Shown here piece by piece: positions 1-64,000 of a DNA stretch of 64,000 nt (within the stretch, counting starts at the first letter, position 1; each line of letters opens with the position of its first letter). Source of the stretch: Yuukianura sp. NJ FZ-2021 (lineage: Eukaryota). The stretch covers positions 1,178,001 to 1,242,000 of the forward strand of contig CM102285.1 in the NCBI GenBank assembly GCA_046563655.1, read 5' to 3'. The notes beneath the pieces are model-generated. The model searched no databases, was not told where the DNA came from, and was given only the letters and a program-made list of their open reading frames with translations. The position numbers were made by a program, and so were the translations under genes.

Positions 1-527
1 AGGATAAAATTCAATGGAAAACGAGTTTCAGTACCGTTCAGTTTCGAAACCACTCCAGATCGAAAGTTTGGATTGGCGGGAGCAAAATGGCTTTACCACT
101 AAACGAAAATTATGAAAAATCAAAGGCGACAACATTTTTCTTGAAAGGTTCCAAAATTATTTACTTGATCGAAATGTCGAAGCCTGAACTAATTGAATTT
201 GCTTCCTCACATTAAGCTTACGTTGGCCCACTTACACTAGCCAATTTAATTGATCCTTTTAGTATTTAACCTACACAGTTTAGAATTACGAAGGAAATTA
301 TCTTAGTTGAGCATTTTTATGGAGGATATTGCTTAAATGTTACGAGCTCACGACGGCAATAAAATTGGAAATTACAAATTAAGTTGTTAACTTACAAAAT
401 TGAATTGAATTGCAATAAAAATTGAATTGAAACACTTACATACAATTATTAAATCAAATTTCCCTTAAAAAAAAACAAGGGATTCAAAAAGAGACGTTAC
501 AATATGTTTCGTGACCTAGTTTGTTAG

Positions 528-1028
528 TTACTTGGTTTCCTTTGCTTCGACCTCCAATAGTTTTTGTATATCATCGACCTCTTTGGCACTTGAACATTCA
601 TATCTGAAGAACCACGACAATTTGCGAACTTTCGTGCCTGAAGTTTCTATCTGCAACAAATTTTCCTCCCTTTGGTTTTCATCCAATGGTACTTTATTTC
701 CAAGGAGACAGCCTTTTGCATAAGTATCCCCGTTCCAAGATACGTTCTGCTTCTGACCGCTTTCGGTTGTGCCAATGCCCTCAAACTTCCGGTCTGAAAA
801 TTGATGGAAAGATTGAATTATGACTTCAGTTTTTTTCAAACTTTAGTTCTTTTCTTAGAGTGGCCATAACGTACCAATGCTAATTTTGAATTTCCCGTTG
901 ATTTCTTCCATAGTCAGCTCACATTCGTGCTGGAATAGCTCTTTGCATTTGGGAAATGCAATTCTTAGTTCCGTCGTGAACACGTACTTTTTTTGGTTCG
1001 GCTCTGCGGTTGATGCTGCTGCTGCCAT
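528..1028 (-). CDS. Hypothetical ~139-aa protein, 2 exons (1028-875, 793-528)
   Basis: ORFs 855..1127 and 528..839 join in frame through a GTACGT...TTTTCAG phase-1 intron (874-794): MAAAASTAEPNQKK...KISI-D-RKFEG...EAKETK*. No family recognised. Confidence 0.6.
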
Positions 1029-2233
1029 GTCACACGAAATTGCTTCAAACCTCAAACGGCGTCTGATGACCAGTAGGTGATGAGAGATGTCCAGAGTCAA
1101 ACAAAGTTCTGAATTGGAAATGACCACTGACTGTGACGAACAACGGTATTTATGCTGATGTTGTGACGTGAAGGAAGGACATACAATTCAAGAAAACGAA
1201 GGGACATGGAACATTGTTTTATCATTTCCTAAAATAAAATCACATTTTTACCTGCTTCCTCAATACCCAGAATTTTAGCCCATTTTCAAAAACCATAATT
1301 TTTTAAATGACTGCAAGTAGAGTTTCCAAAACAAATAAAAAAAAAGCCATTGTTGTCTTCAAAGTCAACCAACGAAAAGTGGAGAACAATGGAAATAAGC
1401 ATGACTTTACGAAGTAAATTACTTTGGTGAAGCGGATTAGCTGGCTAAAAGTTTTCTTATCAGACTAGAGGAAGATTTAAATTTAAAAAAAAGGCTTTGA
1501 AAACTAGAATTTTGAAAACAAAGTGTTCGACGTTTTATTTTTGGGAGCTGGTCAAGCAGTTCAGTTCTGAAGACGATGCAAATGCATATCATTTGTAAGA
1601 ATTTCTAATCTAAAAACAGAAACCTAGAAATCTAAAAACTAATTAAACTTTGGTATTTGTTAAATCTGAATTTATAAAAAACTGAGTTGCTCAATAAATT
1701 ATTTGTTTCCTTGCTTTCGAATTTCAAGCTGCAACTAATTTTCAATCGAATTGTTGTTTTTTTTACATAAGTAAAAAAAATTTAAGAGTCATTAAGTAAA
1801 GCATATTTTGTGATCACACTTTAGACTTAGGTTATTTAACGATGGTTATGTTATTCTACACAATTTGTTCAGAAGAATCCATGCCATTACATCAGGACAA
1901 CACACACACACAAAATGTTGAAGCGCGTTTACATCAGCATTAAATTAAATTGCAACAAAACTCAAACCGAAATATGTTTTGCTATTTCGGTTGGAGTCAC
2001 CAGATAGAACCTCAGCATTGTTAACTTTTAGGCACTATTTTTAAAATTTCCTTTTGGTTTGAACAAAACCGTTTTGCTGCTTCTCAAAATAGAAAACGAA
2101 GGTCCATTTGAGCCCGAAACGCTACACTAAAGGAAAAAAAAAATCTCAGTTGGAACTTCAGAAAAGTTTGAATCCGTTTACAAGGCACAGACCTATTCCA
2201 AAATATCTTGAAATTTGTGGACAACAATTGAAA

Positions 2234-4766
2234 ATGAAGAACTTGCCACACTTGGTAAAAACTATCCACCATGCATTTAAAAAACAAGGTTTACTCTATT
2301 GTTCAACTAATTGTTTGTTTTTAACAGGTATTGGAGCATGTTTTTAAATATCTGAATGTACAGGACTCTTGTTCTATGCGACTCGTCTGCTCCAGATTCA
2401 ACCAAATATTCCTTCAATTTTCAAATCCACATTTCATAAATTCCCTCCACTACGTACAACTGGAGTCGGATGAAAAACTGCGTTTGTTCCTGTCCACATT
2501 CTCTCAAGCGGAAGTGCCAATCCCATTCCCCCGATTTGTATGGAATGCGTACATTGGATCGGATGCTGAGGTCAATGACCTTGGAACTCTCTATGCCTCT
2601 ACCATTGTGGAGCTAAGCATTACTATTTACCGCAGTATCGACATTTATGCCGACANNNNNNNNNNNNNNNNNNNNNNNNNNNNNNNNNNNNNNNNNNNNN
2701 NNNNNNNNNNNNNNNNNNNNNNNNNNNNNNNNNNNNNNNNNNNNNNNNNNNNNNNCGACATTTATGCCGACAAAGCAGACTTTGAACCATTGAGTCCGAT
2801 GGAATCGCTCATGCGAGTGAGTGCTTTTCTGCACTTGGTGGGAAGCACATTGGAAATGCTGAGAATTGTTGAGCACATTATGGATATTATGTCGGTAGAG
2901 GAAATTCCAGTTCCAGTATTGCCAAAATTAACGATTTTGGATGGACATTGTTTCAGGTAAGTTCCCTCGTTCCTTGTAAATAACTAGAGTTTCCACATGT
3001 TTTTATTTGGTAGCAAAATTCATTTCATGCACTCGTATTGCTTTGTCTGTCCGTCTGTTTGCTTGCGTTCATATTTTGACTTTCCATAGCCAAAATTTTC
3101 GCATGAACTGTTGTTTCAGTGTCATACACATCAAAATTCTGTGTAGAACTGGCCGCCATGTATTTTTTTTTTGTGATTTTCAGCATCCTAGAATGGATTG
3201 CAGCTATAGTGAGAAAAGCTCCTGCATTGGAATTTCTCAGAAGCAGAGACATTATTTTTCCGTTTGGTCGCTACTACAAATTGGCTGGCATTGGACCAAA
3301 TTTAAAGGAGCTTGAGTATTATCCAGGTGACGAAGATGAACAAAACTACTCAGAAAAGTGGTTTTTAGCAAACGCACGAAGGTACCAACGCATGATAAGT
3401 CACTTTTCTATCCCGGCGGAAGGTATCACCGGAGCATGCCTCCGTTTATGGAATGACCAAATCCGAAACTTTGAAGTACTATACAACGTATTTGACGTAG
3501 AGGCAAATCATGTTTTCCCGCGCGTCCGAACACTTTGGACTTCGCCACGTACGTGGTTGGAAAATCCGTTGAAGCTATTCAGCCCAACAAAACTTCCGCG
3601 CCTGAGATGCGTAATTGTCAGCGGATATCTTACTAACCTTTCTACTCTTGATTTCCCAGCGGACCTTTCCTACATCTACCCGAATGTCGTAGAATTGCGC
3701 GTGAGTGTTGAACCAGGGGGGACATACGAAGTTTTACCTTACTACAAACTATTCCCAAACGTCACCACGCTGAGGCTGGAGCGTCAAGTTACGCGGAATC
3801 TGATTGGTTTGCTTAAACACTTTCCGAAAGTTCGTCACCTTGTGATTCACTATGGTGGTATTCCGCGCGGGTATTTTGAAGATCATGACTTTGACCTGGA
3901 ATGTGGAGCAAACCCTGATGTCGTGTCATTTAAGCGTAAGTTCCCATTTATGTAGTTTACTGTTAATGTATGTGTAAACGTATATGTAAATGTATATGCA
4001 TGCGACATATATGTGCGTATATGTAAATGCTTATACATGATTGTTGGCATATATGTGCTTATATGTAAATGTATCTGCATGATTGTTGGCATATATGTGT
4101 ATATGTAAATGTATATGCATGATTGTATGCAGATATATATATGCGTACAAGTAAATATTTATGCATGTATACTTGTATTATTTGTTTTACATTACTAACG
4201 GATTAAAGTGAAGAAAAGCACATATTTTTAGATTTGGAGCGACTAGAATACAGGCATTTGAATGGCAGCGAGGAGCTTATGTCAAGATTGATCAGGAGTG
4301 CAAGGGCTTCTGCGCTGTCGCAGTTGAAGTCTGTGTACCTGTGGTACTTCATTACAAAAGAGGCGATAGGTGGTAAGTCCATTGTTATTATTCATCCGAC
4401 GAACCGTTCGCACCAACTTTTCCATGTAGCTTTCATTCGCCGATATTTTTATAGACTGTTCTTGCATGCATGTATTTTTTCTTGAATTTAGATAAGGCAG
4501 CTTATCGGGAATACAGTGAAACCGTGAAGGTGAGTATGCATTTATACATCTAAGAAATATATTCAATAAATGTGACGTATAATATTTATGTTAATTATAA
4601 ATAACATAGATATTGTAGATTATTTATATATTAATGTAAATAACCTTTGACAATGAATTTTTCATAGACACTGGAGCTACCGAATGTTGTTCAACTTCAA
4701 GAGTTTTTCGAAATCAAGTGGTGGATCAGTCATCAGTGGTATGATGACCTTAAGCAACTTGTGTAG
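2234..4766 (+). CDS. F-box protein with LRR-like C-terminal region (multi-exon; true start may lie further upstream)
   Basis: Splicing 2254->2328 gives MKNLPHL|VLEHVFKYLNVQDSCSMRLVCSRF, an F-box consensus. Downstream exons (~3184-3935, ~4231-4370, ~4491-4528, 4668-4766) contain LxxL repeats (FPNVTTLRL, FPKVRHLVI). Spans the N gap. Confidence 0.7.
2656..2755. other. Assembly gap (100 N) with duplicated flanks
   Basis: CGACATTTATGCCGACA lies on both sides of the N run. Confidence 0.95.
3965..4170. repeat. Intronic minisatellite, ~40-bp degenerate unit (atatgtaaatgtatatgcatgattgttggcatatatgtg)
   Basis: About 4-5 imperfect tandem copies seen directly. Confidence 0.8.
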
Positions 4767-5283
4767 TTAAAAATAGTTGTAGTATATTTGAGTTAAAAGT
4801 TGTTGACTTTATGGTTAACCTGTAACTTTGACTGATGCATCTGACTGATGTTTCAAAATTTTAAAAATGTCTCCCCATTTCGAACCTACCGTTCGATTTG
4901 TGAAACAAAATTCAAAATTTACAATTTCCTTTTTCGAACTTTAAGTTACAGTTTATTATGCTGACACATTTTTTAGCAAATTTTTGACAGCTTTCACCAA
5001 AACCTAAATTGATTCAATTCCAAACTTTTTGACAAAATTGTGGAATCAAATATTTTAGAAATAAAAACGTACCTTTTAAATTACAAATTTTATAATTTTT
5101 CTCATTAAGTTCTTCAGTCACAAATTGGAACACACTTTTGAAAATTTTTCCTAATCGCAAATTTTCGCATTTTTCACCGAGTTAAAAAAAATCAAAAGTC
5201 AACAAATCTAGATTGGTTGAACTCAAATTTTATTTAGAATAGTGCTGTCTCGTGATAAATTTAGTTTTTTTTTTATCAAAATA

Positions 5284-6584
5284 TTAATCCGAAGAAGATG
5301 ATGCAATTTCTAGCGTAGTTACTCCATAGCGATAATTAATTTGTGACGCAATGACATAAGCTACAGTTTGTCCATCACAAAAGTCTTTACAGGCTTGGAC
5401 ATAAGCGCCAAGTCCTTGTTCTTCTGGAAAGGCTTCAACCAATCGCTGCATTACAATACGCAAGTCACTGATCAAATTTTGTAATCGCTTGAGCGCGTCT
5501 TTAAACGACTGTTCAAGCGTAATTTTTTCACGTAGAACGCGACGCAAAACGTGATTTTCACTTGCAGCTTCTTTCTTAATATCTTTTTTAAATCCCAGCA
5601 CGTCGTTGATTAAACCCGAAAAATCCATTACTCCCTTGAACAAAAGTTGAAACAAAAGAGAATTCCGGATTTTTTTGGGCACCGTTTGACCCTGAAGCAT
5701 AATTGCAAAGTCTGCGCATGGGCCAAACCCAGCATCATAACCACGGATAAGCTGCTGCATATCTTCCGACACAGCCATTGGATCATCCTCTTTGTAGCCC
5801 AAAGTGAGCGACTGCGCACTGTATCTGAACTGCTCCAGCAAATACTTGACCCCCTCGGGCATTCCATCTGGAAATTCTTGACGCATCTTTTGCGTAAAGT
5901 CGGCAAACATTTTTTGAATTTTCTCAGACTCTGGAACGGCTGACCAAACGTCGGTGAAAACATTATCGCCGTTTTCTTGAGAATTTGACGATATTTTTTT
6001 CCAATCGAAGCTTAATTTGTCAATCATGATCCGATTGGCTTCTTTAACGTCGTCGAAGAAAAAGTCCATGTCGTCTACCCAGTCATCGGCCATGCACCCA
6101 CCAGCGGCTGCACCCACTGCAAGGTCAAACAGGCTAGACCGAACGTCGAGACGCGGGAAACACATCACAGCAAGGATGATCATAGAAAACATTTGTTTGT
6201 GAAGCGTCTCTTCATCCATGTTGTCAAACATGTAGCGAAGATTGGCAATCGCATCTTCCAGAAGCTTATTCTGTTCTGCCTCGGTCATGTCATAGTAGTT
6301 TGAAATTGGAAACGACCTGCACAGATGAAAATACATTGAATTTACAAGAAAACAAAATTTTGAAAATAAAGTTTTTGAAAAAGAGTGCACAATTTTGATT
6401 AAAAAAAGCTGTGGTGCTAAACTTACTCTTGTACATGAAAAAGTTCAATTTCTCCAGAAAGTTGATTAGATTTTCCATAAATTTGATCCTCGAAAGAACC
6501 GAAATCGAAAACTAATTTTAACTTTCCAGGTACGCTTTCTGTGATGCTTGTTAAACGATATGCCCCGTTCTCAATTGAAACCAT
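5284..6584 (-). CDS. Microbial-type class I terpene synthase-like protein, copy 1 (~396 aa; exons 6584-6427, 6316-5284)
   Basis: DDWVDD (DDxxD) motif, RGYDAG (RxxxxG sensor-like), NDVLGFKKD (NSE/DTE-like), C-terminal RY (NYRYG). One phase-2 GTAAGT..TGCAG intron. Confidence 0.8.
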
Positions 6585-7633
6585 TTTTAAATTTGTTTTG
6601 AAAATAAATCTAAAATTTTGCTTTTACTCTTTGATTTTTTTTTCTTCAATTTTGGACAAAACTGTTCCGGGACAAAACAATTTTTGGCAATATTTTTGAT
6701 TTTTACAACCCAAGGAAGACTATGACTGTCGTGCAAAATTAAACTGGTTTCAACATTTAGCGTCCAAGAATTCTTATACATGTTTTTAAAAGTATGGGAA
6801 TTCTGAAGGCCGCCAGCTTGGGAATTTTGGATGCAACAAAAAACCTGTTTTTATAATTTTCATGAAAAAAAATTCACATAGAAAACAGAAGCAGTGGAAC
6901 AGAAATTTTTATTTCCGCAATTAAAATTCAGAACTTTAACTTTCCTTAGCTGTTTTTTTTAGTCTTGTAAGTCCTTAGTTTTTTTAAGTCCAAATGCCGA
7001 GGGAAGTGAAAAATTGCAAAGCGCGTGAGATTTTGATTTAAAAAAAGCTGTGAGAACAAATTTACCTTCCAATTAGATTTCTTCCTTTTGTCTTTTTTAA
7101 TAGTTTTTAGTTTTAATTTTTAGAGCAAAACTAGATTTATAAGAGAAATCTGCAGTAGCGTAGTTTTCTTTATAAGAAAAAATTACTTGAAATTTTGATT
7201 TCACGTAAATCAGTTAGTCCAAACTGTAAACATTTCATATTTAGTGACGTAAATTGTGTATAGTAAGAGACACAATATGCGATATGCATATTTCAATATA
7301 TAATGTGTATAGGATATATTGTTCCATGGAAAGAAATGGCAGAAGTTCTTCGAAGAATCTTTTCGGTTTTATGACTCAGTCGTTTTTTCAGTGTCGCTGA
7401 AACCAAAATGAAAAAAATTCGACAGTTTTTCATTAAGTTGTGATAAAAACAAGACCGCAAGTGAAGAAAATTGCTCATGGTGAACCTTGAATGTTTTTTT
7501 TTTTTTTTTTTTTGCAAAGTAGAACACAGTTTTGTAAAATTCCGCCCATACATAGTAGAATAAGGTTAAAGTGTTTATTTCATTTCTAGCGGAAGAATTT
7601 GGTAAAAGCTTGAACTATTATTTTATTTAGTCT

Positions 7634-9159
7634 TCAAGCTGGTACAATTTTCATTACGGCTGTACCATATCGATGATGAATTTGGGCCGCAATGATGTAA
7701 GCTACAGTTTGCCCATCCATAGTATATTTACTGCAGTCCACAAAGGCATGGAGTTCTTTGTCTTCCGGAAAAGCCTCCAGCAATCGACGACAGATAATGT
7801 CCAGATCAGCCACTAAATTTTGAATTCGTTTCACCGCGCCATTAAAAGCCTCTTCCAATGTCTCTCCATCTCGAACCACACTGCGCAGAATCGTGTTTTC
7901 ATGTGTCGCCTCCTTCCTTATGTCCTTCTCAATTCCAATTATATCGTTAATCAAACCACCAAACGCCGTAACTCCCTCGTCCAGCAGTTTGTACAACAAA
8001 CTTTTTCTGATTTTTTTGCAAACCGGCGGTACTCCATGGAGAGCAAGCACACCGGGCGCCATGCCTCCAAATCCTGCGTCATACCCACGCACAACTTTTT
8101 GCATGTCTTCAGATAAAGGCATTGGGTCATTGGCTCTGTAACGCAGAATTCCAGCCTGCATGCTCAGAGTGGCATGTTTTAAACAGAACTTGAAACCTTC
8201 TGGAAGGCCATTAGGAAACTCCTTGCGCCCGCTTGCGAGAATGTCCATGATGAGCAGACGCATTTGATCATTTGGAGGCAAGAAAGAGCCAAGGTTGTCG
8301 AGATAAGCTGTGTCATCTTCTTCTTTTCCAGACCGGGTTCGGAGATAGTCGAAACTGAATTTTTCAATGACCATGCGACTTGTTGCGGAAAGATCATCAG
8401 AAAGGACTTCCATGTCGTCTGCCCAGTCGTCAACAACTGCTGCTGAGACACAAATTGTAACGAGCATTTCAAACACGCCGGTACGACAGTCGTACCGTCC
8501 AGATTGGAGAGCAGTGAGCATGATGGCAGAAATTACGGTTTTTCGCACTTCATCTTCGTCCATGTTATCCAAGATGTGCCGCAGGCGCTTTGCATTGTGA
8601 TCCAGGAGCTGCGTTTGTTCCTCTTTGCTCAGAAAAAAGTAGTTTGGAACTGGAAAGTCCCTATAAAAAAATATCTCAAGTAAATTTTGACCCAAGGTTG
8701 CAGCGGCCTTCTCTACAAATGTCGTAACAGGTTATTCCATAACTCAAACTTTTATAAAAACACTTTAACAAAACCTTTGTATCAATTTTGGGACCAATCC
8801 TGTTTACTTTACAAGCCGCGAGGCCAACAAATCGCCCAAAAAATTCAAAAGAAAGAATTTTTAAATCATAGAAGTTATGACATGACCTGTTAAAAAACTT
8901 AAACAAAAATCGATTCAAACAACTTTGGTTAGAAGTTTCTTATTAAAAAAAAACTTCTTTTTTTTTTTTGAAAATTATTGATTTAATAGGACTTGACTTA
9001 CTCTTGTTTAAAAAACAATGGAATTTCTCCACGAAGAGGTTCCGATTTCCCATAGATTGGATGATCAACAGAACCAAAATCAAAAATTAGCTTTAATTTT
9101 CCTGGTGGACTTTCTGTAATACTCGTGAGGCGGTAAGCTCCATCTTCAAGTGAAACCAT
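7634..9159 (-). CDS. Microbial-type class I terpene synthase-like protein, copy 2 (~394 aa; exons 9159-9002, 8660-7634)
   Basis: DDWADD, RGYDAG, NDIIGIEKD, HRYG. Same 158-nt first coding exon and intron position as copy 1 (MVSLEDGAYRLTSITESPPGKLKL vs MVSIENGAYRLTSITESVPGKLKL). Confidence 0.8.
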
Positions 9160-9918
9160 TTTTGGAAACTTTTTAGCAAAAAATTTCTTACAGGCCTCTG
9201 GAGAACAACAACTGAATTAAAGAATAGAAGTTGTTGAAATATTTATTCATTTTTGTGAGCAGGAAAAATGTTTGAAGGTCTTCCGTCATCAAATGGGTTT
9301 TTTTTGAAATCTACAAACTTAAAAAAAACTTGCTTTAAAACCAGTTTTTTTTATAGAGTATTCTGAATAGATGAAGTGCAAATAAAACAAAACTTTTCCA
9401 AGCGAGCAAAATGAAAATGAAAAGTTTCCTCAATTAATATATTAAAAATAATGTTGTGATACTTTTTTTTAATTTCAATACCATGAGAAAAAGATGAATG
9501 TAAAGCTCACGAGCTTCGAAATTCACAGCGGAAAGCCCAAAAATCTCATATTTTTTTCTTCAAGACTACGTTTGAATATGAACTTTGTGAAACAACGCCA
9601 CATCGATACTTGAAACTTTGAAAACTAGAAAGTGAAACTAAAAAACTTAAATGCTATCATAAGTTTTTCAACATAAAAAAAATATTCAACTACGTCCACC
9701 ATGGCGTCTGATTTGGTATGGCTATTGCCTAACCTGTTAAAGAAAAAGTATTTCTTTGTTTATCAACCTGGGCGAGTACTTTAACACCACTTTTTTTGCT
9801 TTAATGTTGAAACTAGTCAAGGTCATTAGCCCATGTTAAGCTCTCAAGGCAGTGACCTACGGCAAGGTCAAAGGTCACAGTGAGATAAGTTCAACATTAA
9901 TATTACTATTATTAATAA

Positions 9919-10386
9919 TTAGTCGGACATCTCAGCATCCGATTCGGCTTGTCCGACAATCCCCAGCATCAGCGTGGACAAGCTTCGGACCAAACTTTGT
10001 TTTGCAGACGAACTGGGCTCAATTTCAAAATGTTGCAACGTGTATTCTAAAAAAATCATTTTTTTTTTTGAAATTTTAGTTTGGTGAGCATTTGCCTTAA
10101 GTGATTTTAGTGTCTTTACCGATTATTGCATCTCTCCGATTTGCATCAATAATTGAAGGTGGACGAGCACTGCTTCCAGGAGAGTCCAGAAGTGTCCGTC
10201 CAAGAAGTTCTGGACGCTGAAACAAGTGACGAAACAAGCTGCGTCCGAGCGTATTCACAGTTGTACAGTGCTTGTGAATCGTTCTCAAAAAATCCAAGTC
10301 CACCATCACTCCATGTCCAATGTCTACTGTTTCGCCTGAGGGCTGGAAACTAGAATTCAGTGTATTCTCATCGGCAGTCTGAAATT
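9919..10386 (-). CDS. BEN-domain two-exon unit (10386-10120, 10046-9919); candidate variable terminal cassette of the BTB gene
   Basis: Phase-1 acceptor TTTTTTAG|AA. Translation ...VDIGHGVMVDLDFL...LGRSLFRHLFQRPELLGRTL...IDANRRDAII|EYTLQHF...* resembles BEN domains. No start-codon exon of its own seen. Confidence 0.6.
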
Positions 10387-10904
10387 CTAAAAAAAATTAG
10401 AAAATTGGACAACCGAAACAAGAAATGAAAATAAAATTACACAACCCCAGCCTAGCCTAAAGCATAAAAGCTTTTGTTTCTGAAAATATTTAACTTTAGA
10501 ATACCCAGTGAATGAAATTGGGTAGAGCCTGTGTACAGTATTATGTCGAATGTTCTACCCCCAAACTTGATGCATTTCTGTGTCTACTGGATTAGACACC
10601 CATTGCAAAATCTTCACTTCCGAAAAATGTCACTGTATGTCTAGTCTGGTAGACACTGCATAAAGAACACAATACTTTCTCTAGAATGCTCTGTGTCTAG
10701 TATTTTAGACACTCCACGAAAATGACAAAAAGAAGCACTTGAGCTGAGATTCAAACACACTAACCTAATCCTTTGTCACTTTATTAATTGCCAACACTAA
10801 CCACTTGACCACACCTTTGTTTTTAGTTAGCTTATGTGAAACTCGATCTATTTCATAACCCATGTAGCATAATGATACAGAATGTTGCGATTCACTAAAA
10901 TCCG

Positions 10905-11431
10905 TCAATCAGTAGTAGTATTGAGCAGTGCTTCTGTTAATTGTGCGTTTTTGTTCATTTCCAGCATCAATGAAGCAAGGCTTTTCTTTAAATTCCGCTT
11001 TTCGAGCTGGTATAGCTTTGTGCCAGGTTTAGCCCCATACTGTCGTAAAGTGTAATCTAAATACACAATTATTCGTTTAAGTAAAACAGTTAATCAGTTA
11101 AGGAATAGGTTTAATTTGGAGATATCTACAAGAAATGTGCGAAACCGGTTACCGATTAGTGCATCTCTCTTCCTCGGATCAATTGATGGAAGTTTTTCTG
11201 TTTTGTTAGCAGCACATCCTTTACCCATCAGAGAGTAGCCAATAACTTCATGACACTGAAATAGCTTTTTGAATAAGCATCTTCCAAAAATATTTGTGCT
11301 GCCGGATGTTTCTTTAACTGTGAGCAAGAATTCCGTTTTCAGCATTACTCCATTTCCAATGTCCGTCACGTCATTGTGATTTTGCTCAGATTTTAGCTCC
11401 GCATTTTCAGCTTCCAATACCAGAATTTGTT
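10905..11431 (-). CDS. BEN-domain two-exon unit (11431-11153, 11056-10905); candidate variable terminal cassette
   Basis: Phase-1 acceptor ATTATAG|AA. ...DIGNGVML...FGRCLFKKLFQCHEVIGYSLMGKG...LPSIDPRKRDALI|DYTLRQY...*. Paralogous to the 9919-10386 unit with the same intron position. Confidence 0.62.
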
Positions 11432-11744
11432 CTATAATTATTAAAAATACATAACTGCATGAAATATAGAAATGCAACGCATGACAAGACAAATTGTATA
11501 AAAACAAACTCACTTTATAAAATTTATAAATTATAAAATTCTTATTTTATGTATACATAAAATTAGAATTTTAGAATTTATCATTTATTTTAAGTCATGC
11601 CATATACAAGTATACATATGAACGAGAATTTTTAGAACAAGGGAAAGAAATTGTGCCACAAACTGTAAGTAATAAAGCCGAAATTTTTTGAAAATTTTTC
11701 GAAGTGTTGTTTTTAAATCAGGTTAGGGTCAAGCAGGTTAGCAT

Positions 11745-12081
11745 TCAGTTTTGGGAAAAACTAGCTGCGTTGTAAATTTCCCGGTGCTTGCTCTAAAGAA
11801 AAACAAAACAATTTTTTCAGTAATTCATGCTTGACAAAATCCTAATTTTTAAACCTGTTTTTTTTTCAAGATTTTCAAGATGCTTTTTCAGTAGTTTACC
11901 TTAAAGTGTCTAATGAAGTTGGAACTATTTCGAGAATTCATGATACGTCCACACTCGGCGCATTCTGCTAAAACAGTTTTTGTCCTTGTCTGCCCAACTT
12001 GAATCGTATTCCTACTCAAAATTTTGAAAAACCCGGGAGAGAAAATATCAAAATTTCGAAACCTCCTGCCAGTAAATCCGC
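11745..12081 (-). CDS. BED-type zinc-finger cassette (12081-11900, 11792-11745)
   Basis: Phase-1 acceptor GTAACAG|GC; AECAECGRIMNSRNSSNFIRHFK|SKHREIY = C-x2-C...H-x4-H BED pattern; selector motif at 12149-12161. Confidence 0.7.
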
Positions 12082-12242
12082 CTGTTACAAAATCCAAGCC
12101 TTTTAAAATCATTCCAAAGCAATTTGAAAGTTAACACCACAGCAAACGTTGAGAAGTTCACAACAGACAAGAATTTATTCAATGTCAAACAAAATTTGCT
12201 CAAAATAATTTCTGGAATTCTTCGTTTTTTTTTTTCGACAAT

Positions 12243-12539
12243 TCAATTTTTCAAAACTTTAACATTTGGCGGCGTAAACTGCAGGATGACGTCGCTAAAT
12301 AGAACCACACAAAAATCAACGTGTTTAGATGCAAAACATTAGCAATTCACAAAAAACTTCGTTTTTGTTTAAAGAATTCTCACCTTGAAGTGCCTTATAA
12401 AGTTAGAACTCATTTGAGCCGTCATGACGCGACCACATTCAACACATTGTGCAGTAATGAGCTTTCTCTTCTGAACGTACTCAGTACTCAAAATTTGGAA
12501 AAAAAGTTGAAGAAAAAATTTTAGGTTGCAGTCCTCGGT
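12243..12539 (-). pseudogene. Second BED-finger cassette, apparently broken
   Basis: AQCVECGRVMTAQMSSNFIRHFK|GTGAG then SKH at ~12327. One extra base in a T run (~12500) shifts the frame, and the second acceptor reads TTGCA without G. Selector at 12613-12628. The frameshift could be a homopolymer error. Confidence 0.55.
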
Positions 12540-12719
12540 CTAGAATTAAGAGTTAAAATTTAAACGCATAAACAATGATTAGAAAGCTACCATTTACGAA
12601 ATGCATTCTTACACCTTGAGAACTTCACTACAACTTCAAATCTTTTCAACAATTTTTGGTTTTAAAACTTCAAAGTGTGTTAATTTTTGATAAACTGCAA
12701 TGAACTGAAACAGTTCTTC

Positions 12720-15700
12720 GATCAATGGCCATATTTATTGATGTGGCGTAAGAAATTTGAATGATGGTGAAACTTGTTACCGCATGTAGCACATTCATAC
12801 CCAGGCAATTTCCCACATTCAAACCTACAAAAGAAAAATAAAAAAAAAGTGCCCCAATATTTTTTGAAACCAAGCAAAAAATATTTAAATTACTTGATGT
12901 GACGATTCAAACTTCGTTTGTGTACATATGCTCGACCACAATTTTTTGGACATCGGAAAATACGACAGCCTTTATAAAAAAAAAAGAGAACTTAATCATA
13001 AAAATTTTAATTTGTGGACAAAAAAATTCCTGGAGAGGCTCACCACCAGGTTTTTATTTGACTAATTTTTTTGTTGCACTTTCGAATTTCGAAATCAAAT
13101 TTTGTAAAACACTATATTGTTGAAACCAATTATAAAAATTAACGACGTGAACATGTATTAGTCAAGTGGCGTTTTAAAGAAGATTTTCGGTGAAACTTGG
13201 ATCCGCATCGAGAACATTCATACCCCGGAGCGTTCCCGCACTCATATCTATGAAAAAACAACTTTTTTTTAAAACAAGTTTTTTTTTAATTCCATTACTA
13301 AAAAATGCAATTACTTCAAGTGGCGGCTCAAACTCCATTTGATTGCGTAACTTCGACCACAATTATTTGGACAACGAAACCCCACACCGCGATTATCTAT
13401 TTCAGTTTGGCCTAAAAAATAATCCAATTTCAGCTCCTCCGGAATTTAGACAAAAATTAAATACTAGAATAAAACAAAAGCATAATAAAACATTTTGTAA
13501 AACAAAAGGCTAGAGAGGCTCACCGCGTGCTAAAGTCATTGGAAAAAACGCAAAAATTAGAAAATCAGGAACACTATTAGAGACAATGTTTCAAGACAAA
13601 CAAATTTCAAAAAAAGGTTTGGTTTCCCGCCATGCAAATTTTTCTTTATTATAATAATATTGACATTATATTATAATGAATAAACTGGACCTATCGCAAA
13701 TGGTACACTACATGCTTTCTCTGTTTAGATGAACGACCACAGTTAGGGGTTGGGCAATAAAATCGATTGTTTTTTCGAATCGGATCCAAGGTCACTATGG
13801 CATGTATAAGTTTAAAATTTTTAGAAAGAAAAAAGACGATGCCTTGAGTCGACAGTTAAATCAACAAGATCTACTTCTACTCATGGCTATACAGACGTTT
13901 GAAAGGTTCACTGATTTCAAAAACTTCAAAAAACTGAAATGGACTGCACTGTTAACACACGTTAACTTAATCAGGTGAACTTAGGTTCTGTTATGTTAAC
14001 AAAAACTTAACAAAAAGTTAGCATTGTCCACCATGGTGGCTGCTTTGGTGGCGACTTAAGTTTCCACTCCAGTGTGTTTTGTAGCCACAGGGACAACGGT
14101 ATCTAGGCTCCTTGTTACACTCATGTCTGCATCAAATCAAAAACCAACAAATAACGTGACACCAATTTAAGTTATAAATTGATCACTTTTTTAAAAATGA
14201 CTTTTTAAAATCTTCAAATTAGCAAAAAGGTTCCTTTGGACAGAAGCAGGTCAATTCGTAAGCAGCTAATTCGTAAGGATTATGTTTATCACGTTTTTTC
14301 TTAATAAAGTTACGCTAATCAGAATAGGTTATGAAGCTTACAAACTGGGCTGGTTACGAATTACGTGGAACCACTTTGAACTAATGAAATATGCAAAAAA
14401 TTCACAACCTACCGAATATGCCACATGGCCTTGTCCTTCCTACTGTACGAACGACCACAGTTTGGATTAGGACAGTAAAAGCGCTTGTTTTTCAAAATCG
14501 GAACTAAGTAAGCTACGCGGTAAAGAAAAAAAGAGGACAGTTTAAACATAATTCAAGATTTCGAGTAAAGAAATAATAAGAAAGGAATATAGAAATAAGG
14601 AATAATAACAAGAATAAAGAATTTGTCTCTGGCCATGCATCACACCTTTGAAAAGTTCACCAATAGTTTAACAATGCAAAAACATCAAAAAAAAACTCGG
14701 AATAGAATTTGACAAATTTGTCGAATTTCGAAATATAAAATATGCAACAGAATTCCAAAATTTGGTATTTGGCGACAGCCAACAGTTGAAAAATTAAATC
14801 GCTGACAGCTTTTCAAATCCATCAGACAAAAACCTTGAATTTTTCTTTCACCAATTAACTATCTCCTGATTTTCAAAATTCAAAAGCAATTGAAAGTTAC
14901 TATTTACATTTCATTGCATAGCCTATTTTGAACATTTTTAAGTTTACTTAAATATAGATCCTGGGAAATGTCCAGTTCTCTTCAAATGTTGTTTAAAATT
15001 TCCTTTTTGATGAAACTTGTAGCCACATTCACAATGAAAGCTCGGATCTTTTTGGCACTCAACTCTAAAACAAATCGAAAACTTAATATTAAAAAAAATA
15101 TTTTAAAGTCGCATTAAATTGTAGCAAAATTTTCAAACGTCAAAATTTCAAGTGGAATTATTCTCACCGCAAATGGTTGGCCAAACCTCCTTTTGTGAAA
15201 TAACTCCGACCACAACCAACGGTAGGACAGCGAAACACATTCTCTAGTTACCCCATAAACTTAATTTAACAACTCTTTAAAAAAAAAGAAATGAGGATTT
15301 CCTTTGTAAAAAACAATTTCAAAACATGGCGACCTTGAGACCTAAGCTTTTTCTTTGTAAATGTAAAATTCGAAATTTTGGATTTCAAGATACAAATTAA
15401 ATTAGTTTTTTAATGCTCTCAAAATCAGTTTTTTAATGCAAGATTTATGGGAATTCAAGCTACAAATTACAATTCATTGCAAATTCGACATTCCCGTGGA
15501 CTTAACCTTAGAAAAATGGTGTATTTTTTGTAGGTGATGAACTAACGAAATTTTCCGATGTGTTTTGTAGCTACAGTGGTCACAACGGAATCGAGGCTCC
15601 TTGTTACACTCATGCCTAAATGAAAAATAAACTTTTTACAATTTTATATTATATTTTATATTATAATATTATATTATAATACTCAGCTGAACCTACCGCA

Positions 15701-18700
15701 AATGGTAGATCACAAGCTTTCTCTCTTTAGACGAACGTCCACATTTCGCAGTTGGGCAATAAAATCGATTGTTTTTCCAAATCGGTTCCAAGATAACTAT
15801 GATATGGATAAGATTTAAAATTTTTAGAGAAAAAACGACGATGTGTTGAGTCAGAATTTAAATCACCGGAATCAATTTCTGTCCATGCCTACTATGTAAA
15901 GGTTTGAAAAGTTCACCAAATTCACAAAAAGTCAAATGAACGCGTAAAAATTATTTATATTTATCCTCCATTTCCAACCAGAAAGTATTTTCTCAGAAGT
16001 CAAAATCAAAAATTCTTAGAACTACAATCACTTCTGGGCCCTTAAGATCAGTTTTTTAATGCAAGATTTGAAATTTTGGAATTCAAGCTACAAATTACAA
16101 TTCATTGCAAATTCGACATTCCCGTGGACTTAACCTTAGAAAAATGGTGTATTTTTTGTAGGTGATGAACTAACGAAACTTTCCAATGTGTTTTGTAGCT
16201 ACAGTGGCTACAACGAAATCGAGGCTCCTTGTTACAAACATGCCTAAATGAAACAAAAAATTCTCAATTTTACAGAAAAGTTCTGAAAACCAAAAGTCAC
16301 TAAACGTCAAAATTTCCATTAAATGAAACTAATGAACGGAACCTACCGCAAATGGTGGACTATCTCCCTTCTCACTTTAGCTGAACGACGACAGTTTGGA
16401 GTTGGACAATAATATCTGTTGTTTTTCAAAATTGGAACCAATGCCACTACATTAAAAATTTGAAAACAAAGAAACATTTCATGAGATTCAAAACTTCAAA
16501 TAAAAAGCAAAAATTCACAACTTTTTTTTTTAAATTCCAAATTAGGCAACAAAATTCGTCTTTCTTTTTAACTACTCGACATCAAAATTTAAAACAACTC
16601 AACTCAATTTACTCGACGTCAACTACTATGTCCACGACGTTTTGAGAAGTTCACAAAAGTCAAAACAATCGAAAAACTCGAAATGAAATTGCAAAATTCT
16701 TGAGAAATTCGCGATCGTTTCAAACAAGAAAAGTTACATAAAGAAAATTCACCCGAAGTCAGTCAACTCACATTCTCGTATAAAATACCAAAATTTTGGA
16801 TTTCAAGTTAAAAACTCCGTTTGCAAGTTGGACATTCACAGTGCACTCACTTAATCTAAAACTAACTGATGACGTCTTCGTAAATGTTGCACAAGATACC
16901 TCCTCCGATGTGTTTTGTAGCTACAGTGGCAACAATAAAAACGAGGCTCCTTGCTACATTCATGTCTAAATAGGTTAAAAAAGGAGAAGCCTGTTCATAA
17001 TTTTGCATAAAAGTTCCGAAAAAAATTCATAAAAACTTCGAAATTTCCAAGTTTACTAAAACGCAAACAATGAACCTACCGCAAATGGTAGATTAAGTGC
17101 TTCTTCTGTGTAAAAGAGCAACGACAGTTTGGAGTTGGACAACAATATCGGTTGTTTGTCAAAATCGGAACCAACGTCACTAAAAATTCAAACATTAAAA
17201 ACAAACTTTTACACAAGATTCAAAATTTTTAGAGAGAAAAAAAACGTTGGATTGAGTTAAAGTCTAAATCAGCGATGTCAATTCACTTCTGTCCATGACT
17301 ATAAAGAGGTTTGAAAAGCTCACCAAATTCAAGAAATTTAAAAAAGATTAAAAAAAAAAAACAAATTAACTTAGAAAAAAATTCTAAAGAATTTCAAACG
17401 GAAAGTTTTTTTTTAAGAAATCAAATAAAGAAATGTTTGAACTAAATTCAGTTCCTGGGTTTCAAAATAAGTTTCTTTAATGTAAAATTCAAAATTTTGA
17501 ATTCTAAACTACAAATTACATTTTAAAGAAAATTCCACATTCCGGTAGACATAGCCTAGGCAAAATGGTGTACTTTTTGTTGGTGTCGCTGAAACAATAT
17601 CTCCCAATGTGTTTTGTAGCTACAGTGACAACAATAGAATCGAGGCTCCTTGTTACATAGATGCCTAAATAAAAAAAAATAAAAAAATTTGCAAACAAGT
17701 TCTTAAAGAGCAAATTGTTCAAAATTTCCAATTTTACAGAAACTAAACCTGGACCTACCGCAAATGATAGGTCGTCTTCCTTCTATCTATCCACGAACGA
17801 GTACAGTTTGGAGTTGGACAATAAAATCGATTGTTTTCCAAAATCGGAACCATGGTTTCTAAATTGAAAATTTAAAAACAAAGAAACTGTTTTACGCGGG
17901 GTTCAAAATTTTAAACTAAAGCCATCAAACTCTGCTCCATGACCTTGTCAAAATTAAAATTTAAGAAACCTGGACCAGCGTCAACTGGATTTTGACAAAT
18001 TCAGAGTTTCTAAGAAGTAAAACAAAAGTTGTAAAACTTTCTAATTTTGAAAATTTAATTGGGTCGGACAATGCAAGAAGAATCGCTTCTAAAAGTCATC
18101 TGAAATCGATAGCCTTTTAACCAAAATAAAAATTTTGAATTCTAAACCACAAATTCATTTTGATTTAAAACCCAATGATCCGAAACTTCTACACACTAAT
18201 TTCTTCATTCAAAAATGCACTGACCACATGAAAAACATAATAAATGCCAAAAATTTACAACTTTTTTAAATTCCAAATTAGACTAAAAAATTCATCTTTT
18301 TTAAATTCGTGACGTGACGCAGTTTGGAGTTGGACAATGAAATCGGTTGTTTTTCAAAATCGGAACCAGCGTCATAGTATGCATAAGATTCAAAATTTTT
18401 AGAGAGAAAAAAAGATGCCTTGAGTCAAAATTTAAATCGGCGAGATCAATTTTTTTTTACCAATGGCAATACCGAGGCTTGAAAAGCTCACCAAATTAAA
18501 AAAAAACGCAATTGAACTTGCAAAAAATTTTTAGAGCAATTCGCGACTTCAAACGAGAATGTATTTTCTCAGAAATCAAAATAAAAAATCTTTGAATTAA
18601 AACACTTCCAGAATTTCAAAATGAGCTTTGTTTCAAAATGTAAAATCCGGATTTTTAGATTCCAAGGTACAAATGAGATTTTATTGCATATTCGCCAATC

Positions 18701-21700
18701 CTGTGAACTTAAGCTAAACAAAATGGTGTCGTTTTTGTAGGTGTTGAACTAACGAAACTCTCCAACGTGTTTTGTAGCTACACTGGCGACAATGGAAACG
18801 AGGCTCCTTGTTACATTCATGTCTAAATAAGTTAAAAAACAGAGCAGCCTGTTCATAATTTTTCATAAAAGTTCTGAAAAAAATTCATAAAAGCTTCGAA
18901 ATTTCCAAGTTTACTAAAACTCAAACAATGAACATACCGCAAATGGTAGCTTATATGCTTCCTTTGTGTGGAAGAACGACGACATTTTGGATTTGGACAA
19001 TGAAATCGGTTGTTTTTCAAAATCGGAACCAACGTCACTAAATTTAAAAAATTAAAATACAAACTTTTACACAAGATTCAAAATTTTTAGAGAAAAACAA
19101 TGATGGATTGAATCAAAATCTAAGTCAACGATGTCAACTCACTTCTGTCCATGGCTACACAGAGGTTTGAGAAGCTCACCAAATTCAAAAAATTTAAAAA
19201 AAAGATTAAAAAAAAAACAAAAAAAAATGAACTTGCAAAAAATTCTACAAGAATTCGCAGTTTCAAACGGGAAAGTTTTTTTTTCTAAGAAATCACATAA
19301 AAAAAAATGTTTGAACTACATTCAGGTCCAGCGTTTCAAAATCAGTTTCTTTAATGTAAAATTCAAAATTTTGAATTCGAAGCTAAACAAATTACATTTC
19401 ATTGCAAATTCGACATTCCCGTGGACATAGCCTAAGCAAAATGGTGTACTTTTTGTTGGTGTTGATGAAACCATGTCTCCCAATGTGTTTTGTAGCTACA
19501 GTGACAACAATAGAATCGAGGCTCCTTGTTACATTGATGCCTAAAAAAAAGAAAACTTTTCAAAAATTTGTAAACAAGTTCTTAAAGGGCAAATTGTTCA
19601 AAATTTCCAATTTTACAGAAACTAAAGCTTCACCTACCGCAAATGATAGACTAGTTTCCGTCTCTCTTTATACGAACGACTGCAGTTTGGAGTTGGACAA
19701 TAAAATCGACTGTTTTTCAAATTCGGAACCATGGTTTCTAAATTAAAAATTTAAAAACAAAGAAACTGTTTTACGCGGTACTCAAAATGTTAAACTAAGA
19801 AAGCAATTTAACTTTATTCCACGACCCATTTCAAAACTTAGTTATGGTAAGATAAAAATGAAAAAGCCTGGACCAGCTTGAACTGGATTTTGACAAATTC
19901 GCAGTTTCAAGAAGTAAAAGAAAACTATCTAATTTTGAAAATTTAGTTGAGTCGGACAATCCTTCAAGCAGAACCGCTTCTAAAAGTCATCCAAAATCGA
20001 CAGCCTTTTAACCAAAATAAACATTTTAAATTCTGAACCACAAATTCATTTTGATTTCAAACACAATGATCCGAAACTTCCACAAACTAATTTCTTCATT
20101 CAAAAAAGCACTGACCAGGACCACATGAAACCCATAATAAAGAAATACCAAAAATTTACAACTTTTTTAAACTCCAGATTAGACTAAGAAATTCCTCCTT
20201 TTTAAATTCGTGGCGTCAAAATGTAAAACAACTCAACTCAATTGAGTAATTCGTAGCGTTTCAAACAAGAAAAGTTCAACAAAAGATTATTTTATTTACA
20301 ACCACTTCTAGGGTATCAAAATTCACTTTTCTTCTACAAATTTCGAAATTAATTTCAAACTATACATTCCGGTTTTATTACAAATTGAACATTTAAGTCA
20401 GCCTCACTTAACCTAGAACGGACTCATGAACACTTCGATGGTGTCGAGCAAGATCGCTCTTACGATGAGTTTTGTAGCTACAGTGGCAACAGCGGAATCG
20501 AGGCTCCCTGTTACATTCGTGACTAAATAAGTAAAAAAAAAAGAACAAATTGATAATTTTGCAGAAAGGTTCTGACAAAAAATTCATAAAAACGTGGAAA
20601 TATCCAACCAAGTTGACTAAAACTCAAATAATGAACCTACCGCAAATGGTAGATTACATGCCTCCTATGTGTGAAAGAACGACGACAGTTTGGAGTTGGA
20701 CAACAAAATTGTTCGTTTTTCCAAATAGGAACCAAAGTTGCTAATGCAAAATTTAAGAAAAAAAACTGCTTCCAACGTTACGATATTCAAAATTTTAAAA
20801 TAAGAAAGCAATATCCTGTTCATGGCTTTGACCTTTGAAAAGTCCACTGTAAATTTGAAAATTCAAAAAACTTCGATAATCTTCAACTAAATTTTGAGAA
20901 ATTCCGTCTTCAGATAAGACGTGAAAAGTTTTTAAACTCAAAATTTAGTTGAAGGAAAATAGCTTTAAGTACAGCCGCTTCCAAAATTGCAAAATTCTTC
21001 TGAAATCGAAATTCTCGCTGAAATCCAAAATCCAAAATTTTGAATACTAAACAACAAACTCGCTTTATTTTAAACACATTGATCCGACAGTTCCAAGCTC
21101 ACTAATTTCTACGATTGAAAAAACAATACTGACTACTATCGAAATTCTACACTACAAAACTCGTCTTTTTTGAAATTCGTGATGTAGTGAAAGTTTTAAC
21201 CAAATTCACCATGCTGGGTGTATCGATGGCGATCGAAATGATATTTCCAATGTGTTTTGTAACCACAGTGACAACGGTGGCACGGGACCTTGTTACACTG
21301 ATACCTACATCAAAAGTCATAGCAAAAGTATTCTATCAAATTACTGTTCAAAATTTTAGAAAAAATAAAATTCAATTTTAGTTCAATTTTTACTCCAACC
21401 ATATAAACATACCGCACATGGTTGTAAAGACTCTTTTTCGCTAGATAAGATCGACTGCACTTTGGATTTGGACAATGAAATCGACCGTCTAAAAATTTCA
21501 AACAAATCTTAAGATATTTTTAGTTTTCAAAGTCTAACTGCAAAATGCAAAATTCGAAACTTGCAACTTTCTGAAAAAATCAATCATTTATGTCCATGGC
21601 TTCCTTTCAAACGTTCACCAAATTCAAAGATTGAAAAAACTTCAACAAGTAGGTAACAAGTTTAGAGAGTGTTAGAAATGTGTATAACATAATTCTAAAA

Positions 21701-22335
21701 TTTGTCATTTGCTTTAAAATTTAATACTGGGTTTGAATTTTCCAGACTACCATAAAACTTACAAAGTTAACCTTGGTGTTTAATGGAGGCCAGGCGCCAA
21801 TTTCCAGAGTATCAAAATTCACCCGAAATCGCTTGTCTTGTACAAAATTCGAAATGGATTACAAACAACACATTCCGTTTTTGGACATTCACAGTCACGC
21901 TCACTTAACCTAGAACGGATTGATGACGATTTCGTTGGTGTTGAAAAAGATCCCTTCTCCGATGTGTTTTGTAGCTGCAGTGGCAACAACGGAAACGAGG
22001 CTCCCTGTTACATTCATGTCTAAATAGGTTAAGAAAAGAGCAGCCTGTTCATAACTTTGCATAAAAGTTGTGAAAAAAATTCATACAAACTTCGAAATTT
22101 CCAAGTTTACTAAAACTCAAATAATGAACCTACCGCAAATGGTAGATTATATGCCTCTTATGTGTAGAAGAACGACGACAGTTGGGAGTTGGACAATAAA
22201 ATCGTTCTTTTCCCAAACAGGAACCAAAGTGGCTAATCGAAAATTAAAAAAAAAACTTGCTTCAAACGATATTCAAAATTTAAACTAAGAAAACAATATC
22301 CTGTTCATGGCTTTGACCTTTGAAGGGTTCACTTA
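12720..22335 (-). CDS. Distal block of two-exon C2HC+C2H2 ZF variable cassettes (~13 complete pairs plus 2 broken)
   Basis: Each unit: phase-1 acceptor, exon A (RFxCPxPxCxRSY...HLR), phase-2 intron, exon B (xECNKEPRFxCxxCxYKTH...H...H*). Approximate spans: 12720-12970, 13139-13410, 14018-14510, 14945-15243, 15470-15790, 16090-16450, 16850-17180, 17516-17860, 18660-19040, 19390-19738, 20408-20740, 21180-21490, 21905-22232. Broken: 13690-13800, 18320-18380. Confidence 0.85.
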
Positions 22336-22537
22336 TAAAAAATAAAAATTTTTTAAAACTTTAAACTTTCTTCAAGTAACTTTTTAGAAATTCGATTTGT
22401 CTAGAGCGACGGCATTTTTCCCTGGATCGTTTTCTGTTTTTCTTGGTATGTTGTATATATACCATTTGTGGTATATATTCGTTCATCAATCATATTTAAT
22501 TGTACTCAAAGATTTTTAAAAACAAACGAGAAAATTA

Positions 22538-22810
22538 TTAACTAGATGCGACATTAGGACCATTTTAAACAAAATTTTTGAAGCAAATGTTTTGTGACGT
22601 TTCTCCTGACAACTTACTCAATTTCATAAAAGTTAAGCCTGGTTCACACAAGATTTTATTTTATAGCAGATTATAAGTCCTCAAAAATTGGAATTCCTCG
22701 TGAGAACCGTGCTTAAACTTGAGGTGAAAGCGGTTTTTTACCTCTTTTAACCTCTTTTAATTTGCTTCAAAAATTTTGTTGAAAAACTGCCTAATGTCCA
22801 CTCTAGTTAA
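22538..22810. mobile_element. Small MITE-like element with ~50-bp imperfect terminal inverted repeats
   Basis: taactagatgcgacattagg...aaaatttttgaagcaaat at left is the imperfect reverse complement of atttgcttcaaaaattttg...cctaatgtccactctagtta at right. Confidence 0.55.
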
Positions 22811-23012
22811 AAGAAAAAATTAAAAAATCGTCCTGGTAACTCTATGATTGTACTACATCATGTAAAACCGAGGCAAATATTTAACTACTAAACTCGTTTA
22901 TTTTGTCACATGGAAAAAATGGATTATGATTTGAAATGAACTTAAATTAGATGGAAATCTTCTTACGTTTTCACAAAATGACAAATTCATTTCAGAAATT
23001 TAAGTTGTTTGA

Positions 23013-24076
23013 TTAGTTAGACGACTCGTCACTACTTTCTTCATCTTCTTCAGCATCTCGTTCCATAAAGAGCTCTCGCGGATAACCCATTTTTTTGAGC
23101 GTTTTCATTCCTGAAAGGGTTCCAAGTTCTACTCGATGAGCCCGAAGAATGTGATTAATAAAGTTCAGCTTTGATTCCCGTTTCGAATCACAAAAGGGGC
23201 AACGGAATCGATCGGCGTAATTTGAATGCTGAGTCTTGAAATGGTTTTGATAGGATCCAGTAGTGAAAGTTCGGAACTCACCATTGCTTTTTTTCTAAAA
23301 AATTACAAATATAAAATGTTAGGGAAACGAGTTTATTGCTTGTAAAGAAACACACTTACCGGACAAACACAACATACAGATTTTCCAGTTGCGATGTGAC
23401 GTTGAAAATCTACTCCTTTAGTACAGCCAAGAGTATAATTGAACGCTTTGTAGTCTGCCAAATTAGCAAACTGAGTTGGATTATTTTGTTGGATTTCAGG
23501 TTTCGGATCATCCTATTTAAAAATTACAAAAATTTAATCGTTTAGTATCTTGACTAAATTTTGAATAAGAAATTCTCATGTTTTCAAATGTTTATGAAAA
23601 TATACCATTCCTGGTATATAATCAAAATATACGAAATTTGGTATCTAAATCAAAACATGAAGTTGATGATCATTGTTACACACGCAATTACATATTTCTG
23701 TTTCTTACCTCAGAGTTAAAAATAGTCTCCCTCAATGCATGAAGAACCACATCTTTTAAATATCGGTGTGACGTATCATCCAAATCCAATTGCAGCTTCC
23801 TAATTTGTGCATCAACCTTGGCTTTCAACAAGTTGAATTCTTCCGCTTTCAAAAACTGGTGACGCTCCTTTTTCTTTGTTCCAGAATTGTCTTCTCGCAG
23901 TTTAGCTTCCATATTAATAATAGCTAAATTATCGGAAGAAGTTTGTTCCAAAGAGCCATCATCAAAACTACGCAAAATTCTATGCAACTTTGTGGCATCT
24001 TCGCATATTTTTGCCTTGTCAGGATTCGCTTGCAAAAAAGACACGAACTTCTTTTCTTCTTCGCGAAGTTTGTTTG
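23013..24076 (-). CDS. Three-exon C2H2 zinc-finger coding unit within a ~1.8-kb insertion (24076-23709, ~23512-23359, ~23294-23013)
   Basis: Canonical splice sites give one open frame: ANKLREEEKK...FNSE|DDPKPE...VCCVCP|KKSNGEFRTFTTGSYQNHFKTQH...FRCPFCDSKRESKLNFINHILRAH...*. Not similar to the flanking cassettes; no start codon seen. Confidence 0.65.
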
Positions 24077-25009
24077 CTGAAAACAAATTTAGCTTGTAAC
24101 AAATTTCAAAAGTTAAAACACATTCCAACGTTTATAAACATACACAATTGATTGTTTTTAAAATGCACCAAATGTGGTATATATTAAAGTATACTCGAAA
24201 GATTATATGTGAAAAGTTTCTAAATTCGAAATTTAATCCAACAAAATATCTTCTAAATTGTAAAATTCACGTGAAATCGATAATCTTTTTCCCCAAATCC
24301 AAAATTTTGAGTTCTATACCGCAGATTCATTTTTATTTCAGACGCATTGATCCGAAACTTCCACGTTCACTACTTTCTTCAATAAAACTAACGACTTTCT
24401 TTCAAAAGTTCACCAAATTCAAGCATTGAAAAAACCTTTAATAAACTTTCCACCAGTGTTGAGAGTTTTCTTTTAATCAAGAAACGTAAAGCACCCAGAT
24501 GGAATAAAACTAACTGTTTTAACTATAACTGCTTCTAAAATTTACAAATTTAACCGAAATCGGTAGAAAATCAACATCTGTGTTCTAAGAAAGTGCAAAG
24601 AAGGCGACGGCAGAGTCCATAATCGAAGTCATGGAAAAAGGAAAATCTTTATTTGTCCCAATAAAAACAATTCAGAAGTTCAACACCTCCAAGCTAATTT
24701 TTTTAAATTAAAAATCTACGGACGTGTATAACGTAATTCTAAAATTTGGCATATACAATGCAATACTGTTGAATTTTGCAGACTACCGTAAAACAAAACT
24801 TCGAGCATACGCCTGGGCGTTTATTCAAACTCAAAATTTTTACCCGGCGCGTATGAGAAAATGGCGTTTATTTCTAAGCCTGAGACGAATCCCTTGGGCT
24901 TTAATGGAGACCCTGATAGAAACCGGACACATATAAGAAGCTTTACGGTAACTATATGCCAAAGCTAACCTATGCTTTTTCGCTTTTTACACCATCTTAA
25001 TCTAATCTT

Positions 25010-28000
25010 AACCTTACAAAACTGAATGAGAAGGATGTCTGCGTTTTACGTGTTCAATATACTTGTCCTTGCGATGTGTTTTGAAGCCACAGTCACAAAA
25101 GAAGCTTGGCTCCTTGTTACATACATACCTACATCAAAAACAATACACAGCAATAACAACTATTTTTAGTGGAATTACCTTAACCTAAAAACTTGAAAAC
25201 TGTATCGACCCAATAGTAAAATTACACAACCTACCGAATATGCTGCATAGCTTTGGGTTTATGATTGTATGACCGACCACAGTCTGGGTTCGGACAATAA
25301 TATCGCCCGTTCATAAAAATCGGAAAAACTGCCTCTCCCGCTACATACACAAAATTAAAATTTTACAAGAAAGGAACTGTTTTATAAATTCAAAACTTAG
25401 AACAAAAACAAGCAATTCATTCCTATACATGACTTTTCACCTTTGAAATGCTCAAGGAAACTTAAAAAAATCGAAAAACTAAAGCAAACCATGGCGACAA
25501 ATTTTGAGAGATTCCCGGTATGGAACAAAAAAGTTCGACATATGTAATATTTCATTCCAGTAAAAAAAAAATGAAATTACAACCGCTTCCAGAAATTCAA
25601 AATTCAGAATACATCAGGTTTCATTTTCCTTTATAAAATTCCAAATACACATTACGTCAAAATTTACTTCAAATGCAACCAACGTAAATTTACTTCCACG
25701 TTGAGCGTTCAAGGGTACATGAACGAACATACGCATAGTAGTAACTCCTATCCTAACATTCCTTTCGACATAGAACTTCCGCGATGTGCTTTTCGATAAT
25801 GTTGAACTAACGTTTTCCTCCAATGCGTTCTGTAGTCACAATAACAACAGCGGAAGCGAGGCTCCTTATTACATTCATACCTGCGTCAAAATAAAAAAAA
25901 TTCATAATTTTACCTACAGTTCTGGAAAAAGTGCAAAAAATTTCAATTTTTCCATGAAACTAGAAAAAACACGGAATCTACTTCATATGAAAAAGAATCT
26001 GCCCTTTTTGTTGAGAAGAACGACGACAGTTTGGAGTTGGACAATGGAATCGATTGTTTTTCAAAACCGGAACCAATTCCACTGTAGTATACACAAAATA
26101 AAAATAAATTTAGAAGATAAAATACGCTGCATTTAGAAAACTGCACCTCAACAATTGAAACAAAGAAAGCAATTTACTTCTGTTACTGGCTGACCTTGAA
26201 AAGTTTGCTTAAAAAGTAACAATTTTAATTAAAACAAAACTACGACAAACTTGCAACAAGTTTTCGTTTTCAAACAAAAAACTTGGATTGTTCCTCTGGA
26301 TGATCAAATGAAAATTTTAATTACATCTGCTTCCAGAATTTCTAAATTCAACCAAAATCGTGGTAAAAATCCAAATCGTATGATTTTTTTGGATTCCAAA
26401 ATACAAACTCAGTTTTATAAACTTAAGTTTGGCAAGCATATTTTTCTTGGTGGCGATTAAGATTCGTCTTCCAATGGGTCTTGTAGCCACAATGACAGTG
26501 GAAGCGAGGCTCCTTGTTACACTCATGCCTACATAAAAAAAAACGTAAACGATCCTACTTTCAAAACAAAAAGTAAAAAGTCTGAAAAAGCTAAAAAAAA
26601 TTGTCAAATTTGAGTCAACCTACCGCAGATGGAAGGTTAATTTCTTCGCCAACTTAAATGTACGATGACACTTTGAAGTTGGACAACAAAATCGGGCGCC
26701 TAAAATTCGTCAAAAATCATTACAACCAAAATTTCGAAAGCGATGAGCAAAAAAAAGAAAATTTTTATTAGTTATACCCACGATCCTAATGAAGCTTGAG
26801 AAGTTCACCAAATTCTATGTCGAATTCGAACAAATTCGAAATAAACCTTGTACTAACTTACTAAATTTAGCAACACACATACAAGTTTGTGACAAAACTT
26901 GTAAGCATTTAATATACATTTTTCAAGTCCCAGTTTACAAATAATTTTGAAAAAGATGTAAATCCGACTAAAATTTAATGTGGAGTAGCGTGTGTGCATT
27001 TTATGTGGGAAGTCAATCTGTCTTTTCGATGTGTCTTGAAACCACATTCAGAACAACGGTATCGAGGCTCCTTGTGACTGTGACATTCACGGCTTCACAA
27101 TATAACACAAAATGAAAAAAAAACTCAGCTTTTTAGAAATTCCCAAATAACATAAGCAAACCACAATTTTTTTTGTACTGATCCTAAACCAAAATTGAAC
27201 CTACCTATGACGGGCAAGACTGTCTGTCCGACTATAAGAACGTCCACAGTTTGGAGTTGGACAGTAAAATCGTTTCTCTAAAAATCGCAAATGAAGTGAC
27301 AACAACGACAGTTTCAAACTCAAACAAAAATTATTAGTTCATAAAAAATTATTTGCGGCTCCATTACGTTTGACAGCTGAGAGGTTCACTATGCCTTTCA
27401 AATTTCCTTTAAAATGCCAAATTTACAAAAAGCATAAACTCGAAATATCTGTTTATAGCTAAGTACGTACATCAGTTTTCATAATTCCAAAATCTGCCAA
27501 AATTCAGTTTTGAATGTTTTAATTTTGGAAACCAAACGAGAAATCCATTTTTGTTAGAATTCCTAGTTGCTAGAAACAAGTAATTTTTTGAAATTGCTGT
27601 CAAAGTGACCTTATTACAACAATCAGCTAGTAATCAGATACTCCCGCATGGTGAATTCTGAGGTGACGATTTATACATATCGGCCAATGGCTCCTGTAGT
27701 CACAATAACCACACTGGTAACGACCTTCCTTGTTACATTCATACCTATACATTCAATCAAAAACAAACAAATAACAAGTTATCAATTTATAAAAAGGTAT
27801 GTTTTTTTAAATCTTCAAAACTGTCAAAAATTTCTTCATTTTGGTCCAATAGAATTGAAAAATTCCAAACCTACTGGATATGCCGCACGGCCGCATTCCT
27901 CTGAGTGTACGAACGACCACAATTTGGAGTTGTGCAATAAAAGCGCTTGTTTTTCACAATCGGAACCACGTACACTACATCGTAAAGAAAAATGTTTAAA

Positions 28001-31000
28001 CAAAATTCAAAATTTCGAGAAATCAAATTTATCTCTGTCCATGGCTATACATTTGAAAAGTTCACCAATAAAATGAAACCATCAAATAAAATTGAAAAAA
28101 AATCTTCACTATTAAATTTCAAAACACAAAATATGCAACAAAATTCCAAAAAATGGAAAAATAGAAATATAGAAAGGCTAATCTCATTCAAACTCCAAAT
28201 TGGTCGCTACAAAATACAAATTTTGCAATTTTGCCATTTTTCTTCATATCAAAGCTTAACATTGCCCATGATGCCGATTTTGGTGTTGCTCTAAGGCCGA
28301 CTTGCGATATGTTTTGTAGTTACAGGAACAACAACGGTAGCGAGGTTCCTTGTTACACTCATGCCTACATCAAAACAAAACAACCAATAAATGTGTTTAT
28401 GACTAAAGTTGAACAATAAAAAGTAAAAAAAAATTCAAATATTTCGAATTTTAGTCACCCTACCGGAGATGATAGCTAAAATCCCGTTTCAGACTAAATG
28501 AACGGCGACAGCCTGCAGTTGAACAATTGAATCTCCTACCTAAAAATCGTCAACAAGAGGATTGTAGCACACAAATTTCCAATTCCAGAAGACCAAGCAA
28601 ATCATTTTTAAAAAATTGAGCCAATAGCCAGTCGTATATCTGAGATGTTCACTCCAAATTAAAAAACAAAAGAAACTTTGATGAAGAAGAAACCTAATAT
28701 ACGAACATCAAAATTTATTAAAATCGATTTTTTTCAAATTCCTTGCCAACTACACATTTTTTTCATAATCCTAATGGGAAAAACTAAAAACCACCGTGGA
28801 GTTTTTTTAAGTGGCGGTTTAAAGACGATTTCCAATGTGTTTTGTAGTTACAGTAACGACAACTGTGACGAGGTTCCTTGTTACATTCATTTCTAACGCC
28901 AAAGGAAAAACAAACAATATGTTTCATTTTACTTATGAAAAGTTTCAAAATTTTGTTATATTTTTATCCAATAGAAGAAACATATGACCTACCGCATATG
29001 CTTCTTACAGTCAGCCTTGTAGATGTACGAACGACCGCAGATATTTGGACAATAAAATCGATTATTTTCAAAAATCGGAACCATCTCCACTAGTTAAAAG
29101 AAAACAAAAAACAAAATTCAAAACTTAAGAAAAAAAAACAGTTTACAAAACTTCAAAATTTGTCCATGACTGTTGACCCTTGAAAAGTTCATAACATACA
29201 AAGTCAAATAAACCTGAAGAAAATCTCGAGAAACTCACAGTTAAAAGTCCAGAATCAATCCGAAATCAGTTCGATCTCGAATTTAGAAAATTTCGAAAAA
29301 CAGGTTACTATAATATTTCAGCTGCTAAAATCTTCTGTTTTACAACATCAAACTCTAAAACACTAAAATCTAAATCTAAACAATGAAGCAACTGATTCCT
29401 GCGCATGACTTCCATTAAAAAGTTCACTCACATCAATGATTCAAAAAACCTCAATAAACTTGCAACATGAAAATGTCAAACATGGAATTTCCTTTGAAAT
29501 CAAAAACGAAAGTGTTTTAAGCACAACACAGCGTCCAGAATTTCCAAATTCCACCAAAATCGGTGTAGAAGTTAAAAAAAAATCAAAATCGGTGACTATT
29601 TTGGATTCCGTGAATTTTCTGTTGATGCTTATTAAAACTCGTCTTGGAATGGGATTTGTATCCACAATGGCACCGGAAACGAGGTTCCTTGTTACATTCA
29701 TGCCTACATCAAAACAAAATACATAAACTGATCGAATTTTCAAAAAAGTTCCAATCTTTTTATTTTTGAAAAAATTCCAAAATTTCAAATTTTAGTGCAC
29801 ATACCGCAGATGGTAGGTCACATGCCAAGTGAATTTAAATGAACGATGACAGTTTGGAGTTGGACAATAATATCGCACGGCTAAAATTCGCAAACAACAG
29901 AATTTTTGCACAGAAACTTCAAACTCAAAATTTTAAAAAAATTGTAAAAAAAAAAAGAAAAAAAAAAGAAAAGAGAATAAATTATGCCCAAGACCATTGA
30001 GATGTTCACAAAATTTAATAACCTTTAAACAAAATTTAAAAAACTTTACAGGAACACAGCAATTGCGCTGGTTTGCCTAACTTTAACTTTTTCAAATTCG
30101 ATTCACAGTGTTAAGTTATGTTAACGTAATCAGGGTAGGTTTTGTTAAGTTAACGTAACAAAAGTTAGGATTGTCCAACATGGTGGGTGATTTTGTGCCG
30201 AGTTAGGTTTTGTCTCCAGTGTGTTTTGTAGCCACAGGGACAGCGGAATCTGTGCTCCTTGTTACATTCATGTCTGCATTAAATCAAAAAATTCTTTTCC
30301 AAAAATTGTTTAAAAGATGAAATTTTTAAATCATATTTCAACTACATTATGACAAATCGTGGACCTACCGAATATGATGAATAAAACTACTTTTCCGCCG
30401 ATACGTGCGACCACAATTAGGATTCGGACAACAAAATAGGTTACCTAAACATTTCAAACGACAACACTGAACTTGTCCAAAATTAAAATTAATTTAATCA
30501 ATGCGTTAACACATAAAAATCCAAACAAATTCGAAAAAATACAACAATTTACTTCGTGCCGATGAAGATCCTTGAGAAGTTCATTGAATTCTAAAATCCA
30601 AAAAGTTGAAAATTTACAAATCGCAAACTAGATTTGATTTTTGAAATTCGCACTACTTTTTATTAAGGACGAGTGCTATGCAATTCCAAAGTATAGAATA
30701 TGCAACGGAATTCCGAAATTCTATTCAGAGAGGCTTATATCTTTCCTTTAGACTTCAAAAAACAACAACAACAGTTCACAAAACTTCAAAATTTCGGAGT
30801 TAGTACCAAGAAATTTTTTGGCAACCTTTCTCATAAATGTTGACTAACGTCCACCATGATGGAGATTCTTGTGGCGATGTAAATGTGATATCCGATGTGT
30901 TTTGTAGCCACAGTGACAATGGTGACGAGGCTCTTTGTTACACTCATACCTAACGCAAAGAGTAAAATTCAAAATTTTTCCAAGTCTAGAAACAAAATGC

Positions 31001-34000
31001 CAGATTTTTCCAAGGAAAAATTGTAATTTTTGACTTTGAAAATTAAACAAAAATTCAACCTACCGAATATGATTGACAAGAGAGCCTTTCCATAGATAAG
31101 AACGACCGCAGTTAGGATTTGGACAATGAAATCGCTTGTCTAAAAATTTCATCAAAGGCTACTAAAATTTTTAGTTTTTAAAATCTGTCGTTTTACATAA
31201 AAATTAAAAATTTAAACAAACAAGCAGCTTTCTGCTCATGATTTCCTTTGAAAGGTTCACTCAATTCCAAAATTAAAAAAAATTGAAACTAGAGACTTCC
31301 AAACACATTATGGTGATAATTCATCTAGATAAAAAAAAAATCAAAATTTCCAATTTCAACTGATATCCGTTTAGAAATAGAAGAACAAAGAAATCAAAAT
31401 TCGCAAATATTTCGGATTCCGTGAACTTTCTGTCGGTACCGATTAAAACCCGTCTTCAAATTCCGAGTTTCCACTAACACAAGCAACACCGCACAAAATT
31501 TATGACTCGACAAAAGTTTAAAATTACAAAAATTTATACACACACTGTTTTCTGTCGAATTTCAACCTTTAATTTTAAATTTCAAAGGTTTCAAAGGTCT
31601 TTTGAAATTCGTATCATGGTAGGTAAAACCAAAAAGTTAATGACACCCTCCATGGATACTGCTGTTCTGGTGCCGTTCTAAATTGGCCTTCCGATGTGTT
31701 TTGTAGCCACAGTAACAACGAAATCTCGGCTGCTTGTTACATTCATGTCTGCATTGAATCAAAAATTATTTTCCAAAAATTGTGTAAAAGATGAAATATT
31801 TAAATTCTATTCCAACTACATAATGCAAAGTCGTGAACCTACCGAATATGATGGATAAAAGTATGTTTCCGCAGATACGTGCGACCACAATTAGGATTCG
31901 GACAATAGAATCGGATACCTAAAAATTTCGAACAACAACACTAAACTTGTTCAAAGTTAAAATGAATTTAATCAATGTGTTAGAAAAAATAGAAATCCAA
32001 ACATAAGACTTTGAACAAATTCAACAATTTACTTCATGTCTAGAAGCTCATTGAATTCTAAAATCCAAGCAGTCGAAAATTTGCAAATCGCAAACTAGAT
32101 TTATTTTTTGACATTCTCACTATTTTTTTTTATTAAGGACGAGTGCTATGCAATTCCAAACTAAAGAATATTCAACAGAATTCCACAATTTTATTCAGAG
32201 AGGCTTACTACCTTTCTTGCAGACTTCGCAAAACAACAACAACAGTTTACAAAACTTCAAAATTTCGGAGTTCCATACCAAGAAATCTTTTGCCAATCTT
32301 TATCAAACATGTTACCTAACGTCCACATGATGGAGATTCTTGTGTTGACGTAAATGTGAGATCCGATGTGTTTTGTAGCCACAATGACAATGGTAACGAG
32401 GCTCTTTGTTACATTCATACCTATTGAAAAAAGTAAAATTTTCCCAAAAGTCTACTAGAACAAAAGATTTCAGAATTTATTTTAGAAAAATTATAATAAT
32501 TTGACTCTGAAAATTCAACAAAAATTCAACTAACTGAACATGATTTACAAGACTGCCTTTCCATTGATAAGAACCACCGCAACTTGGATTTGCACAGAAA
32601 AATCGCCCGTCTAAAAATTGCGTACACGGCTACTAAAATTTTCAGTTTTTAAAATCTACTGTATTACATAAAATTCTAAACAAAGAAGGTTTCGGAAAAC
32701 GGAAATCTAACCAAACAATGAAACTTCCTCTAGACAGAAAAAAAATTCATTACTTCCAACTTCAACCGAAATCGACCATCAAACAAATTAACTTAGGATA
32801 ATATTTTGGATTCCGTGAATTTTCTGTTGGTGCTTATTAAAACCCGACTTCGAATGGGTTTTGTGGCCACAGTGGCAACGGAAACGAGGTTCCTTGTTAC
32901 ATTCATGCCTACATTAAATAAAAAAAAACCATCTTATCGTATTTTCAAAAACGTATCGAACTCTTTAGTTTAGAAAAAATTCAAAAAATTGCAAATTTTG
33001 AACCCACCGAAGATGGTAGGTGACATGCCTTGTGAATTTAAATGAACGACGACAGTTTGGAGTTGGACAATATAATCGTACGCCTAAAATCAAAAGAATT
33101 ATACCATCCAAATTTCAAACTCAAAATTTTGATCAAAATCCCAACAAATTTACTTATTATCAGTCCATGACCTATGTTTGAGAAGTTCACCAAATTCCGA
33201 CTTTCCATTAACCTAAGAAATTGTAAAACACTGCACAAAATCTATGACATGAATCGTCCAGTCCCACGGCGTTGGAGAGAACATCCGGAAATAGTTCCGC
33301 TTGCTCTGTTTGCTGACCGCGACCAGCTTTAAAAGAAGCCCTACAACTCCACCACACCACCATTCGAAAGTTAAAAGTAAGATTTTAATATACTGAGATT
33401 ATGGGAATGTACAACATTCATTTTTTTTCGACTTGTAAGAATTTCAAAATAATATGAACAATTTATACCGTAGTTTGAATAAAAATTACATTGTTTCTCG
33501 CAAAGTTATGTACAAAAATTTACAATTGCACAAAAGAACAAAGTAAAAAATCAATAGCATTACCTAACCTAGTTACCGCGGCGGCATCTTGACCTGTGTT
33601 CGTCCTCAAACAAAACTCTCGAGACAATTCACTGATTTATCGAATTTCGACACTAGCGAGAGATACAAATTCCATAATTGTTTGATTCGGGTCTCTTCAA
33701 ATTCGCGCCATTTTCACGGCAAACCAAAATTTAACTAACATTAGCCATGGAACTTCTTCTGATGACGCTTAAAACTTTTAATCCAATGTGTTTTGTAGTC
33801 ACAGTGACAACAGCGGTAGCGCGGTTCCTTGTTACATTGATGTCTAAAGAAAAAACACTCGTCATAAGTTTATGTAAAGTTTCAAATTTCCAATTTTATT
33901 CAGCCTACCGTAGATGGTAGATAAAATCCCGCTTCAAACTGAATGAACGACGACAGTTTATAGTTGGACAATAAAGACGTTTGCCTAAATTACGAAAAAT

Positions 34001-37000
34001 TTAACACCAAAATATTTTTCAGAAAAGTGATTTGTGCCAATGGCCTCCAGGTTTGAGAAGTTCATCACTTCAAACAAAAAAAAACAGGAAAATTTGTTGC
34101 CGAAATACCAAAATTTATTAGAAATTTACTTTTTTTTAGTTCATGGCTAACTGTAACCTGCGTTTGAAAATTCCACTGAATATTATTTTAACTTTAACCT
34201 TAGGACAAAAAGTTGGATACACAAAAGTTAGTCTAAACTTGCTAACGTATCCTAATTGTCACCATGACAGCTGTATTCGTGGCGCTTCAAATTCTTTTCC
34301 CAGTGGGATTTGTAATCACAGTAGTCACACTTGTGGCGAGGTTCCTTGTTACATTCATACCTAACAAAAAACAAAACCCAACACTAGTACAACAACTTTT
34401 TACAACTTGACCTAATATAAAACTTTTTTTAAATTTAATAAAATCTTTCCCATAAAATCAAAATTGTTATTTTTTTATCCAATAATAGAAAATAGTAATG
34501 AACATACCGAATATGCCACAAAGCATGCTTTCTGTGCATGTACGAACGACCACAACTTGGATTTGGACAATAAAACCGATCGCTTTTATAGATCGGAACC
34601 AAGACCACTACAAAGACAAATTTAGAAAACACAAACACCGTGTTAGACGAAATTCACAATTTCAAACAAACAATTCAACTTCTTTCTGCTCATGACCTTT
34701 GAAAAGTTCACTAAATTAAAACTTTTAGAACAAAACTTAGAACAAGCTACTAAAACCTTGTACTAACGTTGTGCTTAAGGATCTTAGAACAAAACCACCA
34801 AAATTATTCTCAATTTTCCATCCTTAAATCCTAATGAGGTTGTGACTGTTTGTTAACCTATCAAAAATTAAGAAAGTCCACCATGGTGGGTGATTTTGTG
34901 GCGAGTTAAGTTTCGGATCCAGTGTGTTTTGTAGCCACAGTGACAACGGAATCTGGGCTCCTTGTTACATTCATGTCTACATCAAATCAAAAAAATTCTT
35001 TTCCAAAAATCTTTTAAACAAGATGAAATTTTTGGATTCTATTCCAACTACTTATATGAGCAGCCGTGGACCTACCGAACATGATTGATAAGGCTACATT
35101 TCCGAAGATACGAACGACCACAATTCGGATTTGGACAACAAAATCGGCTACCTAAAAATTTAGAATGGCCACACTAAACTAGTTCAAACTTAAAATTTAT
35201 ATAAGCATTACGTTAAAAAAAAAAACCAAACACCAGACTTCGAATGAATCCAAAAATTTACTTCGTGCCAAACGAGGACCATTGAGAAGTTCACTCAACT
35301 CTAAATTTTAAAATATGAAGTTCAAAATTTGGCAACCACAAATTCCCTTTTTGAAATTTATATTGTATTTATTATACATATTTTTATATCCACCATGGTC
35401 GAGGAAAAGAAAGTTCTAATTCAACAAGAGTTTCCACAATACCAAAATTTATCCAAAAACACTTTTCGGGTCTAAAATCCGAACTTTTGGATTCTAAAAC
35501 TCCAAATTCGGATTTACTTCACAGTATCACCTCAACTTAACCCAAAACTTGTTCCATGAACTTGCTTTTGATGAAGTGCTAAACACGCCTTCCGCTGAGT
35601 TTTGTAGTCACAGTAACAACAACAGTAGCACGGAGGCTCCTTGTTGCACTCATTCCTGCATCAAAAAACGAAACATTTCGTAATTCTGTCCAAAGTTACA
35701 AAAAAAAAGTTCAAAATTTCAAATACTACTCCAACTCAAAAAATCTACATACCGCAAATGGTAGGCAAGATCCTCTTTCAAATCAAATGAACGACCGCAG
35801 CTCGAAGTTACACAACAAAATCGAATGCCTAAAAATTTCACAAACAAAATTTGGAACACAAAATTTGTGACCATGGACCTTGACGTTTGAGAAGTTCACT
35901 TCAACTCACAAATTCACCAATTTTAAACCAAAAAAAAAGTTTAAACCAAAACGAAATGCCAAAATTTTTAGTACAATGAAATCTATTGGGAATTCCTAGG
36001 CAAAATTCGTATTTCGAAATTCGCGTCTTCGTAATGTTGACGCTGACGCTGGTGACGAACTAAATGTGATTTCCAATGTGTTTTGTAGCCACAAGTTCAG
36101 TGACAAGTTCAGTGTTCAGTGACAAGAGAGACGAGGCTCCTTGTTACATTCATACCTACATCATTCAAAATGTTGTTCAAAATTTTGAGTTTTCTAAGTC
36201 AAAATTCAAAATTTGTTTGTGGAAGGTCTGGACTTTACCGAAGATGACGAACTAGACTGCCCTTTACAATAAAAGCCCTACGGCAGTTGGGAACTGGACA
36301 ATGAAATCGCCGATCTAAAAAGCCAAAACGAGAGGAAGCAACTACCAAAATTCAAAATAAAATTTGGAACATAGAAATATGAAAAACAATTTCCAATGCC
36401 TGTCCATGACCATTGAGAAGTTCAGAAAGTTAAACACAACAGCAAAGATGAAAGGACAAGACGCAAACTTTAAACCAGTTTTTTTTTATGAGTAAACATT
36501 TAAGAACTCTAGTTTTAACAAAAATCTTTAACTTTGTACTCACGTTCACAATTTTAAAAAAGCCGAAAAGTCCTTCCCTGACTAACACAAACATGAATGA
36601 TAATTTTTAATTTTTATATTCCAAGGTTTTAAAATTAAATATAATTTTTTTTAAACTTCTCTAACTTGTAAATAAAACTTTTTGAAATTGGTGTTCATGT
36701 AGACTAACATTTAATAAAAAAAAAGTTTAAGTTCGCCCACCGTGGCGTCTGATTTGGTGGCTATTTAAATGTGATTTCCAATGCGTCTTGTACCCACAGT
36801 GACAAAAGTGACGAGGCTCCTTGTTACATTCATGGCTGCAACGAAATCTAATTTTAGAAGAATTTCCAAAAAGTTACAAATGATGGAAGAAAAAAACCTA
36901 CCGAAGATGAGAGAGAAGACTGCGTCTATGATTATAACAACGGCCACAGTTTGGAGTTGGACAATAAAACTGCTTCTTTCCTACAACCGAAAACGATGTA

Positions 37001-37725
37001 ACACACAATTTAAAAAAAAAACAGCTAAGACGACTTTTTTTTTCCTTTATGACCTTGAAAAGTTCACAAATTAAAAAAAACCAACAACCTTATTTAAGAA
37101 AAAATTTTTGAAATTTTCATTTTCTATAGAGAAATTTTCGTACTTCATGAATTTCAAATTTCACATTTTTCAAATTTCCTGGTGGCATCACGTGTCTTCA
37201 ACGCGTGTCAAAGTTCACAATCTTGAAGTAGAAAAAAAACGCAACCTACCGCATATGACGAATAAGACTCTTGCGCCAACCATAAGAACGGCCACAGTTT
37301 GGAGTCGGACAGACAAACCGATTGCCTTTTTACAAATTCAAAAAAAACTGAAATAATAAAAGTATAAACCGAAACTTCAAAAGCCATTCGAAAAATTTTC
37401 AAAAAACTTCCATTTCCATAATTTTGTAACAAAGTTTATTACATTCTGTCCATGGCATATGACCTTTGAGAAGTTCACAAATTGAAAAAAATAACAGAAA
37501 TCTCAAGATAGTGGCTTCGGAAAACGCAGAACCAACGTTAAAACGTTGTTTAAAAGTGGACTACGTTTTTTAGTCTCATTCCTTTCTTTAGAAAACCGCT
37601 GCAACAAAATGCAACGACGCCCAATGAAAGCACCTTGTCGATGACGTGTTAAATGGTTCATAGTGTAACTCTTATTGTAGCCACATCCACAAAAAGAACG
37701 AGGCTCCTTGTTACATTGATAGCTA
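25010..37725 (-). CDS. Central block of two-exon ZF variable cassettes (~19 pairs plus an orphan A and an orphan B exon)
   Basis: Same architecture. Approximate spans: 25010-25340, 25690-26084, 26420-26700, 26968-27278 (broken), 27630-27980, 28256-28540, 28750-29090, 29560-29880, 30165-30444, 30844-31139, 31637-31918, 32316-32611, 32790-33083, 33735-33984, 34240-34607, 34868-35151, 35537-35828, 36000-36314 (stop), 36727-36980. Orphan A 37249-37325; orphan B 37560-37722. Confidence 0.85.
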
Positions 37726-37840
37726 AGATCAAACACAACTTAATCAAAAACTTACATCAGATTTACATCAAAAACAAGTTACTCATTTTCGTAATTCAAA
37801 AACAGCTTTAAAAAAAATTCATTTTTTCACAACGTTTCGA

Positions 37841-40800
37841 CTAATCAGAATTTAGACATTGCAGAATGTGCAGCCCTCCTCAAGTGCTTTTCAAAATTTC
37901 CTTTGTGATAAGACGTGTAGTCACAATTGTTGCAACGAAAAGTCGGTGTTTTTCGACACTGAAATCTAAAACAAAGGTTTAAATGCTTAAATATTGTAAA
38001 TGTATTTTATGTATTGTAAAATACAAACACACATGTCATAACTGCGAAAACTTCGAAAAAAAAATCATCTCAATGTTCAACATTATTATCAAAAAACCTA
38101 AATAATTATAACAAAAAAATATACCGGAGGTGTGACCTAAGATATTTCATCCGCTTAAATGATCGGCCACAATTTGCATTTGGACAACAAAATTGGCTGC
38201 CTAAAACTCAGAAAAGAACGAAAATATTTAAAAAAAAAAAAGAGTTCACAACATAAATCAAAATCAAAAAATTTAAACACCCATGGCGTTTGAAAAGTTC
38301 ACTAACTTCCACAAACTTCAAAAAAGTCAAATTCCAACTTAAAACTCAAAATCCAAACTCCGAAGCGCTATAACATTTCTGAAAAATTTTCAAAAAATAA
38401 AATAAGAATGTGTTCTAATTTTCGAAATTCAAAACCCCTAAAAACAACGTTTCTTTTTTCATAACTTAAAGTATTTTGTTATGTTAGAAAGCGGAGTATG
38501 TCCAGTCTTCTTCACATGATGTCTCAAATTTCCTTTGTAATGATTCTTGTAGCCACACTCGCAATGAAAACTCGGTTCTTTCTGACACTCATATCTAAAA
38601 CCAGCCCAAAACTTAAGAAAATCCACTTACTTTTCATCAAATACAAACTTCGAAATTTCGATTTCAATCATCCTCACCGAAAATGGTTACTCAAACCGCT
38701 TTTTGTCCAGTAACTCCGATTACAGCCAACAGTCGGACACTGGAATCGAATCCCTGTTACCCCAAAAACATGTTTGTTTTTTCGTTTTTGAAAGAAAATG
38801 TTTCCAATTGAATTGTGAATGAAAACAATTTCCAAAACCTGGCGACCTTGAGAAAAACACGCAACGGAAAGTGGAAAGCTAATTTTAAAAAATTGAGACG
38901 ATGCCACTACAATTCTGAAAACTAAAATATTGAAATTTAGAACAGCCACGTCAATTTTTCTGTTGACTTTGGAAATAAATTTTTACCAAATTTTAATTCT
39001 CGCCGAATTCCAGCAAAGACTAACCACTCCAAAAACATTCAGGTAATGCAAAACAGTGTTTAAAAGCCAGCTGATGAAAAACCTTGCATTTTTCCTTGAT
39101 CGATTAACCATTTCCCGACTTTCAAAAGTCAAAAGCAATGAAACTAGCTATTTTTATTTCTTTACATATAGCTTATACTTTGTACATTTTTAAGTTTACT
39201 TAAATTTAGATCGTGAGAAATGTCCAGCTCTCTTCACATGTTGTTTGAAATTTCCTTTTTGATGAGTCTTGTAGCCACATTTGCAATGAAAGCTCGGTTC
39301 TTTTTGACACTCATATCTAAATCGAAAACTTAATATTTAAAAAATTTATTTTTATTCTACGCTAAATTATGTAAAAAATTTTAAACGTCAAGATTTTGGT
39401 TGGAATTATTCTCACCGCAAATGGTTGGCCAAACCTCCTTTTGTGAAATAACTCCGAGTACAACCAACAGTAGGGCAGTGGAACACATTCTCTAGTTACC
39501 ACAAAAACGTAATTTAAAAAACATGACTTCTTAACAAAATTTAAAACATGGCGACCGTGAGGAGAACATGCAATCACTAGTTGACTTCAGCATGAAAAAC
39601 TGGAAAATATAAAACTACTTTTACCAAGAATCTAAACTAAAATTAGGAAATTTCGAACTACTATCACATAGTCCATAACCGTAGAGCACTTCACCAAATT
39701 CATTTAGTGATTGGATCAAAATCTAACAATTTTTGGGTTTTGGGACTCGGAAAATGTCCACTTCTCCTCAAGTGTCTCTTAAAATTTCCTTTTTGATGGA
39801 ACTTATAACCACATCGGCAAATAAAACGTGGTTCTTTCTGGCACTCGTTTCTAAAACAAAACAAAACTTCACTTTCAAATAAAATCAGAGTGTTCAATAA
39901 AAAAATTTCGAATACAAAAATTAATGTTCCAAAATCGCAAACTTCAAAATTTCGAAAAACCCTGCCTCACCGAACATGGTTCCCCAAACCGCTTGATGTC
40001 CAGTACTTCCGGTTGCAATTTATATTAGGACAGTGGAACCGTTTCACTGTAGTTTTACGTCAAAAAATAATAATACGAGAAAGTATTTTTTTAAATACCA
40101 TGCAGTTTTTAAAAATGGCGACATTGAGGGGAACAATTTTGGACAAACAGCAAAATTTATTTCAAAAGTTACTTTTCAACTTTTTTTTTTTTCAATTGAT
40201 TTAGCACTACAGAGAAGAGGTCAACTGTGCCGAATGCCCTTTACTTTTCAAGTGCCTGATAAAATTTCCTTTTAGATGAAACTTGCAGCCACAGTTGCAG
40301 AAAAACGTCGGCTCTTTCTGACACTCAAATCTAAAACAGTAAAACCTCAATTGTCCAAACTTTTGAAACAAAAATCAGAAAACTTCAAAATTTTGATTTC
40401 AATTATCCTCACCGAATATGACTCCTCAAACCTTGTACTGTCCAGTAACGACGCTTACAACCAGCATTAGGACAAGGGAGTCGTGTACCTACGTGTATTT
40501 CACGAAAAAAAAGTTGAAAAACAGATATTTTAAAAAAAAAACATAAAAAAAACAATTTTTAATTTAAGAAAAGCGATTTTAGAGCAAGACGACTTTGAGG
40601 ATCGAGTAATGTCAATGTGTAGCAAAAATCTAATAAATCTAACTGGTGTTTTTGAAATTCGTGACGTTTCAACTTAAAATATAATAAATAATTTTATTTC
40701 ATATAAAAGTCAACGACTTTCACTATGGTAGTGTTTCATGTGGCGATTCAAATTGGACTTTCTGTGGCATTTATAACCACAGTGGCAATGGTAACCAGGC

Positions 40801-43800
40801 TGCTTGTTGCATTCATACCTAACGCATTCAAAAAAAAATTCCAAGTTCCTTCAAAAAAATTTGTAAAACAAAACCAAATTTTCACTTTGATCAAATTTGA
40901 TCCAGTAAAAAAAAATTGACGTACCGAATATGTTCAGTGAGATTCCCTTTTCGACGATAAGAACGTCCGCAAACTCGACAATAAAACCGATTGATGTTAA
41001 CATTCACTACATAAGTGCCAAAAATATTTCACAAACCCAAAATTTGCAGCAAATAACTTATTTTGATTTTTTTACTTTAACACATAGACCTTGAGAAGTT
41101 CACTAACATACCGAATTCAACAGAAACTGCAGCCTGCATATCAGTTCTCAAAATACAAATATAAAAAAAACTTTCTTAATGTATCTAAATCTATTTATAA
41201 TTTAGAAATTATGTCAAACACTCATTTTCCACGACGTTTCCCTTTTTTCATGAAGTATTGGTCAGAACTTGGAGAATGTCCGAGAGTTTTCAAGTGTTTT
41301 TTTAAACTTCCTTTTTGATAACTCTTGTAGCCACATTGGCAATGAAAACTCGGATCTTTTTGACACTCGTATCTAAAAGAGATAAACAAATATTTCATTT
41401 TGCACAATTTCCGAAAACAACAAAAATAAGAATAAATTTACAGTAAAAAATCAGAAAATTTCATTTCGATTTGAATTATGCTCACCGAAAATGGTTAATC
41501 AGCCCTGATTTTGACATGTACCAACGATAGCAACCAACATTAGGACAATGGAATCGATTCATCCCTATTTACGCCAACAAATTAAGTTCACAACTCAAGT
41601 TCATTACAAACTTTGAATTTGTAAAAATTAAATTTAAAAGGTTTAGAAAAAGGTTTTTTTTTTTAACATGGCGACTTTGAGCGGAGTTAGGTCAAAACCA
41701 AGAGCGATTTTATTACTTGAAATGAACTTAAAAAAAACTCTGAACAACGATTTCGCATTTTCAAAAAAGTGGAGAATGCCCACTAGTTTTCACGTGTTTG
41801 GTTAAGAATCTTTTTTGATAAAACTTGAAACCACATTCGCAATGAAAAGTAAGATCTTTCTGGCAGTGGCAGTAATACCTAAAAATAAATTTAGTTTCCC
41901 AGAATTTAGTACATAAAAAAGCTCAACTTCAAAATTTAGATGCGAATTATATCCTCACCACAAATGACGCCACAAACTTCCTACTGTGAAGTACCGACGA
42001 TTACAGCCAAAATTCGGACAATGATACTGAATCTCTATTTGCGAAAAAAAAAACCAAGAAGTTACATACGAGTATGTTTCTTTTTTTTTTAAATGAACAA
42101 AAAAAAATGTAAAAGTCGATTTTCACCGATGGCGAGTTTGAGGAAAGTAGAAAAAAAATTAAAAACTTAAAAAATACATAAAACTTTTTTAAAAAAAATT
42201 TGACGACTATTGAATTTCTTTTGCAATGTTCCTCTAGACCCGATATCTAAAATTAACCATTTCACACAATTGAAACGGAAACTAACATCTTTGTTCATAA
42301 TCTACCGCCTTTTTTTCGGGAAACGATACTAGACAGTGGAGAGTGCCCCATCCTCTGCAAATGTGATATTAAATTTCTTTTTCGGATAGTCTTGTAACCA
42401 CATTTGCAATGAAACTTCGGATCCTTTTGACACTCATTTCTAAAAACAAACGCAAACCATAAAGTTTTTAAAACATTTTTCGGAAAAAGACTAAAAATCT
42501 AAACCTTTTCATGTTTTGAAAACGAACCTACCGAAGATGGTCCGCGAGATGGCCTTTGTGACGATAAGAACGACCGCAATTTGGAGTTAGACAATAAAAC
42601 CGATTGTTTTTAAAAATCACTAAAACAACCAACAACAATCTAAAAAAATCCGAAACAAATCTTCGACCTTTGAGAAGTTCACTACAATTTAAAATTTTAA
42701 ATTTAATTCATCAACAATTTCCAAAACATAGATTCCAAAGGGAGACTTTTTTTTTTTAATAAAACGTTCAACAAAATTTCACACCAGGATTTCAAAAATT
42801 TGAGATGGCAAAAGCCTATTTTCCAGTATGTTTTCGTTTTGTCTTAAAAACTGACTGAGTAGGTGGAGAATGCCCAGTTTTTTGCAAATGCCTTTTTAAG
42901 TGTTCTTTTTGATAAAACCTGGAGCCACAAGCACAATGAAAACTGGGGTCTTTCTGGCAGTACAATCTAGAAGAAATTCATTTAGATTTTACTTCAAGAA
43001 ATTTAAAAAAAATCAAGTTCCAAATTTCGATTCCTCACCGCAAATGATTCCCCAAACCTCCTTTTGTCAAGTACCAACGGCTACAGCCAACATTGTGACA
43101 ACGGAATCGTGTCTCTGTTTGCCCCAAGCAAAAAAGTCAATAACGTCAAAAAAAATCAAAAAACGATGAAAGCCTAAGTTCTTTGAAAATGCGTTTAAAA
43201 AATTGTTAATTTTCAACAATGGCGACTTTGAGGAGAGTAATCTTGACAAATCAATAATTTACAAAAAATTTCATTCAAGTAAAAAATCGAAAATCTAAAC
43301 AAAATTGAAAACTTAAAACTTAAACAGCTTTGGCCTTTGCCAACTGAATAAAAAAGCAAACCTTTAAAAATCTAGATTCAAAGAAACTTCTTCAAATATT
43401 TAAGGAGTACATTTCTAGACCCGAATTTTACAATTCAAAATTTCAAAATTTTACACAATTCAAAACCGTTTTAAACGCACATTATGATTTCATACACTAC
43501 GACCTCTTTTTGAAAAGGCCACTAGACAGTGGGGAATGCCCTCTTCTCAGCAAATGTGATTTTAAATTTCCCTTGCGATGACTCTTGTAGCCACATTTGC
43601 AATGAAACCTCGGAGCTTTTTGACATTCATCTCTGTAAAATGCAAAACTCCAAATTTCAAAAACATTTTTTTCAGAAAATGAACTCAAAAACTAAAACTG
43701 TTCAAAATTTCAAAAACAACCTACCGAAGATGGTTCGAGAGATGATTTTTGCGACCATAAGAACGACCACAGTTTGGAGTGGGGCAATAAAACCGCTTCG

Positions 43801-44455
43801 TTTTAAAAATCCCTAAAATACCAACAAGAATCTCACAAAACCAAAATTTTGAAACATCTTTGACGCTTGAGAAGTTCACTACATTTCAAATTCAAAAAAA
43901 GTTAAACGACAATTTTCCAGATTCTAGAGAAACTTTTTAAAACATTAAAGGAACTTTCTCCCTCACAGTGCCTTTTTCTAGACCCCAACTTGCTAAAAAC
44001 ATATTCTCGGTTTTAATCCAAAATTTTGAAAAATTGACAAAATTCAAATTTTAAGTTGTTTTTTTTTACCGCCTTTTTGAACAAGTTACGTTAGATAGGG
44101 GAGAGTGGCCACTCCTGTTCAAATGTGCTTTTAAATTTCCTTTTCGATGACTCTTGAAACCACATTGGCAATAAAACTTCGGATCTTTTTGACAATTATC
44201 TCTAAAAACGAAATGAATATTTCAGAAAGATGAACTAGATTTTTTAAAAATAATTTTGAACTCTTTATAATTTTTGACTATTCTCACCGAATATGGTTCC
44301 TCAAACCTCCTCGTGTCCGGTAACGCCGTTTACAACCAAAATTTGGACAACGATACCGACATTCTAAACCACCAAAAAAAAATCCTTTCGCATCGATTTT
44401 TCTTTTTTCGTTGTACAAAAAAAATCGAGGCAAAAAAATGACGACTTTGAGTGGA
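37841..44455 (-). CDS. Proximal block of two-exon ZF variable cassettes (~12 pairs, mostly ECQK.P.F.C.CGYK...KGN...H....GH type)
   Basis: Approximate spans: 37841-38200, 38464-38753, 39200-39490, 39700-40047, 40200-40487, 40690-41008, 41222-41563, 41760-42033, 42302-42620, 42844-43112, 43497-43812, 44066-44362. Checked example: exons 43812-43725 and 43632-43497 give GIFKTKRFYCPTPNCGRSYGRKNHLSNHLR|DECQKAPRFHCKCGYKSHRKGNLKSHLLRRGH...*. Confidence 0.85.
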
Positions 44456-45159
44456 AACACAAATCAGAAAAGTTAAACAAATTTTTCTTCAGGCACAGAA
44501 ATATCCAACTTTTACGAATTCTACAAAATTTCTTCCGATTCAGAACTTGGTCTTTATTTAAAAAAAAACTATTTAAAAGTTACTAAAAATTATATTCAGC
44601 ACATAAGCACAAGTGTAAAGCTTTCTATTACCGGGATTAATCAAATTCTGTTCTCGCACCAAAAACTGTAATTTCAGAACCGTCGGCTCAAGAAAAAATG
44701 TTCACTGTATCTGTATAACCCATTCCCTGCTTCCGGCTCTCCAGAATTCGAAACCACGTTTGCTTCCAGTATTTCTTCTAAAACAGAAATCTTAGTTTAA
44801 AGAAAATTCACCACAGACGACAATGAGAGAGATCTTCAGAAAAATGAAAGGTAAAATAAAAAAAAGAACGGCCGAAATATGGCAAAAGTAAAAATTAATT
44901 CAAAACGATTTTGAAAAAAAAAACTGAAGAAAATTTGTCAACTATAACGTTGAAAATTGCAAAAATTCATAAAAATTAAACAAGAAATCCACACACACAA
45001 ACACATACAAAACGACAGATATTGCTTTAGTAAATCAAGGTTAGTAGCTTCCAAAATAATAAAAATCAACTGAAAAAATATGACTTGATTGTCCAAAACT
45101 GACTCTGGTTTCTAATCTAAGCAAAATCAAACCCCGTAACCTAACCATGACCTAACACA

Positions 45160-45458
45160 TTAACTATTTCCGTCAATTGACGAAGCACCCAAACTAGCAG
45201 TCGTGTCGCACAATACCTCAAACAATCCGTGTTTCAGAGACTCAAAACCGAGATTATCTACATCTTGGTGGATTTGAACTTCCGGAACTTTGGCGTGTAC
45301 CCGATTCATATGATTAGTGAGATGTGTATTGCGTTTTGCCTTAAACGGACACAGAGTACAACTGAATCTAGGTGGAATTGCTGGACAATCATACAGTAAA
45401 TGCATTTTGCGACTCTTCTGCGTCACAAATTTACGACAAGCACGACACATAATTCCAC
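45160..45458 (-). CDS. Single-exon ZF variable cassette (C2HC + C2H2)
   Basis: TTTGATTCAG|GT phase-1 acceptor; GGIMCRACRKFVTQKSRKMHLLYDCPAIPPRFSCTLCPFKAKRNTHLTNHMNRVH..., the lola-type finger pair. Confidence 0.8.
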
Positions 45459-45710
45459 CTGAATCAAACCACAAAAAATCATGAGCCACCGATTACGCCA
45501 GAAACTACTCTCAATTCCAAATTCCAAAACTTTCAACTTCAAGTCAACACCAGACGGCCCTGATTGGCACACCACAACGTTAACGTTAGTACGTTTACGC
45601 ACAAACGACAACTTCACAACTCAAAACTGATGTTTCACAGAACCACCGAAATTTTACTCACAAAAACCGAAATTTTTGAGTATGGTAAAAAAGTAAACAG
45701 TCTTCGGATC

Positions 45711-45910
45711 CTACATGTGATCTTTCTTTTTCATGTGAGCCAATAAGTGATGTTTCTTTTTCGCCACAAAAGTACACCTTAAGGGACATCGCAGATCAGC
45801 CAATTTGGACTGAAACTCACAGTCATTTGCTGCGTGACGAAGATGATCCAATAACCCTTTGTCAGGGTAAGTATTTCCACAACCGTGACACTTCCATGTG
45901 TTAACGCAAC
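45711..45910 (-). CDS. Single-exon ZF variable cassette
   Basis: Phase-1 acceptor TTGATTAAG|GT; GCVNTWKCHGCGNTYPDKGLLDHLRHAANDC...LRCPLRCTFVAKKKHHLLAHMKKKDHM*. Confidence 0.65.
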
Positions 45911-46041
45911 CTTAATCAACACAAATACCCGCTTGTGACCAACAAAATATGGCTAACATTTCAGTTCAAGCGAGTAACACATTATACCTATTCAATGTTT
46001 TTGTTAATTCATGACTGCTAGCAGAGATAAAGCAGAGCAGT

Positions 46042-46199
46042 TTACTGAAAGTAAATAGTACTTTCACAAATCACGTCACCAAAATTGCAGATTTCATTAA
46101 TTGCAATTGCCATTGGCGCATTTCTGCTAAAATGACTGGGCTTGCTAGTGGAGCAAGCCTTTTGCAGTAGCAAAACTGTCACACCGTAACAGTTTTTAG
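46042..46199 (-). CDS. Candidate zinc-finger-less terminal exon
   Basis: Pyrimidine-rich acceptor TTTGTCGCTTCTTCAG, open in phase 1 for ~52 codons, preceded by a selector-like motif at 46258-46276. Confidence 0.4.
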
Positions 46200-46682
46200 C
46201 TGAAGAAGCGACAAATCGACGATCGTTGCTTAGAGACAATCGATCCGACTCGATTGAATGCCATGGCGAACTTAAGTTTTTTTTCCAAAAGAGTGTCAGA
46301 GTAAAAGAGAGCTCGGTATCCACCAATACTTGGTCATGATCTCACGAAATCAGCTGATCATCGAATCAATAAACTCAGCAACAAGAATAAGCAAAGCACC
46401 GTTATGTTATTTCAAATTCAAGCGGAATTTGCCTATGTTCGGATAAGTGGCAATGATACTGGAACATGAATACGACTTAACCAGTTTAGTTTAGTAATCC
46501 AATTTTGAAATGAAGTATTCCGAAGCGAAAGCATTCGGAAAGATTCCAAAGATTCAAGCAGTTTCAATTTGAAACTTTCGAGACAGAAAACGTTATAAAT
46601 AAGGAAAGACATCTTTAAAAACGTTATGTCTGATCAGTTGTGATCTTTTGTAAATCGTTAACTTTACGACTTTGTTTTAACG

Positions 46683-46712
46683 TGGTGAACCTCTCAAGGT
46701 CGCCATGGCATA
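46683..46712 (-). promoter_or_regulatory. Putative splicing docking site (transcript 5'-UAUGCCAUGGCGACCUUGAGAGGUUCACCA-3')
   Basis: Lies 33-63 nt into the intron after the last constant exon. The only full-length copy noticed in this orientation; complementary to motifs upstream of ~45 variable cassettes. Confidence 0.8.
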
Positions 46713-46745
46713 TAAACTCAAAGGCAAAAGAAGTTCGGGGCTTAC

Positions 46746-48089
46746 CTTCGCCGCCTTCAGCACCACCGTCGTTGTTTCCGGATCCGCCAGGCATCTCTCC
46801 GTCGTCGTCAGGCATTTGAGAATTGTCACCGTCACCGTCGCCCATTTGCCAAGGCTCAGAAAAACCTGGAAAATAAATCAATGGAATTATGTTATTATTC
46901 AATTCATAACTTATTAATAGCTCAAAAGTTTAGTTGATCATAGTTTGGTGATTACTTGATTGGCTCATGGAGTTTTCTTCCTCCTCCAATTCGATATCGA
47001 TAGGACCAGTAGCCTCCAATTTCATCTAAAAATATTAGAAAACGGAAACAAAAACGTAAGCACTGGAACTACATTCGTTTTGGTTAAACTACATTTTGTA
47101 TTATTAAACTGACCACGTCAACTCCGATTTCGAAAGGCTCAGTGTCTTCCACCATTCCGCTCTGTCCGTAGTCCCTGTCGCGGGAGTGTCCAGAGTAACC
47201 AGGTGAATCGTAATGACTGGAGGTACTTGAAGTAGAGGCAGCTTGTAGAGGATCGGTCAATTGAGATTTGATAGGAGCAGACTGAACATCAAGCAGTGGA
47301 TCGATCATCTGAGACTGTTTTTGTAATGCCGCAGCAGCAGCAGCGGCGGCTTGAGTAGAAGAGCGTGTTTCAGTCCTAGGCTTCTTTGGAGTCGGAGGGC
47401 CAGTTGCAGCAATGGGTACCCCAATGGGGCTCGGAGGAACTGAATTCTGAGTGAATGAATGCTCTGGAAAGTTTCGTGGGGCACCCATATTGAAAGATGA
47501 GGCGGCCGAAGTTGGTGCTGGAACTGGTGATGGTGGAGCCACAGGAACAACTGGTGGAGCTGGAGCTGGTGGTTGCTTTGTGACTCGACTTTTGTTAGAA
47601 AGATCTGGAAGGATAATTGTATCTGAGGCAATACTGTTATTGGCAGTTTCAACATCGGCGAGACCCCGAATTTTGAGTGCTTGTGCAACTGCCAGAAGAG
47701 AGGGGAGATCATCCTGAGGAATGTTGACCTCTCCACGGTACATGTATTGAATAAGCGCCTTCAGTTCAGTGTACTTGACATCCTTGAGGAAGAAGATTGG
47801 ATGTTTGTTGGGGTCGATATTGATAAGATCCTAGTGTAGCAAACAACACACATAAGCAACAATAAGCTCCATATTTGTATCGTAATCAGAATTGTTAGTA
47901 AAAAGTGTAAGTAAGTACCTGGAAGTAAGGACTGCATGCCGAAAGTATAACTTTGTGGGCTCGGATATATTGCCCATCACAGGCAAGAGTGACATCCACC
48001 AGGGACTCACTGGATAGCAGGGCATCGAATACTGACAAAACAGTGCCTTGATGACTGGTCCAACGCAGCCGAATAACCTGGCTGTCCAT
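46746..48089 (-). CDS. lola: BTB/POZ (tramtrack-group) constant region of a lola-like transcription factor; exons 48089-47919, 47830-47114, 47025-46956, 46865-46746
   Basis: MDSQVIRLRWTSHQGTVLSVFDALLSSESLVDVTLACDGQYIRAHKVILSACSPYFQ|DLINIDPNKHPIFFLKDVKYTELKALIQYMYRGEVNIPQDDL matches the lola-type BTB as recalled (HQxTxxSVFDxLL, KHPIFxLKDVKY). All introns are GT-AG and frame-consistent; the last exon ends GAAG|GTAAG in phase 1. BTB identity is secure; lola orthology is inferred. Confidence 0.85.
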
Positions 48090-49037
48090 CGTTGCGAAAC
48101 GGTTTCCTTCCACCCGCTCTTACAGTATGCAATACGTTATCAATGTCCTATAATACAAAAAAAAATGATAAGTTGTTAAATGGAGTTAAAACTAAAACTA
48201 AACCGTCAACAGTTCCACCAACACTAGAAGTCGAAACTAACGACTCAAGGTCCAATACGGATATCGATTACCTCAGAAAAAATCAATGGCTCACCGACTG
48301 AACTCACTTCCTTTCCTGGGGATGCGAGCGTTTAATGGCCTGTAGTGATACTACTGGAACCGCAGTCAATCCCGAAATTCGAACCGATCCTGCAGAAGAC
48401 TGTCATCAAGTTTACGTTGACAGCGAGTAAAAGTAAAGTTAATCAATCTTAGTTAATTAAGTTACAATTCCACTGAAGACTGAACTCGCAAGGGAGGGAA
48501 CGGCAAGAAAACAGAGCAAAACGACACAAAACAACAACCAACGCCGATGGAGGCAAGAAAAGATATGGAGGAAGGAGGGAGAGGACAAGGAGGGAAAAGG
48601 GTGGAAAGTGGGAGCGATGAAGAAGGAAGGGCTGAAGTATACCCAACTGTTCCGGTTGTAACCACATAGTTAACTATACCTACATTAAAATATCGTTTTC
48701 TACCACCTTTTGGGCGTAGATTCCGAATCTGAAATTTGTTTTTGACGGTCATACCCCCTTCTTGGTCAGACTAATTAATTAATTAAAATTAATCATTTTT
48801 TTAAATTTTGTTTAGGAGAATAAATTTATTTAACTATTTCTCCTTTAAAAACAGATTTCAGATTCGGAATTTACGCCCAAAAGTTGATATAAAAAGATAT
48901 TTTAATGAATGGTGACAAATGGATGGGAAAATGTGACAATGGATGGTTGCACAAAGGGTTCAAGCGATGCAATGTAATGTTACGCCAACCTACACGCCAC
49001 CAAGATTCTACGGGGTGAGGTGATGAAGAGTGACAAC

Positions 49038-49940
49038 CATAGATGGGCATCCTCAAAGAGGACGTCCTCAAATCCTCTATCCTCAATCGATTCCCGATCC
49101 TCAAGTACTCTTCTCCTCTATCCTCACTCGATTTCCAGTCCTCAAATCTTCAAAACCTCATCCTCATTGGTATCCCAATCCTTAAAACCTCAAATCCTCT
49201 ATCCTCAATCCCAATAATGTCCTCAAATTCTTAAACCTCTATCCTCAATTAAGTGAAAATAACTATATATAAAGTTTGGTTCACCAAGTCAATTTTATTT
49301 CAGACTAATATTCAATTTAATTAACCTAACCTAACATCGTCAGGAACACCACCAGTAACTTTCTTGTAACGCAGACTGTTGATAACTTTTGCAGATGACG
49401 AAGATTCGATTTCTTGTACTTCCTCGTCATTAATCACGACAGGACCAAACTCGAGTGTTGCCTGTTTTAAGTTCGACGACATGTTGTTCACTAACTAATT
49501 TAAATTAGATACACACCACTTCGGACTATACTATTGGCAGTGGCAGCTGATGATACAAAAGAATAATAGTGAAGAGAAGAAATAGGATCAAAGCTCATGC
49601 TCAACTTTGAAACAACCGCGGTTGTTAGCGGGATGTCTGGGGATGTCTCATTTGACTCAATTTGCTAGGAATTGCGAAATTGAGGAGTGCTAAAATACTC
49701 AATCCTCAAGTAAATGTGAATCCTCAACTACTCTAATCCTCTATCCTCACTTCATACTGTATCCTTAAATACTCAAAACCTCTATCCTCATTCAAAGTCC
49801 ATCCTCAAAACTTCAATCCTCTATACTCTTCCCGGCCATCGGTCCTCAAATCCTCTATACTCAATCCTCATCCAAAATCGTGTCCTCTTTGAGGATTTCG
49901 TCCTCTTTGAGGATTTTTTGAGTGAGGACGCCCATCTATG
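49038..49940. mobile_element. Non-autonomous hAT-type DNA transposon (MITE), 903 bp
   Basis: TIRs CATAGATGGGC(A/G)TCCTCA / TGAGGACGCCCATCTATG; 8-bp TSD GTGACAAC (49030-49037, 49941-49948); many subterminal ATCCTCA repeats. Confidence 0.85.
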
Positions 49941-50571
49941 GTGACAACATGTTACTTCCACTTTGTTGCCATCTGAACTCTTTTCCGATTAACAAGAAAA
50001 GTAACCCGTAGTGGCAACATTGGTTGTCACATCATGTATGCACTCACTGCCTCGTCGCAGGGTACCGTAATCACGCACCGGAACATGGCTAAACTTGGTA
50101 TCACAGTTGGCTGCGGAATCCTTACTTCAACCCGGATCTGTTCAAAGGACACCACACGGGGTGCTACCACCCCATCATAAAGATGGACACATAATCCCAT
50201 TTATGAGTTTATTTAATTAATATATTTAAGTAATTATATTAATAATAAAAAATATACAGAGGGAAGATTAAAGTCCCTTTAAACAGTTACGTTAGGTTTT
50301 AAGATAAGCTAAACTACCAAATATAAACATTAAACAAGCATTTCAGGCATTCACGCGTATTTAAATTAAACTAATTTTAACACAACCTAGCAAAACTGAT
50401 GTACGCATCCATTAACGTTAGCGAAGCTTCAGCCGCTGATAAAAGTTTAAGTTTTCTACAACTTGCAACATAAACTGGAAAATTTAATGCCGAAATAAGA
50501 AACTTCGCTTTTAATAGTTGTCGCTTATAGATTATATTATAATTTACATTATATTAATAATTTAGAAAGTT

Positions 50572-51598
50572 TTAGTCTGCGACGACCTTTTTACCGTGAT
50601 CTTTTTCTTGGTGGCGACCTAGATTGACCTTCCAATGAGTTTTGTAGCCACATTGAAAACAGTGGAAGCGAGGCTCTTTGTTACACTCATGCCTACACAA
50701 TCGAAAGGAAAAAACATAAACTTTTCCAAATTTTTAATTTTTTCTAATGTTACAAATTAAGTGTTAATAAAAACTCAAAAACTTAGTTTTGCAAAAGAAT
50801 ATTGATACGACTGTGTCCGTCGGTCTGCACCAGCTTTTGTAATGAAGGTCTCCTTGCGATGAAGAGGTAACAGACAGACGAACAGACAGACAGACAAAGT
50901 CATATAAATAGCCTTCTTCAGCTTATCACAAATCACAGCCCTTGATTCTAAATTTTAGTACACATTAAACTTACTTCAAGTGGAATGTCAAAAACTTGTT
51001 TTTGTTGAAGGAGCGGCTACAGCTTGGAGTTGGGCAGTAGAAGCGATTTCCTAAAAATCGTTATGCAAAAACTTACATTTTGAAATCCTAATTAAACTAT
51101 AAAAGAAATTTAAAAAATTAATGTTGGAAAACTCTAATTTCAGGATAATCTTGAAAATCGAGAACTGCAATTTTTCTTCCGTTTAGTCTTTTACCAGTTT
51201 ACCATTTCTGTTGAAACGCTTTTTGTTCCTGTCCCGCTTTCGTTTTCGTTTGGAAACGAAAGGAAAAGGAACTTCAACGGCCCTGCTGTCACTGTCCCCC
51301 ATTGGCCAAGGTTCCGTAAAATCTAACCACCACAGACACACACACAAAATTTTTCTCAGTTTTCAAAAAAAAGTTGAAAAATCATAATTCAAAAGTTGGT
51401 TTGACAATTACTGGATTGGCTTATGGAGTTTTCTTGTTGGAGATCAATTTTGATAGGACCAGTAACTCCCAATCTCAACTAAAACAAAACATTTATAAAT
51501 TTTTAAATATTTTGAAATAAAGTCATTCATAAAAACCAGCTCAATTGCTATGGCTACTTTACCATGTCTGTTGGAATTCCGAAAGCGTCTTCAACCAT
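50572..51598 (-). CDS. BTB-less partial paralog of the lola-like gene (exons ~51598-51563, 51478-51412, 51322-51203, 51050-50975, 50692-50572); short gene or pseudogene
   Basis: MVEDAFGIPTDM|LRLGVTGPIKIDLQQENSISQS|NFTEPWPMGDSD...KRKRKRDRNKKR...|GNRFYCPTPSCSRSF...HLK|HECNKEPRFHCFQCGYKTHWKVNLGRHQEKDH..* aligns exon by exon, with the same phases, to the main gene (MVEDTEPFEIGVDV|MKLEATGPIDIEL..ENSMSQS|SFSEPWQMGDGD). Confidence 0.7.
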
Positions 51599-51989
51599 TC
51601 CGAGATGTGTAAACGCCAGTTAATCATAAAAACTTTTTCTTGACAATGTCACGCAATAACTCGAGTTTTTAATTTTTTTGAACAAAATTTTAAAATAGAA
51701 TTATTCACCATAAGTAAGGTAAGGTAAATTTAATTTTAGAATTGAAAGAGACGAGAGTAGTACTTCACCACTTTAAAATCTTCTGTTTTCAATAGTAACT
51801 ACTCTTAATTTGCAAATTTGCAAAAGTTACACCATAAAATCTGCTAAACATTTTCTTTAAAAATTGGAAATTGAGGAGAAAAAAAGTAAGAAAGTGGTGA
51901 AATAAGATCATGGAATTGTAACAACACGGGATTTTTCAAACTCGAGTCATTGACTAAAACCTATTAGAGAAAATGTAACTCGTTGTCAA

Positions 51990-52290
51990 TGAATTTTGGT
52001 AGATTTTAGTGAAAGCCACTGGAAGTACTTTACGTTGGGGCAACTTTATAGTGGATCAATAAATTGAGACTACATAGAAGGCGGAGGCTGGACTTTCTAG
52101 AAGGGGGTCGATCAGCTGAGACTGCAGCATAGGCTATTGAACAAAATAGAATCATGTTTCCCCTTTACAAGTTTTTTTTGGTGGCGGAGACCCTTAAGGG
52201 ACCCTTCGTGCAAGGATGGGGCTAGAAAGTACTGAAATTCGGTATTAGTACAGTAGGACCTCTAATTCGGAAACTTTGATGGAACTGGGA
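51990..52290 (-). pseudogene. Decayed copy of the large constant exon of the lola-like gene (repeated in each 1.1-kb unit)
   Basis: Fragments QSQLIDPLL, SQFIDPL*, STSS match QSQMIDPLL..SQLTDPL..STSS but contain frameshifts and stops. Confidence 0.6.
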
Positions 52291-53121
52291 CGCTGTAAAA
52301 TAAAGTTAACTTTTTTGGGCCTTAGAATAATTTTTTTTTGTTTCAGTGTAGAGAAGTAGAAGGAAAATTTTAACCTCGTGCGATCGAAAGGCTATAAATT
52401 CAATTTCAAAGAAACTCCGGAAGCAAGCGGTGGCTATTTTGAAAGGATTTAATGGAATTTTTTAAATTTAATTTAAAGTCCATGTTTAAATGTCGATGTT
52501 CACTCGGGTCGAGGACGACCCGAGTGAACGAACAGCTGACACAAACTCCCGCATTAACCATTTTTAATCTCCAATTAACAAGACATCGTCACCGGACTCA
52601 ACTTGGAATCGATAAAGGACCACTTCACCGACACACTGATACCACTTTTGGCAGTACCCGGGAGGTAATAGTGCGATTTTTCAGTACTTTTATCTATTAC
52701 GTGTCCATCTTCAGCACACGAAACGGAGGGACGTACATAACCACGAATACAAGTACAAGTGCCACTTCTACTAACAATCGTTAACTTAACTACTCACACA
52801 CTCCACAACACCGACGGTCAACCATAACTACAAATCGTTGTACATTTGATAACTACGGAAGCGTAAAAGGGACAGCGATATACCCAGCTAACAAGACACC
52901 GCCATCACCGGACTCAACCTGGAATCGATAGAGGACTACTCCCTGACACATTAATACCACTTCTGGCAGTACTCGTGAGAACTACTCACACACTCCACAA
53001 CTCTGACGGTCAAACATAGCTACAAATCGTTTTCACATATCAAAACTACGGAAGCGTAAAAGGGACATCGAGAAACCCAGTTTTGAAGAAAACATCAACC
53101 TAACCAACCTCCAGGGAACAT

Positions 53122-53356
53122 AAAGTAACCCACAGGATAACTTGGTTAAAGTAATCCACAGGATAACTTGGTTAAAGTAATCCACAGGATAACTTGGTTA
53201 AAGTAATCCACAGGATAACTTGGTTAAAGTAATCCACAGGATAACTTGGTTAAAGTAATCCACAGGATAACCTGGTTAAGGTAATCCACAGGATAACCTG
53301 GTTAAGGTAATCCACAGGATAACCTGGTTAAGGTAATCCACAGGCTAAATTGGTTA
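53122..53356. repeat. 26-bp tandem repeat x9 (aaagtaatccacaggataacttggtt); also in copies 2 and 3
   Basis: Head-to-tail units without spacers. Confidence 0.9.
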
Positions 53357-53411
53357 AGGCTTTTGAATTTGGAAACTACGGAAGCGTAAAAGGGACATCG
53401 AGATTTCGGAA

Positions 53412-54209
53412 ATGTCAAAAGTAACCCGCTCTCCCGTGTCAGAGAAGATGACCCAATCCACACTACCGTTCCTACCACAAAACAAGGGAAGTAAACGAGC
53501 TGCCGAATCGGAACCCAACGCAGGAAACGAGCCAGCTTTGAAAAGATCAAATGTATCAAACGATGATCTAATGGCGGTAATGTCAAAACTGGTTGCAAAT
53601 ATTGCAAATATTGATACAAAAATCGACGCGAGATGCGACTCCATCGAAACCAAACTCGAGAAATACCAAGCGCAAATCGAAGAATTGCAAACGAAAACTG
53701 ATCAGCAGCAAAGAGAAATTGATCAACTGAAAAGAATGAATTCCCGTCTTACAGATGAACTTAGACGGAACAACGTTCTAATCCATGGACTCCCAGAAGT
53801 TACAAATGAAAACACAACGAACGTTACCAACGATTTCTTCAACCACTACCAAGTTCGAGTTAATGTAGAAGATGCATTCAGAATTGGAAAGTTTAACCCG
53901 TCTTCTGATAAACCTCGCCCAATTAAGGTTCGCATGTCGTCCTTTGCGCAACGCGTACAAGCACTCCAACTACGGAAGACACTCATTCAAAACAAAGATG
54001 TGTGCTCCATCACAGAAGACTTGACCATTGAAACCAGAACTGAAAGACGAAAGATCCGGGAATCACGACAAAACAGTCTAGGAAGTCGCCCTCGTGCACC
54101 CTCGCCAAGAGAAAAACGTAACGCAAGACAAAATGAGCCTGGATCATATCAACGCCCACCCGGTACATCAAGCGCCATTTCCTGGAGGAATAACACAGCG
54201 ACAACTTGA
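53412..54209 (+). CDS. LINE ORF1-like protein (coiled coil + RRM-like), 265 aa
   Basis: Heptad region followed by RRNNVLIHGLPE...AFRIGK...PRPIKVR...ITEDLT, motifs typical of L1/CR1/L2-type ORF1. Confidence 0.8.
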   Translation: MSKVTRSPVSEKMTQSTLPFLPQNKGSKRAAESEPNAGNEPALKRSNVSNDDLMAVMSKLVANIANIDTKIDARCDSIETKLEKYQAQIEELQTKTDQQQREIDQLKRMNSRLTDELRRNNVLIHGLPEVTNENTTNVTNDFFNHYQVRVNVEDAFRIGKFNPSSDKPRPIKVRMSSFAQRVQALQLRKTLIQNKDVCSITEDLTIETRTERRKIRESRQNSLGSRPRAPSPREKRNARQNEPGSYQRPPGTSSAISWRNNTATT

Positions 54210-55647
54210 CCCCCCCCCCCCTCATCGCTCCACAGTGATCAGTCAGTACTCGACTCCAAGAATCCGTGCAAAACGCTTTGGAATACCCTCATCTACGATT
54301 AATCCGAACAGAACACCAACTCCAACACTCGACTCACACCTATACCGCAAACCCCCCTGCCTCACTTGCTTAACTTTAGATTCAATAACAGTGCAACCAA
54401 CCTTAAACTTTAAACCCACTTAAACAAATTTTACCGTATTTTAAGTTCTAAATTCCAATTCACACTAAATATAAACTAAACTGTAACTTGATAGGGCAAT
54501 TGCCAATGTCAAATAAACAAATTGATTGATTGATTGATTGAAAAGTTGGTTTGACAATTACTGGATTGGCTTATGGAGTTTTCTTGTTGGAGATCAATTT
54601 TGATAGGACCAGTAACTCCCAATCTCAACTAAAACAAAACATTTATAAATTTTTAAATATTTTGAAATAAAGTCATTCATAAAAACCAGCTCAATTGCTA
54701 TGGCTACTTTACCATGTCTGTTGGAATTCCGAAAGCGTCTTCAACCATTCCGAGATGTGTAAACGCCAGTTAATCATAAAAACTTTTTCTTGACAATGTC
54801 ACGCAATAACTCGAGTTTTTAATTTTTTTGAACAAAATTTTAAAATAGAATTATTCACCATAAGTAAGGTAAGGTAAATTTAATTTTAGAATTGAAAGAG
54901 ACGAGAGTAGTACTTCACCACTTTAAAATCTTCTGTTTTCAATAGTAACTACTCTTAATTTGCAAATTTGCAAAAGTTACACCATAAAATCTGCTAAACA
55001 TTTTCTTTAAAAATTGGAAATTGAGGAGAAAAAAAGTAAGAAAGTGGTGAAATAAGATCATGGAATTGTAACAACACGGGATTTTTCAAACTCGAGTCAT
55101 TGACTAAAACCTATTAGAGAAAATGTAACTCGTTGTCAATGAATTTTGGTAGATTTTAGTGAAAGCCACTGGAAGTACTTTACGTTGGGGCAACTTTATA
55201 GTGGATCAATAAATTGAGACTACATAGAAGGCGGAGGCTGGACTTTCTAGAAGGGGGTCGATCAGCTGAGACTGCAGCATAGGCTATTGAACAAAATAGA
55301 ATCATGTTTCCCCTTTACAAGTTTTTTGGTGGCGGAGACCCTTAAGGGACCCTTCGTGCAAGGATGGGGCTAGAAAGTACTGAAATTCGGTATTAGTACA
55401 GTAGGACCTCTAATTCGGAAACTTTGATGGAACTGGGACGCTGTAAAATAAAGTTAACTTTTTTGGGCCTTAGAATAATTTTTTTTGTTTCAGTGTAGAG
55501 AAGTAGAAGGAAAATTTTAACCTCGTGCGATCGAAAGGCTATAAATTCAATTTCAAAGAAACTCCGGAAGCAAGCGGTGGCTATTTTGAAAGGATTTAAT
55601 GGAATTTTTTAAATTTAATTTAAAGTCCATGTTTAAATGTCGATGTT

Positions 55648-57680
55648 CACTCGGGTCGAGGACGACCCGAGTGAACGAACAGCTGACACAAACTCCCGCA
55701 TTAACCATTTTTAATCTCCAATTAACAAGACATCGTCACCGGACTCAACTTGGAATCGATAAAGGACCACTTCACCGACACACTGATACCACTTTTGGCA
55801 GTACCCGGGAGGTAATAGTGCGATTTTTCAGTACTTTTATCTATTACGTGTCCATCTTCAGCACACGAAACGGAGGGACGTACATAACCACGAATACAAG
55901 TACAAGTGCCACTTCTACTAACAATCGTTAACTTAACTACTCACACACTCCACAACACCGACGGTCAACCATAACTACAAATCGTTGTACATTTGATAAC
56001 TACGGAAGCGTAAAAGGGACAGCGATATACCCAGCTAACAAGACACCGCCATCACCGGACTCAACCTGGAATCGATAGAGGACTACTCCCTGACACATTA
56101 ATACCACTTCTGGCAGTACTCGTGAGAACTACTCACACACTCCACAACTCTGACGGTCAAACATAGCTACAAATCGTTTTCACATATCAAAACTACGGAA
56201 GCGTAAAAGGGACATCGAGAAACCCAGTTTTGAAGAAAACATCAACCTAACCAACCTCCAGGGAACATAAAGTAACCCACAGGATAACTTGGTTAAAGTA
56301 ATCCACAGGATAACTTGGTTAAAGTAATCCACAGGATAACTTGGTTAAAGTAATCCACAGGATAACTTGGTTAAAGTAATCCACAGGATAACTTGGTTAA
56401 AGTAATCCACAGGATAACCTGGTTAAGGTAATCCACAGGATAACCTGGTTAAGGTAATCCACAGGATAACCTGGTTAAGGTAATCCACAGGCTAAATTGG
56501 TTAAGGCTTTTGAATTTGGAAACTACGGAAGCGTAAAAGGGACATCGAGATTTCGGAAATGTCAAAAGTAACCCGCTCTCCCGTGTCAGAGAAGATGACC
56601 CAATCCACACTACCGTTCCTACCACAAAACAAGGGAAGTAAACGAGCTGCCGAATCGGAACCCAACGCAGGAAACGAGCCAGCTTTGAAAAGATCAAATG
56701 TATCAAACGATGATCTAATGGCGGTAATGTCAAAACTGGTTGCAAATATTGCAAATATTGATACAAAAATCGACGCGAGATGCGACTCCATCGAAACCAA
56801 ACTCGAGAAATACCAAGCGCAAATCGAAGAATTGCAAACGAAAACTGATCAGCAGCAAAGAGAAATTGATCAACTGAAAAGAATGAATTCCCGTCTTACA
56901 GATGAACTTAGACGGAACAACGTTCTAATCCATGGACTCCCAGAAGTTACAAATGAAAACACAACGAACGTTACCAACGATTTCTTCAACCACTACCAAG
57001 TTCGAGTTAATGTAGAAGATGCATTCAGAATTGGAAAGTTTAACCCGTCTTCTGATAAACCTCGCCCAATTAAGGTTCGCATGTCGTCCTTTGCGCAACG
57101 CGTACAAGCACTCCAACTACGGAAGACACTCATTCAAAACAAAGATGTGTGCTCCATCACAGAAGACTTGACCATTGAAACCAGAACTGAAAGACGAAAG
57201 ATCCGGGAATCACGACAAAACAGTCTAGGAAGTCGCCCTCGTGCACCCTCGCCAAGAGAAAAACGTAACGCAAGACAAAATGAGCCTGGATCATATCAAC
57301 GCCCACCCGGTACATCAAGCGCCATTTCCTGGAGGAATAACACAGCGACAACTTGACCCCCTCATCGCTCCACAGTGATCAGTCAGTACTCGACTCCAAG
57401 AATCCGTGCAAAACGCTTTGGAATACCCTCATCTACGATTAATCCGAACAGAACACCAACTCCAACACTCGACTCACACCTATACCGCAAACCCCCCTGC
57501 CTCACTTGCTTAACTTTAGATTCAATAACAGTGCAACCAACCTTAAACTTTAAACCCACTTAAACAAATTTTACCGTATTTTAAGTTCTAAATTCCAATT
57601 CACACTAAATATAAACTAAACTGTAACTTGATAGGGCAATTGCCAATGTCAAATAAACAAATTAATTGATTGATTGATTG
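55648..57680 (+). mobile_element. ORF1-only retroelement-like unit, copy 2
   Basis: Near-identical to 52501-54540. Confidence 0.75.
56559..57356 (+). CDS. LINE ORF1-like protein, copy 2
   Basis: Identical translation to 53412-54209. Confidence 0.8.
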   Translation: MSKVTRSPVSEKMTQSTLPFLPQNKGSKRAAESEPNAGNEPALKRSNVSNDDLMAVMSKLVANIANIDTKIDARCDSIETKLEKYQAQIEELQTKTDQQQREIDQLKRMNSRLTDELRRNNVLIHGLPEVTNENTTNVTNDFFNHYQVRVNVEDAFRIGKFNPSSDKPRPIKVRMSSFAQRVQALQLRKTLIQNKDVCSITEDLTIETRTERRKIRESRQNSLGSRPRAPSPREKRNARQNEPGSYQRPPGTSSAISWRNNTATT

Positions 57681-58791
57681 AAAAGTTGGTTTGACAATTA
57701 CTGGATTGGCTTATGGAGTTTTCTTGTTGGAGATCAATTTTGATAGGACCAGTAACTCCCAATCTCAACTAAAACAAAACATTTATAAATTTTTAAATAT
57801 TTTGAAATAAAGTCATTCATAAAAACCAGCTCAATTGCTATGGCTACTTTACCATGTCTGTTGGAATTCCGAAAGCGTCTTCAACCATTCCGAGATGTGT
57901 AAACGCCAGTTAATCATAAAAACTTTTTCTTGACAATGTCACGCAATAACTCGAGTTTTTAATTTTTTTGAACAAAATTTTAAAATAGAATTATTCACCA
58001 TAAGTAAGGTAAGGTAAATTTAATTTTAGAATTGAAAGAGACGAGAGTAGTACTTCACCACTTTAAAATCTTCTGTTTTCAATAGTAACTACTCTTAATT
58101 TGCAAATTTGCAAAAGTTACACCATAAAATCTGCTAAACATTTTCTTTAAAAATTGGAAATTGAGGAGAAAAAAAGTAAGAAAGTGGTGAAATAAGATCA
58201 TGGAATTGTAACAACACGGGATTTTTCAAACTCGAGTCATTGACTAAAACCTATTAGAGAAAATGTAACTCGTTGTCAATGAATTTTGGTAGATTTTAGT
58301 GAAAGCCACTGGAAGTACTTTACGTTGGGGCAACTTTATAGTGGATCAATAAATTGAGACTACATAGAAGGCGGAGGCTGGACTTTCTAGAAGGGGGTCG
58401 ATCAGCTGAGACTGCAGCATAGGCTATTGAACAAAATAGAATCATGTTTCCCCTTTACAAGTTTTTTTTTGGTGGCGGAGACCCTTAAGGGACCCTTCGT
58501 GCAAGGATGGGGCTAGAAAGTACTGAAATTCGGTATTAGTACAGTAGGACCTCTAATTCGGAAACTTTGATGGAACTGGGACGCTGTAAAATAAAGTTAA
58601 CTTTTTTGGGCCTTAGAATAATTTTTTTTGTTTCAGTGTAGAGAAGTAGAAGGAAAATTTTAACCTCGTGCGATCGAAAGGCTATAAATTCAATTTCAAA
58701 GAAACTCCGGAAGCAAGCGGTGGCTATTTTGAAAGGATTTAATGGAATTTTTTTAAATTTAATTTAAAGTCCATGTTTAAATGTCGATGTT

Positions 58792-60832
58792 CACTCGGGT
58801 CGAGGACGACCCGAGTGAACGAACAGCTGACACAAACTCCCGCATTAACCATTTTTAATCTCCAATTAACAAGACATCGTCACCGGACTCAACTTGGAAT
58901 CGATAAAGGACCACTTCACCGACACACTGATACCACTTTTGGCAGTACCCGGGAGGTAATAGTGCGATTTTTCAGTACTTTTATCTATTACGTGTCCATC
59001 TTCAGCACACGAAACGGAGGGACGTACATAACCACGAATACAAGTACAAGTGCCACTTCTACTAACAATCGTTAACTTAACTACTCACACACTCCACAAC
59101 ACCGACGGTCAACCATAACTACAAATCGTTGTACATTTGATAACTACGGAAGCGTAAAAGGGACAGCGATATACCCAGCTAACAAGACACCGCCATCACC
59201 GGACTCAACCTGGAATCGATAGAGGACTACTCCCTGACACATTAATACCACTTCTGGCAGTACTCGTGAGAACTACTCACACACTCCACAACTCTGACGG
59301 TCAAACATAGCTACAAATCGTTTTCACATATCAAAACTACGGAAGCGTAAAAGGGACATCGAGAAACCCAGTTTTGAAGAAAACATCAACCTAACCAACC
59401 TCCAGGGAACATAAAGTAACCCACAGGATAACTTGGTTAAAGTAATCCACAGGATAACTTGGTTAAAGTAATCCACAGGATAACTTGGTTAAAGTAATCC
59501 ACAGGATAACTTGGTTAAAGTAATCCACAGGATAACTTGGTTAAAGTAATCCACAGGATAACCTGGTTAAGGTAATCCACAGGATAACCTGGTTAAGGTA
59601 ATCCACAGGATAACCTGGTTAAGGTAATCCACAGGCTAAATTGGTTAAGGCTTTTGAATTTGGAAACTACGGAAGCGTAAAAGGGACATCGAGATTTCGG
59701 AAATGTCAAAAGTAACCCGCTCTCCCGTGTCAGAGAAGATGACCCAATCCACACTACCGTTCCTACCACAAAACAAGGGAAGTAAACGAGCTGCCGAATC
59801 GGAACCCAACGCAGGAAACGAGCCAGCTTTGAAAAGATCAAATGTATCAAACGATGATCTAATGGCGGTAATGTCAAAACTGGTTGCAAATATTGCAAAT
59901 ATTGATACAAAAATCGACGCGAGATGCGACTCCATCGAAACCAAACTCGAGAAATACCAAGCGCAAATCGAAGAATTGCAAACGAAAACTGATCAGCAGC
60001 AAAGAGAAATTGATCAACTGAAAAGAATGAATTCCCGTCTTACAGATGAACTTAGACGGAACAACGTTCTAATCCATGGACTCCCAGAAGTTACAAATGA
60101 AAACACAACGAACGTTACCAACGATTTCTTCAACCACTACCAAGTTCGAGTTAATGTAGAAGATGCATTCAGAATTGGAAAGTTTAACCCGTCTTCTGAT
60201 AAACCTCGCCCAATTAAGGTTCGCATGTCGTCCTTTGCGCAACGCGTACAAGCACTCCAACTACGGAAGACACTCATTCAAAACAAAGATGTGTGCTCCA
60301 TCACAGAAGACTTGACCATTGAAACCAGAACTGAAAGACGAAAGATCCGGGAATCACGACAAAACAGTCTAGGAAGTCGCCCTCGTGCACCCTCGCCAAG
60401 AGAAAAACGTAACGCAAGACAAAATGAGCCTGGATCATATCAACGCCCACCCGGTACATCAAGCGCCATTTCCTGGAGGAATAACACAGCGACAACTTGA
60501 CCCCCCCCCCCCCTCATCGCTCCACAGTGATCAGTCAGTACTCGACTCCAAGAATCCGTGCAAAACGCTTTGGAATACCCTCATCTACGATTAATCCGAA
60601 CAGAACACCAACTCCAACACTCGACTCACACCTATACCGCAAACCCCCCTGCCTCACTTGCTTAACTTTAGATTCAATAACAGTGCAACCAACCTTAAAC
60701 TTTAAACCCACTTAAACAAATTTTACCGTATTTTAAGTTCTAAATTCCAATTCACACTAAATATAAACTAAACTGTAACTTGATAGGGCAATTGCCAATG
60801 TCAAATAAACAAATTAATTGATTGATTGATTG
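58792..60832 (+). mobile_element. ORF1-only retroelement-like unit, copy 3
   Basis: Near-identical to 52501-54540. Confidence 0.75.
59703..60500 (+). CDS. LINE ORF1-like protein, copy 3
   Basis: Identical translation to 53412-54209. Confidence 0.8.
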   Translation: MSKVTRSPVSEKMTQSTLPFLPQNKGSKRAAESEPNAGNEPALKRSNVSNDDLMAVMSKLVANIANIDTKIDARCDSIETKLEKYQAQIEELQTKTDQQQREIDQLKRMNSRLTDELRRNNVLIHGLPEVTNENTTNVTNDFFNHYQVRVNVEDAFRIGKFNPSSDKPRPIKVRMSSFAQRVQALQLRKTLIQNKDVCSITEDLTIETRTERRKIRESRQNSLGSRPRAPSPREKRNARQNEPGSYQRPPGTSSAISWRNNTATT

Positions 60833-62103
60833 AAAAGTTGGTTTGACAATTACTGGATTGGCTTATGGAGTTTTCTTGTTGGAGATCAATTTTGATAGGA
60901 CCAGTAACTCCCAATCTCAACTAAAACAAAACATTTATAAATTTTTAAATATTTTGAAATAAAGTCATTCATAAAAACCAGCTCAATTGCTATGGCTACT
61001 TTACCATGTCTGTTGGAATTCCGAAAGCGTCTTCAACCATTCCGAGATGTGTAAACGCCAGTTAATCATAAAAACTTTTTCTTGACAATGTCACGCAATA
61101 ACTCGAGTTTTTAATTTTTTTGAACAAAATTTTAAAATAGAATTATTCACCATAAGTAAGGTAAGGTAAATTTAATTTTAGAATTGAAAGAGACGAGAGT
61201 AGTACTTCACCACTTTAAAATCTTCTGTTTTCAATAGTAACTACTCTTAATTTGCAAATTTGCAAAAGTTACACCATAAAATCTGCTAAACATTTTCTTT
61301 AAAAATTGGAAATTGAGGAGAAAAAAGTAAGAAAGTGGTGAAATAAGATCATGGAATTGTAACAACACGGGATTTTTCAAACTCGAGTCATTGACTAAAA
61401 CCTATTAGAGAAAATGTAACTCGTTGTCAATGAATTTTGGTAGATTTTAGTGAAAGCCACTGGAAGTACTTTACGTTGGGGCAACTTTATAGTGGATCAA
61501 TAAATTGAGACTACATAGAAGGCGGAGGCTGGACTTTCTAGAAGGGGGTCGATCAGCTGAGACTGCAGCATAGGCTATTGAACAAAATAGAATCATGTTT
61601 CCCCTTTACAAGTTTTTTTTGGTGGCGGAGACCCTTAAGGGACCCTTCGTGCAAGGATGGGGCTAGAAAGTACTGAAATTCGGTATTAGTACAGTAGGAC
61701 CTCTAATTCGGAAACTTTGATGGAACTGGGACGCTGTAAAATAAAGTTAACTTTTTTGGGCCTTAGAATAATTTTTTTTGTTTCAGTGTAGAGAAGTAGA
61801 AGGAAAATTTTAACCTCGTGCGATCGAAAGGCTATAAATTCAATTTCAAAGAAACTCCGGAAGCAAGCGGTGGCTATTTTGAAAGGATTTAATGGAATTT
61901 TTTTAAATTTAATTTAAAGTCCATGTTTAAATGTCGATGTTGTTGAAAGAAAATGGTATTGGAGTTGGTAGGTACAGAGCCTTGAGCGTCCATGGGGCGA
62001 AGCCCCAGCACACATGCGTAGCATTCTTGTAAATAATAAAACCTATTATTAGTACAACCGATTACTATTTAGATCAGTAATTACAAGCATGCTGCACATG
62101 CTT

Positions 62104-64000
62104 GCTGGAGCTTCGCCCCGGACTCGTACAATCTTCCTCAATTAACTTACAATAATATAAGTGTATTTTAATAAAAAGTGAAAAGACAATTTTTTTTGAA
62201 AAATACAAAAGAAGTTTTGCGTCCAGAAAACAAGTCAAACTTTCAACAAAAAAATACTTTCTTCGGCTCATTCATTTCATTACACGTTTCATTGTATAAC
62301 AATAAGGTTTACGCATGTTTTGAAAAAAAAAATGTTCCAAATTTTTGAATTATTTCAGGTCGGGCAGGGTCCGTCTTTTTCATTTCAACGCCTGTAGGTG
62401 GATTCAATAGAGAATGGAGTTTGGCTTGAGCTTGTCTTCAAACCGGATTGCTAGCCGAAACCTATGCAATCCAAAAATTTTTTGCTCAAGCCAACCCCAA
62501 GCCAACCAGAAAGTGAGAGGAAACCGAGCCAAACAGGAGAAAACTCGAGGTCTATTGAATCGGGTTATTCAATAGACTTTTGGAGTAAGCTAAAAGGTGG
62601 CCGAAACCAAGCTTTTTGCAATCCAGGTCCGGACCAGGCTTGGAACGGGTTTACCCATTACTTCGGCATTACTAATTACTAATTATCACTGTTTGGACTA
62701 CTGTCAGCGCCGTAATAAGTGGTCAGCGCAGTAGTCCGATAGATTACAAAGGTTGTAAAGTCTAACACCATACCCAACAACACTAATTGTGCAGTGATTG
62801 TGACATTAAAGTCATGGCGTGAGCTCCCAGTTCGGAATAGAGAAACACCCTAGTTTTATGCAGTGGAGGGAGTAACTATACTATTAAAATGAGATCTGCA
62901 TTAACCTAATCATGTTATTTGAACATTACGCTTAGATTTCTGCTAACAGTAAGTCGTTTTATGTCTTAAGCGTTCTCCGGGTATGCCAAATGATGTGGAC
63001 TCACCGGAGGCGCTGACCGGCTCTGACCATCCGGTGGTTCTTTAACTGATTCCCAGAATAAACATTTAACGTAATTGCCCTTAACAAACTTAACTGGTAT
63101 AATTGGGATGGAATGGAATGAAAGTTAATTAATAACTGGTAACATTCGTTATAATATAAGCAAATTCATACGAGGCGGGTACAATTAATCGAATCCATCA
63201 CATAAAGCAAGGAATAGGTCAGCGCCTTAGTGGTCAGTGCCTATTCCTTGTCTGAAAAGTTGAAAGTAGTGAGATGGGAACTAATTGACTTGATATGGAA
63301 TGTAAAAAAGTTATAAAGTTTAATTTTGTAAAAGTCAGCTGATTAGGTAAACACAATTTCAATTTGAAATTGCAATTCAAAATTTTTCCCGCCCCAACTT
63401 GCTTTTGTAAGGAAGTATAGGTTTGAGACGATCGGCTCAGTTTCAGCTTGGAAACCCAAACCGAGAGAAGCTGAACTCAAGTTTCCAATTGAATCCGAGC
63501 TTCAACTTCTGTTTAGCTTTGGGTTGGTTTTAGTTTTTCGAGGTTTGTGGTTGGTTTCGGTTTTTTCCCATTCTCTATTGAATCCCTCTCCTGAACTTTC
63601 AGTCACGGTTTTCTGCAACCAAAAAGCATGTAAGAAGATGTTGTGCTGCAGTTTCTGGAAACACTGTCGCCTGTGAGGGGAGATCCACTGCTTTTCAATA
63701 CGATTTGCTGCAAGATTTTTAAAAATTCGCTTGTACACTTACTTTTTGAGGATTCAAAAATTTGGAACATTTTTTTTTTCAAAACATGCGTAAACCTTAT
63801 TGTTATACAATGAAACGTGTAATGAAATGAATGAGCCGAAGAAAGTATTTTTTTGTTGAAAGTTTGACTTGTTTTCTGGACGCAAAACTTCTTTTGTATT
63901 TTTCAAAAAAAAAATTGTCTTTTCACTTTTTATTAAAATACACTTATATTATTGTAAGTTAATTGAGGAAGATTGTACGAGTCCGGGGCGAAGCTCCAGC
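62104..64000. repeat. Long inverted repeat (62104-62350 vs 63752-64000), running off the window; probable TE
   Basis: About 245 bp near-perfect reverse complement, ending in ...ggggcgaagctccagc at the window edge. Confidence 0.8.

What the first reader, a model, noticed from the sequence alone, without database searches (positions are those of the whole stretch)
12149..46712. Docking-site/selector RNA-pairing system choosing among ~50 alternative terminal DNA-binding cassettes of a lola-like gene
Seen: the intron right after the last constant exon carries (transcript sense) UAUGCCAUGGCGACCUUGAGAGGUUCACCA (46712-46683). Its reverse complement recurs ~30-130 nt upstream of most cassette acceptors, so selectors read like the dock on the + strand: 15325-15340 CATGGCGACCTTGAGA (16/16), 38840-38853 TGGCGACCTTGAGA (14/14), 41087-41103 GACCTTGAGAAGTTCAC (one G-U), 42664-42682, 27378-27389 TGAGAGGTTCAC, 13033-13046, 37450-37478, 22306-22332, 12149-12161 and others. 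The flanking intron sequence is much more diverged. Established: competing dock/selector pairing enforces mutually exclusive splicing in the Dscam1 exon 6 cluster, and insect lola joins constant BTB exons to variable ZF exons, partly by trans-splicing. Inference: all selectors overlap the same dock, so only one can pair at a time, looping out up to ~35 kb and placing one acceptor beside the constant 5' splice site. Pairing could also occur between transcripts. I do not know of such a system described for lola, but could not search.
Basis: partly seen in the sequence, partly recalled or inferred. Interest (0 to 1): 0.96.

Follow-up and report, generated by a model that had tools for sequence, protein, structure and literature searches.

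The report
RNA pairing chooses lola-like gene endings
A short intron sequence just after the shared part of a lola-like transcription-factor gene can base-pair with a matching sequence in front of most of its roughly 50 alternative endings, a layout known to steer splice choice in a few other genes and here kept unchanged in distantly related genomes.

Summary
A minus-strand BTB gene (constant exons 48089-46746) is followed by about 50 terminal zinc-finger cassettes (46.3-11.9 kb). The 30-nt dock (46712-46683) starts 34 nt after the last constant 5' splice site. It gives 43 separate duplex sites at or below -27 kcal/mol in the array. Twelve shuffled docks give 0-8 and 13 other 30-mers of the constant region give 0-5. 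40 of 50 cassette first exons have such a site 30-300 nt upstream of their first Cys codon, against 1 of 50 on the antisense. Conservation upstream of the cassettes peaks only on the dock complement. Two selector families use different, overlapping parts of the dock. In related metagenome loci whose neighbouring exon is only 39-49% identical in protein, a 34-nt block holding the dock is 34 of 34 identical, at the same place, and selectors alternate with cassettes. Most likely this is a docking-site/selector system for cassette choice. That is a known kind (Dscam1 exon 6; PGRP-LC, Pip), and I found no description of it for lola. No RNA data were available, so function, and cis versus trans splicing, are inferred.

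The parts
47919..48089 (-). Constant exon 1, coding part (ATG at 48089; N-terminal half of the BTB domain; ends CAG|gt)
   Evidence: sequence; Pfam BTB E=2.6e-12
47114..47830 (-). Constant exon 2 (second half of BTB plus a Pro/Ala/Ser-rich linker)
   Evidence: Pfam BTB E=2.7e-8; relatives at 39-51% identity
46956..47025 (-). Constant exon 3 (70 nt), splice sites read from the sequence
   Evidence: frame continuity worked out by hand
46746..46865 (-). Last constant exon; ends in phase 1 (GGC GAA G|gtaag)
46741..46745 (-). 5' splice site GTAAG of the last constant exon; identical in the related loci
   Evidence: 5/5 in all pairs
46724..46737 (-). Local anti-dock GAACUUCUUUUGCC. It folds back on the dock (hairpin -17.7 kcal/mol). 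Seen only in this window, not in L002, L004 or L007
46679..46712 (-). Docking site: the 30 nt of the finding (46712-46683) inside a 34-nt block that is identical in L002 and L007
11891..46256 (-). Array of about 50 alternative terminal cassettes. Most are two exons: ..FYCPxPxCGRSY..HLR, a short intron, then ECxKEPxFxCxCxYK..H and a stop. The two most distal are BED-type. 41 second exons end in a stop 31-47 codons after the Cys
46257..46288 (-). Selector, -30.5 kcal/mol, pairs mainly with the 5' half of the dock; before the first cassette (first Cys 45890)
   Evidence: similar first selector in L002:11485
45546..45575 (-). Atypical G-U-rich dock-complementary site, -33.4; before the cassette at 45447
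43860..43880 (-). Selector type A, -27.4; before cassette 43786
42663..42683 (-). Selector type A, -29.2; before cassette 42593
41666..41701 (-). Selector type B, -29.6; before cassette 41547
41079..41104 (-). Selector type A, -32.2; before cassette 40980
40114..40136 (-). Selector type B, weak, -25.0; before cassette 40032
39546..39569 (-). Selector type B, -28.2; before cassette 39477
38836..38864 (-). Selector type B, -36.4; before cassette 38739
38280..38303 (-). Selector type A, -32.8; before cassette 38186
37446..37479 (-). Selector type A, the strongest, -39.0 (26 bp); before cassette 37311
37043..37068 (-). Selector type A, -28.7; before cassette 36963
36395..36425 (-). Selector type A, -29.9; before cassette 36300
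35869..35900 (-). Selector type A, -31.7; before cassette 35814
35265..35298 (-). Selector type A, -34.7; before cassette 35137
34686..34712 (-). Selector type A, -28.4; before cassette 34569
34034..34068 (-). Selector type A, -33.1; before cassette 33970
33164..33193 (-). Selector type A, -33.9; before cassette 33069
31232..31264 (-). Selector type A, -30.7; before cassette 31125
30556..30584 (-). Selector type A, -33.3; before cassette 30430
29982..30010 (-). Selector type A, -30.2; before cassette 29866
29399..29431 (-). Orphan selector type A, -31.2; no intact first exon before the next selector
29160..29192 (-). Selector type A, -30.8; before cassette 29051
28035..28068 (-). Selector type A, -34.3; before cassette 27936
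27360..27390 (-). Selector type A, -28.1; before cassette 27263
26772..26811 (-). Selector type A, -34.3; before cassette 26685
26183..26206 (-). Selector type A, -27.1; before cassette 26043
25487..25516 (-). Selector of mixed type, -38.3; before cassette 25296
22305..22333 (-). Selector type A, -31.3; before cassette 22195
21588..21621 (-). Selector type A, -37.7; before cassette 21474
20820..20848 (-). Selector type A, -32.7; before cassette 20702
19145..19182 (-). Selector type A, -36.3; before cassette 18999
18457..18494 (-). Selector type A, -34.8; followed by a truncated first exon (decayed cassette)
17289..17326 (-). Selector type A, -29.8; before cassette 17141
16626..16655 (-). Selector type A, -34.8; before cassette 16408
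15879..15917 (-). Selector type A, -28.2; before cassette 15758
15324..15349 (-). Selector type B, -32.0 (16/16 contiguous); before cassette 15229
14631..14663 (-). Selector type A, -34.5; before cassette 14474
13877..13912 (-). Selector type A, -31.9; before cassette 13756
13507..13524 (-). Selector type A, -27.8; before cassette 13373
13014..13046 (-). Selector type A, -30.0; before cassette 12952
12589..12628 (-). Selector type A, -28.5; before the BED-type cassette at 12446
12133..12162 (-). Selector type A, -34.6; before the BED-type cassette at 11962

Best explanation
This is a docking-site/selector system of competing RNA pairings.

The dock sits in the intron 34 nt after the last constant 5' splice site of a lola-like BTB gene. 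A selector complementary to the dock sits a median 82 nt upstream of the predicted acceptor of most of the ~50 terminal DNA-binding cassettes. All selectors need the same middle of the dock (positions 10-26), so one dock RNA can hold only one selector at a time. The duplex brings that cassette's 3' splice site next to the constant 5' splice site, and that cassette is joined.

Shown here: the anatomy, the statistics, strand and position specificity, and deep conservation of the dock together with the layout.

Inferred by analogy with Dscam1 exon 6 and with PGRP-LC/CG42235/Pip: that pairing activates the neighbouring acceptor and decides the choice. I favour pairing mostly within one pre-mRNA, but the same duplex would work between separate transcripts.
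For: - Enrichment: 43 duplex peaks <= -27 kcal/mol in the array, against 0-8 for 12 shuffled docks and 0-5 for 13 natural 30-mers. The window has 49 peaks on the transcribed strand against 4 on the other.
- Position: 40 of 50 cassette first exons have a site <= -27 within 30-300 nt upstream. The antisense of the same stretches gives 1 of 50 and the 270 nt downstream gives 5 of 50. The strong sites listed lie upstream of first exons or, for the weaker ones, in second-exon coding sequence; none was seen in the intron inside a cassette.
- Conservation island: information content peaks only over the dock complement.
- Two selector families cover different, overlapping parts of one contiguous dock. 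Type A (GGTGAACTTCTCAAAGGTC..GCCATGG) has 36 copies. Type B (CTCAAgGTCGCCATG) has about 9 copies, some weak.
- Variable positions inside the helix are A/G or C/T where both alleles still pair with the dock. Positions facing dock A or C are unchanged in 35-36 of 36.
- All 43 pairing spans share dock positions 10-26.
- Relatives: a 34-nt block with the dock is 34/34 identical in L002 and L007. Between the same sequences the last 40 exon columns are 16-22/40 identical and the spacer 9-14 of 28-35. The dock core starts 41-51 nt after the same GAAG|GTAAG.
- In L002, 18 dock-complementary sites lie in the 9.6 kb downstream against 1 in the 11 kb upstream, and they alternate with zinc-finger pairs.
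Against: - No expression or junction data. Acceptors and cassette use are predicted only.
- 10 of 50 cassettes have no site <= -27. One of the 40 positives (cassette 32596) is a hit inside the preceding coding exon.
- No clear two-sided covariation, because the dock hardly varies. In L004, the one locus with a changed dock, the local selectors do not pair better with their own dock than with the window's: 4 vs 3 peaks <= -24, 5 vs 7 <= -22, 9 vs 13 <= -20.
- L007, with only ~0.8 kb after the dock, shows no enrichment (1 site on the sense strand, 5 on the other including the dock's own complement).
- The wobble test is modest: permitted transitions 53/288 against forbidden 21/216, p=0.007. The rows are related by duplication, 8 of 12 interior positions permit wobble anyway, and one of the 36 rows (26207) was out of register by one base.
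- Energies are for isolated oligomers. In this window a local hairpin can mask the dock.
Confidence: 0.8

Rival explanations
1. Same pairing, but mainly between molecules. The constant part and each cassette (or group of cassettes) are transcribed separately. The dock of the 5' RNA pairs with the selector in the leader of a 3' RNA and guides trans-splicing. This is a variant of the best explanation, not exclusive of it.
For: - Drosophila lola and mod(mdg4) join constant and variable parts partly or wholly in trans (passages of PMC4387717 and PMC13490949).
- RNA pairing promotes trans-splicing of mite sDscam-beta (passages of PMC9258826).
- Every cassette ends in its own stop. 24 of 41 have AATAAA or ATTAAA within 200 nt, against about 34% expected from the hexamer density of 2.05 per kb; that expectation is my own arithmetic. 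A single transcript would therefore have to read through many likely poly(A) sites.
- An orphan cassette lies upstream of the BTB exons.
Against: - No promoter or transcription-start evidence.
- The gaps between one cassette's stop and the next selector are short, about 135-260 nt in the examples I checked by hand.
- Known dock/selector systems at 3' variable regions work in cis (PMC6191721, sections 12 and 17).
- The upstream orphan cassette has no selector (best -19.6).
Confidence: 0.2
2. The repeated motif is a protein-binding element, either a splicing enhancer or silencer on the RNA or a promoter or insulator element on the DNA, and its complementarity to the intron element is incidental.
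For: - The type A motif is a compact conserved word. A few conserved bases (aatTTgGT before it, GGACAG after the GCCATGG part) are not needed for pairing.
- Transitions are the commonest substitutions anyway, so the wobble pattern is not decisive.
Against: - Selector families that share little sequence with each other (type A, type B, and the GCCATGGCATA type in L002) each complement an adjoining part of one contiguous dock.
- The single copy in the opposite orientation lies at a fixed distance from the constant 5' splice site in four loci.
- That copy is invariant over 34 nt, longer than a usual protein site.
- All 43 selectors have one orientation.
Confidence: 0.08
3. It is a relic with no function: sequence carried along by tandem duplication of cassettes, or a repeat fragment, plus one inverted copy.
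For: The cassettes clearly arose by tandem duplication, and selector type follows cassette class: type B stands before the CPxxGC / ECQK class.
Against: - Flanks of the motif carry no information while the motif does.
- Only 2 of 49 sense-strand sites lie outside the array in this window.
- The dock is 34/34 identical between loci whose exons have diverged to 39-49% protein identity.
- Cassettes of unrelated domain type (BED) also carry selectors.
Confidence: 0.03

Closest known systems
Dscam1 exon 6 docking site and selector sequences (Graveley 2005; recalled, and listed in section 17 of PMC6191721)
   Same: One dock in the intron after the constant exon. One selector upstream of each of about 48-50 tandem variants, each complementary to overlapping parts of the dock. 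The dock is the most conserved intron element.
   Different: There the variants are internal, mutually exclusive exons of a cell-surface receptor and are followed by further constant exons. Here they are terminal two-exon cassettes with their own stop codons, in a transcription-factor gene. No repressor or activator partners are known here.
Competing RNA pairings at 3' variable regions: Drosophila PGRP-LC, CG42235, Pip (PMC6191721; abstract and sections 12 and 17 read)
   Same: A dock after the last common exon and selectors before alternative 3' cassettes. Pairing is proposed, and shown there by disruptive and compensatory mutations, to activate the nearby 3' splice site.
   Different: Those arrays have 3, 5-7 and 10 cassettes, and that paper judges such pairings likely less common at 3' variable regions. 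Here there are about 50 cassettes over 35 kb and at least 43 selectors. Nothing has been tested experimentally here.
Drosophila lola and mod(mdg4) loci (PMC4387717 and PMC13490949; passages read)
   Same: An N-terminal BTB constant part joined to one of many alternative 3' DNA-binding exons. The BTB here hits lola best among named proteins.
   Different: In Drosophila no useful complementarity between donor intron and acceptor RNAs was found. Joining depends on a U1-binding pseudo-5' splice site and on RNA-binding-protein motifs. Orthology to lola is not established.
sDscam-beta trans-splicing helped by RNA pairing in Tetranychus urticae (PMC9258826; passages read)
   Same: Base pairing between RNAs of a tandem-array locus is proposed to bring splice sites together.
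   Different: That pairing is between transcripts of different clusters. It is not a single dock with dozens of competing selectors.

Membership tests
Docking-site/selector competing RNA pairing systems | A single docking site in the intron next to the constant exon | tested here: met
   One dock, starting 34 nt after the 5' splice site at 46746. It is the only copy in that orientation apart from a short local anti-dock.
Docking-site/selector competing RNA pairing systems | A selector complementary to the dock upstream of each (most) alternative exon or cassette | tested here: met
   40 of 50 cassettes at <= -27 kcal/mol, 39 if the hit inside a coding exon is dropped. Controls give 1 of 50 and 5 of 50. 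The dock gives 43 peaks against 0-8 for shuffles.
Docking-site/selector competing RNA pairing systems | Selectors overlap on the dock, so that only one can pair at a time | tested here: met
   All 43 pairing spans include dock positions 10-26. Caveat: the spans come from minimum-energy duplexes and include interior loops; the core helices of type A and type B overlap over about 9 nt.
Docking-site/selector competing RNA pairing systems | Evolutionary conservation of the dock and of the dock-selector layout | tested here: met
   34/34 identity in L002 and L007 and 28/34 in L004, at 41-51 nt from the same splice site. L002 has 18 downstream selectors alternating with cassettes.
Docking-site/selector competing RNA pairing systems | Compensatory (two-sided) covariation between dock and selectors | tested here: inconclusive
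   The dock is invariant in three lineages. Within the helix only one-sided, wobble-compatible changes are seen. The L004 dock-swap test shows no preference for its own dock.
Docking-site/selector competing RNA pairing systems | Disruptive and compensatory mutations change and then restore exon choice | not testable with these tools
   Needs a minigene or genome editing.
Docking-site/selector competing RNA pairing systems | Junctions from the constant exon to each alternative exon, one per mRNA | not testable with these tools
   No RNA holder was listed.
lola (longitudinals lacking) type BTB-zinc-finger locus | N-terminal BTB domain in constant exons | tested here: met
   Pfam BTB in both halves.
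lola (longitudinals lacking) type BTB-zinc-finger locus | Array of alternative 3' exons that each encode a zinc-finger pair | tested here: met
   44 first-exon and 41 second-exon motifs by regular expression, plus 6 more by eye. Weak Pfam C2H2 matches, below the curated cut-offs, on one cassette. Their use as alternatives is inferred from the layout.
lola (longitudinals lacking) type BTB-zinc-finger locus | Orthology to Drosophila lola | tested here: inconclusive
   The best named hits are lola, but only over the BTB part (54-62% identity, 21-27% of the query). bric-a-brac and broad hits follow closely.
Drosophila-type U1-dependent trans-splicing of lola/mod(mdg4) | A strong pseudo-5' splice site (TSA core-like) in the last constant intron | tested here: not met
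   No match with <= 2 mismatches to an 11-nt U1-complementary consensus in 46745-45911, nor in L002:11010-12250.

The most novel reading that the evidence does not exclude
The dock and selectors work between separate RNAs. A constant-part transcript and independently made cassette transcripts find each other by this duplex, so pairing-guided trans-splicing would be the way a lola/mod(mdg4)-type locus assembles its ~50 transcription-factor isoforms in this lineage. Diverged related loci (orthologues or old paralogues) carry the identical 34-nt dock. If those loci share a genome, the same code could let them exchange cassettes.
Probability: 0.2. Interest if true: 0.9.

Novelty: new member of a known kind. 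Interest (0 to 1): 0.78.

Why it matters
How lola- and mod(mdg4)-type loci bring one constant 5' part together with one of dozens of 3' DNA-binding exons is still open. In Drosophila, searches for complementary sequences failed, and U1-binding and protein motifs were proposed instead (PMC4387717, PMC13490949).

Here a related kind of gene carries a clear Dscam-exon-6-style dock with at least 43 selectors, and the dock is conserved between distant relatives. That gives a concrete, mutable element for testing how isoform choice of a large transcription-factor family is set.

It would also extend dock/selector control of 3' cassette arrays from 3-10 cassettes to about 50.

Tried and rejected
- RNA evidence: no RNA holder was listed for 38200-48199, so no reads were laid.
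- No whole genome is held for this window, so genome-wide abundance of the motif could not be counted.
- The first metagenome scan, with the single protein, found no relative. The second, with an alignment, found 17 loci.
- Earlier findings of the scan: nothing.
- Counting ungapped complementarity with G-U as a full match was useless. G- and U-rich low-complexity words outscored the dock, so I used energies with shuffles instead.
- Dock-swap test in L004: not decisive. One L004 hit (3910) lies in coding sequence.
- Selector strength against distance from the dock: no correlation (rho -0.15, p=0.35).
- The anti-dock hairpin is not conserved in L002, L004 or L007.
- Rfam: no family anywhere in the window.
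- TSA-like pseudo-5' splice site: none.
- The protein atlas gave no hint of the organism.
- Text search for the dock letters in papers: none.
- One paper search failed on a syntax error. It was not resent; one search used other terms.
- Supplementary files of the papers were not opened and could hold lola intron alignments.

Full report
**Observation.** The gene lies on the minus strand. The sequence TATGCCATGGCGACCTTGAGAGGTTCACCA is at 46712-46683 and starts 34 nt after an exon that ends GGC GAA G|gtaag at 46746.

**Gene anatomy.**
- Pfam finds the two halves of a BTB domain in 48119-47898 and 47830-47087.
- From the sequence I read four constant coding exons: 48089-47919, 47830-47114, 47025-46956 and 46865-46746. 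The last ends in phase 1.
- Among named proteins the BTB part hits lola best, at 54-62% identity over 21-27% of the query, closely followed by bric-a-brac and broad. I call the gene lola-like; orthology is not shown.
- Downstream, from about 46.3 to 11.9 kb, regular expressions find 44 first-exon motifs (..FYCPxPxCGRSY..HLR) and 41 second-exon motifs (ECxKEPxFxCxCxYK..H). Six more cassettes were added by eye, two of them BED-type, giving 50.
- Each second exon runs into a stop 31-47 codons after its Cys. 24 of 41 have AATAAA or ATTAAA within 200 nt. The cassettes therefore look like alternative terminal units.

**Is it more than chance?**
- Using RNAduplex energies of the dock against 36-nt windows, the minus-strand transcript of the whole window has 49 separate peaks <= -27 kcal/mol, 47 of them in 11000-46600. 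The plus-strand reading has 4, including the dock's own complement.
- Within the array the dock gives 43 peaks <= -27 and 29 <= -30. Twelve dinucleotide shuffles give 8, 2, 1, 1 and eight zeros. Thirteen natural 30-mers from the constant region give 0-5.
- Anchored on cassettes, 40 of 50 first exons have a site <= -27 within 30-300 nt upstream of the first Cys codon. The antisense of the same stretches gives 1 of 50 and the following 270 nt gives 5 of 50.
- One of the 40 (cassette 32596) is a hit in the preceding coding exon. Ten cassettes have only weak or no selectors: 45890 within this range, 44349, 43100, 42020, 40474, 40032, 31904, 28525, 19699 and 17820.
- The sites I list as selectors all stand before first exons or decayed ones. 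The weaker hits fall in second-exon coding sequence, and none was seen inside a cassette's own intron.
- The selector 3' end is a median 82 nt (range 40-346; 35 of 45 cassettes with a listed selector) from the best in-phase AG. These acceptors are predictions.

**Nature of the selectors.**
- Thirty-six copies form type A, (G)GTGAACTTCTCAAAGGTC followed after 0-9 nt by GCCATGG.
- About nine form type B, CTCAAgGTCGCCATG. They stand before the CPxxGC/ECQK class of cassettes.
- Type A pairs with the 3' two-thirds of the dock and, across a loop, with CCAUGGC. Type B pairs contiguously with the 5' two-thirds.
- All 43 pairing spans include dock positions 10-26.
- Information content in an ungapped stack of the 36 type A copies is 0.3-2.3 bits (most positions above 1 bit) from -2 to +15, which is exactly the dock complement. 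It is <= 0.5 bits in the other columns of the 130-nt frame. So this is a conservation island and not a repeat unit.
- Inside the helix the variable positions are A/G or C/T where both alleles pair with the dock: position 6, 31 A to 5 G; position 8, 27 T to 7 C; position 10, 19 C to 17 T. Positions facing dock A or C are unchanged in 35-36 of 36.
- Formally, permitted transitions are 53 of 288 against forbidden 21 of 216 (p=0.007). The rows are related by duplication, 16 of the 21 forbidden changes are at the helix end, and one row was out of register. I count this as modest support.

**Relatives.**
- A protein search found unnamed relatives of constant exon 2 at 39-51% identity. An alignment of them recovered 17 metagenome loci.
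- The 24-nt dock core was searched in all 17 with up to 5 mismatches. It occurs in 4: L002 and L003 (near-identical contigs of one assembly) and L007 with 0 mismatches, and L004 with 5. The other 13 either end before that point or are other BTB genes.
- In each of the 4 loci the dock core starts 41-51 nt after the same GAAG|GTAAG.
- In the alignment the 34-nt block TATGCCATGGCGACCTTGAGAGGTTCACCACGTT is 34/34 identical among the window, L002 and L007. Between the same sequences the last 40 exon columns are 16-22/40 identical, the spacer 9-14 of 28-35, and the next 60 columns 12-18 of 42-52.
- L002 has 18 dock-complementary sites <= -24 in the 9.6 kb after the dock, 1 in the 11 kb before it, and 7 on the other strand besides the dock's own complement. 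They alternate with zinc-finger pairs, about 100 nt upstream of each. They include forms, such as GGAAGCCATGGCATATAG, that share almost nothing with type A yet complement the other end of the dock.
- L004 carries BED-type cassettes only. Its selectors (GTGGTGAA..) use only the 3' half of the dock, and the 5' half of its dock has changed. They do not pair better with their own dock than with the window's, so there is no clean covariation.
- L007 has too little sequence after the dock to judge.
- Whether these loci are orthologues or old paralogues is unknown. Either way, a 34-nt intron block has been held constant while everything around it diverged.

**Mechanism.** The best-supported reading is a docking-site/selector system. 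One selector at a time occupies the dock, which places its cassette's 3' splice site next to the constant 5' splice site. The anatomy, specificity and conservation are shown. The effect on splicing is inferred from Dscam1 exon 6 and from PGRP-LC, CG42235 and Pip, where compensatory mutations proved it (PMC6191721, sections 12 and 17). A window-specific hairpin between GAACUUCUUUUGCC (46737-46724) and the dock (z = -3.2) could mask the dock, but it is not conserved. Cis versus trans cannot be settled here. Terminal stops and likely poly(A) signals after every cassette make a trans route conceivable. Short inter-cassette gaps and the cis precedents favour cis.

**Rivals.**
- A protein-binding or DNA motif is made unlikely by dissimilar selector families that complement adjoining parts of one dock, by the single inverted copy at a fixed place, and by 34-nt invariance.
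- A functionless duplication relic is contradicted by the conservation.

**Literature.** In the held library no paper joins lola or BTB with docking site and selector, and none contains the dock letters. For Drosophila lola and mod(mdg4), passages of PMC4387717 and PMC13490949 say that complementary sequences were sought and not found to matter. I saw only listings for the other papers, and no supplements.

**Verdict.** This is a real, conserved dock/selector architecture in a lola-like gene. It is a new member of a known kind, at the scale of Dscam exon 6 but at a 3' cassette array. It remains untested at the RNA level.

Noticed in passing
window 5287-6444 and 7637-8731 (minus strand): Two tandem, mutually similar long ORFs. 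The first matches Pfam Terpene_syn_C_2, a microbial-type terpene synthase (E=1.1e-8), and atlas clusters of bacterial and fungal terpene synthases. This is unusual beside an arthropod-type BTB gene.
   Followed up: partly
window about 52300-62000: The same set of ORFs recurs three times at about 3.15-kb spacing upstream of the BTB exons, i.e. a tandem repeat of unknown nature.
   Followed up: no
window 51036 and 50685 (minus strand): A zinc-finger cassette of the same two-exon type lies upstream of the BTB exons. It has no dock-complementary site (best -19.6 kcal/mol).
   Followed up: partly
window 32892-32865, 30934-30906, 22005-21975, 20508-20478, 18806-18778: The coding sequence for EPRFRC.HC in several second exons is weakly complementary to the dock (-25 to -28 kcal/mol). 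This may be chance, or a hint at where the selector sequence came from.
   Followed up: no
window 46737-46724: A selector-like word 9 nt after the 5' splice site folds back on the dock (hairpin -17.7 kcal/mol; region z-score -3.2). It is not present in L002, L004 or L007.
   Followed up: yes
window 29431-29399 and 18494-18457: Strong selectors without an intact cassette behind them: none in the first case and a truncated first exon in the second. These look like decayed cassettes.
   Followed up: partly
window 24422-23016: A cassette of another type: a 147-aa ORF without a Pfam match, then a zf-Di19-like C2H2 exon. It is preceded only by a weak selector-like word (-23.9).
   Followed up: no
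L004 1921-7338: A related BTB locus whose cassettes are all BED-type. Its dock has 5 changes in the 24-nt core (6 in the 34-nt block), most of them in its 5' half, and its selectors are short and use only the 3' half.
   Followed up: yes
window about 2650-2750: A run of 100 N, an assembly gap.
   Followed up: no

What the first reader, a model, noticed from the sequence alone, without database searches (positions are those of the whole stretch)
12720..45910. Very large array of lola-type zinc-finger terminal cassettes that the ORF track mostly misses
Seen: ~44 two-exon units plus two single-exon units on one strand. Those checked start in phase 1, matching the constant exon, lack their own start exon, and end in a stop. 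The intron splits finger 1 between His and the final Cys (HLR|xEC). Residues between the ligands, including the predicted recognition helix, vary widely (GRKNHLSNH, VHKRSLNRH, TKSGLSNH, MHRKHALWH). Established: Drosophila lola has roughly 20 isoforms. Inference: one gene here could encode ~50 DNA-binding specificities on one BTB scaffold.
Basis: partly seen in the sequence, partly recalled or inferred. Interest (0 to 1): 0.85.

Follow-up and report, generated by a model that had tools for sequence, protein, structure and literature searches.

The report
Lola-like gene with RNA-paired cassette array
One arthropod BTB transcription-factor gene is followed by about 45 interchangeable zinc-finger endings, and nearly every ending is preceded by a short sequence that can base-pair with a single conserved element next to the shared exon, which suggests how one ending is chosen.

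Summary
On the minus strand, four constant exons (48089-46746) encode a 359-aa BTB protein part that ends in phase 1. Downstream lie 2 single-exon and 45 two-exon C2HC+C2H2 zinc-finger cassettes (45910-12722).

- 43 two-exon units splice into an open frame that ends in a stop.
- Seven metal-ligand positions are invariant in 44 of 44 complete units (43 in the array plus the upstream unit u1).
- dN/dS is below 1 in 37 of 37 close pairs.
- Six or more units or fragments are decayed.

The architecture is lola-type. Larger lola arrays (58 in Apis, over 180 in Nasonia) are already in print, so size alone is not new.

- It is 36 of 38 identical in relatives whose neighbouring protein is only 39-49% identical.
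- It is complementary to motifs a median of 81 nt upstream of the cassette acceptors: 40 of 51 stretches reach dG -27 or lower, against 0 of 51 antisense stretches.
- A relative's locus shows the same arrangement.

This is a docking-site/selector layout like Dscam exon 6. My two searches found no paper describing it for lola.

No RNA evidence for cassette joining could be obtained.

The parts
47919..48089 (-). constant exon 1: ATG and first half of the BTB domain
   Evidence: Pfam BTB 2.6e-12; ends CAG|gtactt; the intron to exon 2 is bridged by an RNA contig joint
47114..47830 (-). constant exon 2: second half of BTB plus linker
   Evidence: Pfam BTB 2.7e-08; splice sites; relatives match over the whole exon
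46956..47025 (-). constant exon 3
   Evidence: splice sites; the joint to exon 4 is seen in 2 RNA contigs
46746..46865 (-). constant exon 4, the hub exon; its donor is in phase 1
   Evidence: GAAG|gtaagc
46678..46715 (-). docking element in the hub intron, starting 31 nt after the hub donor
   Evidence: 36/38 identical in L002, L003 and L008, 32/38 in L004; complementary to the selector motifs; no Rfam match
46262..46276 (-). possible selector for the first single-exon unit
   Evidence: type-2 motif with 3 mismatches; it lies outside the 250-nt stretch scored
45711..45910 (-). s1: single-exon two-finger cassette ending in a stop
   Evidence: ORF; phase-1 acceptor; best match is the L002 unit at 14400-14735, 41% identity
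45160..45576 (-). s2: single-exon two-finger cassette (45458-45160) with its upstream pairing stretch
   Evidence: phase-1 acceptor ttcag|GT; 52% identity to the L002 unit at 14773-15030; duplex dG -37.4
44066..44461 (-). u2
   Evidence: A 44363-44288, B 44201-44066; type-2 selector; dG -22.0
43497..43886 (-). u3
   Evidence: A 43812-43725, B 43632-43497; dG -34.7
42816..43237 (-). u4
   Evidence: A 43114-43039, B 42966-42816; type-2 selector; dG -22.9
42295..42686 (-). u5
   Evidence: A 42619-42532, B 42439-42295; dG -30.9
41761..42149 (-). u6
   Evidence: A 42034-41959, B 41878-41761; type-2 selector; dG -21.7
41222..41701 (-). u7
   Evidence: A 41564-41486, B 41372-41222; dG -30.1
40710..41110 (-). 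u8
   Evidence: A 41006-40925, B 40818-40710; dG -33.2
40207..40604 (-). u9
   Evidence: A 40488-40413, B 40330-40207; type-2 selector; dG -19.3
39700..40136 (-). u10
   Evidence: A 40046-39971, B 39850-39700; dG -28.4
39196..39569 (-). u11
   Evidence: A 39491-39416, B 39316-39196; dG -28.2; same recognition residues as u43
38459..38852 (-). u12
   Evidence: A probably 38753-38678 (nearer acceptor), B 38594-38459; type-2 selector 38852-38838
37845..38313 (-). u13
   Evidence: A 38200-38125, B 37965-37845; dG -33.7
37506..37739 (-). relic: orphan exon-B-like ORF without the second His
37250..37479 (-). u14: exon A only, no exon B (decayed)
   Evidence: selector dG -39.2
36727..37068 (-). u15
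   Evidence: A 36980-36902, B 36835-36727; dG -28.7
36050..36433 (-). u16: exon A 36314-36239; exon B is frameshifted (decayed)
   Evidence: dG -30.8
35532..35910 (-). u17
   Evidence: A 35828-35753, B 35655-35532; dG -31.9
34868..35302 (-). u18
   Evidence: A 35151-35076, B 34976-34868; dG -36.0
34252..34712 (-). u19
   Evidence: A 34607-34508, B 34360-34252; dG -28.4
33741..34069 (-). u20
   Evidence: A 33984-33909, B 33843-33741; dG -37.0
32788..33197 (-). u21
   Evidence: A 33083-33008, B 32908-32788; dG -36.7
32312..32610 (-). u22 (no selector found)
   Evidence: A 32610-32535, B 32420-32312; dG -17.4, z 0.4
31637..31918 (-). u23 (no selector found)
   Evidence: A 31918-31843, B 31748-31637; dG -15.8
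31397..31561 (-). relic: tail of an exon B
30844..31264 (-). u24
   Evidence: A 31139-31064, B 30949-30844; dG -31.2
30165..30584 (-). u25
   Evidence: A 30444-30369, B 30273-30165; dG -33.3
29583..30010 (-). u26
   Evidence: A 29880-29805, B 29703-29583; dG -30.2
28784..29198 (-). u27
   Evidence: A 29089-28993, B 28892-28784; dG -33.2
28256..28656 (-). u28
   Evidence: A 28539-28464, B 28364-28256; dG -24.5
27627..28068 (-). u29
   Evidence: A 27974-27875, B 27744-27627; dG -34.8
26975..27396 (-). u30 (finger 1 one residue shorter, H-x3-C)
   Evidence: A 27277-27205, B 27092-26975; dG -29.2
26423..26815 (-). u31
   Evidence: A 26699-26624, B 26528-26423; dG -35.6
25748..26206 (-). u32
   Evidence: A 26081-25982, B 25880-25748; dG -27.1
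25014..25517 (-). u33
   Evidence: A 25334-25235, B 25128-25014; dG -38.1
23691..24683 (-). candidate terminal exon without a finger (24076-23691), with two selector-like motifs upstream
   Evidence: phase-1 acceptor ttttcag|CA; motifs 24401-24413 and 24671-24683; no Pfam family
23016..23294 (-). s3: ORF with a single C2H2 finger; no phase-1 acceptor, so its link to the gene is unresolved
   Evidence: dG -19.4
21905..22333 (-). u34 (a 1-nt deletion relative to u36 breaks the frame from the canonical acceptor; possibly defective)
   Evidence: A 22206-22134, B 22019-21905; dG -31.3
21196..21625 (-). u35
   Evidence: A 21488-21413, B 21304-21196; dG -39.0
20408..20848 (-). u36
   Evidence: A 20740-20641, B 20522-20408; dG -32.7
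19432..19737 (-). u37 (no selector found)
   Evidence: A 19737-19638, B 19540-19432; dG -17.5
18714..19186 (-). u38
   Evidence: A 19037-18938, B 18822-18714; dG -37.6
18304..18491 (-). relic: truncated exon A with a selector motif
17556..17984 (-). u39
   Evidence: A 17858-17759, B 17664-17556; dG -22.8
16851..17330 (-). u40
   Evidence: A 17179-17080, B 16965-16851; dG -31.1
16102..16663 (-). u41
   Evidence: A 16446-16347, B 16243-16102; dG -35.5
15474..15923 (-). u42
   Evidence: A 15796-15697, B 15615-15474; dG -29.6
14944..15349 (-). u43 (dispersed recent copy of u11)
   Evidence: A 15243-15168, B 15064-14944; 90% nt identity to u11; dG -32.0
14018..14669 (-). u44
   Evidence: A 14512-14413, B 14126-14018; dG -35.4
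13694..13912 (-). relic: exon A with its donor changed GT to AT, no exon B, selector kept
   Evidence: dG -31.9
13139..13529 (-). u45
   Evidence: A 13411-13315, B 13247-13139; dG -31.2
12722..13047 (-). u46, the last lola-type cassette
   Evidence: A 12969-12894, B 12824-12722; dG -34.1
12372..12632 (-). F1: BED-like finger exon preceded by a selector; no phase-1 acceptor found
   Evidence: Pfam zf-BED 0.013, below cut-off; dG -31.8
11891..12166 (-). F2: BED-like finger exon preceded by a selector; phase-1 acceptor at 11967; its donor is in phase 0, so more exons would follow
   Evidence: Pfam zf-BED 0.0033, below cut-off; dG -36.5; similar exons follow the hub in L004
50572..51484 (-). block upstream of the BTB exons: copies of constant exons 3 and 4 (about 51484-51415 and 51322-51203) plus one cassette, u1 (51050-50975, 50692-50572); no selector
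   Evidence: dG -17.6, z 0.6

Best explanation
This is a lola-like BTB zinc-finger transcription-factor gene of an arthropod that lies outside the well-annotated insects.

Structure. Four constant exons encode a TTK-type BTB domain and a linker, 359 aa in all. The last of them, the hub exon, ends in phase 1. Its donor is joined to one of about 45 alternative 3'-terminal cassettes. Each cassette supplies a C2HC+C2H2 finger pair with its own recognition residues, then a stop.

Proposed mechanism (inferred). The choice of cassette is guided by RNA base pairing. A single conserved docking element, 31 nt into the hub intron, can pair with a selector that lies about 80 nt upstream of nearly every cassette acceptor. 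All selectors need the same central docking bases, so only one can pair at a time. Pairing would bring that acceptor next to the hub donor. This works like Dscam exon 6.

Shown here: the exons, their phases, the conservation of the finger framework, and the complementarity together with its conservation in relatives.

Inferred: that the cassettes are spliced to the hub, and that the pairing forms and steers the choice. Whether the joining is in cis or in trans is open.
For: Gene and cassettes:
- BTB domain by Pfam.
- All four constant exons have canonical splice sites, and two of the three constant introns are bridged by RNA contigs.
- 45 exon-A units have GT donors, and 43 splice to an open frame ending in a stop.
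- The best acceptor is in phase 1 in 42 of 46 units.
- The C, C, H, C, C, C, H ligand columns are invariant in 44 of 44 complete units.
- dN/dS is 0.19-0.84 in 37 of 37 close pairs. Pooled over 14 independent pairs it is 0.29 for the framework and 0.59 for the recognition helices.
- The 43 two-exon units carry 42 distinct recognition-residue combinations.
- The same finger dyad is present in annotated lola isoforms, and the BTB domain is 58-63% identical to lola.

Docking element and selectors:
- The docking element is 36/38 identical in L002, L003 and L008 and 32/38 in L004. The neighbouring exon-2 protein in those loci is only 39-49% identical.
- In L008 and L004 the reading frame through the element is shifted or stopped (context printed), so protein coding does not explain its conservation.
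- The motif GTGAACTTCTCAA has 36 matches against 3.3 expected, and 34 of them are on the gene strand inside the array.
- The motif CTCAAAGTCGCCATG has 11 matches against 1.2 expected.
- The docking-to-upstream duplex reaches dG -27 or lower for 40 of 51 acceptors, for 0 of 51 antisense stretches, and 0 of 40 shuffles reach the observed value in 40 of 51 cases.
- Core differences are mostly G-U compatible.
- The out-of-array cassette u1 has no selector.
- In the relative L002 there are 22 sense peaks against 5 antisense, many of them just upstream of its own, different cassettes.
Against: - No read or contig joins the hub exon to any cassette. The only run found was a metatranscriptome holding a small share of the stretch.
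- For 11 of the 51 acceptors scored, the 250-nt upstream stretch stays above dG -27. s1 (within the 250 nt scored), u22, u23, u37 and s3 have no selector. u2, u4, u6, u9, u28 and u39 have only weak ones.
- The docking sequence does not vary within the species, so true compensatory covariation could not be tested.
- The selectors were inherited along with the duplicated units, so their number is not 40 independent events.
- Exon identity is barely above intron identity in paralogue pairs.
- Poly(A) hexamers are not enriched.
- In Drosophila lola and mod(mdg4), published searches found no such complementarity, and experiments argue against pairing for mod(mdg4) (PMC4387717 and PMC13490949, passages).
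- Orthology to lola rests on best hits only, and bab- and broad-like BTB domains are not far behind.
Confidence: 0.75

Rival explanations
1. The gene model is right, but the complementarity has no pairing function. On this reading the upstream motif is only a conserved part of the duplicated unit, for example a protein-binding splicing enhancer, and the hub-intron element binds a protein or is an inverted remnant of a spacer.
For: The motifs were copied along with the cassettes, so their abundance follows from tandem duplication. No covariation could be tested. For Drosophila mod(mdg4), protein-binding motifs in the hub intron, not pairing, are reported to drive the joining (PMC13490949, abstract and passages).
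Against: An inverted remnant would not stay 36/38 identical across species whose proteins are 39-49% identical. The motif is kept at 0.9-1.0 frequency while its flanks fall to 0.3-0.7. Two different selector types cover overlapping halves of the same element. Substitutions are biased to G-U compatible ones. The relative L002 keeps both partners in front of unrelated cassette types.
Confidence: 0.15
2. The cassettes are transcribed from their own promoters and joined to the constant part by trans-splicing, as in Drosophila mod(mdg4) and lola. The docking-selector pairing would then act between molecules.
For: Trans-splicing is documented for Drosophila lola and mod(mdg4) (PMC4387717 and PMC11426971, passages). 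RNA pairing is reported to help trans-splicing of sDscam in a mite (PMC9258826, title and abstract). Spacers are short (160-860 nt), so read-through past up to 45 terminal exons would otherwise be needed.
Against: Nothing here shows promoters in the spacers, and I did not scan for them. All cassettes are on one strand and in the order expected for a cis transcript.
Confidence: 0.2
3. The locus is not the lola orthologue. It is another TTK-type BTB gene of this lineage that has expanded lola-like finger cassettes independently.
For: BTB identity to lola (58-63%) is only moderately above bab, broad-like and abrupt (47-56%; 40% for a Tigriopus broad-complex-like protein). The second-best named hit in the exhaustive search is named bric-a-brac 1. 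A second BTB paralogue lies on the same contig in the relative, and a partial copy lies upstream here. No tree was built.
Against: Most of the named best hits are lola. The C2HC+C2H2 dyad with the xEC..P.F.C linker matches annotated lola isoforms. A hub exon with many alternative terminal cassettes is the hallmark of lola.
Confidence: 0.25
4. The array is a set of independent small zinc-finger genes or dead pseudogenes and is not part of the BTB gene.
For: No junction RNA was seen. Several units are clearly decayed.
Against: The units begin at phase-1 acceptors and not at start codons. The ligands are invariant in 44 of 44 units and dN/dS is below 1 in 37 of 37 pairs. Units are only 59-101 codons long. 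The same layout follows the BTB exons in a relative.
Confidence: 0.03

Closest known systems
lola (longitudinals lacking) of insects, including the expanded arrays of Hymenoptera
   Same: - A TTK-type BTB domain on common 5' exons.
- One hub exon branching to many alternative 3'-terminal coding units of one or two exons.
- Each unit encodes a C2HC+C2H2 pair.

Drosophila has 20 isoforms, 17 of them with fingers (PMC11426971, passage). Apis has 58 and Nasonia more than 180 alternates, spaced about 1400 bases apart, some joined by short introns (PMC5000498, abstract and passages).
   Different: - The BTB domain and linker are far from the pterygote consensus (58-63% identity). The closest relatives over the whole linker are un-named records from metagenomes or un-annotated assemblies.
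- Spacing is about 700 bases.
- 24 of 44 second fingers have only one residue between the two cysteines.
- A docking/selector complementarity is present. Published searches did not find one in Drosophila lola or mod(mdg4) (PMC4387717, PMC13490949).

I could not test whether hymenopteran lola has the complementarity.
Dscam1 exon 6 cluster and the 3' variable regions of PGRP-LC, CG42235 and Pip (competing RNA pairings)
   Same: One docking site lies next to the constant exon. One selector lies upstream of each variable unit. All selectors compete for the same docking bases. For 3' variable regions this was validated by compensatory mutations (PMC6191721, abstract and passages).
   Different: Here the units are terminal cassettes of a transcription factor, and there are about 45 of them, against 3, 5-7 and 10 in the published 3' cases. 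Function is not tested here. The selectors fall into two types that cover the two halves of the docking site.
mod(mdg4) and lola trans-splicing elements of Drosophila (TSA core, proximal intron motifs)
   Same: [quoted passage not shown]
   Different: TSA is a pseudo-5' splice site that binds U1 snRNA. The element here is not an obvious strong 5' splice site (by eye; not scored) and is complementary to the acceptor-side introns instead.

Membership tests
lola-type BTB zinc-finger gene | N-terminal TTK-type BTB domain | tested here: met
   Pfam BTB on both exon halves. The N-terminal motif reads IRLRWTSHQ against FCLRWNNHQ in insect lola. Nearest Atlas clusters are arthropod BTB proteins.
lola-type BTB zinc-finger gene | Common 5' exons followed on the same strand by many alternative terminal cassettes compatible in phase with one hub donor | tested here: met
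   The hub donor is in phase 1. The best acceptor is in phase 1 in 42 of 46 units, and also for s1 and s2.
lola-type BTB zinc-finger gene | Cassettes are actually spliced to the hub exon in mRNA | tested here: inconclusive
   One metatranscriptome run was laid. It gave joints only for two constant introns.
lola-type BTB zinc-finger gene | C-terminal C2HC + C2H2 finger pair | tested here: met
   44 of 44 complete units. The same pattern is in annotated lola isoforms. An AlphaFold2 model of exon B shows a beta-beta-alpha fold with pLDDT 87-89 in the core. The top PDB matches shown are almost all classical C2H2 fingers, but with non-significant E-values.
lola-type BTB zinc-finger gene | Orthology to Drosophila lola by phylogeny | tested here: inconclusive
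   Best-hit evidence only. No tree was built, because ttk, fru, mod(mdg4) and lolal sequences were not fetched.
lola-type BTB zinc-finger gene | Trans-splicing between alleles or transcripts | not testable with these tools
   Needs genetics or long reads.
docking-site/selector competing RNA pairing (Dscam exon 6 type) | A single conserved docking site in the intron next to the constant exon | tested here: met
   One copy at 46715-46678. It is 36/38 identical in three relative loci and 32/38 in a fourth.
docking-site/selector competing RNA pairing (Dscam exon 6 type) | A selector complementary to the docking site upstream of each variable unit, on the transcribed strand only | tested here: met
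   40 of 51 sense stretches reach dG -27 or lower, against 0 of 51 antisense. Motif counts are 36 against 3.3 expected and 11 against 1.2 expected. 11 units are weak or lack one.
docking-site/selector competing RNA pairing (Dscam exon 6 type) | Selectors overlap on the docking site, so that pairings exclude each other | tested here: met
   Both selector types include the complement of the central CCTTGAG.
docking-site/selector competing RNA pairing (Dscam exon 6 type) | Both partners are conserved in related species | tested here: met
   L002 has 22 sense peaks against 5 antisense, located before its cassettes. L004 has 8 against 2.
docking-site/selector competing RNA pairing (Dscam exon 6 type) | Disruptive and compensatory mutations change and then restore exon choice | not testable with these tools
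   Experiment needed.
TSA-type U1-binding trans-splicing element (Drosophila mod(mdg4)/lola) | A conserved pseudo-5' splice site with strong U1 complementarity in the hub intron | not tested
   The hub intron was not scored for U1 pairing.

The most novel reading that the evidence does not exclude
A single ultraconserved docking element and about 45 competing selectors form an RNA address code. The code picks one DNA-binding domain per transcript for a BTB factor (the Drosophila LOLA BTB domain is reported to form hexamers, PMC11426971), in cis or by trans-splicing. On this reading the Dscam-style diversity mechanism has been applied to a transcription factor. It would also answer, for this lineage, the open question of how a lola or mod(mdg4)-type hub intron finds its 3' partners.
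Probability: 0.55. Interest if true: 0.85.

Novelty: new variant of a known kind. Interest (0 to 1): 0.7.

Why it matters
Lola-type loci produce dozens of transcription factors from one gene. [quoted passage not shown]

This locus shows a plain, strand-specific complementarity that is conserved across species, between the hub intron and nearly every cassette. That gives a concrete hypothesis that mutation can test.

The locus also shows that large lola-like arrays exist outside Hymenoptera. The intact cassettes are under purifying selection, with faster change in the recognition helices.

Tried and rejected
- RNA evidence. The one run found (X1, share 0.09) gave no informative cover over the cassettes when laid on 28201-48200. 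A few short pieces at 40.2-41.3 kb had loose ends that matched nothing here, so cassette use is neither shown nor excluded.
- Poly(A) hexamers. AATAAA or ATTAAA occurs in 31 of 43 spacers. The totals are 60 sense against 68 antisense, with a shuffle mean of 41.7 and a maximum of 60. This does not discriminate.
- Exon against intron identity in 11 paralogue pairs. Exon A 0.77, intron 0.76, exon B 0.83, flanks 0.69-0.70. This is too weak to argue for constraint.
- Protein searches by shared words. The single-exon cassette s2 gave no hit, and the terpene-synthase-like ORF gave no hit. The exon-2 search was swamped by low-complexity words and matched only the BTB part.
- Metagenome scan with an exon-B profile. 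The narrower one matched 5 stretches, and none was confirmed.
- Whole-genome searches. No genome is held for the window or for L002, so the rest of the relative's 49.6-kb contig could not be read.
- Earlier notes of this scan. Nothing was found by place, by words or by sequence.
- Rfam. No family matches the hub intron.
- BEN domain. My recalled idea that the ORFs at 11546-11094 and 10396-10097 are BEN domains was not supported by Pfam.
- Taxon. The organism could not be placed more closely than Arthropoda.

Full report
**What is there.** The window is AT-rich eukaryotic DNA. All zinc-finger motifs in the flagged region lie on the minus strand. Upstream of them on that strand are four exons with canonical splice sites:
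- 48089-47919 (ATG to CAG|gt)
- 47830-47114
- 47025-46956
- 46865-46746

Together they encode 359 aa, and the last exon ends one base into a codon, which is phase 1. The first two exons carry the two halves of a BTB domain (Pfam 2.6e-12 and 2.7e-08). The only public RNA run that held part of the stretch was a metatranscriptome. Its contigs bridge two of the three constant introns with GT..AG ends.

**The cassettes.** A script found 45 exon-A units between 44363 and 12894.
- Each has C-x2-4-C-x12-H, then one or two residues, then a GT donor that splits a codon after its second base.
- For 43 of them an exon B follows after 65-286 nt. It completes finger 1 (xEC), adds a second finger and ends in a stop after 59-101 codons in all.
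- Two single-exon units with both fingers open the array, at 45910-45711 and 45458-45160. Both have phase-1 acceptors.
- The most pyrimidine-rich YAG upstream of the first Cys is in phase 1 in 42 of 46 units, in phase 2 in 2, and absent in 2. Over all open-frame YAG sites, 47 are in phase 1 against 7 and 7 in the other phases.

The observation therefore stands, and the count is nearly exact.

**Decay.**
- u14 has no exon B, and u16 has a frameshifted one.
- u34 carries a 1-nt deletion that breaks the frame from the acceptor its paralogue uses.
- An extra exon A at 13756 has its donor changed from GT to AT and has no exon B.
- Three further fragments are relics.

**Constraint.**
- In the alignment of the 44 complete units (43 in the array plus the upstream unit u1), the seven ligand columns C, C, H, C, C, C, H are invariant. 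The framework (R44, K64, P66, K77) is nearly so. The positions before each first His are the most variable.
- Nei-Gojobori dN/dS is 0.19-0.84 in 37 of 37 pairs with at least 72% nucleotide identity.
- Pooled over 14 independent pairs, dN/dS is 0.29 for the framework and 0.59 for helix positions -1, 1, 2, 3, 5 and 6. For the 8 closest pairs the bootstrap ranges are 0.24-0.53 and 0.27-1.01.

There is thus purifying selection, with faster change in the helices but no proof of positive selection. The 43 two-exon units of the array carry 42 distinct combinations of residues -1, 2, 3 and 6. Only u11 and u43, a recent dispersed pair, coincide. Gene conversion among tandem copies could bias these figures.

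**Family.**
- Named best hits of exon 2 are mostly lola, with some bab and broad-like proteins.
- The spliced BTB domain, computed in the script box only, is 58-63% identical to lola, 47-56% to bab, broad-like and abrupt, and 40% to a Tigriopus broad-complex-like protein.
- Annotated lola isoforms from Drosophila, Diaphorina and an odonate show the same C2HC+C2H2 dyad with an xEC...C linker.
- An exhaustive HMMER search found 5232 BTB relatives. Only about eight of them match across the whole linker, and none of those has a name.
- The Atlas places the nearest clusters in Arthropoda.

I file the gene as lola-like. Orthology is not proven.

**What is already known.**
- Drosophila lola makes 20 isoforms, 17 of them with fingers (PMC11426971, passage).
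- The Nasonia OGS2 paper reports more than 180 alternates in Nasonia and 58 in Apis. They branch from one hub exon, have one or two 3' exons, and are spaced about 1400 bases apart. The paper states that non-hymenopteran insects show no similar expansion (PMC5000498, abstract and passages).
- One paper holds that lola exists only in insects (PMC5026256, passage). Another finds lola orthologues in basal arthropod clades (PMC11426971, section 9).

A 45-cassette array is therefore a new member of a known kind, not a new kind.

**A relative.** A metagenome scan with an exon-2 alignment returned 58 loci.
- L002 is 20.7 kb of a 49.6-kb contig, and L003 is nearly the same sequence. L002 has a nearly identical BTB exon 1 and a 49% identical exon 2.
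- Within the 10 kb held downstream on the same strand it has at least 16 finger cassettes. Most are single-exon units of the YDCPxxPPKFxC type.
- Its units at 14400-14735 and 14773-15030 best match the window's s1 (41%) and s2 (52%), in the same order.
- Two two-exon units follow, with the same intron position and a C-x-C knuckle.

Large arrays are thus a trait of this clade, and different cassette types expanded in the two species.

**The new element.**
- Comparison of the hub region of the window with L002 showed that the best-conserved stretch is not an exon. It runs from the end of the hub exon into the intron (86.7% over 98 nt), with an uninterrupted identical block.
- The 38-nt element at 46715-46678 is 36/38 identical in L002, L003 and L008 and 32/38 in L004. 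The exon-2 proteins of those loci are 49, 49, 39 and 49% identical.
- In L008 the read-through frame across the element differs and hits a stop. In L004 a stop precedes the element (context printed). Coding therefore does not explain the conservation.
- Rfam has no match.

**Selectors.** The reverse complement of the element recurs upstream of the cassettes.
- GTGAACTTCTCAA with up to 2 mismatches has 36 matches, against 3.3 expected (largest of 100 shuffles: 8). Of these, 34 are on the gene strand between 12.1 and 43.9 kb, one is the element's own complement, and one is at 5977.
- CTCAAAGTCGCCATG with up to 3 mismatches has 11 matches against 1.2 expected. Ten are on the gene strand, in front of the ECQK-type units u2, u4, u6, u7, u9-u12 and u43, plus one at 46262.
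- The two types cover the two halves of the element and share the complement of its centre.

RNAduplex of the element against the 250 nt upstream of each of 51 acceptors gave a mean dG of -30.2. Dinucleotide shuffles gave -18.8, and the antisense of the same stretches gave -17.3.
- 40 of 51 reach -27 or lower, against 0 of 51 antisense.
- In 40 of 51 cases none of 40 shuffles reaches the observed value.
- The selector ends a median of 81 nt before the acceptor.

A sliding scan gave 70 sense against 6 antisense peaks at -24 or lower in the window, and 22 against 5 in L002, where many peaks sit just before that species' own cassettes. Within the 13-nt core, most departures from perfect complementarity are C-to-T or A-to-G, which keep a G-U pair. 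This count is biased, because the sites were picked by similarity to the motif.

The cassette upstream of the BTB exons (u1) has no selector, at -17.6 with z 0.6. Units s1 (within the 250 nt scored), u22, u23, u37 and s3 also have none. Units u2, u4, u6, u9, u28 and u39 are weak.

**Reading.** This is the layout of competing RNA pairings. It is known from Dscam exon 6 and, for 3' variable regions, from PGRP-LC, CG42235 and Pip (PMC6191721, abstract and passages). For Drosophila lola and mod(mdg4), BLAST and cofold searches found no such complementarity, and tests argue against pairing at mod(mdg4) (PMC4387717 and PMC13490949, abstracts and passages). Two full-text searches returned no paper describing a docking/selector system for lola (17 papers listed; 26 papers, of which 20 were listed). 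The library lacks most subscription journals, and supplements were closed.

I infer that pairing brings one acceptor to the hub donor. Whether this happens on one transcript or between transcripts is open.

**Second finger.** In 24 of 44 units the two cysteines of finger 2 are separated by a single residue, as in L002's two-exon units. An AlphaFold2 model built from these 24 exon-B sequences shows a hairpin plus a helix, with mean pLDDT 77 and 87-89 in the core. The best PDB matches shown are almost all classical C2H2 fingers at rmsd 1.0-1.5 A over 24-28 columns, but with E-values of 1.5 or more. No C-x-C finger was seen in the lola proteins fetched.

- Selectors also precede two BED-like finger exons, at 12539-12372 and 12130-11891 (Pfam zf-BED 0.013 and 0.0033, both below the cut-off).
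- The second exon has a phase-1 acceptor and the first has none. Both end in phase-0 donors, so further exons would follow.
- In L004 similar exons follow the hub exon and docking site. The array may therefore continue to about 10-12 kb with another cassette type. This is unresolved.
- A 127-codon exon without a finger (24076-23691) has a phase-1 acceptor and selector-like motifs upstream.
- Upstream of the BTB exons, at 51.5-50.6 kb, lie copies of constant exons 3 and 4 (78% identity for exon 3) and one cassette. This may be the 3' end of a tandem paralogue.

Noticed in passing
window 5284-6444 (-) and 7634-8731 (-), with small ORFs at 6423-6623 and 8998-9216: Two tandem intron-poor ORFs of 386 and 365 aa. 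The first matches Pfam Terpene_syn_C_2 (1.1e-08), which is unusual for an animal. Each is preceded by a related small ORF. A word-based homologue search found nothing.
   Followed up: partly
window about 52300-62000: Three near-identical tandem copies of a unit of about 3.15 kb. Each has a 280-aa plus-strand ORF (53367, 56514, 59658) that gives only weak coiled-coil Pfam matches. This is probably a transposable element or a recent tandem duplication, lying upstream of the BTB gene.
   Followed up: no
window 50572-51484 (-): Copies of constant exons 3 and 4 plus one intact two-exon cassette lie upstream of the BTB start. The exon-4 copy is again 120 nt, ends in phase 1 and encodes a basic KRKRKRDRNKKR stretch. 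There is no selector. This may be the end of a tandem paralogue whose BTB exons lie beyond the window.
   Followed up: partly
window 10097-12539 (-): Two BED-like finger exons, each preceded by a selector motif, followed by two related ORFs (11546-11094 and 10396-10097). Both ORFs end in ..DA(L/I)IG|gt and match no Pfam family.
   Followed up: partly
window, finger 2 of 24 cassettes (for example 39316-39196): The second finger has a C-x-C knuckle in place of C-x2-C. This is conserved in diverged cassettes and in the relative L002.
   Followed up: partly
window 2656-2755: A run of 100 N (assembly gap) inside a plus-strand ORF. The neighbouring ORF at 3107-3955 has no Pfam match.
   Followed up: no
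L002 187-331 (minus strand of the locus): A lola-type two-exon cassette lies on the opposite strand about 9.5 kb upstream of the BTB exon of the relative. A second exon-2 paralogue (P0035) is recorded from a contig of the same length as the one carrying P0032.
   Followed up: no
window 23016-23294 (-): An ORF with one C2H2 finger and an acidic tail, with no phase-1 acceptor and no selector. Its relation to the gene is unexplained.
   Followed up: partly

Follow-up and report, generated by a model that had tools for sequence, protein, structure and literature searches.

Putative docking-site and selector elements upstream of alternative 3' cassettes in a lola-like gene, and the probable local-spectrum origin of their G·U-compatible substitutions

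In the clustered protocadherins, promoter choice proceeds through oriented CTCF sites and DNA looping. In Dscam1, a conserved dock lies beside a constitutive exon, and the variable exons, which number in the dozens, are each preceded by a selector; the stretches of the dock that these selectors complement overlap, which allows a single pairing at a time. The docking site and selector sequences of Dscam1 exon 6 were reportedly described by Graveley in 2005. According to part of the account of Drosophila PGRP-LC, competing RNA pairings are found in its 3' variable region, which has three major isoforms (PMC6191721). In hymenopteran lola, a hub exon can be followed by any of many alternative 3' coding ends, each made up of one or two exons; Nasonia has more than 180 of these ends, and the annotation of Apis has 58. 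The sections of this account consulted mention no pairing element (PMC5000498). In addition, portions of two further papers report that lola and mod(mdg4) are trans-spliced in flies and that RNA pairing promotes the trans-splicing of mite sDscam (PMC9258826, PMC13490949). A search of the full-text literature, with subscription journals outside its scope, returned no description of a dock or selectors in lola.

The locus analyzed here lies in a window of 64,000 nt from Yuukianura sp. NJ FZ-2021 (GCA_046563655.1, contig CM102285.1, positions 1,178,001 to 1,242,000), whose own numbering is used throughout. Like Dscam1 exon 6, it has one dock by a constitutive exon and overlapping selectors upstream of variable units; unlike in Dscam1, these units each form a two-exon 3' terminus of a transcription factor gene rather than an internal exon of a receptor gene, the dock lies 33 nt past the donor, and neither a repressor nor a constitutive acceptor farther downstream is apparent. 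A resemblance to the protocadherins lies in the single oriented element that each variable unit has and in the opposed element at the site they share, but here the elements adjoin splice sites, and the way they tile and bulge suits RNA helices. As in the described part of PGRP-LC, intronic pairings, here predicted ones, are tied to the choice among alternative 3' exon sets; unlike PGRP-LC with its three major isoforms, the window combines a single dock with about 50 cassettes (PMC6191721). The branching of one hub exon to many alternative 3' ends is shared with hymenopteran lola as outlined in the sections consulted, and the cassettes are spaced at ~0.6-0.7 kb against a median of 1.4 kb in Nasonia, the window being presumably hymenopteran (PMC5000498). 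A BTB gene with many alternative 3' ends is also found in mod(mdg4) and lola; in mod(mdg4), according to part of the published work, pairing was judged not to be the main determinant (PMC13490949), whereas extensive complementarity is present here.

The gene is a lola-like BTB zinc-finger gene read on the minus strand, as indicated by its BTB exons and finger cassettes, and the BTB domain is located at the N-terminus, in constant exons (Table 1). Among 24 homologue matches, 20 were named longitudinals lacking, although no more than 21-34% of the query, its BTB half, was covered; the names bric-a-brac and broad also occurred. When each half of the BTB domain was searched against PDB sequences, the matches were generic BTB proteins, which were uninformative on orthology. 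The RNA runs carried only 4-17% of the sampled words, and their contigs over 28201-48200 supported two minus-strand introns of the constant region: intron 47830-47917 was spliced in one contig with CT..AC ends, and intron 46864-46953, upstream of the hub exon, was joined in two. No contig of these sparse runs over 28201-48200 spanned the junction from the hub donor to a cassette. An RNA piece of 33 nt with loose ends was found at 40528-40560.

The cassettes are all on one strand and all downstream of the dock, and each comprises an exon A (C2HC finger), a short intron, and an exon B (C2H2 finger and stop). In total, 45 exon-A C2HC and ~50 exon-B C2H2 finger matches were identified by pattern on the minus strand; Pfam C2H2-type matches in the cassettes were weak and under the cut-off. 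The cassettes arose via tandem duplication and are old units, with a median terminal branch of 0.42. The noncoding tree length reached 30 over 44 units; neutral sites between units are saturated, and the selectors have nonetheless been kept.

The single dock of the window is located in the intron adjoining the constitutive hub exon, and its exact core, GAGAGGTTCAC, has one minus-strand copy (46685-46695). The dock was invariant over 33 nt in eight aligned sequences, including seven other distinct metagenome loci; only exact matches could be found, so 23 of the 33 nt were imposed by the search and 10 nt were not. In the metagenome loci it occupies the same place after GAAG/GTAAG, the hub-exon donor context is kept in all eight sequences, and the flanking intron is variable. 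One of these loci, L006, has a BTB exon upstream and zinc-finger cassettes downstream of the dock, with 17 selectors within 10 kb in the pairing orientation and 0 in the control orientation. Selector 1 forms a conserved island within a poorly conserved intron in five loci. An Rfam search gave no match around the dock.

Table 1. Coordinates of the constant exons, the putative docking site, and the predicted selectors in the window. Scores are from the strand-neutral alignment; energies are those of predicted duplexes with the dock.
Feature	Coordinates	Strand	Score	Energy (kcal/mol)	Remark
Constant exon, first half of BTB domain	47918..48119	-			Pfam BTB E=2.6e-12
Constant exon ORF, second BTB half and linker	47084..47829	-			Pfam BTB E=2.7e-8; 3' end unmapped
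Last constant (hub) exon	46746..46863	-			donor GAAG/GTAAGC, last exon base 46746, from sequence
Docking site, RNA UAUGCCAUGGCGACCUUGAGAGGUUCACCACGU, 33 nt	46680..46712	-			begins 33 nt past last constant donor
Array of selectors and alternative 3' cassettes	12146..46276	-			pattern, energy and alignment scans
Selector 1, left part of dock	46259..46276	-	14		island kept in 5 loci
Wobble-rich selector	45546..45576	-		-37.4	energy only
Selector	44438..44454	-	11		
Selector	43862..43882	-	13.5	-31.1	
Selector, left class	43219..43232	-	12		GACTTTGAG
Selector	42664..42685	-	14.5	-30.9	
Selector, left class	42129..42142	-	10		
Selector, left class	41667..41684	-	14	-30.1	
Selector	41087..41103	-	15	-32.9	
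Selector, left class	40115..40131	-	13		
Selector, left class	39547..39561	-	13		
Selector, left class	38840..38853	-	14	-38.5	
Selector	38281..38302	-	12.5	-33.6	
Selector	37450..37478	-	14	-39.0	
Selector	37051..37067	-	13		
Selector	36404..36424	-	11.5		
Selector	35887..35899	-	11		
Selector	35277..35294	-	12.5	-35.2	
Selector	34694..34711	-	10.5		
Selector	34035..34068	-	13	-37.0	
Selector	33178..33192	-	13	-34.4	
Selector	31248..31260	-	11		
Selector	30557..30583	-	14	-33.3	
Selector	29992..30009	-	12.5		
Selector	29399..29434	-		-36.4	energy only; no recognised exon A following
Selector	29178..29191	-	10	-32.9	
Selector	28641..28652	-	10		
Selector	28039..28067	-	12	-34.8	
Selector	27378..27389	-			exact core GAGAGGTTCAC; motif scan and alignment
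Selector	26795..26810	-	14	-34.8	
Selector	26187..26205	-	11.5		
Selector	25489..25514	-	12.5	-38.1	
Selector	22306..22332	-	12		
Selector	21594..21620	-	13.5	-38.2	
Selector	20821..20847	-	10		
Selector	19167..19181	-	11	-36.8	GAGAAGCTCAC
Selector	18466..18493	-	10.5		GAAAAGCTCAC; degenerate exon A next
Selector	17289..17326	-		-30.3	GAAAAGCTCAC; 11-mer with three wobble-type changes
Selector	16642..16654	-	11	-34.8	
Selector	15904..15918	-	11		
Selector, left class	15325..15340	-	16	-32.0	
Selector	14644..14662	-	11.5	-35.0	
Selector	13899..13911	-	11		
Selector	13510..13527	-	12		GAGAGGCTCAC
Selector	13029..13046	-	14	-34.1	GAGAGGCTCAC; range of the earlier note begins here
Selector	12613..12631	-	13		cassette after it with different finger type
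Last selector within window	12146..12164	-	13	-36.5 (scan window 12131-12180)	

Searching for GAGAGGTTCAC with up to two mismatches gave 37 matches in the window against 10.96 expected, a number that none of 100 shuffles reached; 31 of the 37 lay on the plus strand, between 12151 and 43879. Exact copies within 12000-46650 (plus/minus strand) numbered 10/0 for GAGAAGTTCAC, 6/0 for GAAAAGTTCAC, 2/0 for GAAAGGTTCAC, 2/0 for GAGAGGCTCAC, 2/0 for GAAAAGCTCAC, and 4/0 for GACTTTGAG. The variants listed in an earlier note on this DNA are thus real and confined to the plus strand, and CATGGC and CATGAC, the first of which it described as often replaced by the second, numbered 16/4 and 13/3. The range of 13033..44453 given there falls within the array, which is wider and runs from 46276 down to 12146. 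By strand-neutral alignment, 48 selectors scoring at least 10 were reverse-complementary to the dock, compared with 4 in the control orientation; matches at 24904 and 24671, with no cassette after them, were left out of the later counts, and those at 7472 and 140 lay outside the array. The selectors are located a median of 78 nt before predicted acceptors. They tile the dock: of 44 selectors, 9 reach no further than dock column 26 and 21 begin only at column 15 or beyond. Among 946 pairs of selectors, 884 have over 6 dock columns in common and the other 62 have 6 or fewer. Mismatches and bulges, also noted earlier, are present as a C·A mismatch at C column 18 in 8 of 35 selectors and as bulges and spacers, 1 to 4 nt long, whose places vary.

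A predicted duplex of -27 kcal/mol or lower was found within 260 nt upstream in 36 of the 45 exon-defined units and a weaker one in the remaining 9. The median energy was -31.2 kcal/mol, versus -18.6 in 225 shuffles (5th percentile -25.1), and the best dock-selector duplexes were predicted at -30 to -39 kcal/mol. Energy peaks at or below -28 kcal/mol numbered 43 on the sense strand and 1 on the other. Duplex energy showed no trend with distance from the dock (Spearman -0.24, p = 0.11). The first duplex scans, with a 41-nt dock and 60-nt windows, had a random background of -8 to -17 kcal/mol and were discarded; stricter energy scans and the strand-neutral alignment took their place.

Since orientation, position, tiling, and conservation agree, RNA pairing is well supported, and the constraint is probably one on RNA duplex formation by the minus-strand transcript, as had been proposed from the wobble pattern; that pattern lends the proposal no independent support. 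We consider it likely that the variants are selectors of dock/selector RNA pairing in a minus-strand lola-like gene and that their G>A-rich pattern reflects mostly the local spectrum. The anatomy, orientation, predicted energies, conservation, and substitution counts are results of the analysis; that dock and selectors pair in vivo and influence which splice is made, in cis or in trans, is what we infer. The dock would pair with one of ~50 selectors, looping out an intron of up to 35 kb and bringing the acceptor that follows the chosen selector to a short-intron distance from the donor. Because most selectors overlap on the dock, only one would be paired at a time. C>U, the fastest neutral change in a strand where U is the commonest base, would act at two or three positions where the dock has G and the exchange of one pyrimidine for the other is tolerated. 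More tentatively, an evolutionarily frozen 33-nt dock might let each transcript of the expanded lola gene in Hymenoptera-like insects take up, through RNA pairing and possibly in trans, one DNA-binding cassette out of 50 or more, with conserved wobbles, C·A mismatches, and bulges setting cassette usage; this would be a Dscam-like mode of choice in a transcription factor gene. If functional, the pairing would explain how one hub exon is joined to one of dozens to hundreds of lola DNA-binding domains, and docking/selector pairing would reach beyond Dscam-type receptor genes.

According to the earlier note, substitutions in the selectors favor G·U wobble, with G>A and T>C as the common changes. 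Raw substitutions were counted in strand-neutral local alignments of 40 of the 45 exon-defined units, five scoring below 10 being left out, and amounted to G>A 54/241, T>C 8/213, C>T 14/204, and A>G 4/219. The G>A part of the claim is borne out in the raw counts (against C>T, Fisher p = 4.7e-6), whereas T>C did not differ significantly from A>G (p = 0.25). The G>A changes were clustered, two columns holding 14 and 23 of the 54. In the 44-selector set, 52 cells were of the G·U type (wobble-compatible) and 15 of the A·C type; G·U is undercounted in this set because identity scoring misses wobble-rich selectors (45546-45576, 29399-29434, and 17289-17326). At the same time, the sense strand is rich in U and G (T 0.40, C 0.11). 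Its neutral spectrum, fitted on 347 saturated columns of the paralogue alignment, had rates of 1.22 for C>T versus 0.85 for G>A and 0.44 for A>G versus 0.33 for T>C, and alone favors C>U and A>G ~1.4-fold; the U-richness of the introns may come partly from selection rather than mutation. Because this spectrum favors the same changes that keep G·U in the transcribed strand, the raw wobble excess is no evidence for RNA-level selection and needs testing against the intron's own strand-asymmetric spectrum and in independent events.

That selection for RNA pairing shapes the substitutions, G·U-keeping changes being accepted and A·C ones removed, so that the asymmetry is an RNA-level signature, appears to us possible but doubtful. 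The dock is without variation and thus offers no covariation; the costs of G·U and A·C were compared by a mutation-selection likelihood on the unit tree. The raw excess of G>A over C>T speaks for such selection, as does the share of transitions among non-dock bases, which was high in G and T columns (47/57 and 5/8), unlike in C and A columns (12/27 and 3/8). The excess also survived correction on the tree by a strand-symmetrised spectrum (p = 0.027 for paired columns, 0.019 for the core), and when G·U was the only class tolerated, the model fitted better than its mirror, the gain being 2.0 lnL over columns 8-33 and 6.0 lnL in the core. Once the strand asymmetry of the local spectrum was taken into account, however, no excess beyond the local bias was left: s_GU was 2.97 against s_AC 3.25 in paired columns (LRT p = 0.50) and 2.88 against 3.59 in the core (p = 0.26). 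The G·U share was 52/67 where 0.684 was expected (p = 0.064), and the column-bootstrap intervals include 0. Against a rate-based share of 0.585, the 52 and 15 cells gave p = 0.0008 if cells are independent; the minimum numbers of independent events, 24 versus 11, gave p = 0.15 with the rate-based and p = 0.57 with the equilibrium expectation. Transition and transversion events still differed between G/T columns (24:11) and C/A columns (11:19; Fisher p = 0.013), in favor of wobble selection. Of the 45 units, 31 also had a sense duplex stabler than its mirror (mean difference over the units -2.44 kcal/mol; Wilcoxon p = 0.001). The sense/mirror ratio of the G·U fraction was about 1.2 both in minimum-energy duplexes (0.099 and 0.082) and in composition-matched shuffles (0.183 and 0.148). 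This equal ratio speaks against wobble selection; further points against are the concentration of 39 of the 52 G·U-type cells in dock G columns 23 and 25, with 1 each in G columns 21 and 26, the recurrent mismatch in C column 18, and the counts of T>C and A>G cells (5 vs. 3). Sister pairs yielded 5 G·U-type and 3 A·C-type changes, and selectors of other species 24/228 and 17/222, and in the latter selectors A>G (10) outnumbered T>C (5). At the two or three G positions of the dock named above, tolerance of G·U is a probable contributor; a better tolerance of G·U than of A·C is beyond what the window can show.

The pairing itself could also be read in other ways. Action in trans, with cassettes transcribed from their own promoters and a selector bringing the cassette transcript to the hub transcript for trans-splicing, as happens with certain lola isoforms of Drosophila, is unlikely: the dock-selector geometry would serve it equally well, and there are the fly and mite precedents, the latter pairing-promoted, in the parts of PMC9258826 and PMC13490949 cited above, but the cassettes share one strand and all follow the dock, as simple cis splicing would have it, and complementary pairing was tested and found unsupported in Drosophila mod(mdg4), according to a portion of PMC13490949. 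We regard as very improbable that a DNA-binding protein, such as a factor for looping or promoter choice, recognizes the elements as oriented sites, with a convergent site at the hub, another at each cassette, and no role for RNA pairing. The strict orientation bias would fit such sites as well, and the outcome of the wobble test is compatible with a DNA motif having a few R/Y-degenerate positions; the partly non-overlapping dock stretches covered by different selectors, the bulges and spacers at varying places, the positions just past the donor and before the acceptors, and the strength of the predicted duplexes all argue against it. Finally, a shared upstream element would be expected from the tandem-duplication origin of the cassettes, and the selectors might be inherited pieces of the duplicated unit whose complementarity to the dock is incidental. 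This reading is strongly disfavored and hardly credible, given that the selectors were kept where neutral sites are saturated, that the dock is their reverse complement and invariant in eight loci, and that L006 repeats the same layout.

The gene lies on the minus strand, with a BTB domain in two exons (Pfam E = 2.6e-12 and 2.7e-8); 20 of 24 protein matches to this BTB half were named longitudinals lacking (lola), at a query coverage of 21-34%. Two constant-region introns were spanned by RNA contigs, and both had CT..AC ends on the plus strand. The last constant (hub) exon ends at 46746 with the donor GAAG/GTAAGC and is followed downstream by about 50 cassettes, spread between about 45.9 and 12.1 kb. 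A cassette is made up of two exons: A, with a C2HC-type finger and a donor at its end, and B, which contains both a C2H2 finger and a stop. By pattern search, 45 matches to exon A and about 50 to exon B were obtained. One hub exon with over 180 alternates has been described for Nasonia lola, and 58 alternates for Apis (PMC5000498); the authors of that paper saw no similar lola expansion outside Hymenoptera. We infer that the window is hymenopteran.

The 11-mer GAGAGGTTCAC was found in 37 copies with up to two mismatches over the whole window, against 10.96 expected, and this number was reached in 0 of 100 shuffles. The plus strand holds 31 of these 37 matches, between 12151 and 43879. The six variants GAGAAGTTCAC to GACTTTGAG, named in the earlier note, were all present and confined to the plus strand (exact matches within 12000-46650). 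The coordinates of these and other features are listed in the table.

Table. Features of the docking site, the selectors and the surrounding sequence (energies in kcal/mol, with the dock).
Feature	Position	Strand	Remarks
Dock	46712-46680	minus	RNA UAUGCCAUGGCGACCUUGAGAGGUUCACCACGU; starts 33 nt past the donor
GAGAGGTTCAC, sole exact minus-strand copy	46685-46695	minus	
GAGAAGTTCAC	12000-46650	plus only	n = 10
GAAAAGTTCAC	12000-46650	plus only	n = 6
GAAAGGTTCAC	12000-46650	plus only	n = 2
GAGAGGCTCAC	12000-46650	plus only	n = 2
GAAAAGCTCAC	12000-46650	plus only	n = 2
GACTTTGAG	12000-46650	plus only	n = 4
CATGGC	12000-46650	both	16 on plus, 4 on minus
CATGAC	12000-46650	both	13 on plus, 3 on minus
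Constant-region introns	46864-46953; 47830-47917	minus	
ATAACG copies	46590-46630	minus	just downstream of dock
First selector	46259-46276	minus	
Selector ahead of second cassette	45546-45576	minus	-37.4, largely G·U
Wobble-rich selector	29399-29434		-36.4
Wobble-rich selector	17289-17326		-30.3
Selector	18466-18493	minus	followed by degenerate exon A
Sister cassettes	17826-19895	minus	exons A at 19705 and 17826; both lack a good selector within 260 nt (-17.5, -20.7)
Break in regular array	22400-25000		without clear selector
ORF in array break	23688-24131	minus	147 aa; no Pfam match
ORF in array break	23013-23294	minus	93 aa; weak zf-Di19
Single ORFs after last two selectors (12613, 12146)	11888-12539	minus	not the usual two-exon cassette; finger of another type (C.ECGR...), matching zf-BED weakly (E = 0.0033)
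ORFs after last selector	10097-10396; 11094-11546	minus	99 and 150 aa; DIG.GVM-like stretch in common; no Pfam match in either
Cassette-like exon-B zinc finger	50572-50700	minus	zf-H2C2_5 (Pfam E = 1.4e-6); upstream of BTB exons, outside array
Macro tandem repeat	51000-64000		period about 3.15 kb
Identical 26-nt arrays within macro repeat	53121-53357; 56268-56504; 59412-59648		9.1 copies each

Selectors, the elements reverse-complementary to the dock, were sought by taking, for each of 45 units defined by exon A alone, the most stable duplex in the 260 nt upstream. The median predicted energy was -31.2 kcal/mol, with 36 of 45 units at -27 kcal/mol or better; 225 shuffles of the same upstream regions had a median of -18.6 kcal/mol (5th percentile -25.1). 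A scan of 10000-46600 gave 43 energy peaks of -28 or lower on the sense strand and one on the other; a strand-neutral identity alignment (+1/-1) gave, at a score of at least 10, 48 matches in the pairing and 4 in the control orientation. The selector 3' end lies a median of 78 nt (interquartile range 60-99) upstream of the predicted acceptor. The dock is tiled by the selectors: 9 of 44 finish at or before dock position (column) 26, forming a left class around CATGGCGAC..TTGAG, and 21 of 44 begin at or after column 15. Bulge positions differ from selector to selector.

The earlier note had claimed that selector variants favour changes keeping G·U wobble in the minus-strand RNA, and raw counts bear this out in part. 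Over 40 of the 45 units (five with alignment scores under 10 were left out), G>A changes (54/241) exceeded C>T (14/204; Fisher p = 4.7e-6), but T>C (8/213) did not significantly exceed A>G (4/219; p = 0.25); transversions numbered 52. Of the 54 G>A changes, 14 fell in column 23 and 23 in column 25, both within GAGAGG; 9 of the 14 C>T were in column 18 (GACTTTGAG, left class). The 44-selector set had 52 G·U-type and 15 A·C-type cells in columns 8-33. On a tree of 44 units built without their selectors (median terminal branch 0.42), the minimum changes in these columns were 20 G<->A, 4 T<->C, 8 C<->T and 3 A<->G, with 11 and 19 transversions at G/T and C/A columns, respectively (transition:transversion 24:11 vs 11:19, p = 0.013). 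Eleven sister pairs showed five Watson-Crick (WC)<->G·U, three WC<->A·C and five WC<->other changes.

The same direction is expected from the local mutation spectrum. Noncoding sense-strand composition was A 0.31, C 0.11, G 0.17 and T 0.41, and fitting 347 noncoding columns with an unrestricted 12-rate model gave neutral rates of 1.22 for C>T vs 0.85 for G>A and 0.44 for A>G vs 0.33 for T>C, with U at equilibrium 3.7 times C. Since the C>T and A>G sense rates are higher, the two G·U-keeping changes of the selector RNA are also neutrally favoured, by about 1.4-fold. The 24 vs 11 events departed from an even split (p = 0.02) but not from the neutral-rate share of 0.585 (p = 0.15) or the equilibrium share of 0.684 (p = 0.57); by occupancy alone, the G·U share was 52/67 against an expected 0.684 (p = 0.064), and a column bootstrap included zero under both the asymmetric and the strand-symmetric spectrum. 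A mutation-selection model, fitted along the rooted tree, combined spectrum and ancestry and gave G·U, A·C and other oppositions a cost each. These costs, under the asymmetric spectrum, were 2.97, 3.25 and 3.68 in columns 8-33 (G·U = A·C, p = 0.50) and 2.88, 3.59 and 4.33 in core columns 19-31 (p = 0.26), whereas a strand-symmetric spectrum gave p = 0.027 and 0.019, respectively. No joint test was significant with branches scaled to 0.3. The wobble excess is real but comes from two or three dock G positions, in the same direction as the local mutation bias. Several caveats favour the wobble claim: the neutral yardstick derives from alignments of paralogues that are saturated (tree length 30), the U-richness of the intron may be partly selected, only 26 columns, of very unequal constraint, were available, and identity scoring missed the three wobble-rich selectors of the table.

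As for the opposite-strand expectation, 31 of 45 units had a sense duplex more stable than its mirror (p = 0.001; mean difference -2.44 kcal/mol), but the G·U share of pairs in minimum-energy duplexes (9.9% sense, 8.2% mirror) had the same ratio as in composition-matched shuffles (18.3% and 14.8%). In 25 selectors from other species, changes were G>A 19/135, T>C 5/93, C>T 7/129 and A>G 10/93, that is, 24/228 G·U-type vs 17/222 A·C-type (p = 0.33).

Metagenome contigs, scanned once for a 23-nt dock pattern, yielded eight loci, two of them (L006 and L007) identical in sequence. The distance from GAAG/GTAAG to the dock was identical in all, and the 33-nt dock was invariant across eight aligned sequences, including 10 nt outside the search pattern, with the intron variable on both sides. 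Locus L006 has a BTB exon upstream of the dock and zinc-finger cassettes downstream, with 17 selectors in 10 kb (energies -21 to -41) and none in the control orientation. The RNA pairing proposed in the earlier note is probable, given orientation, splice-site geometry, tiling, predicted energies and cross-species dock invariance. The most likely mechanism would be for dock-selector pairing to bridge the donor of the hub exon and a single acceptor, whether in cis or, possibly, in trans. Full-text literature searches found no paper describing a dock or selectors in lola; for Drosophila mod(mdg4), a test of complementary pairing gave no support (PMC13490949).

Within an intron whose mean column identity is 50%, the first selector (sense AGTTCGCCATGGCA) forms a conserved island. 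It has the same imperfections against the dock in several species (L004, L005, L006 and L008): GAAC replaces GACC, and CTTAAG takes the place of CTTGAG in three of five sequences. Their retention suggests that individual selectors also conserve their strength of pairing. The ATAACG copies beside the dock recur at the corresponding position in L001-L006 and L008, with several columns invariant in 7/7 aligned loci and the remaining intron variable, and may represent a protein-binding intronic element.
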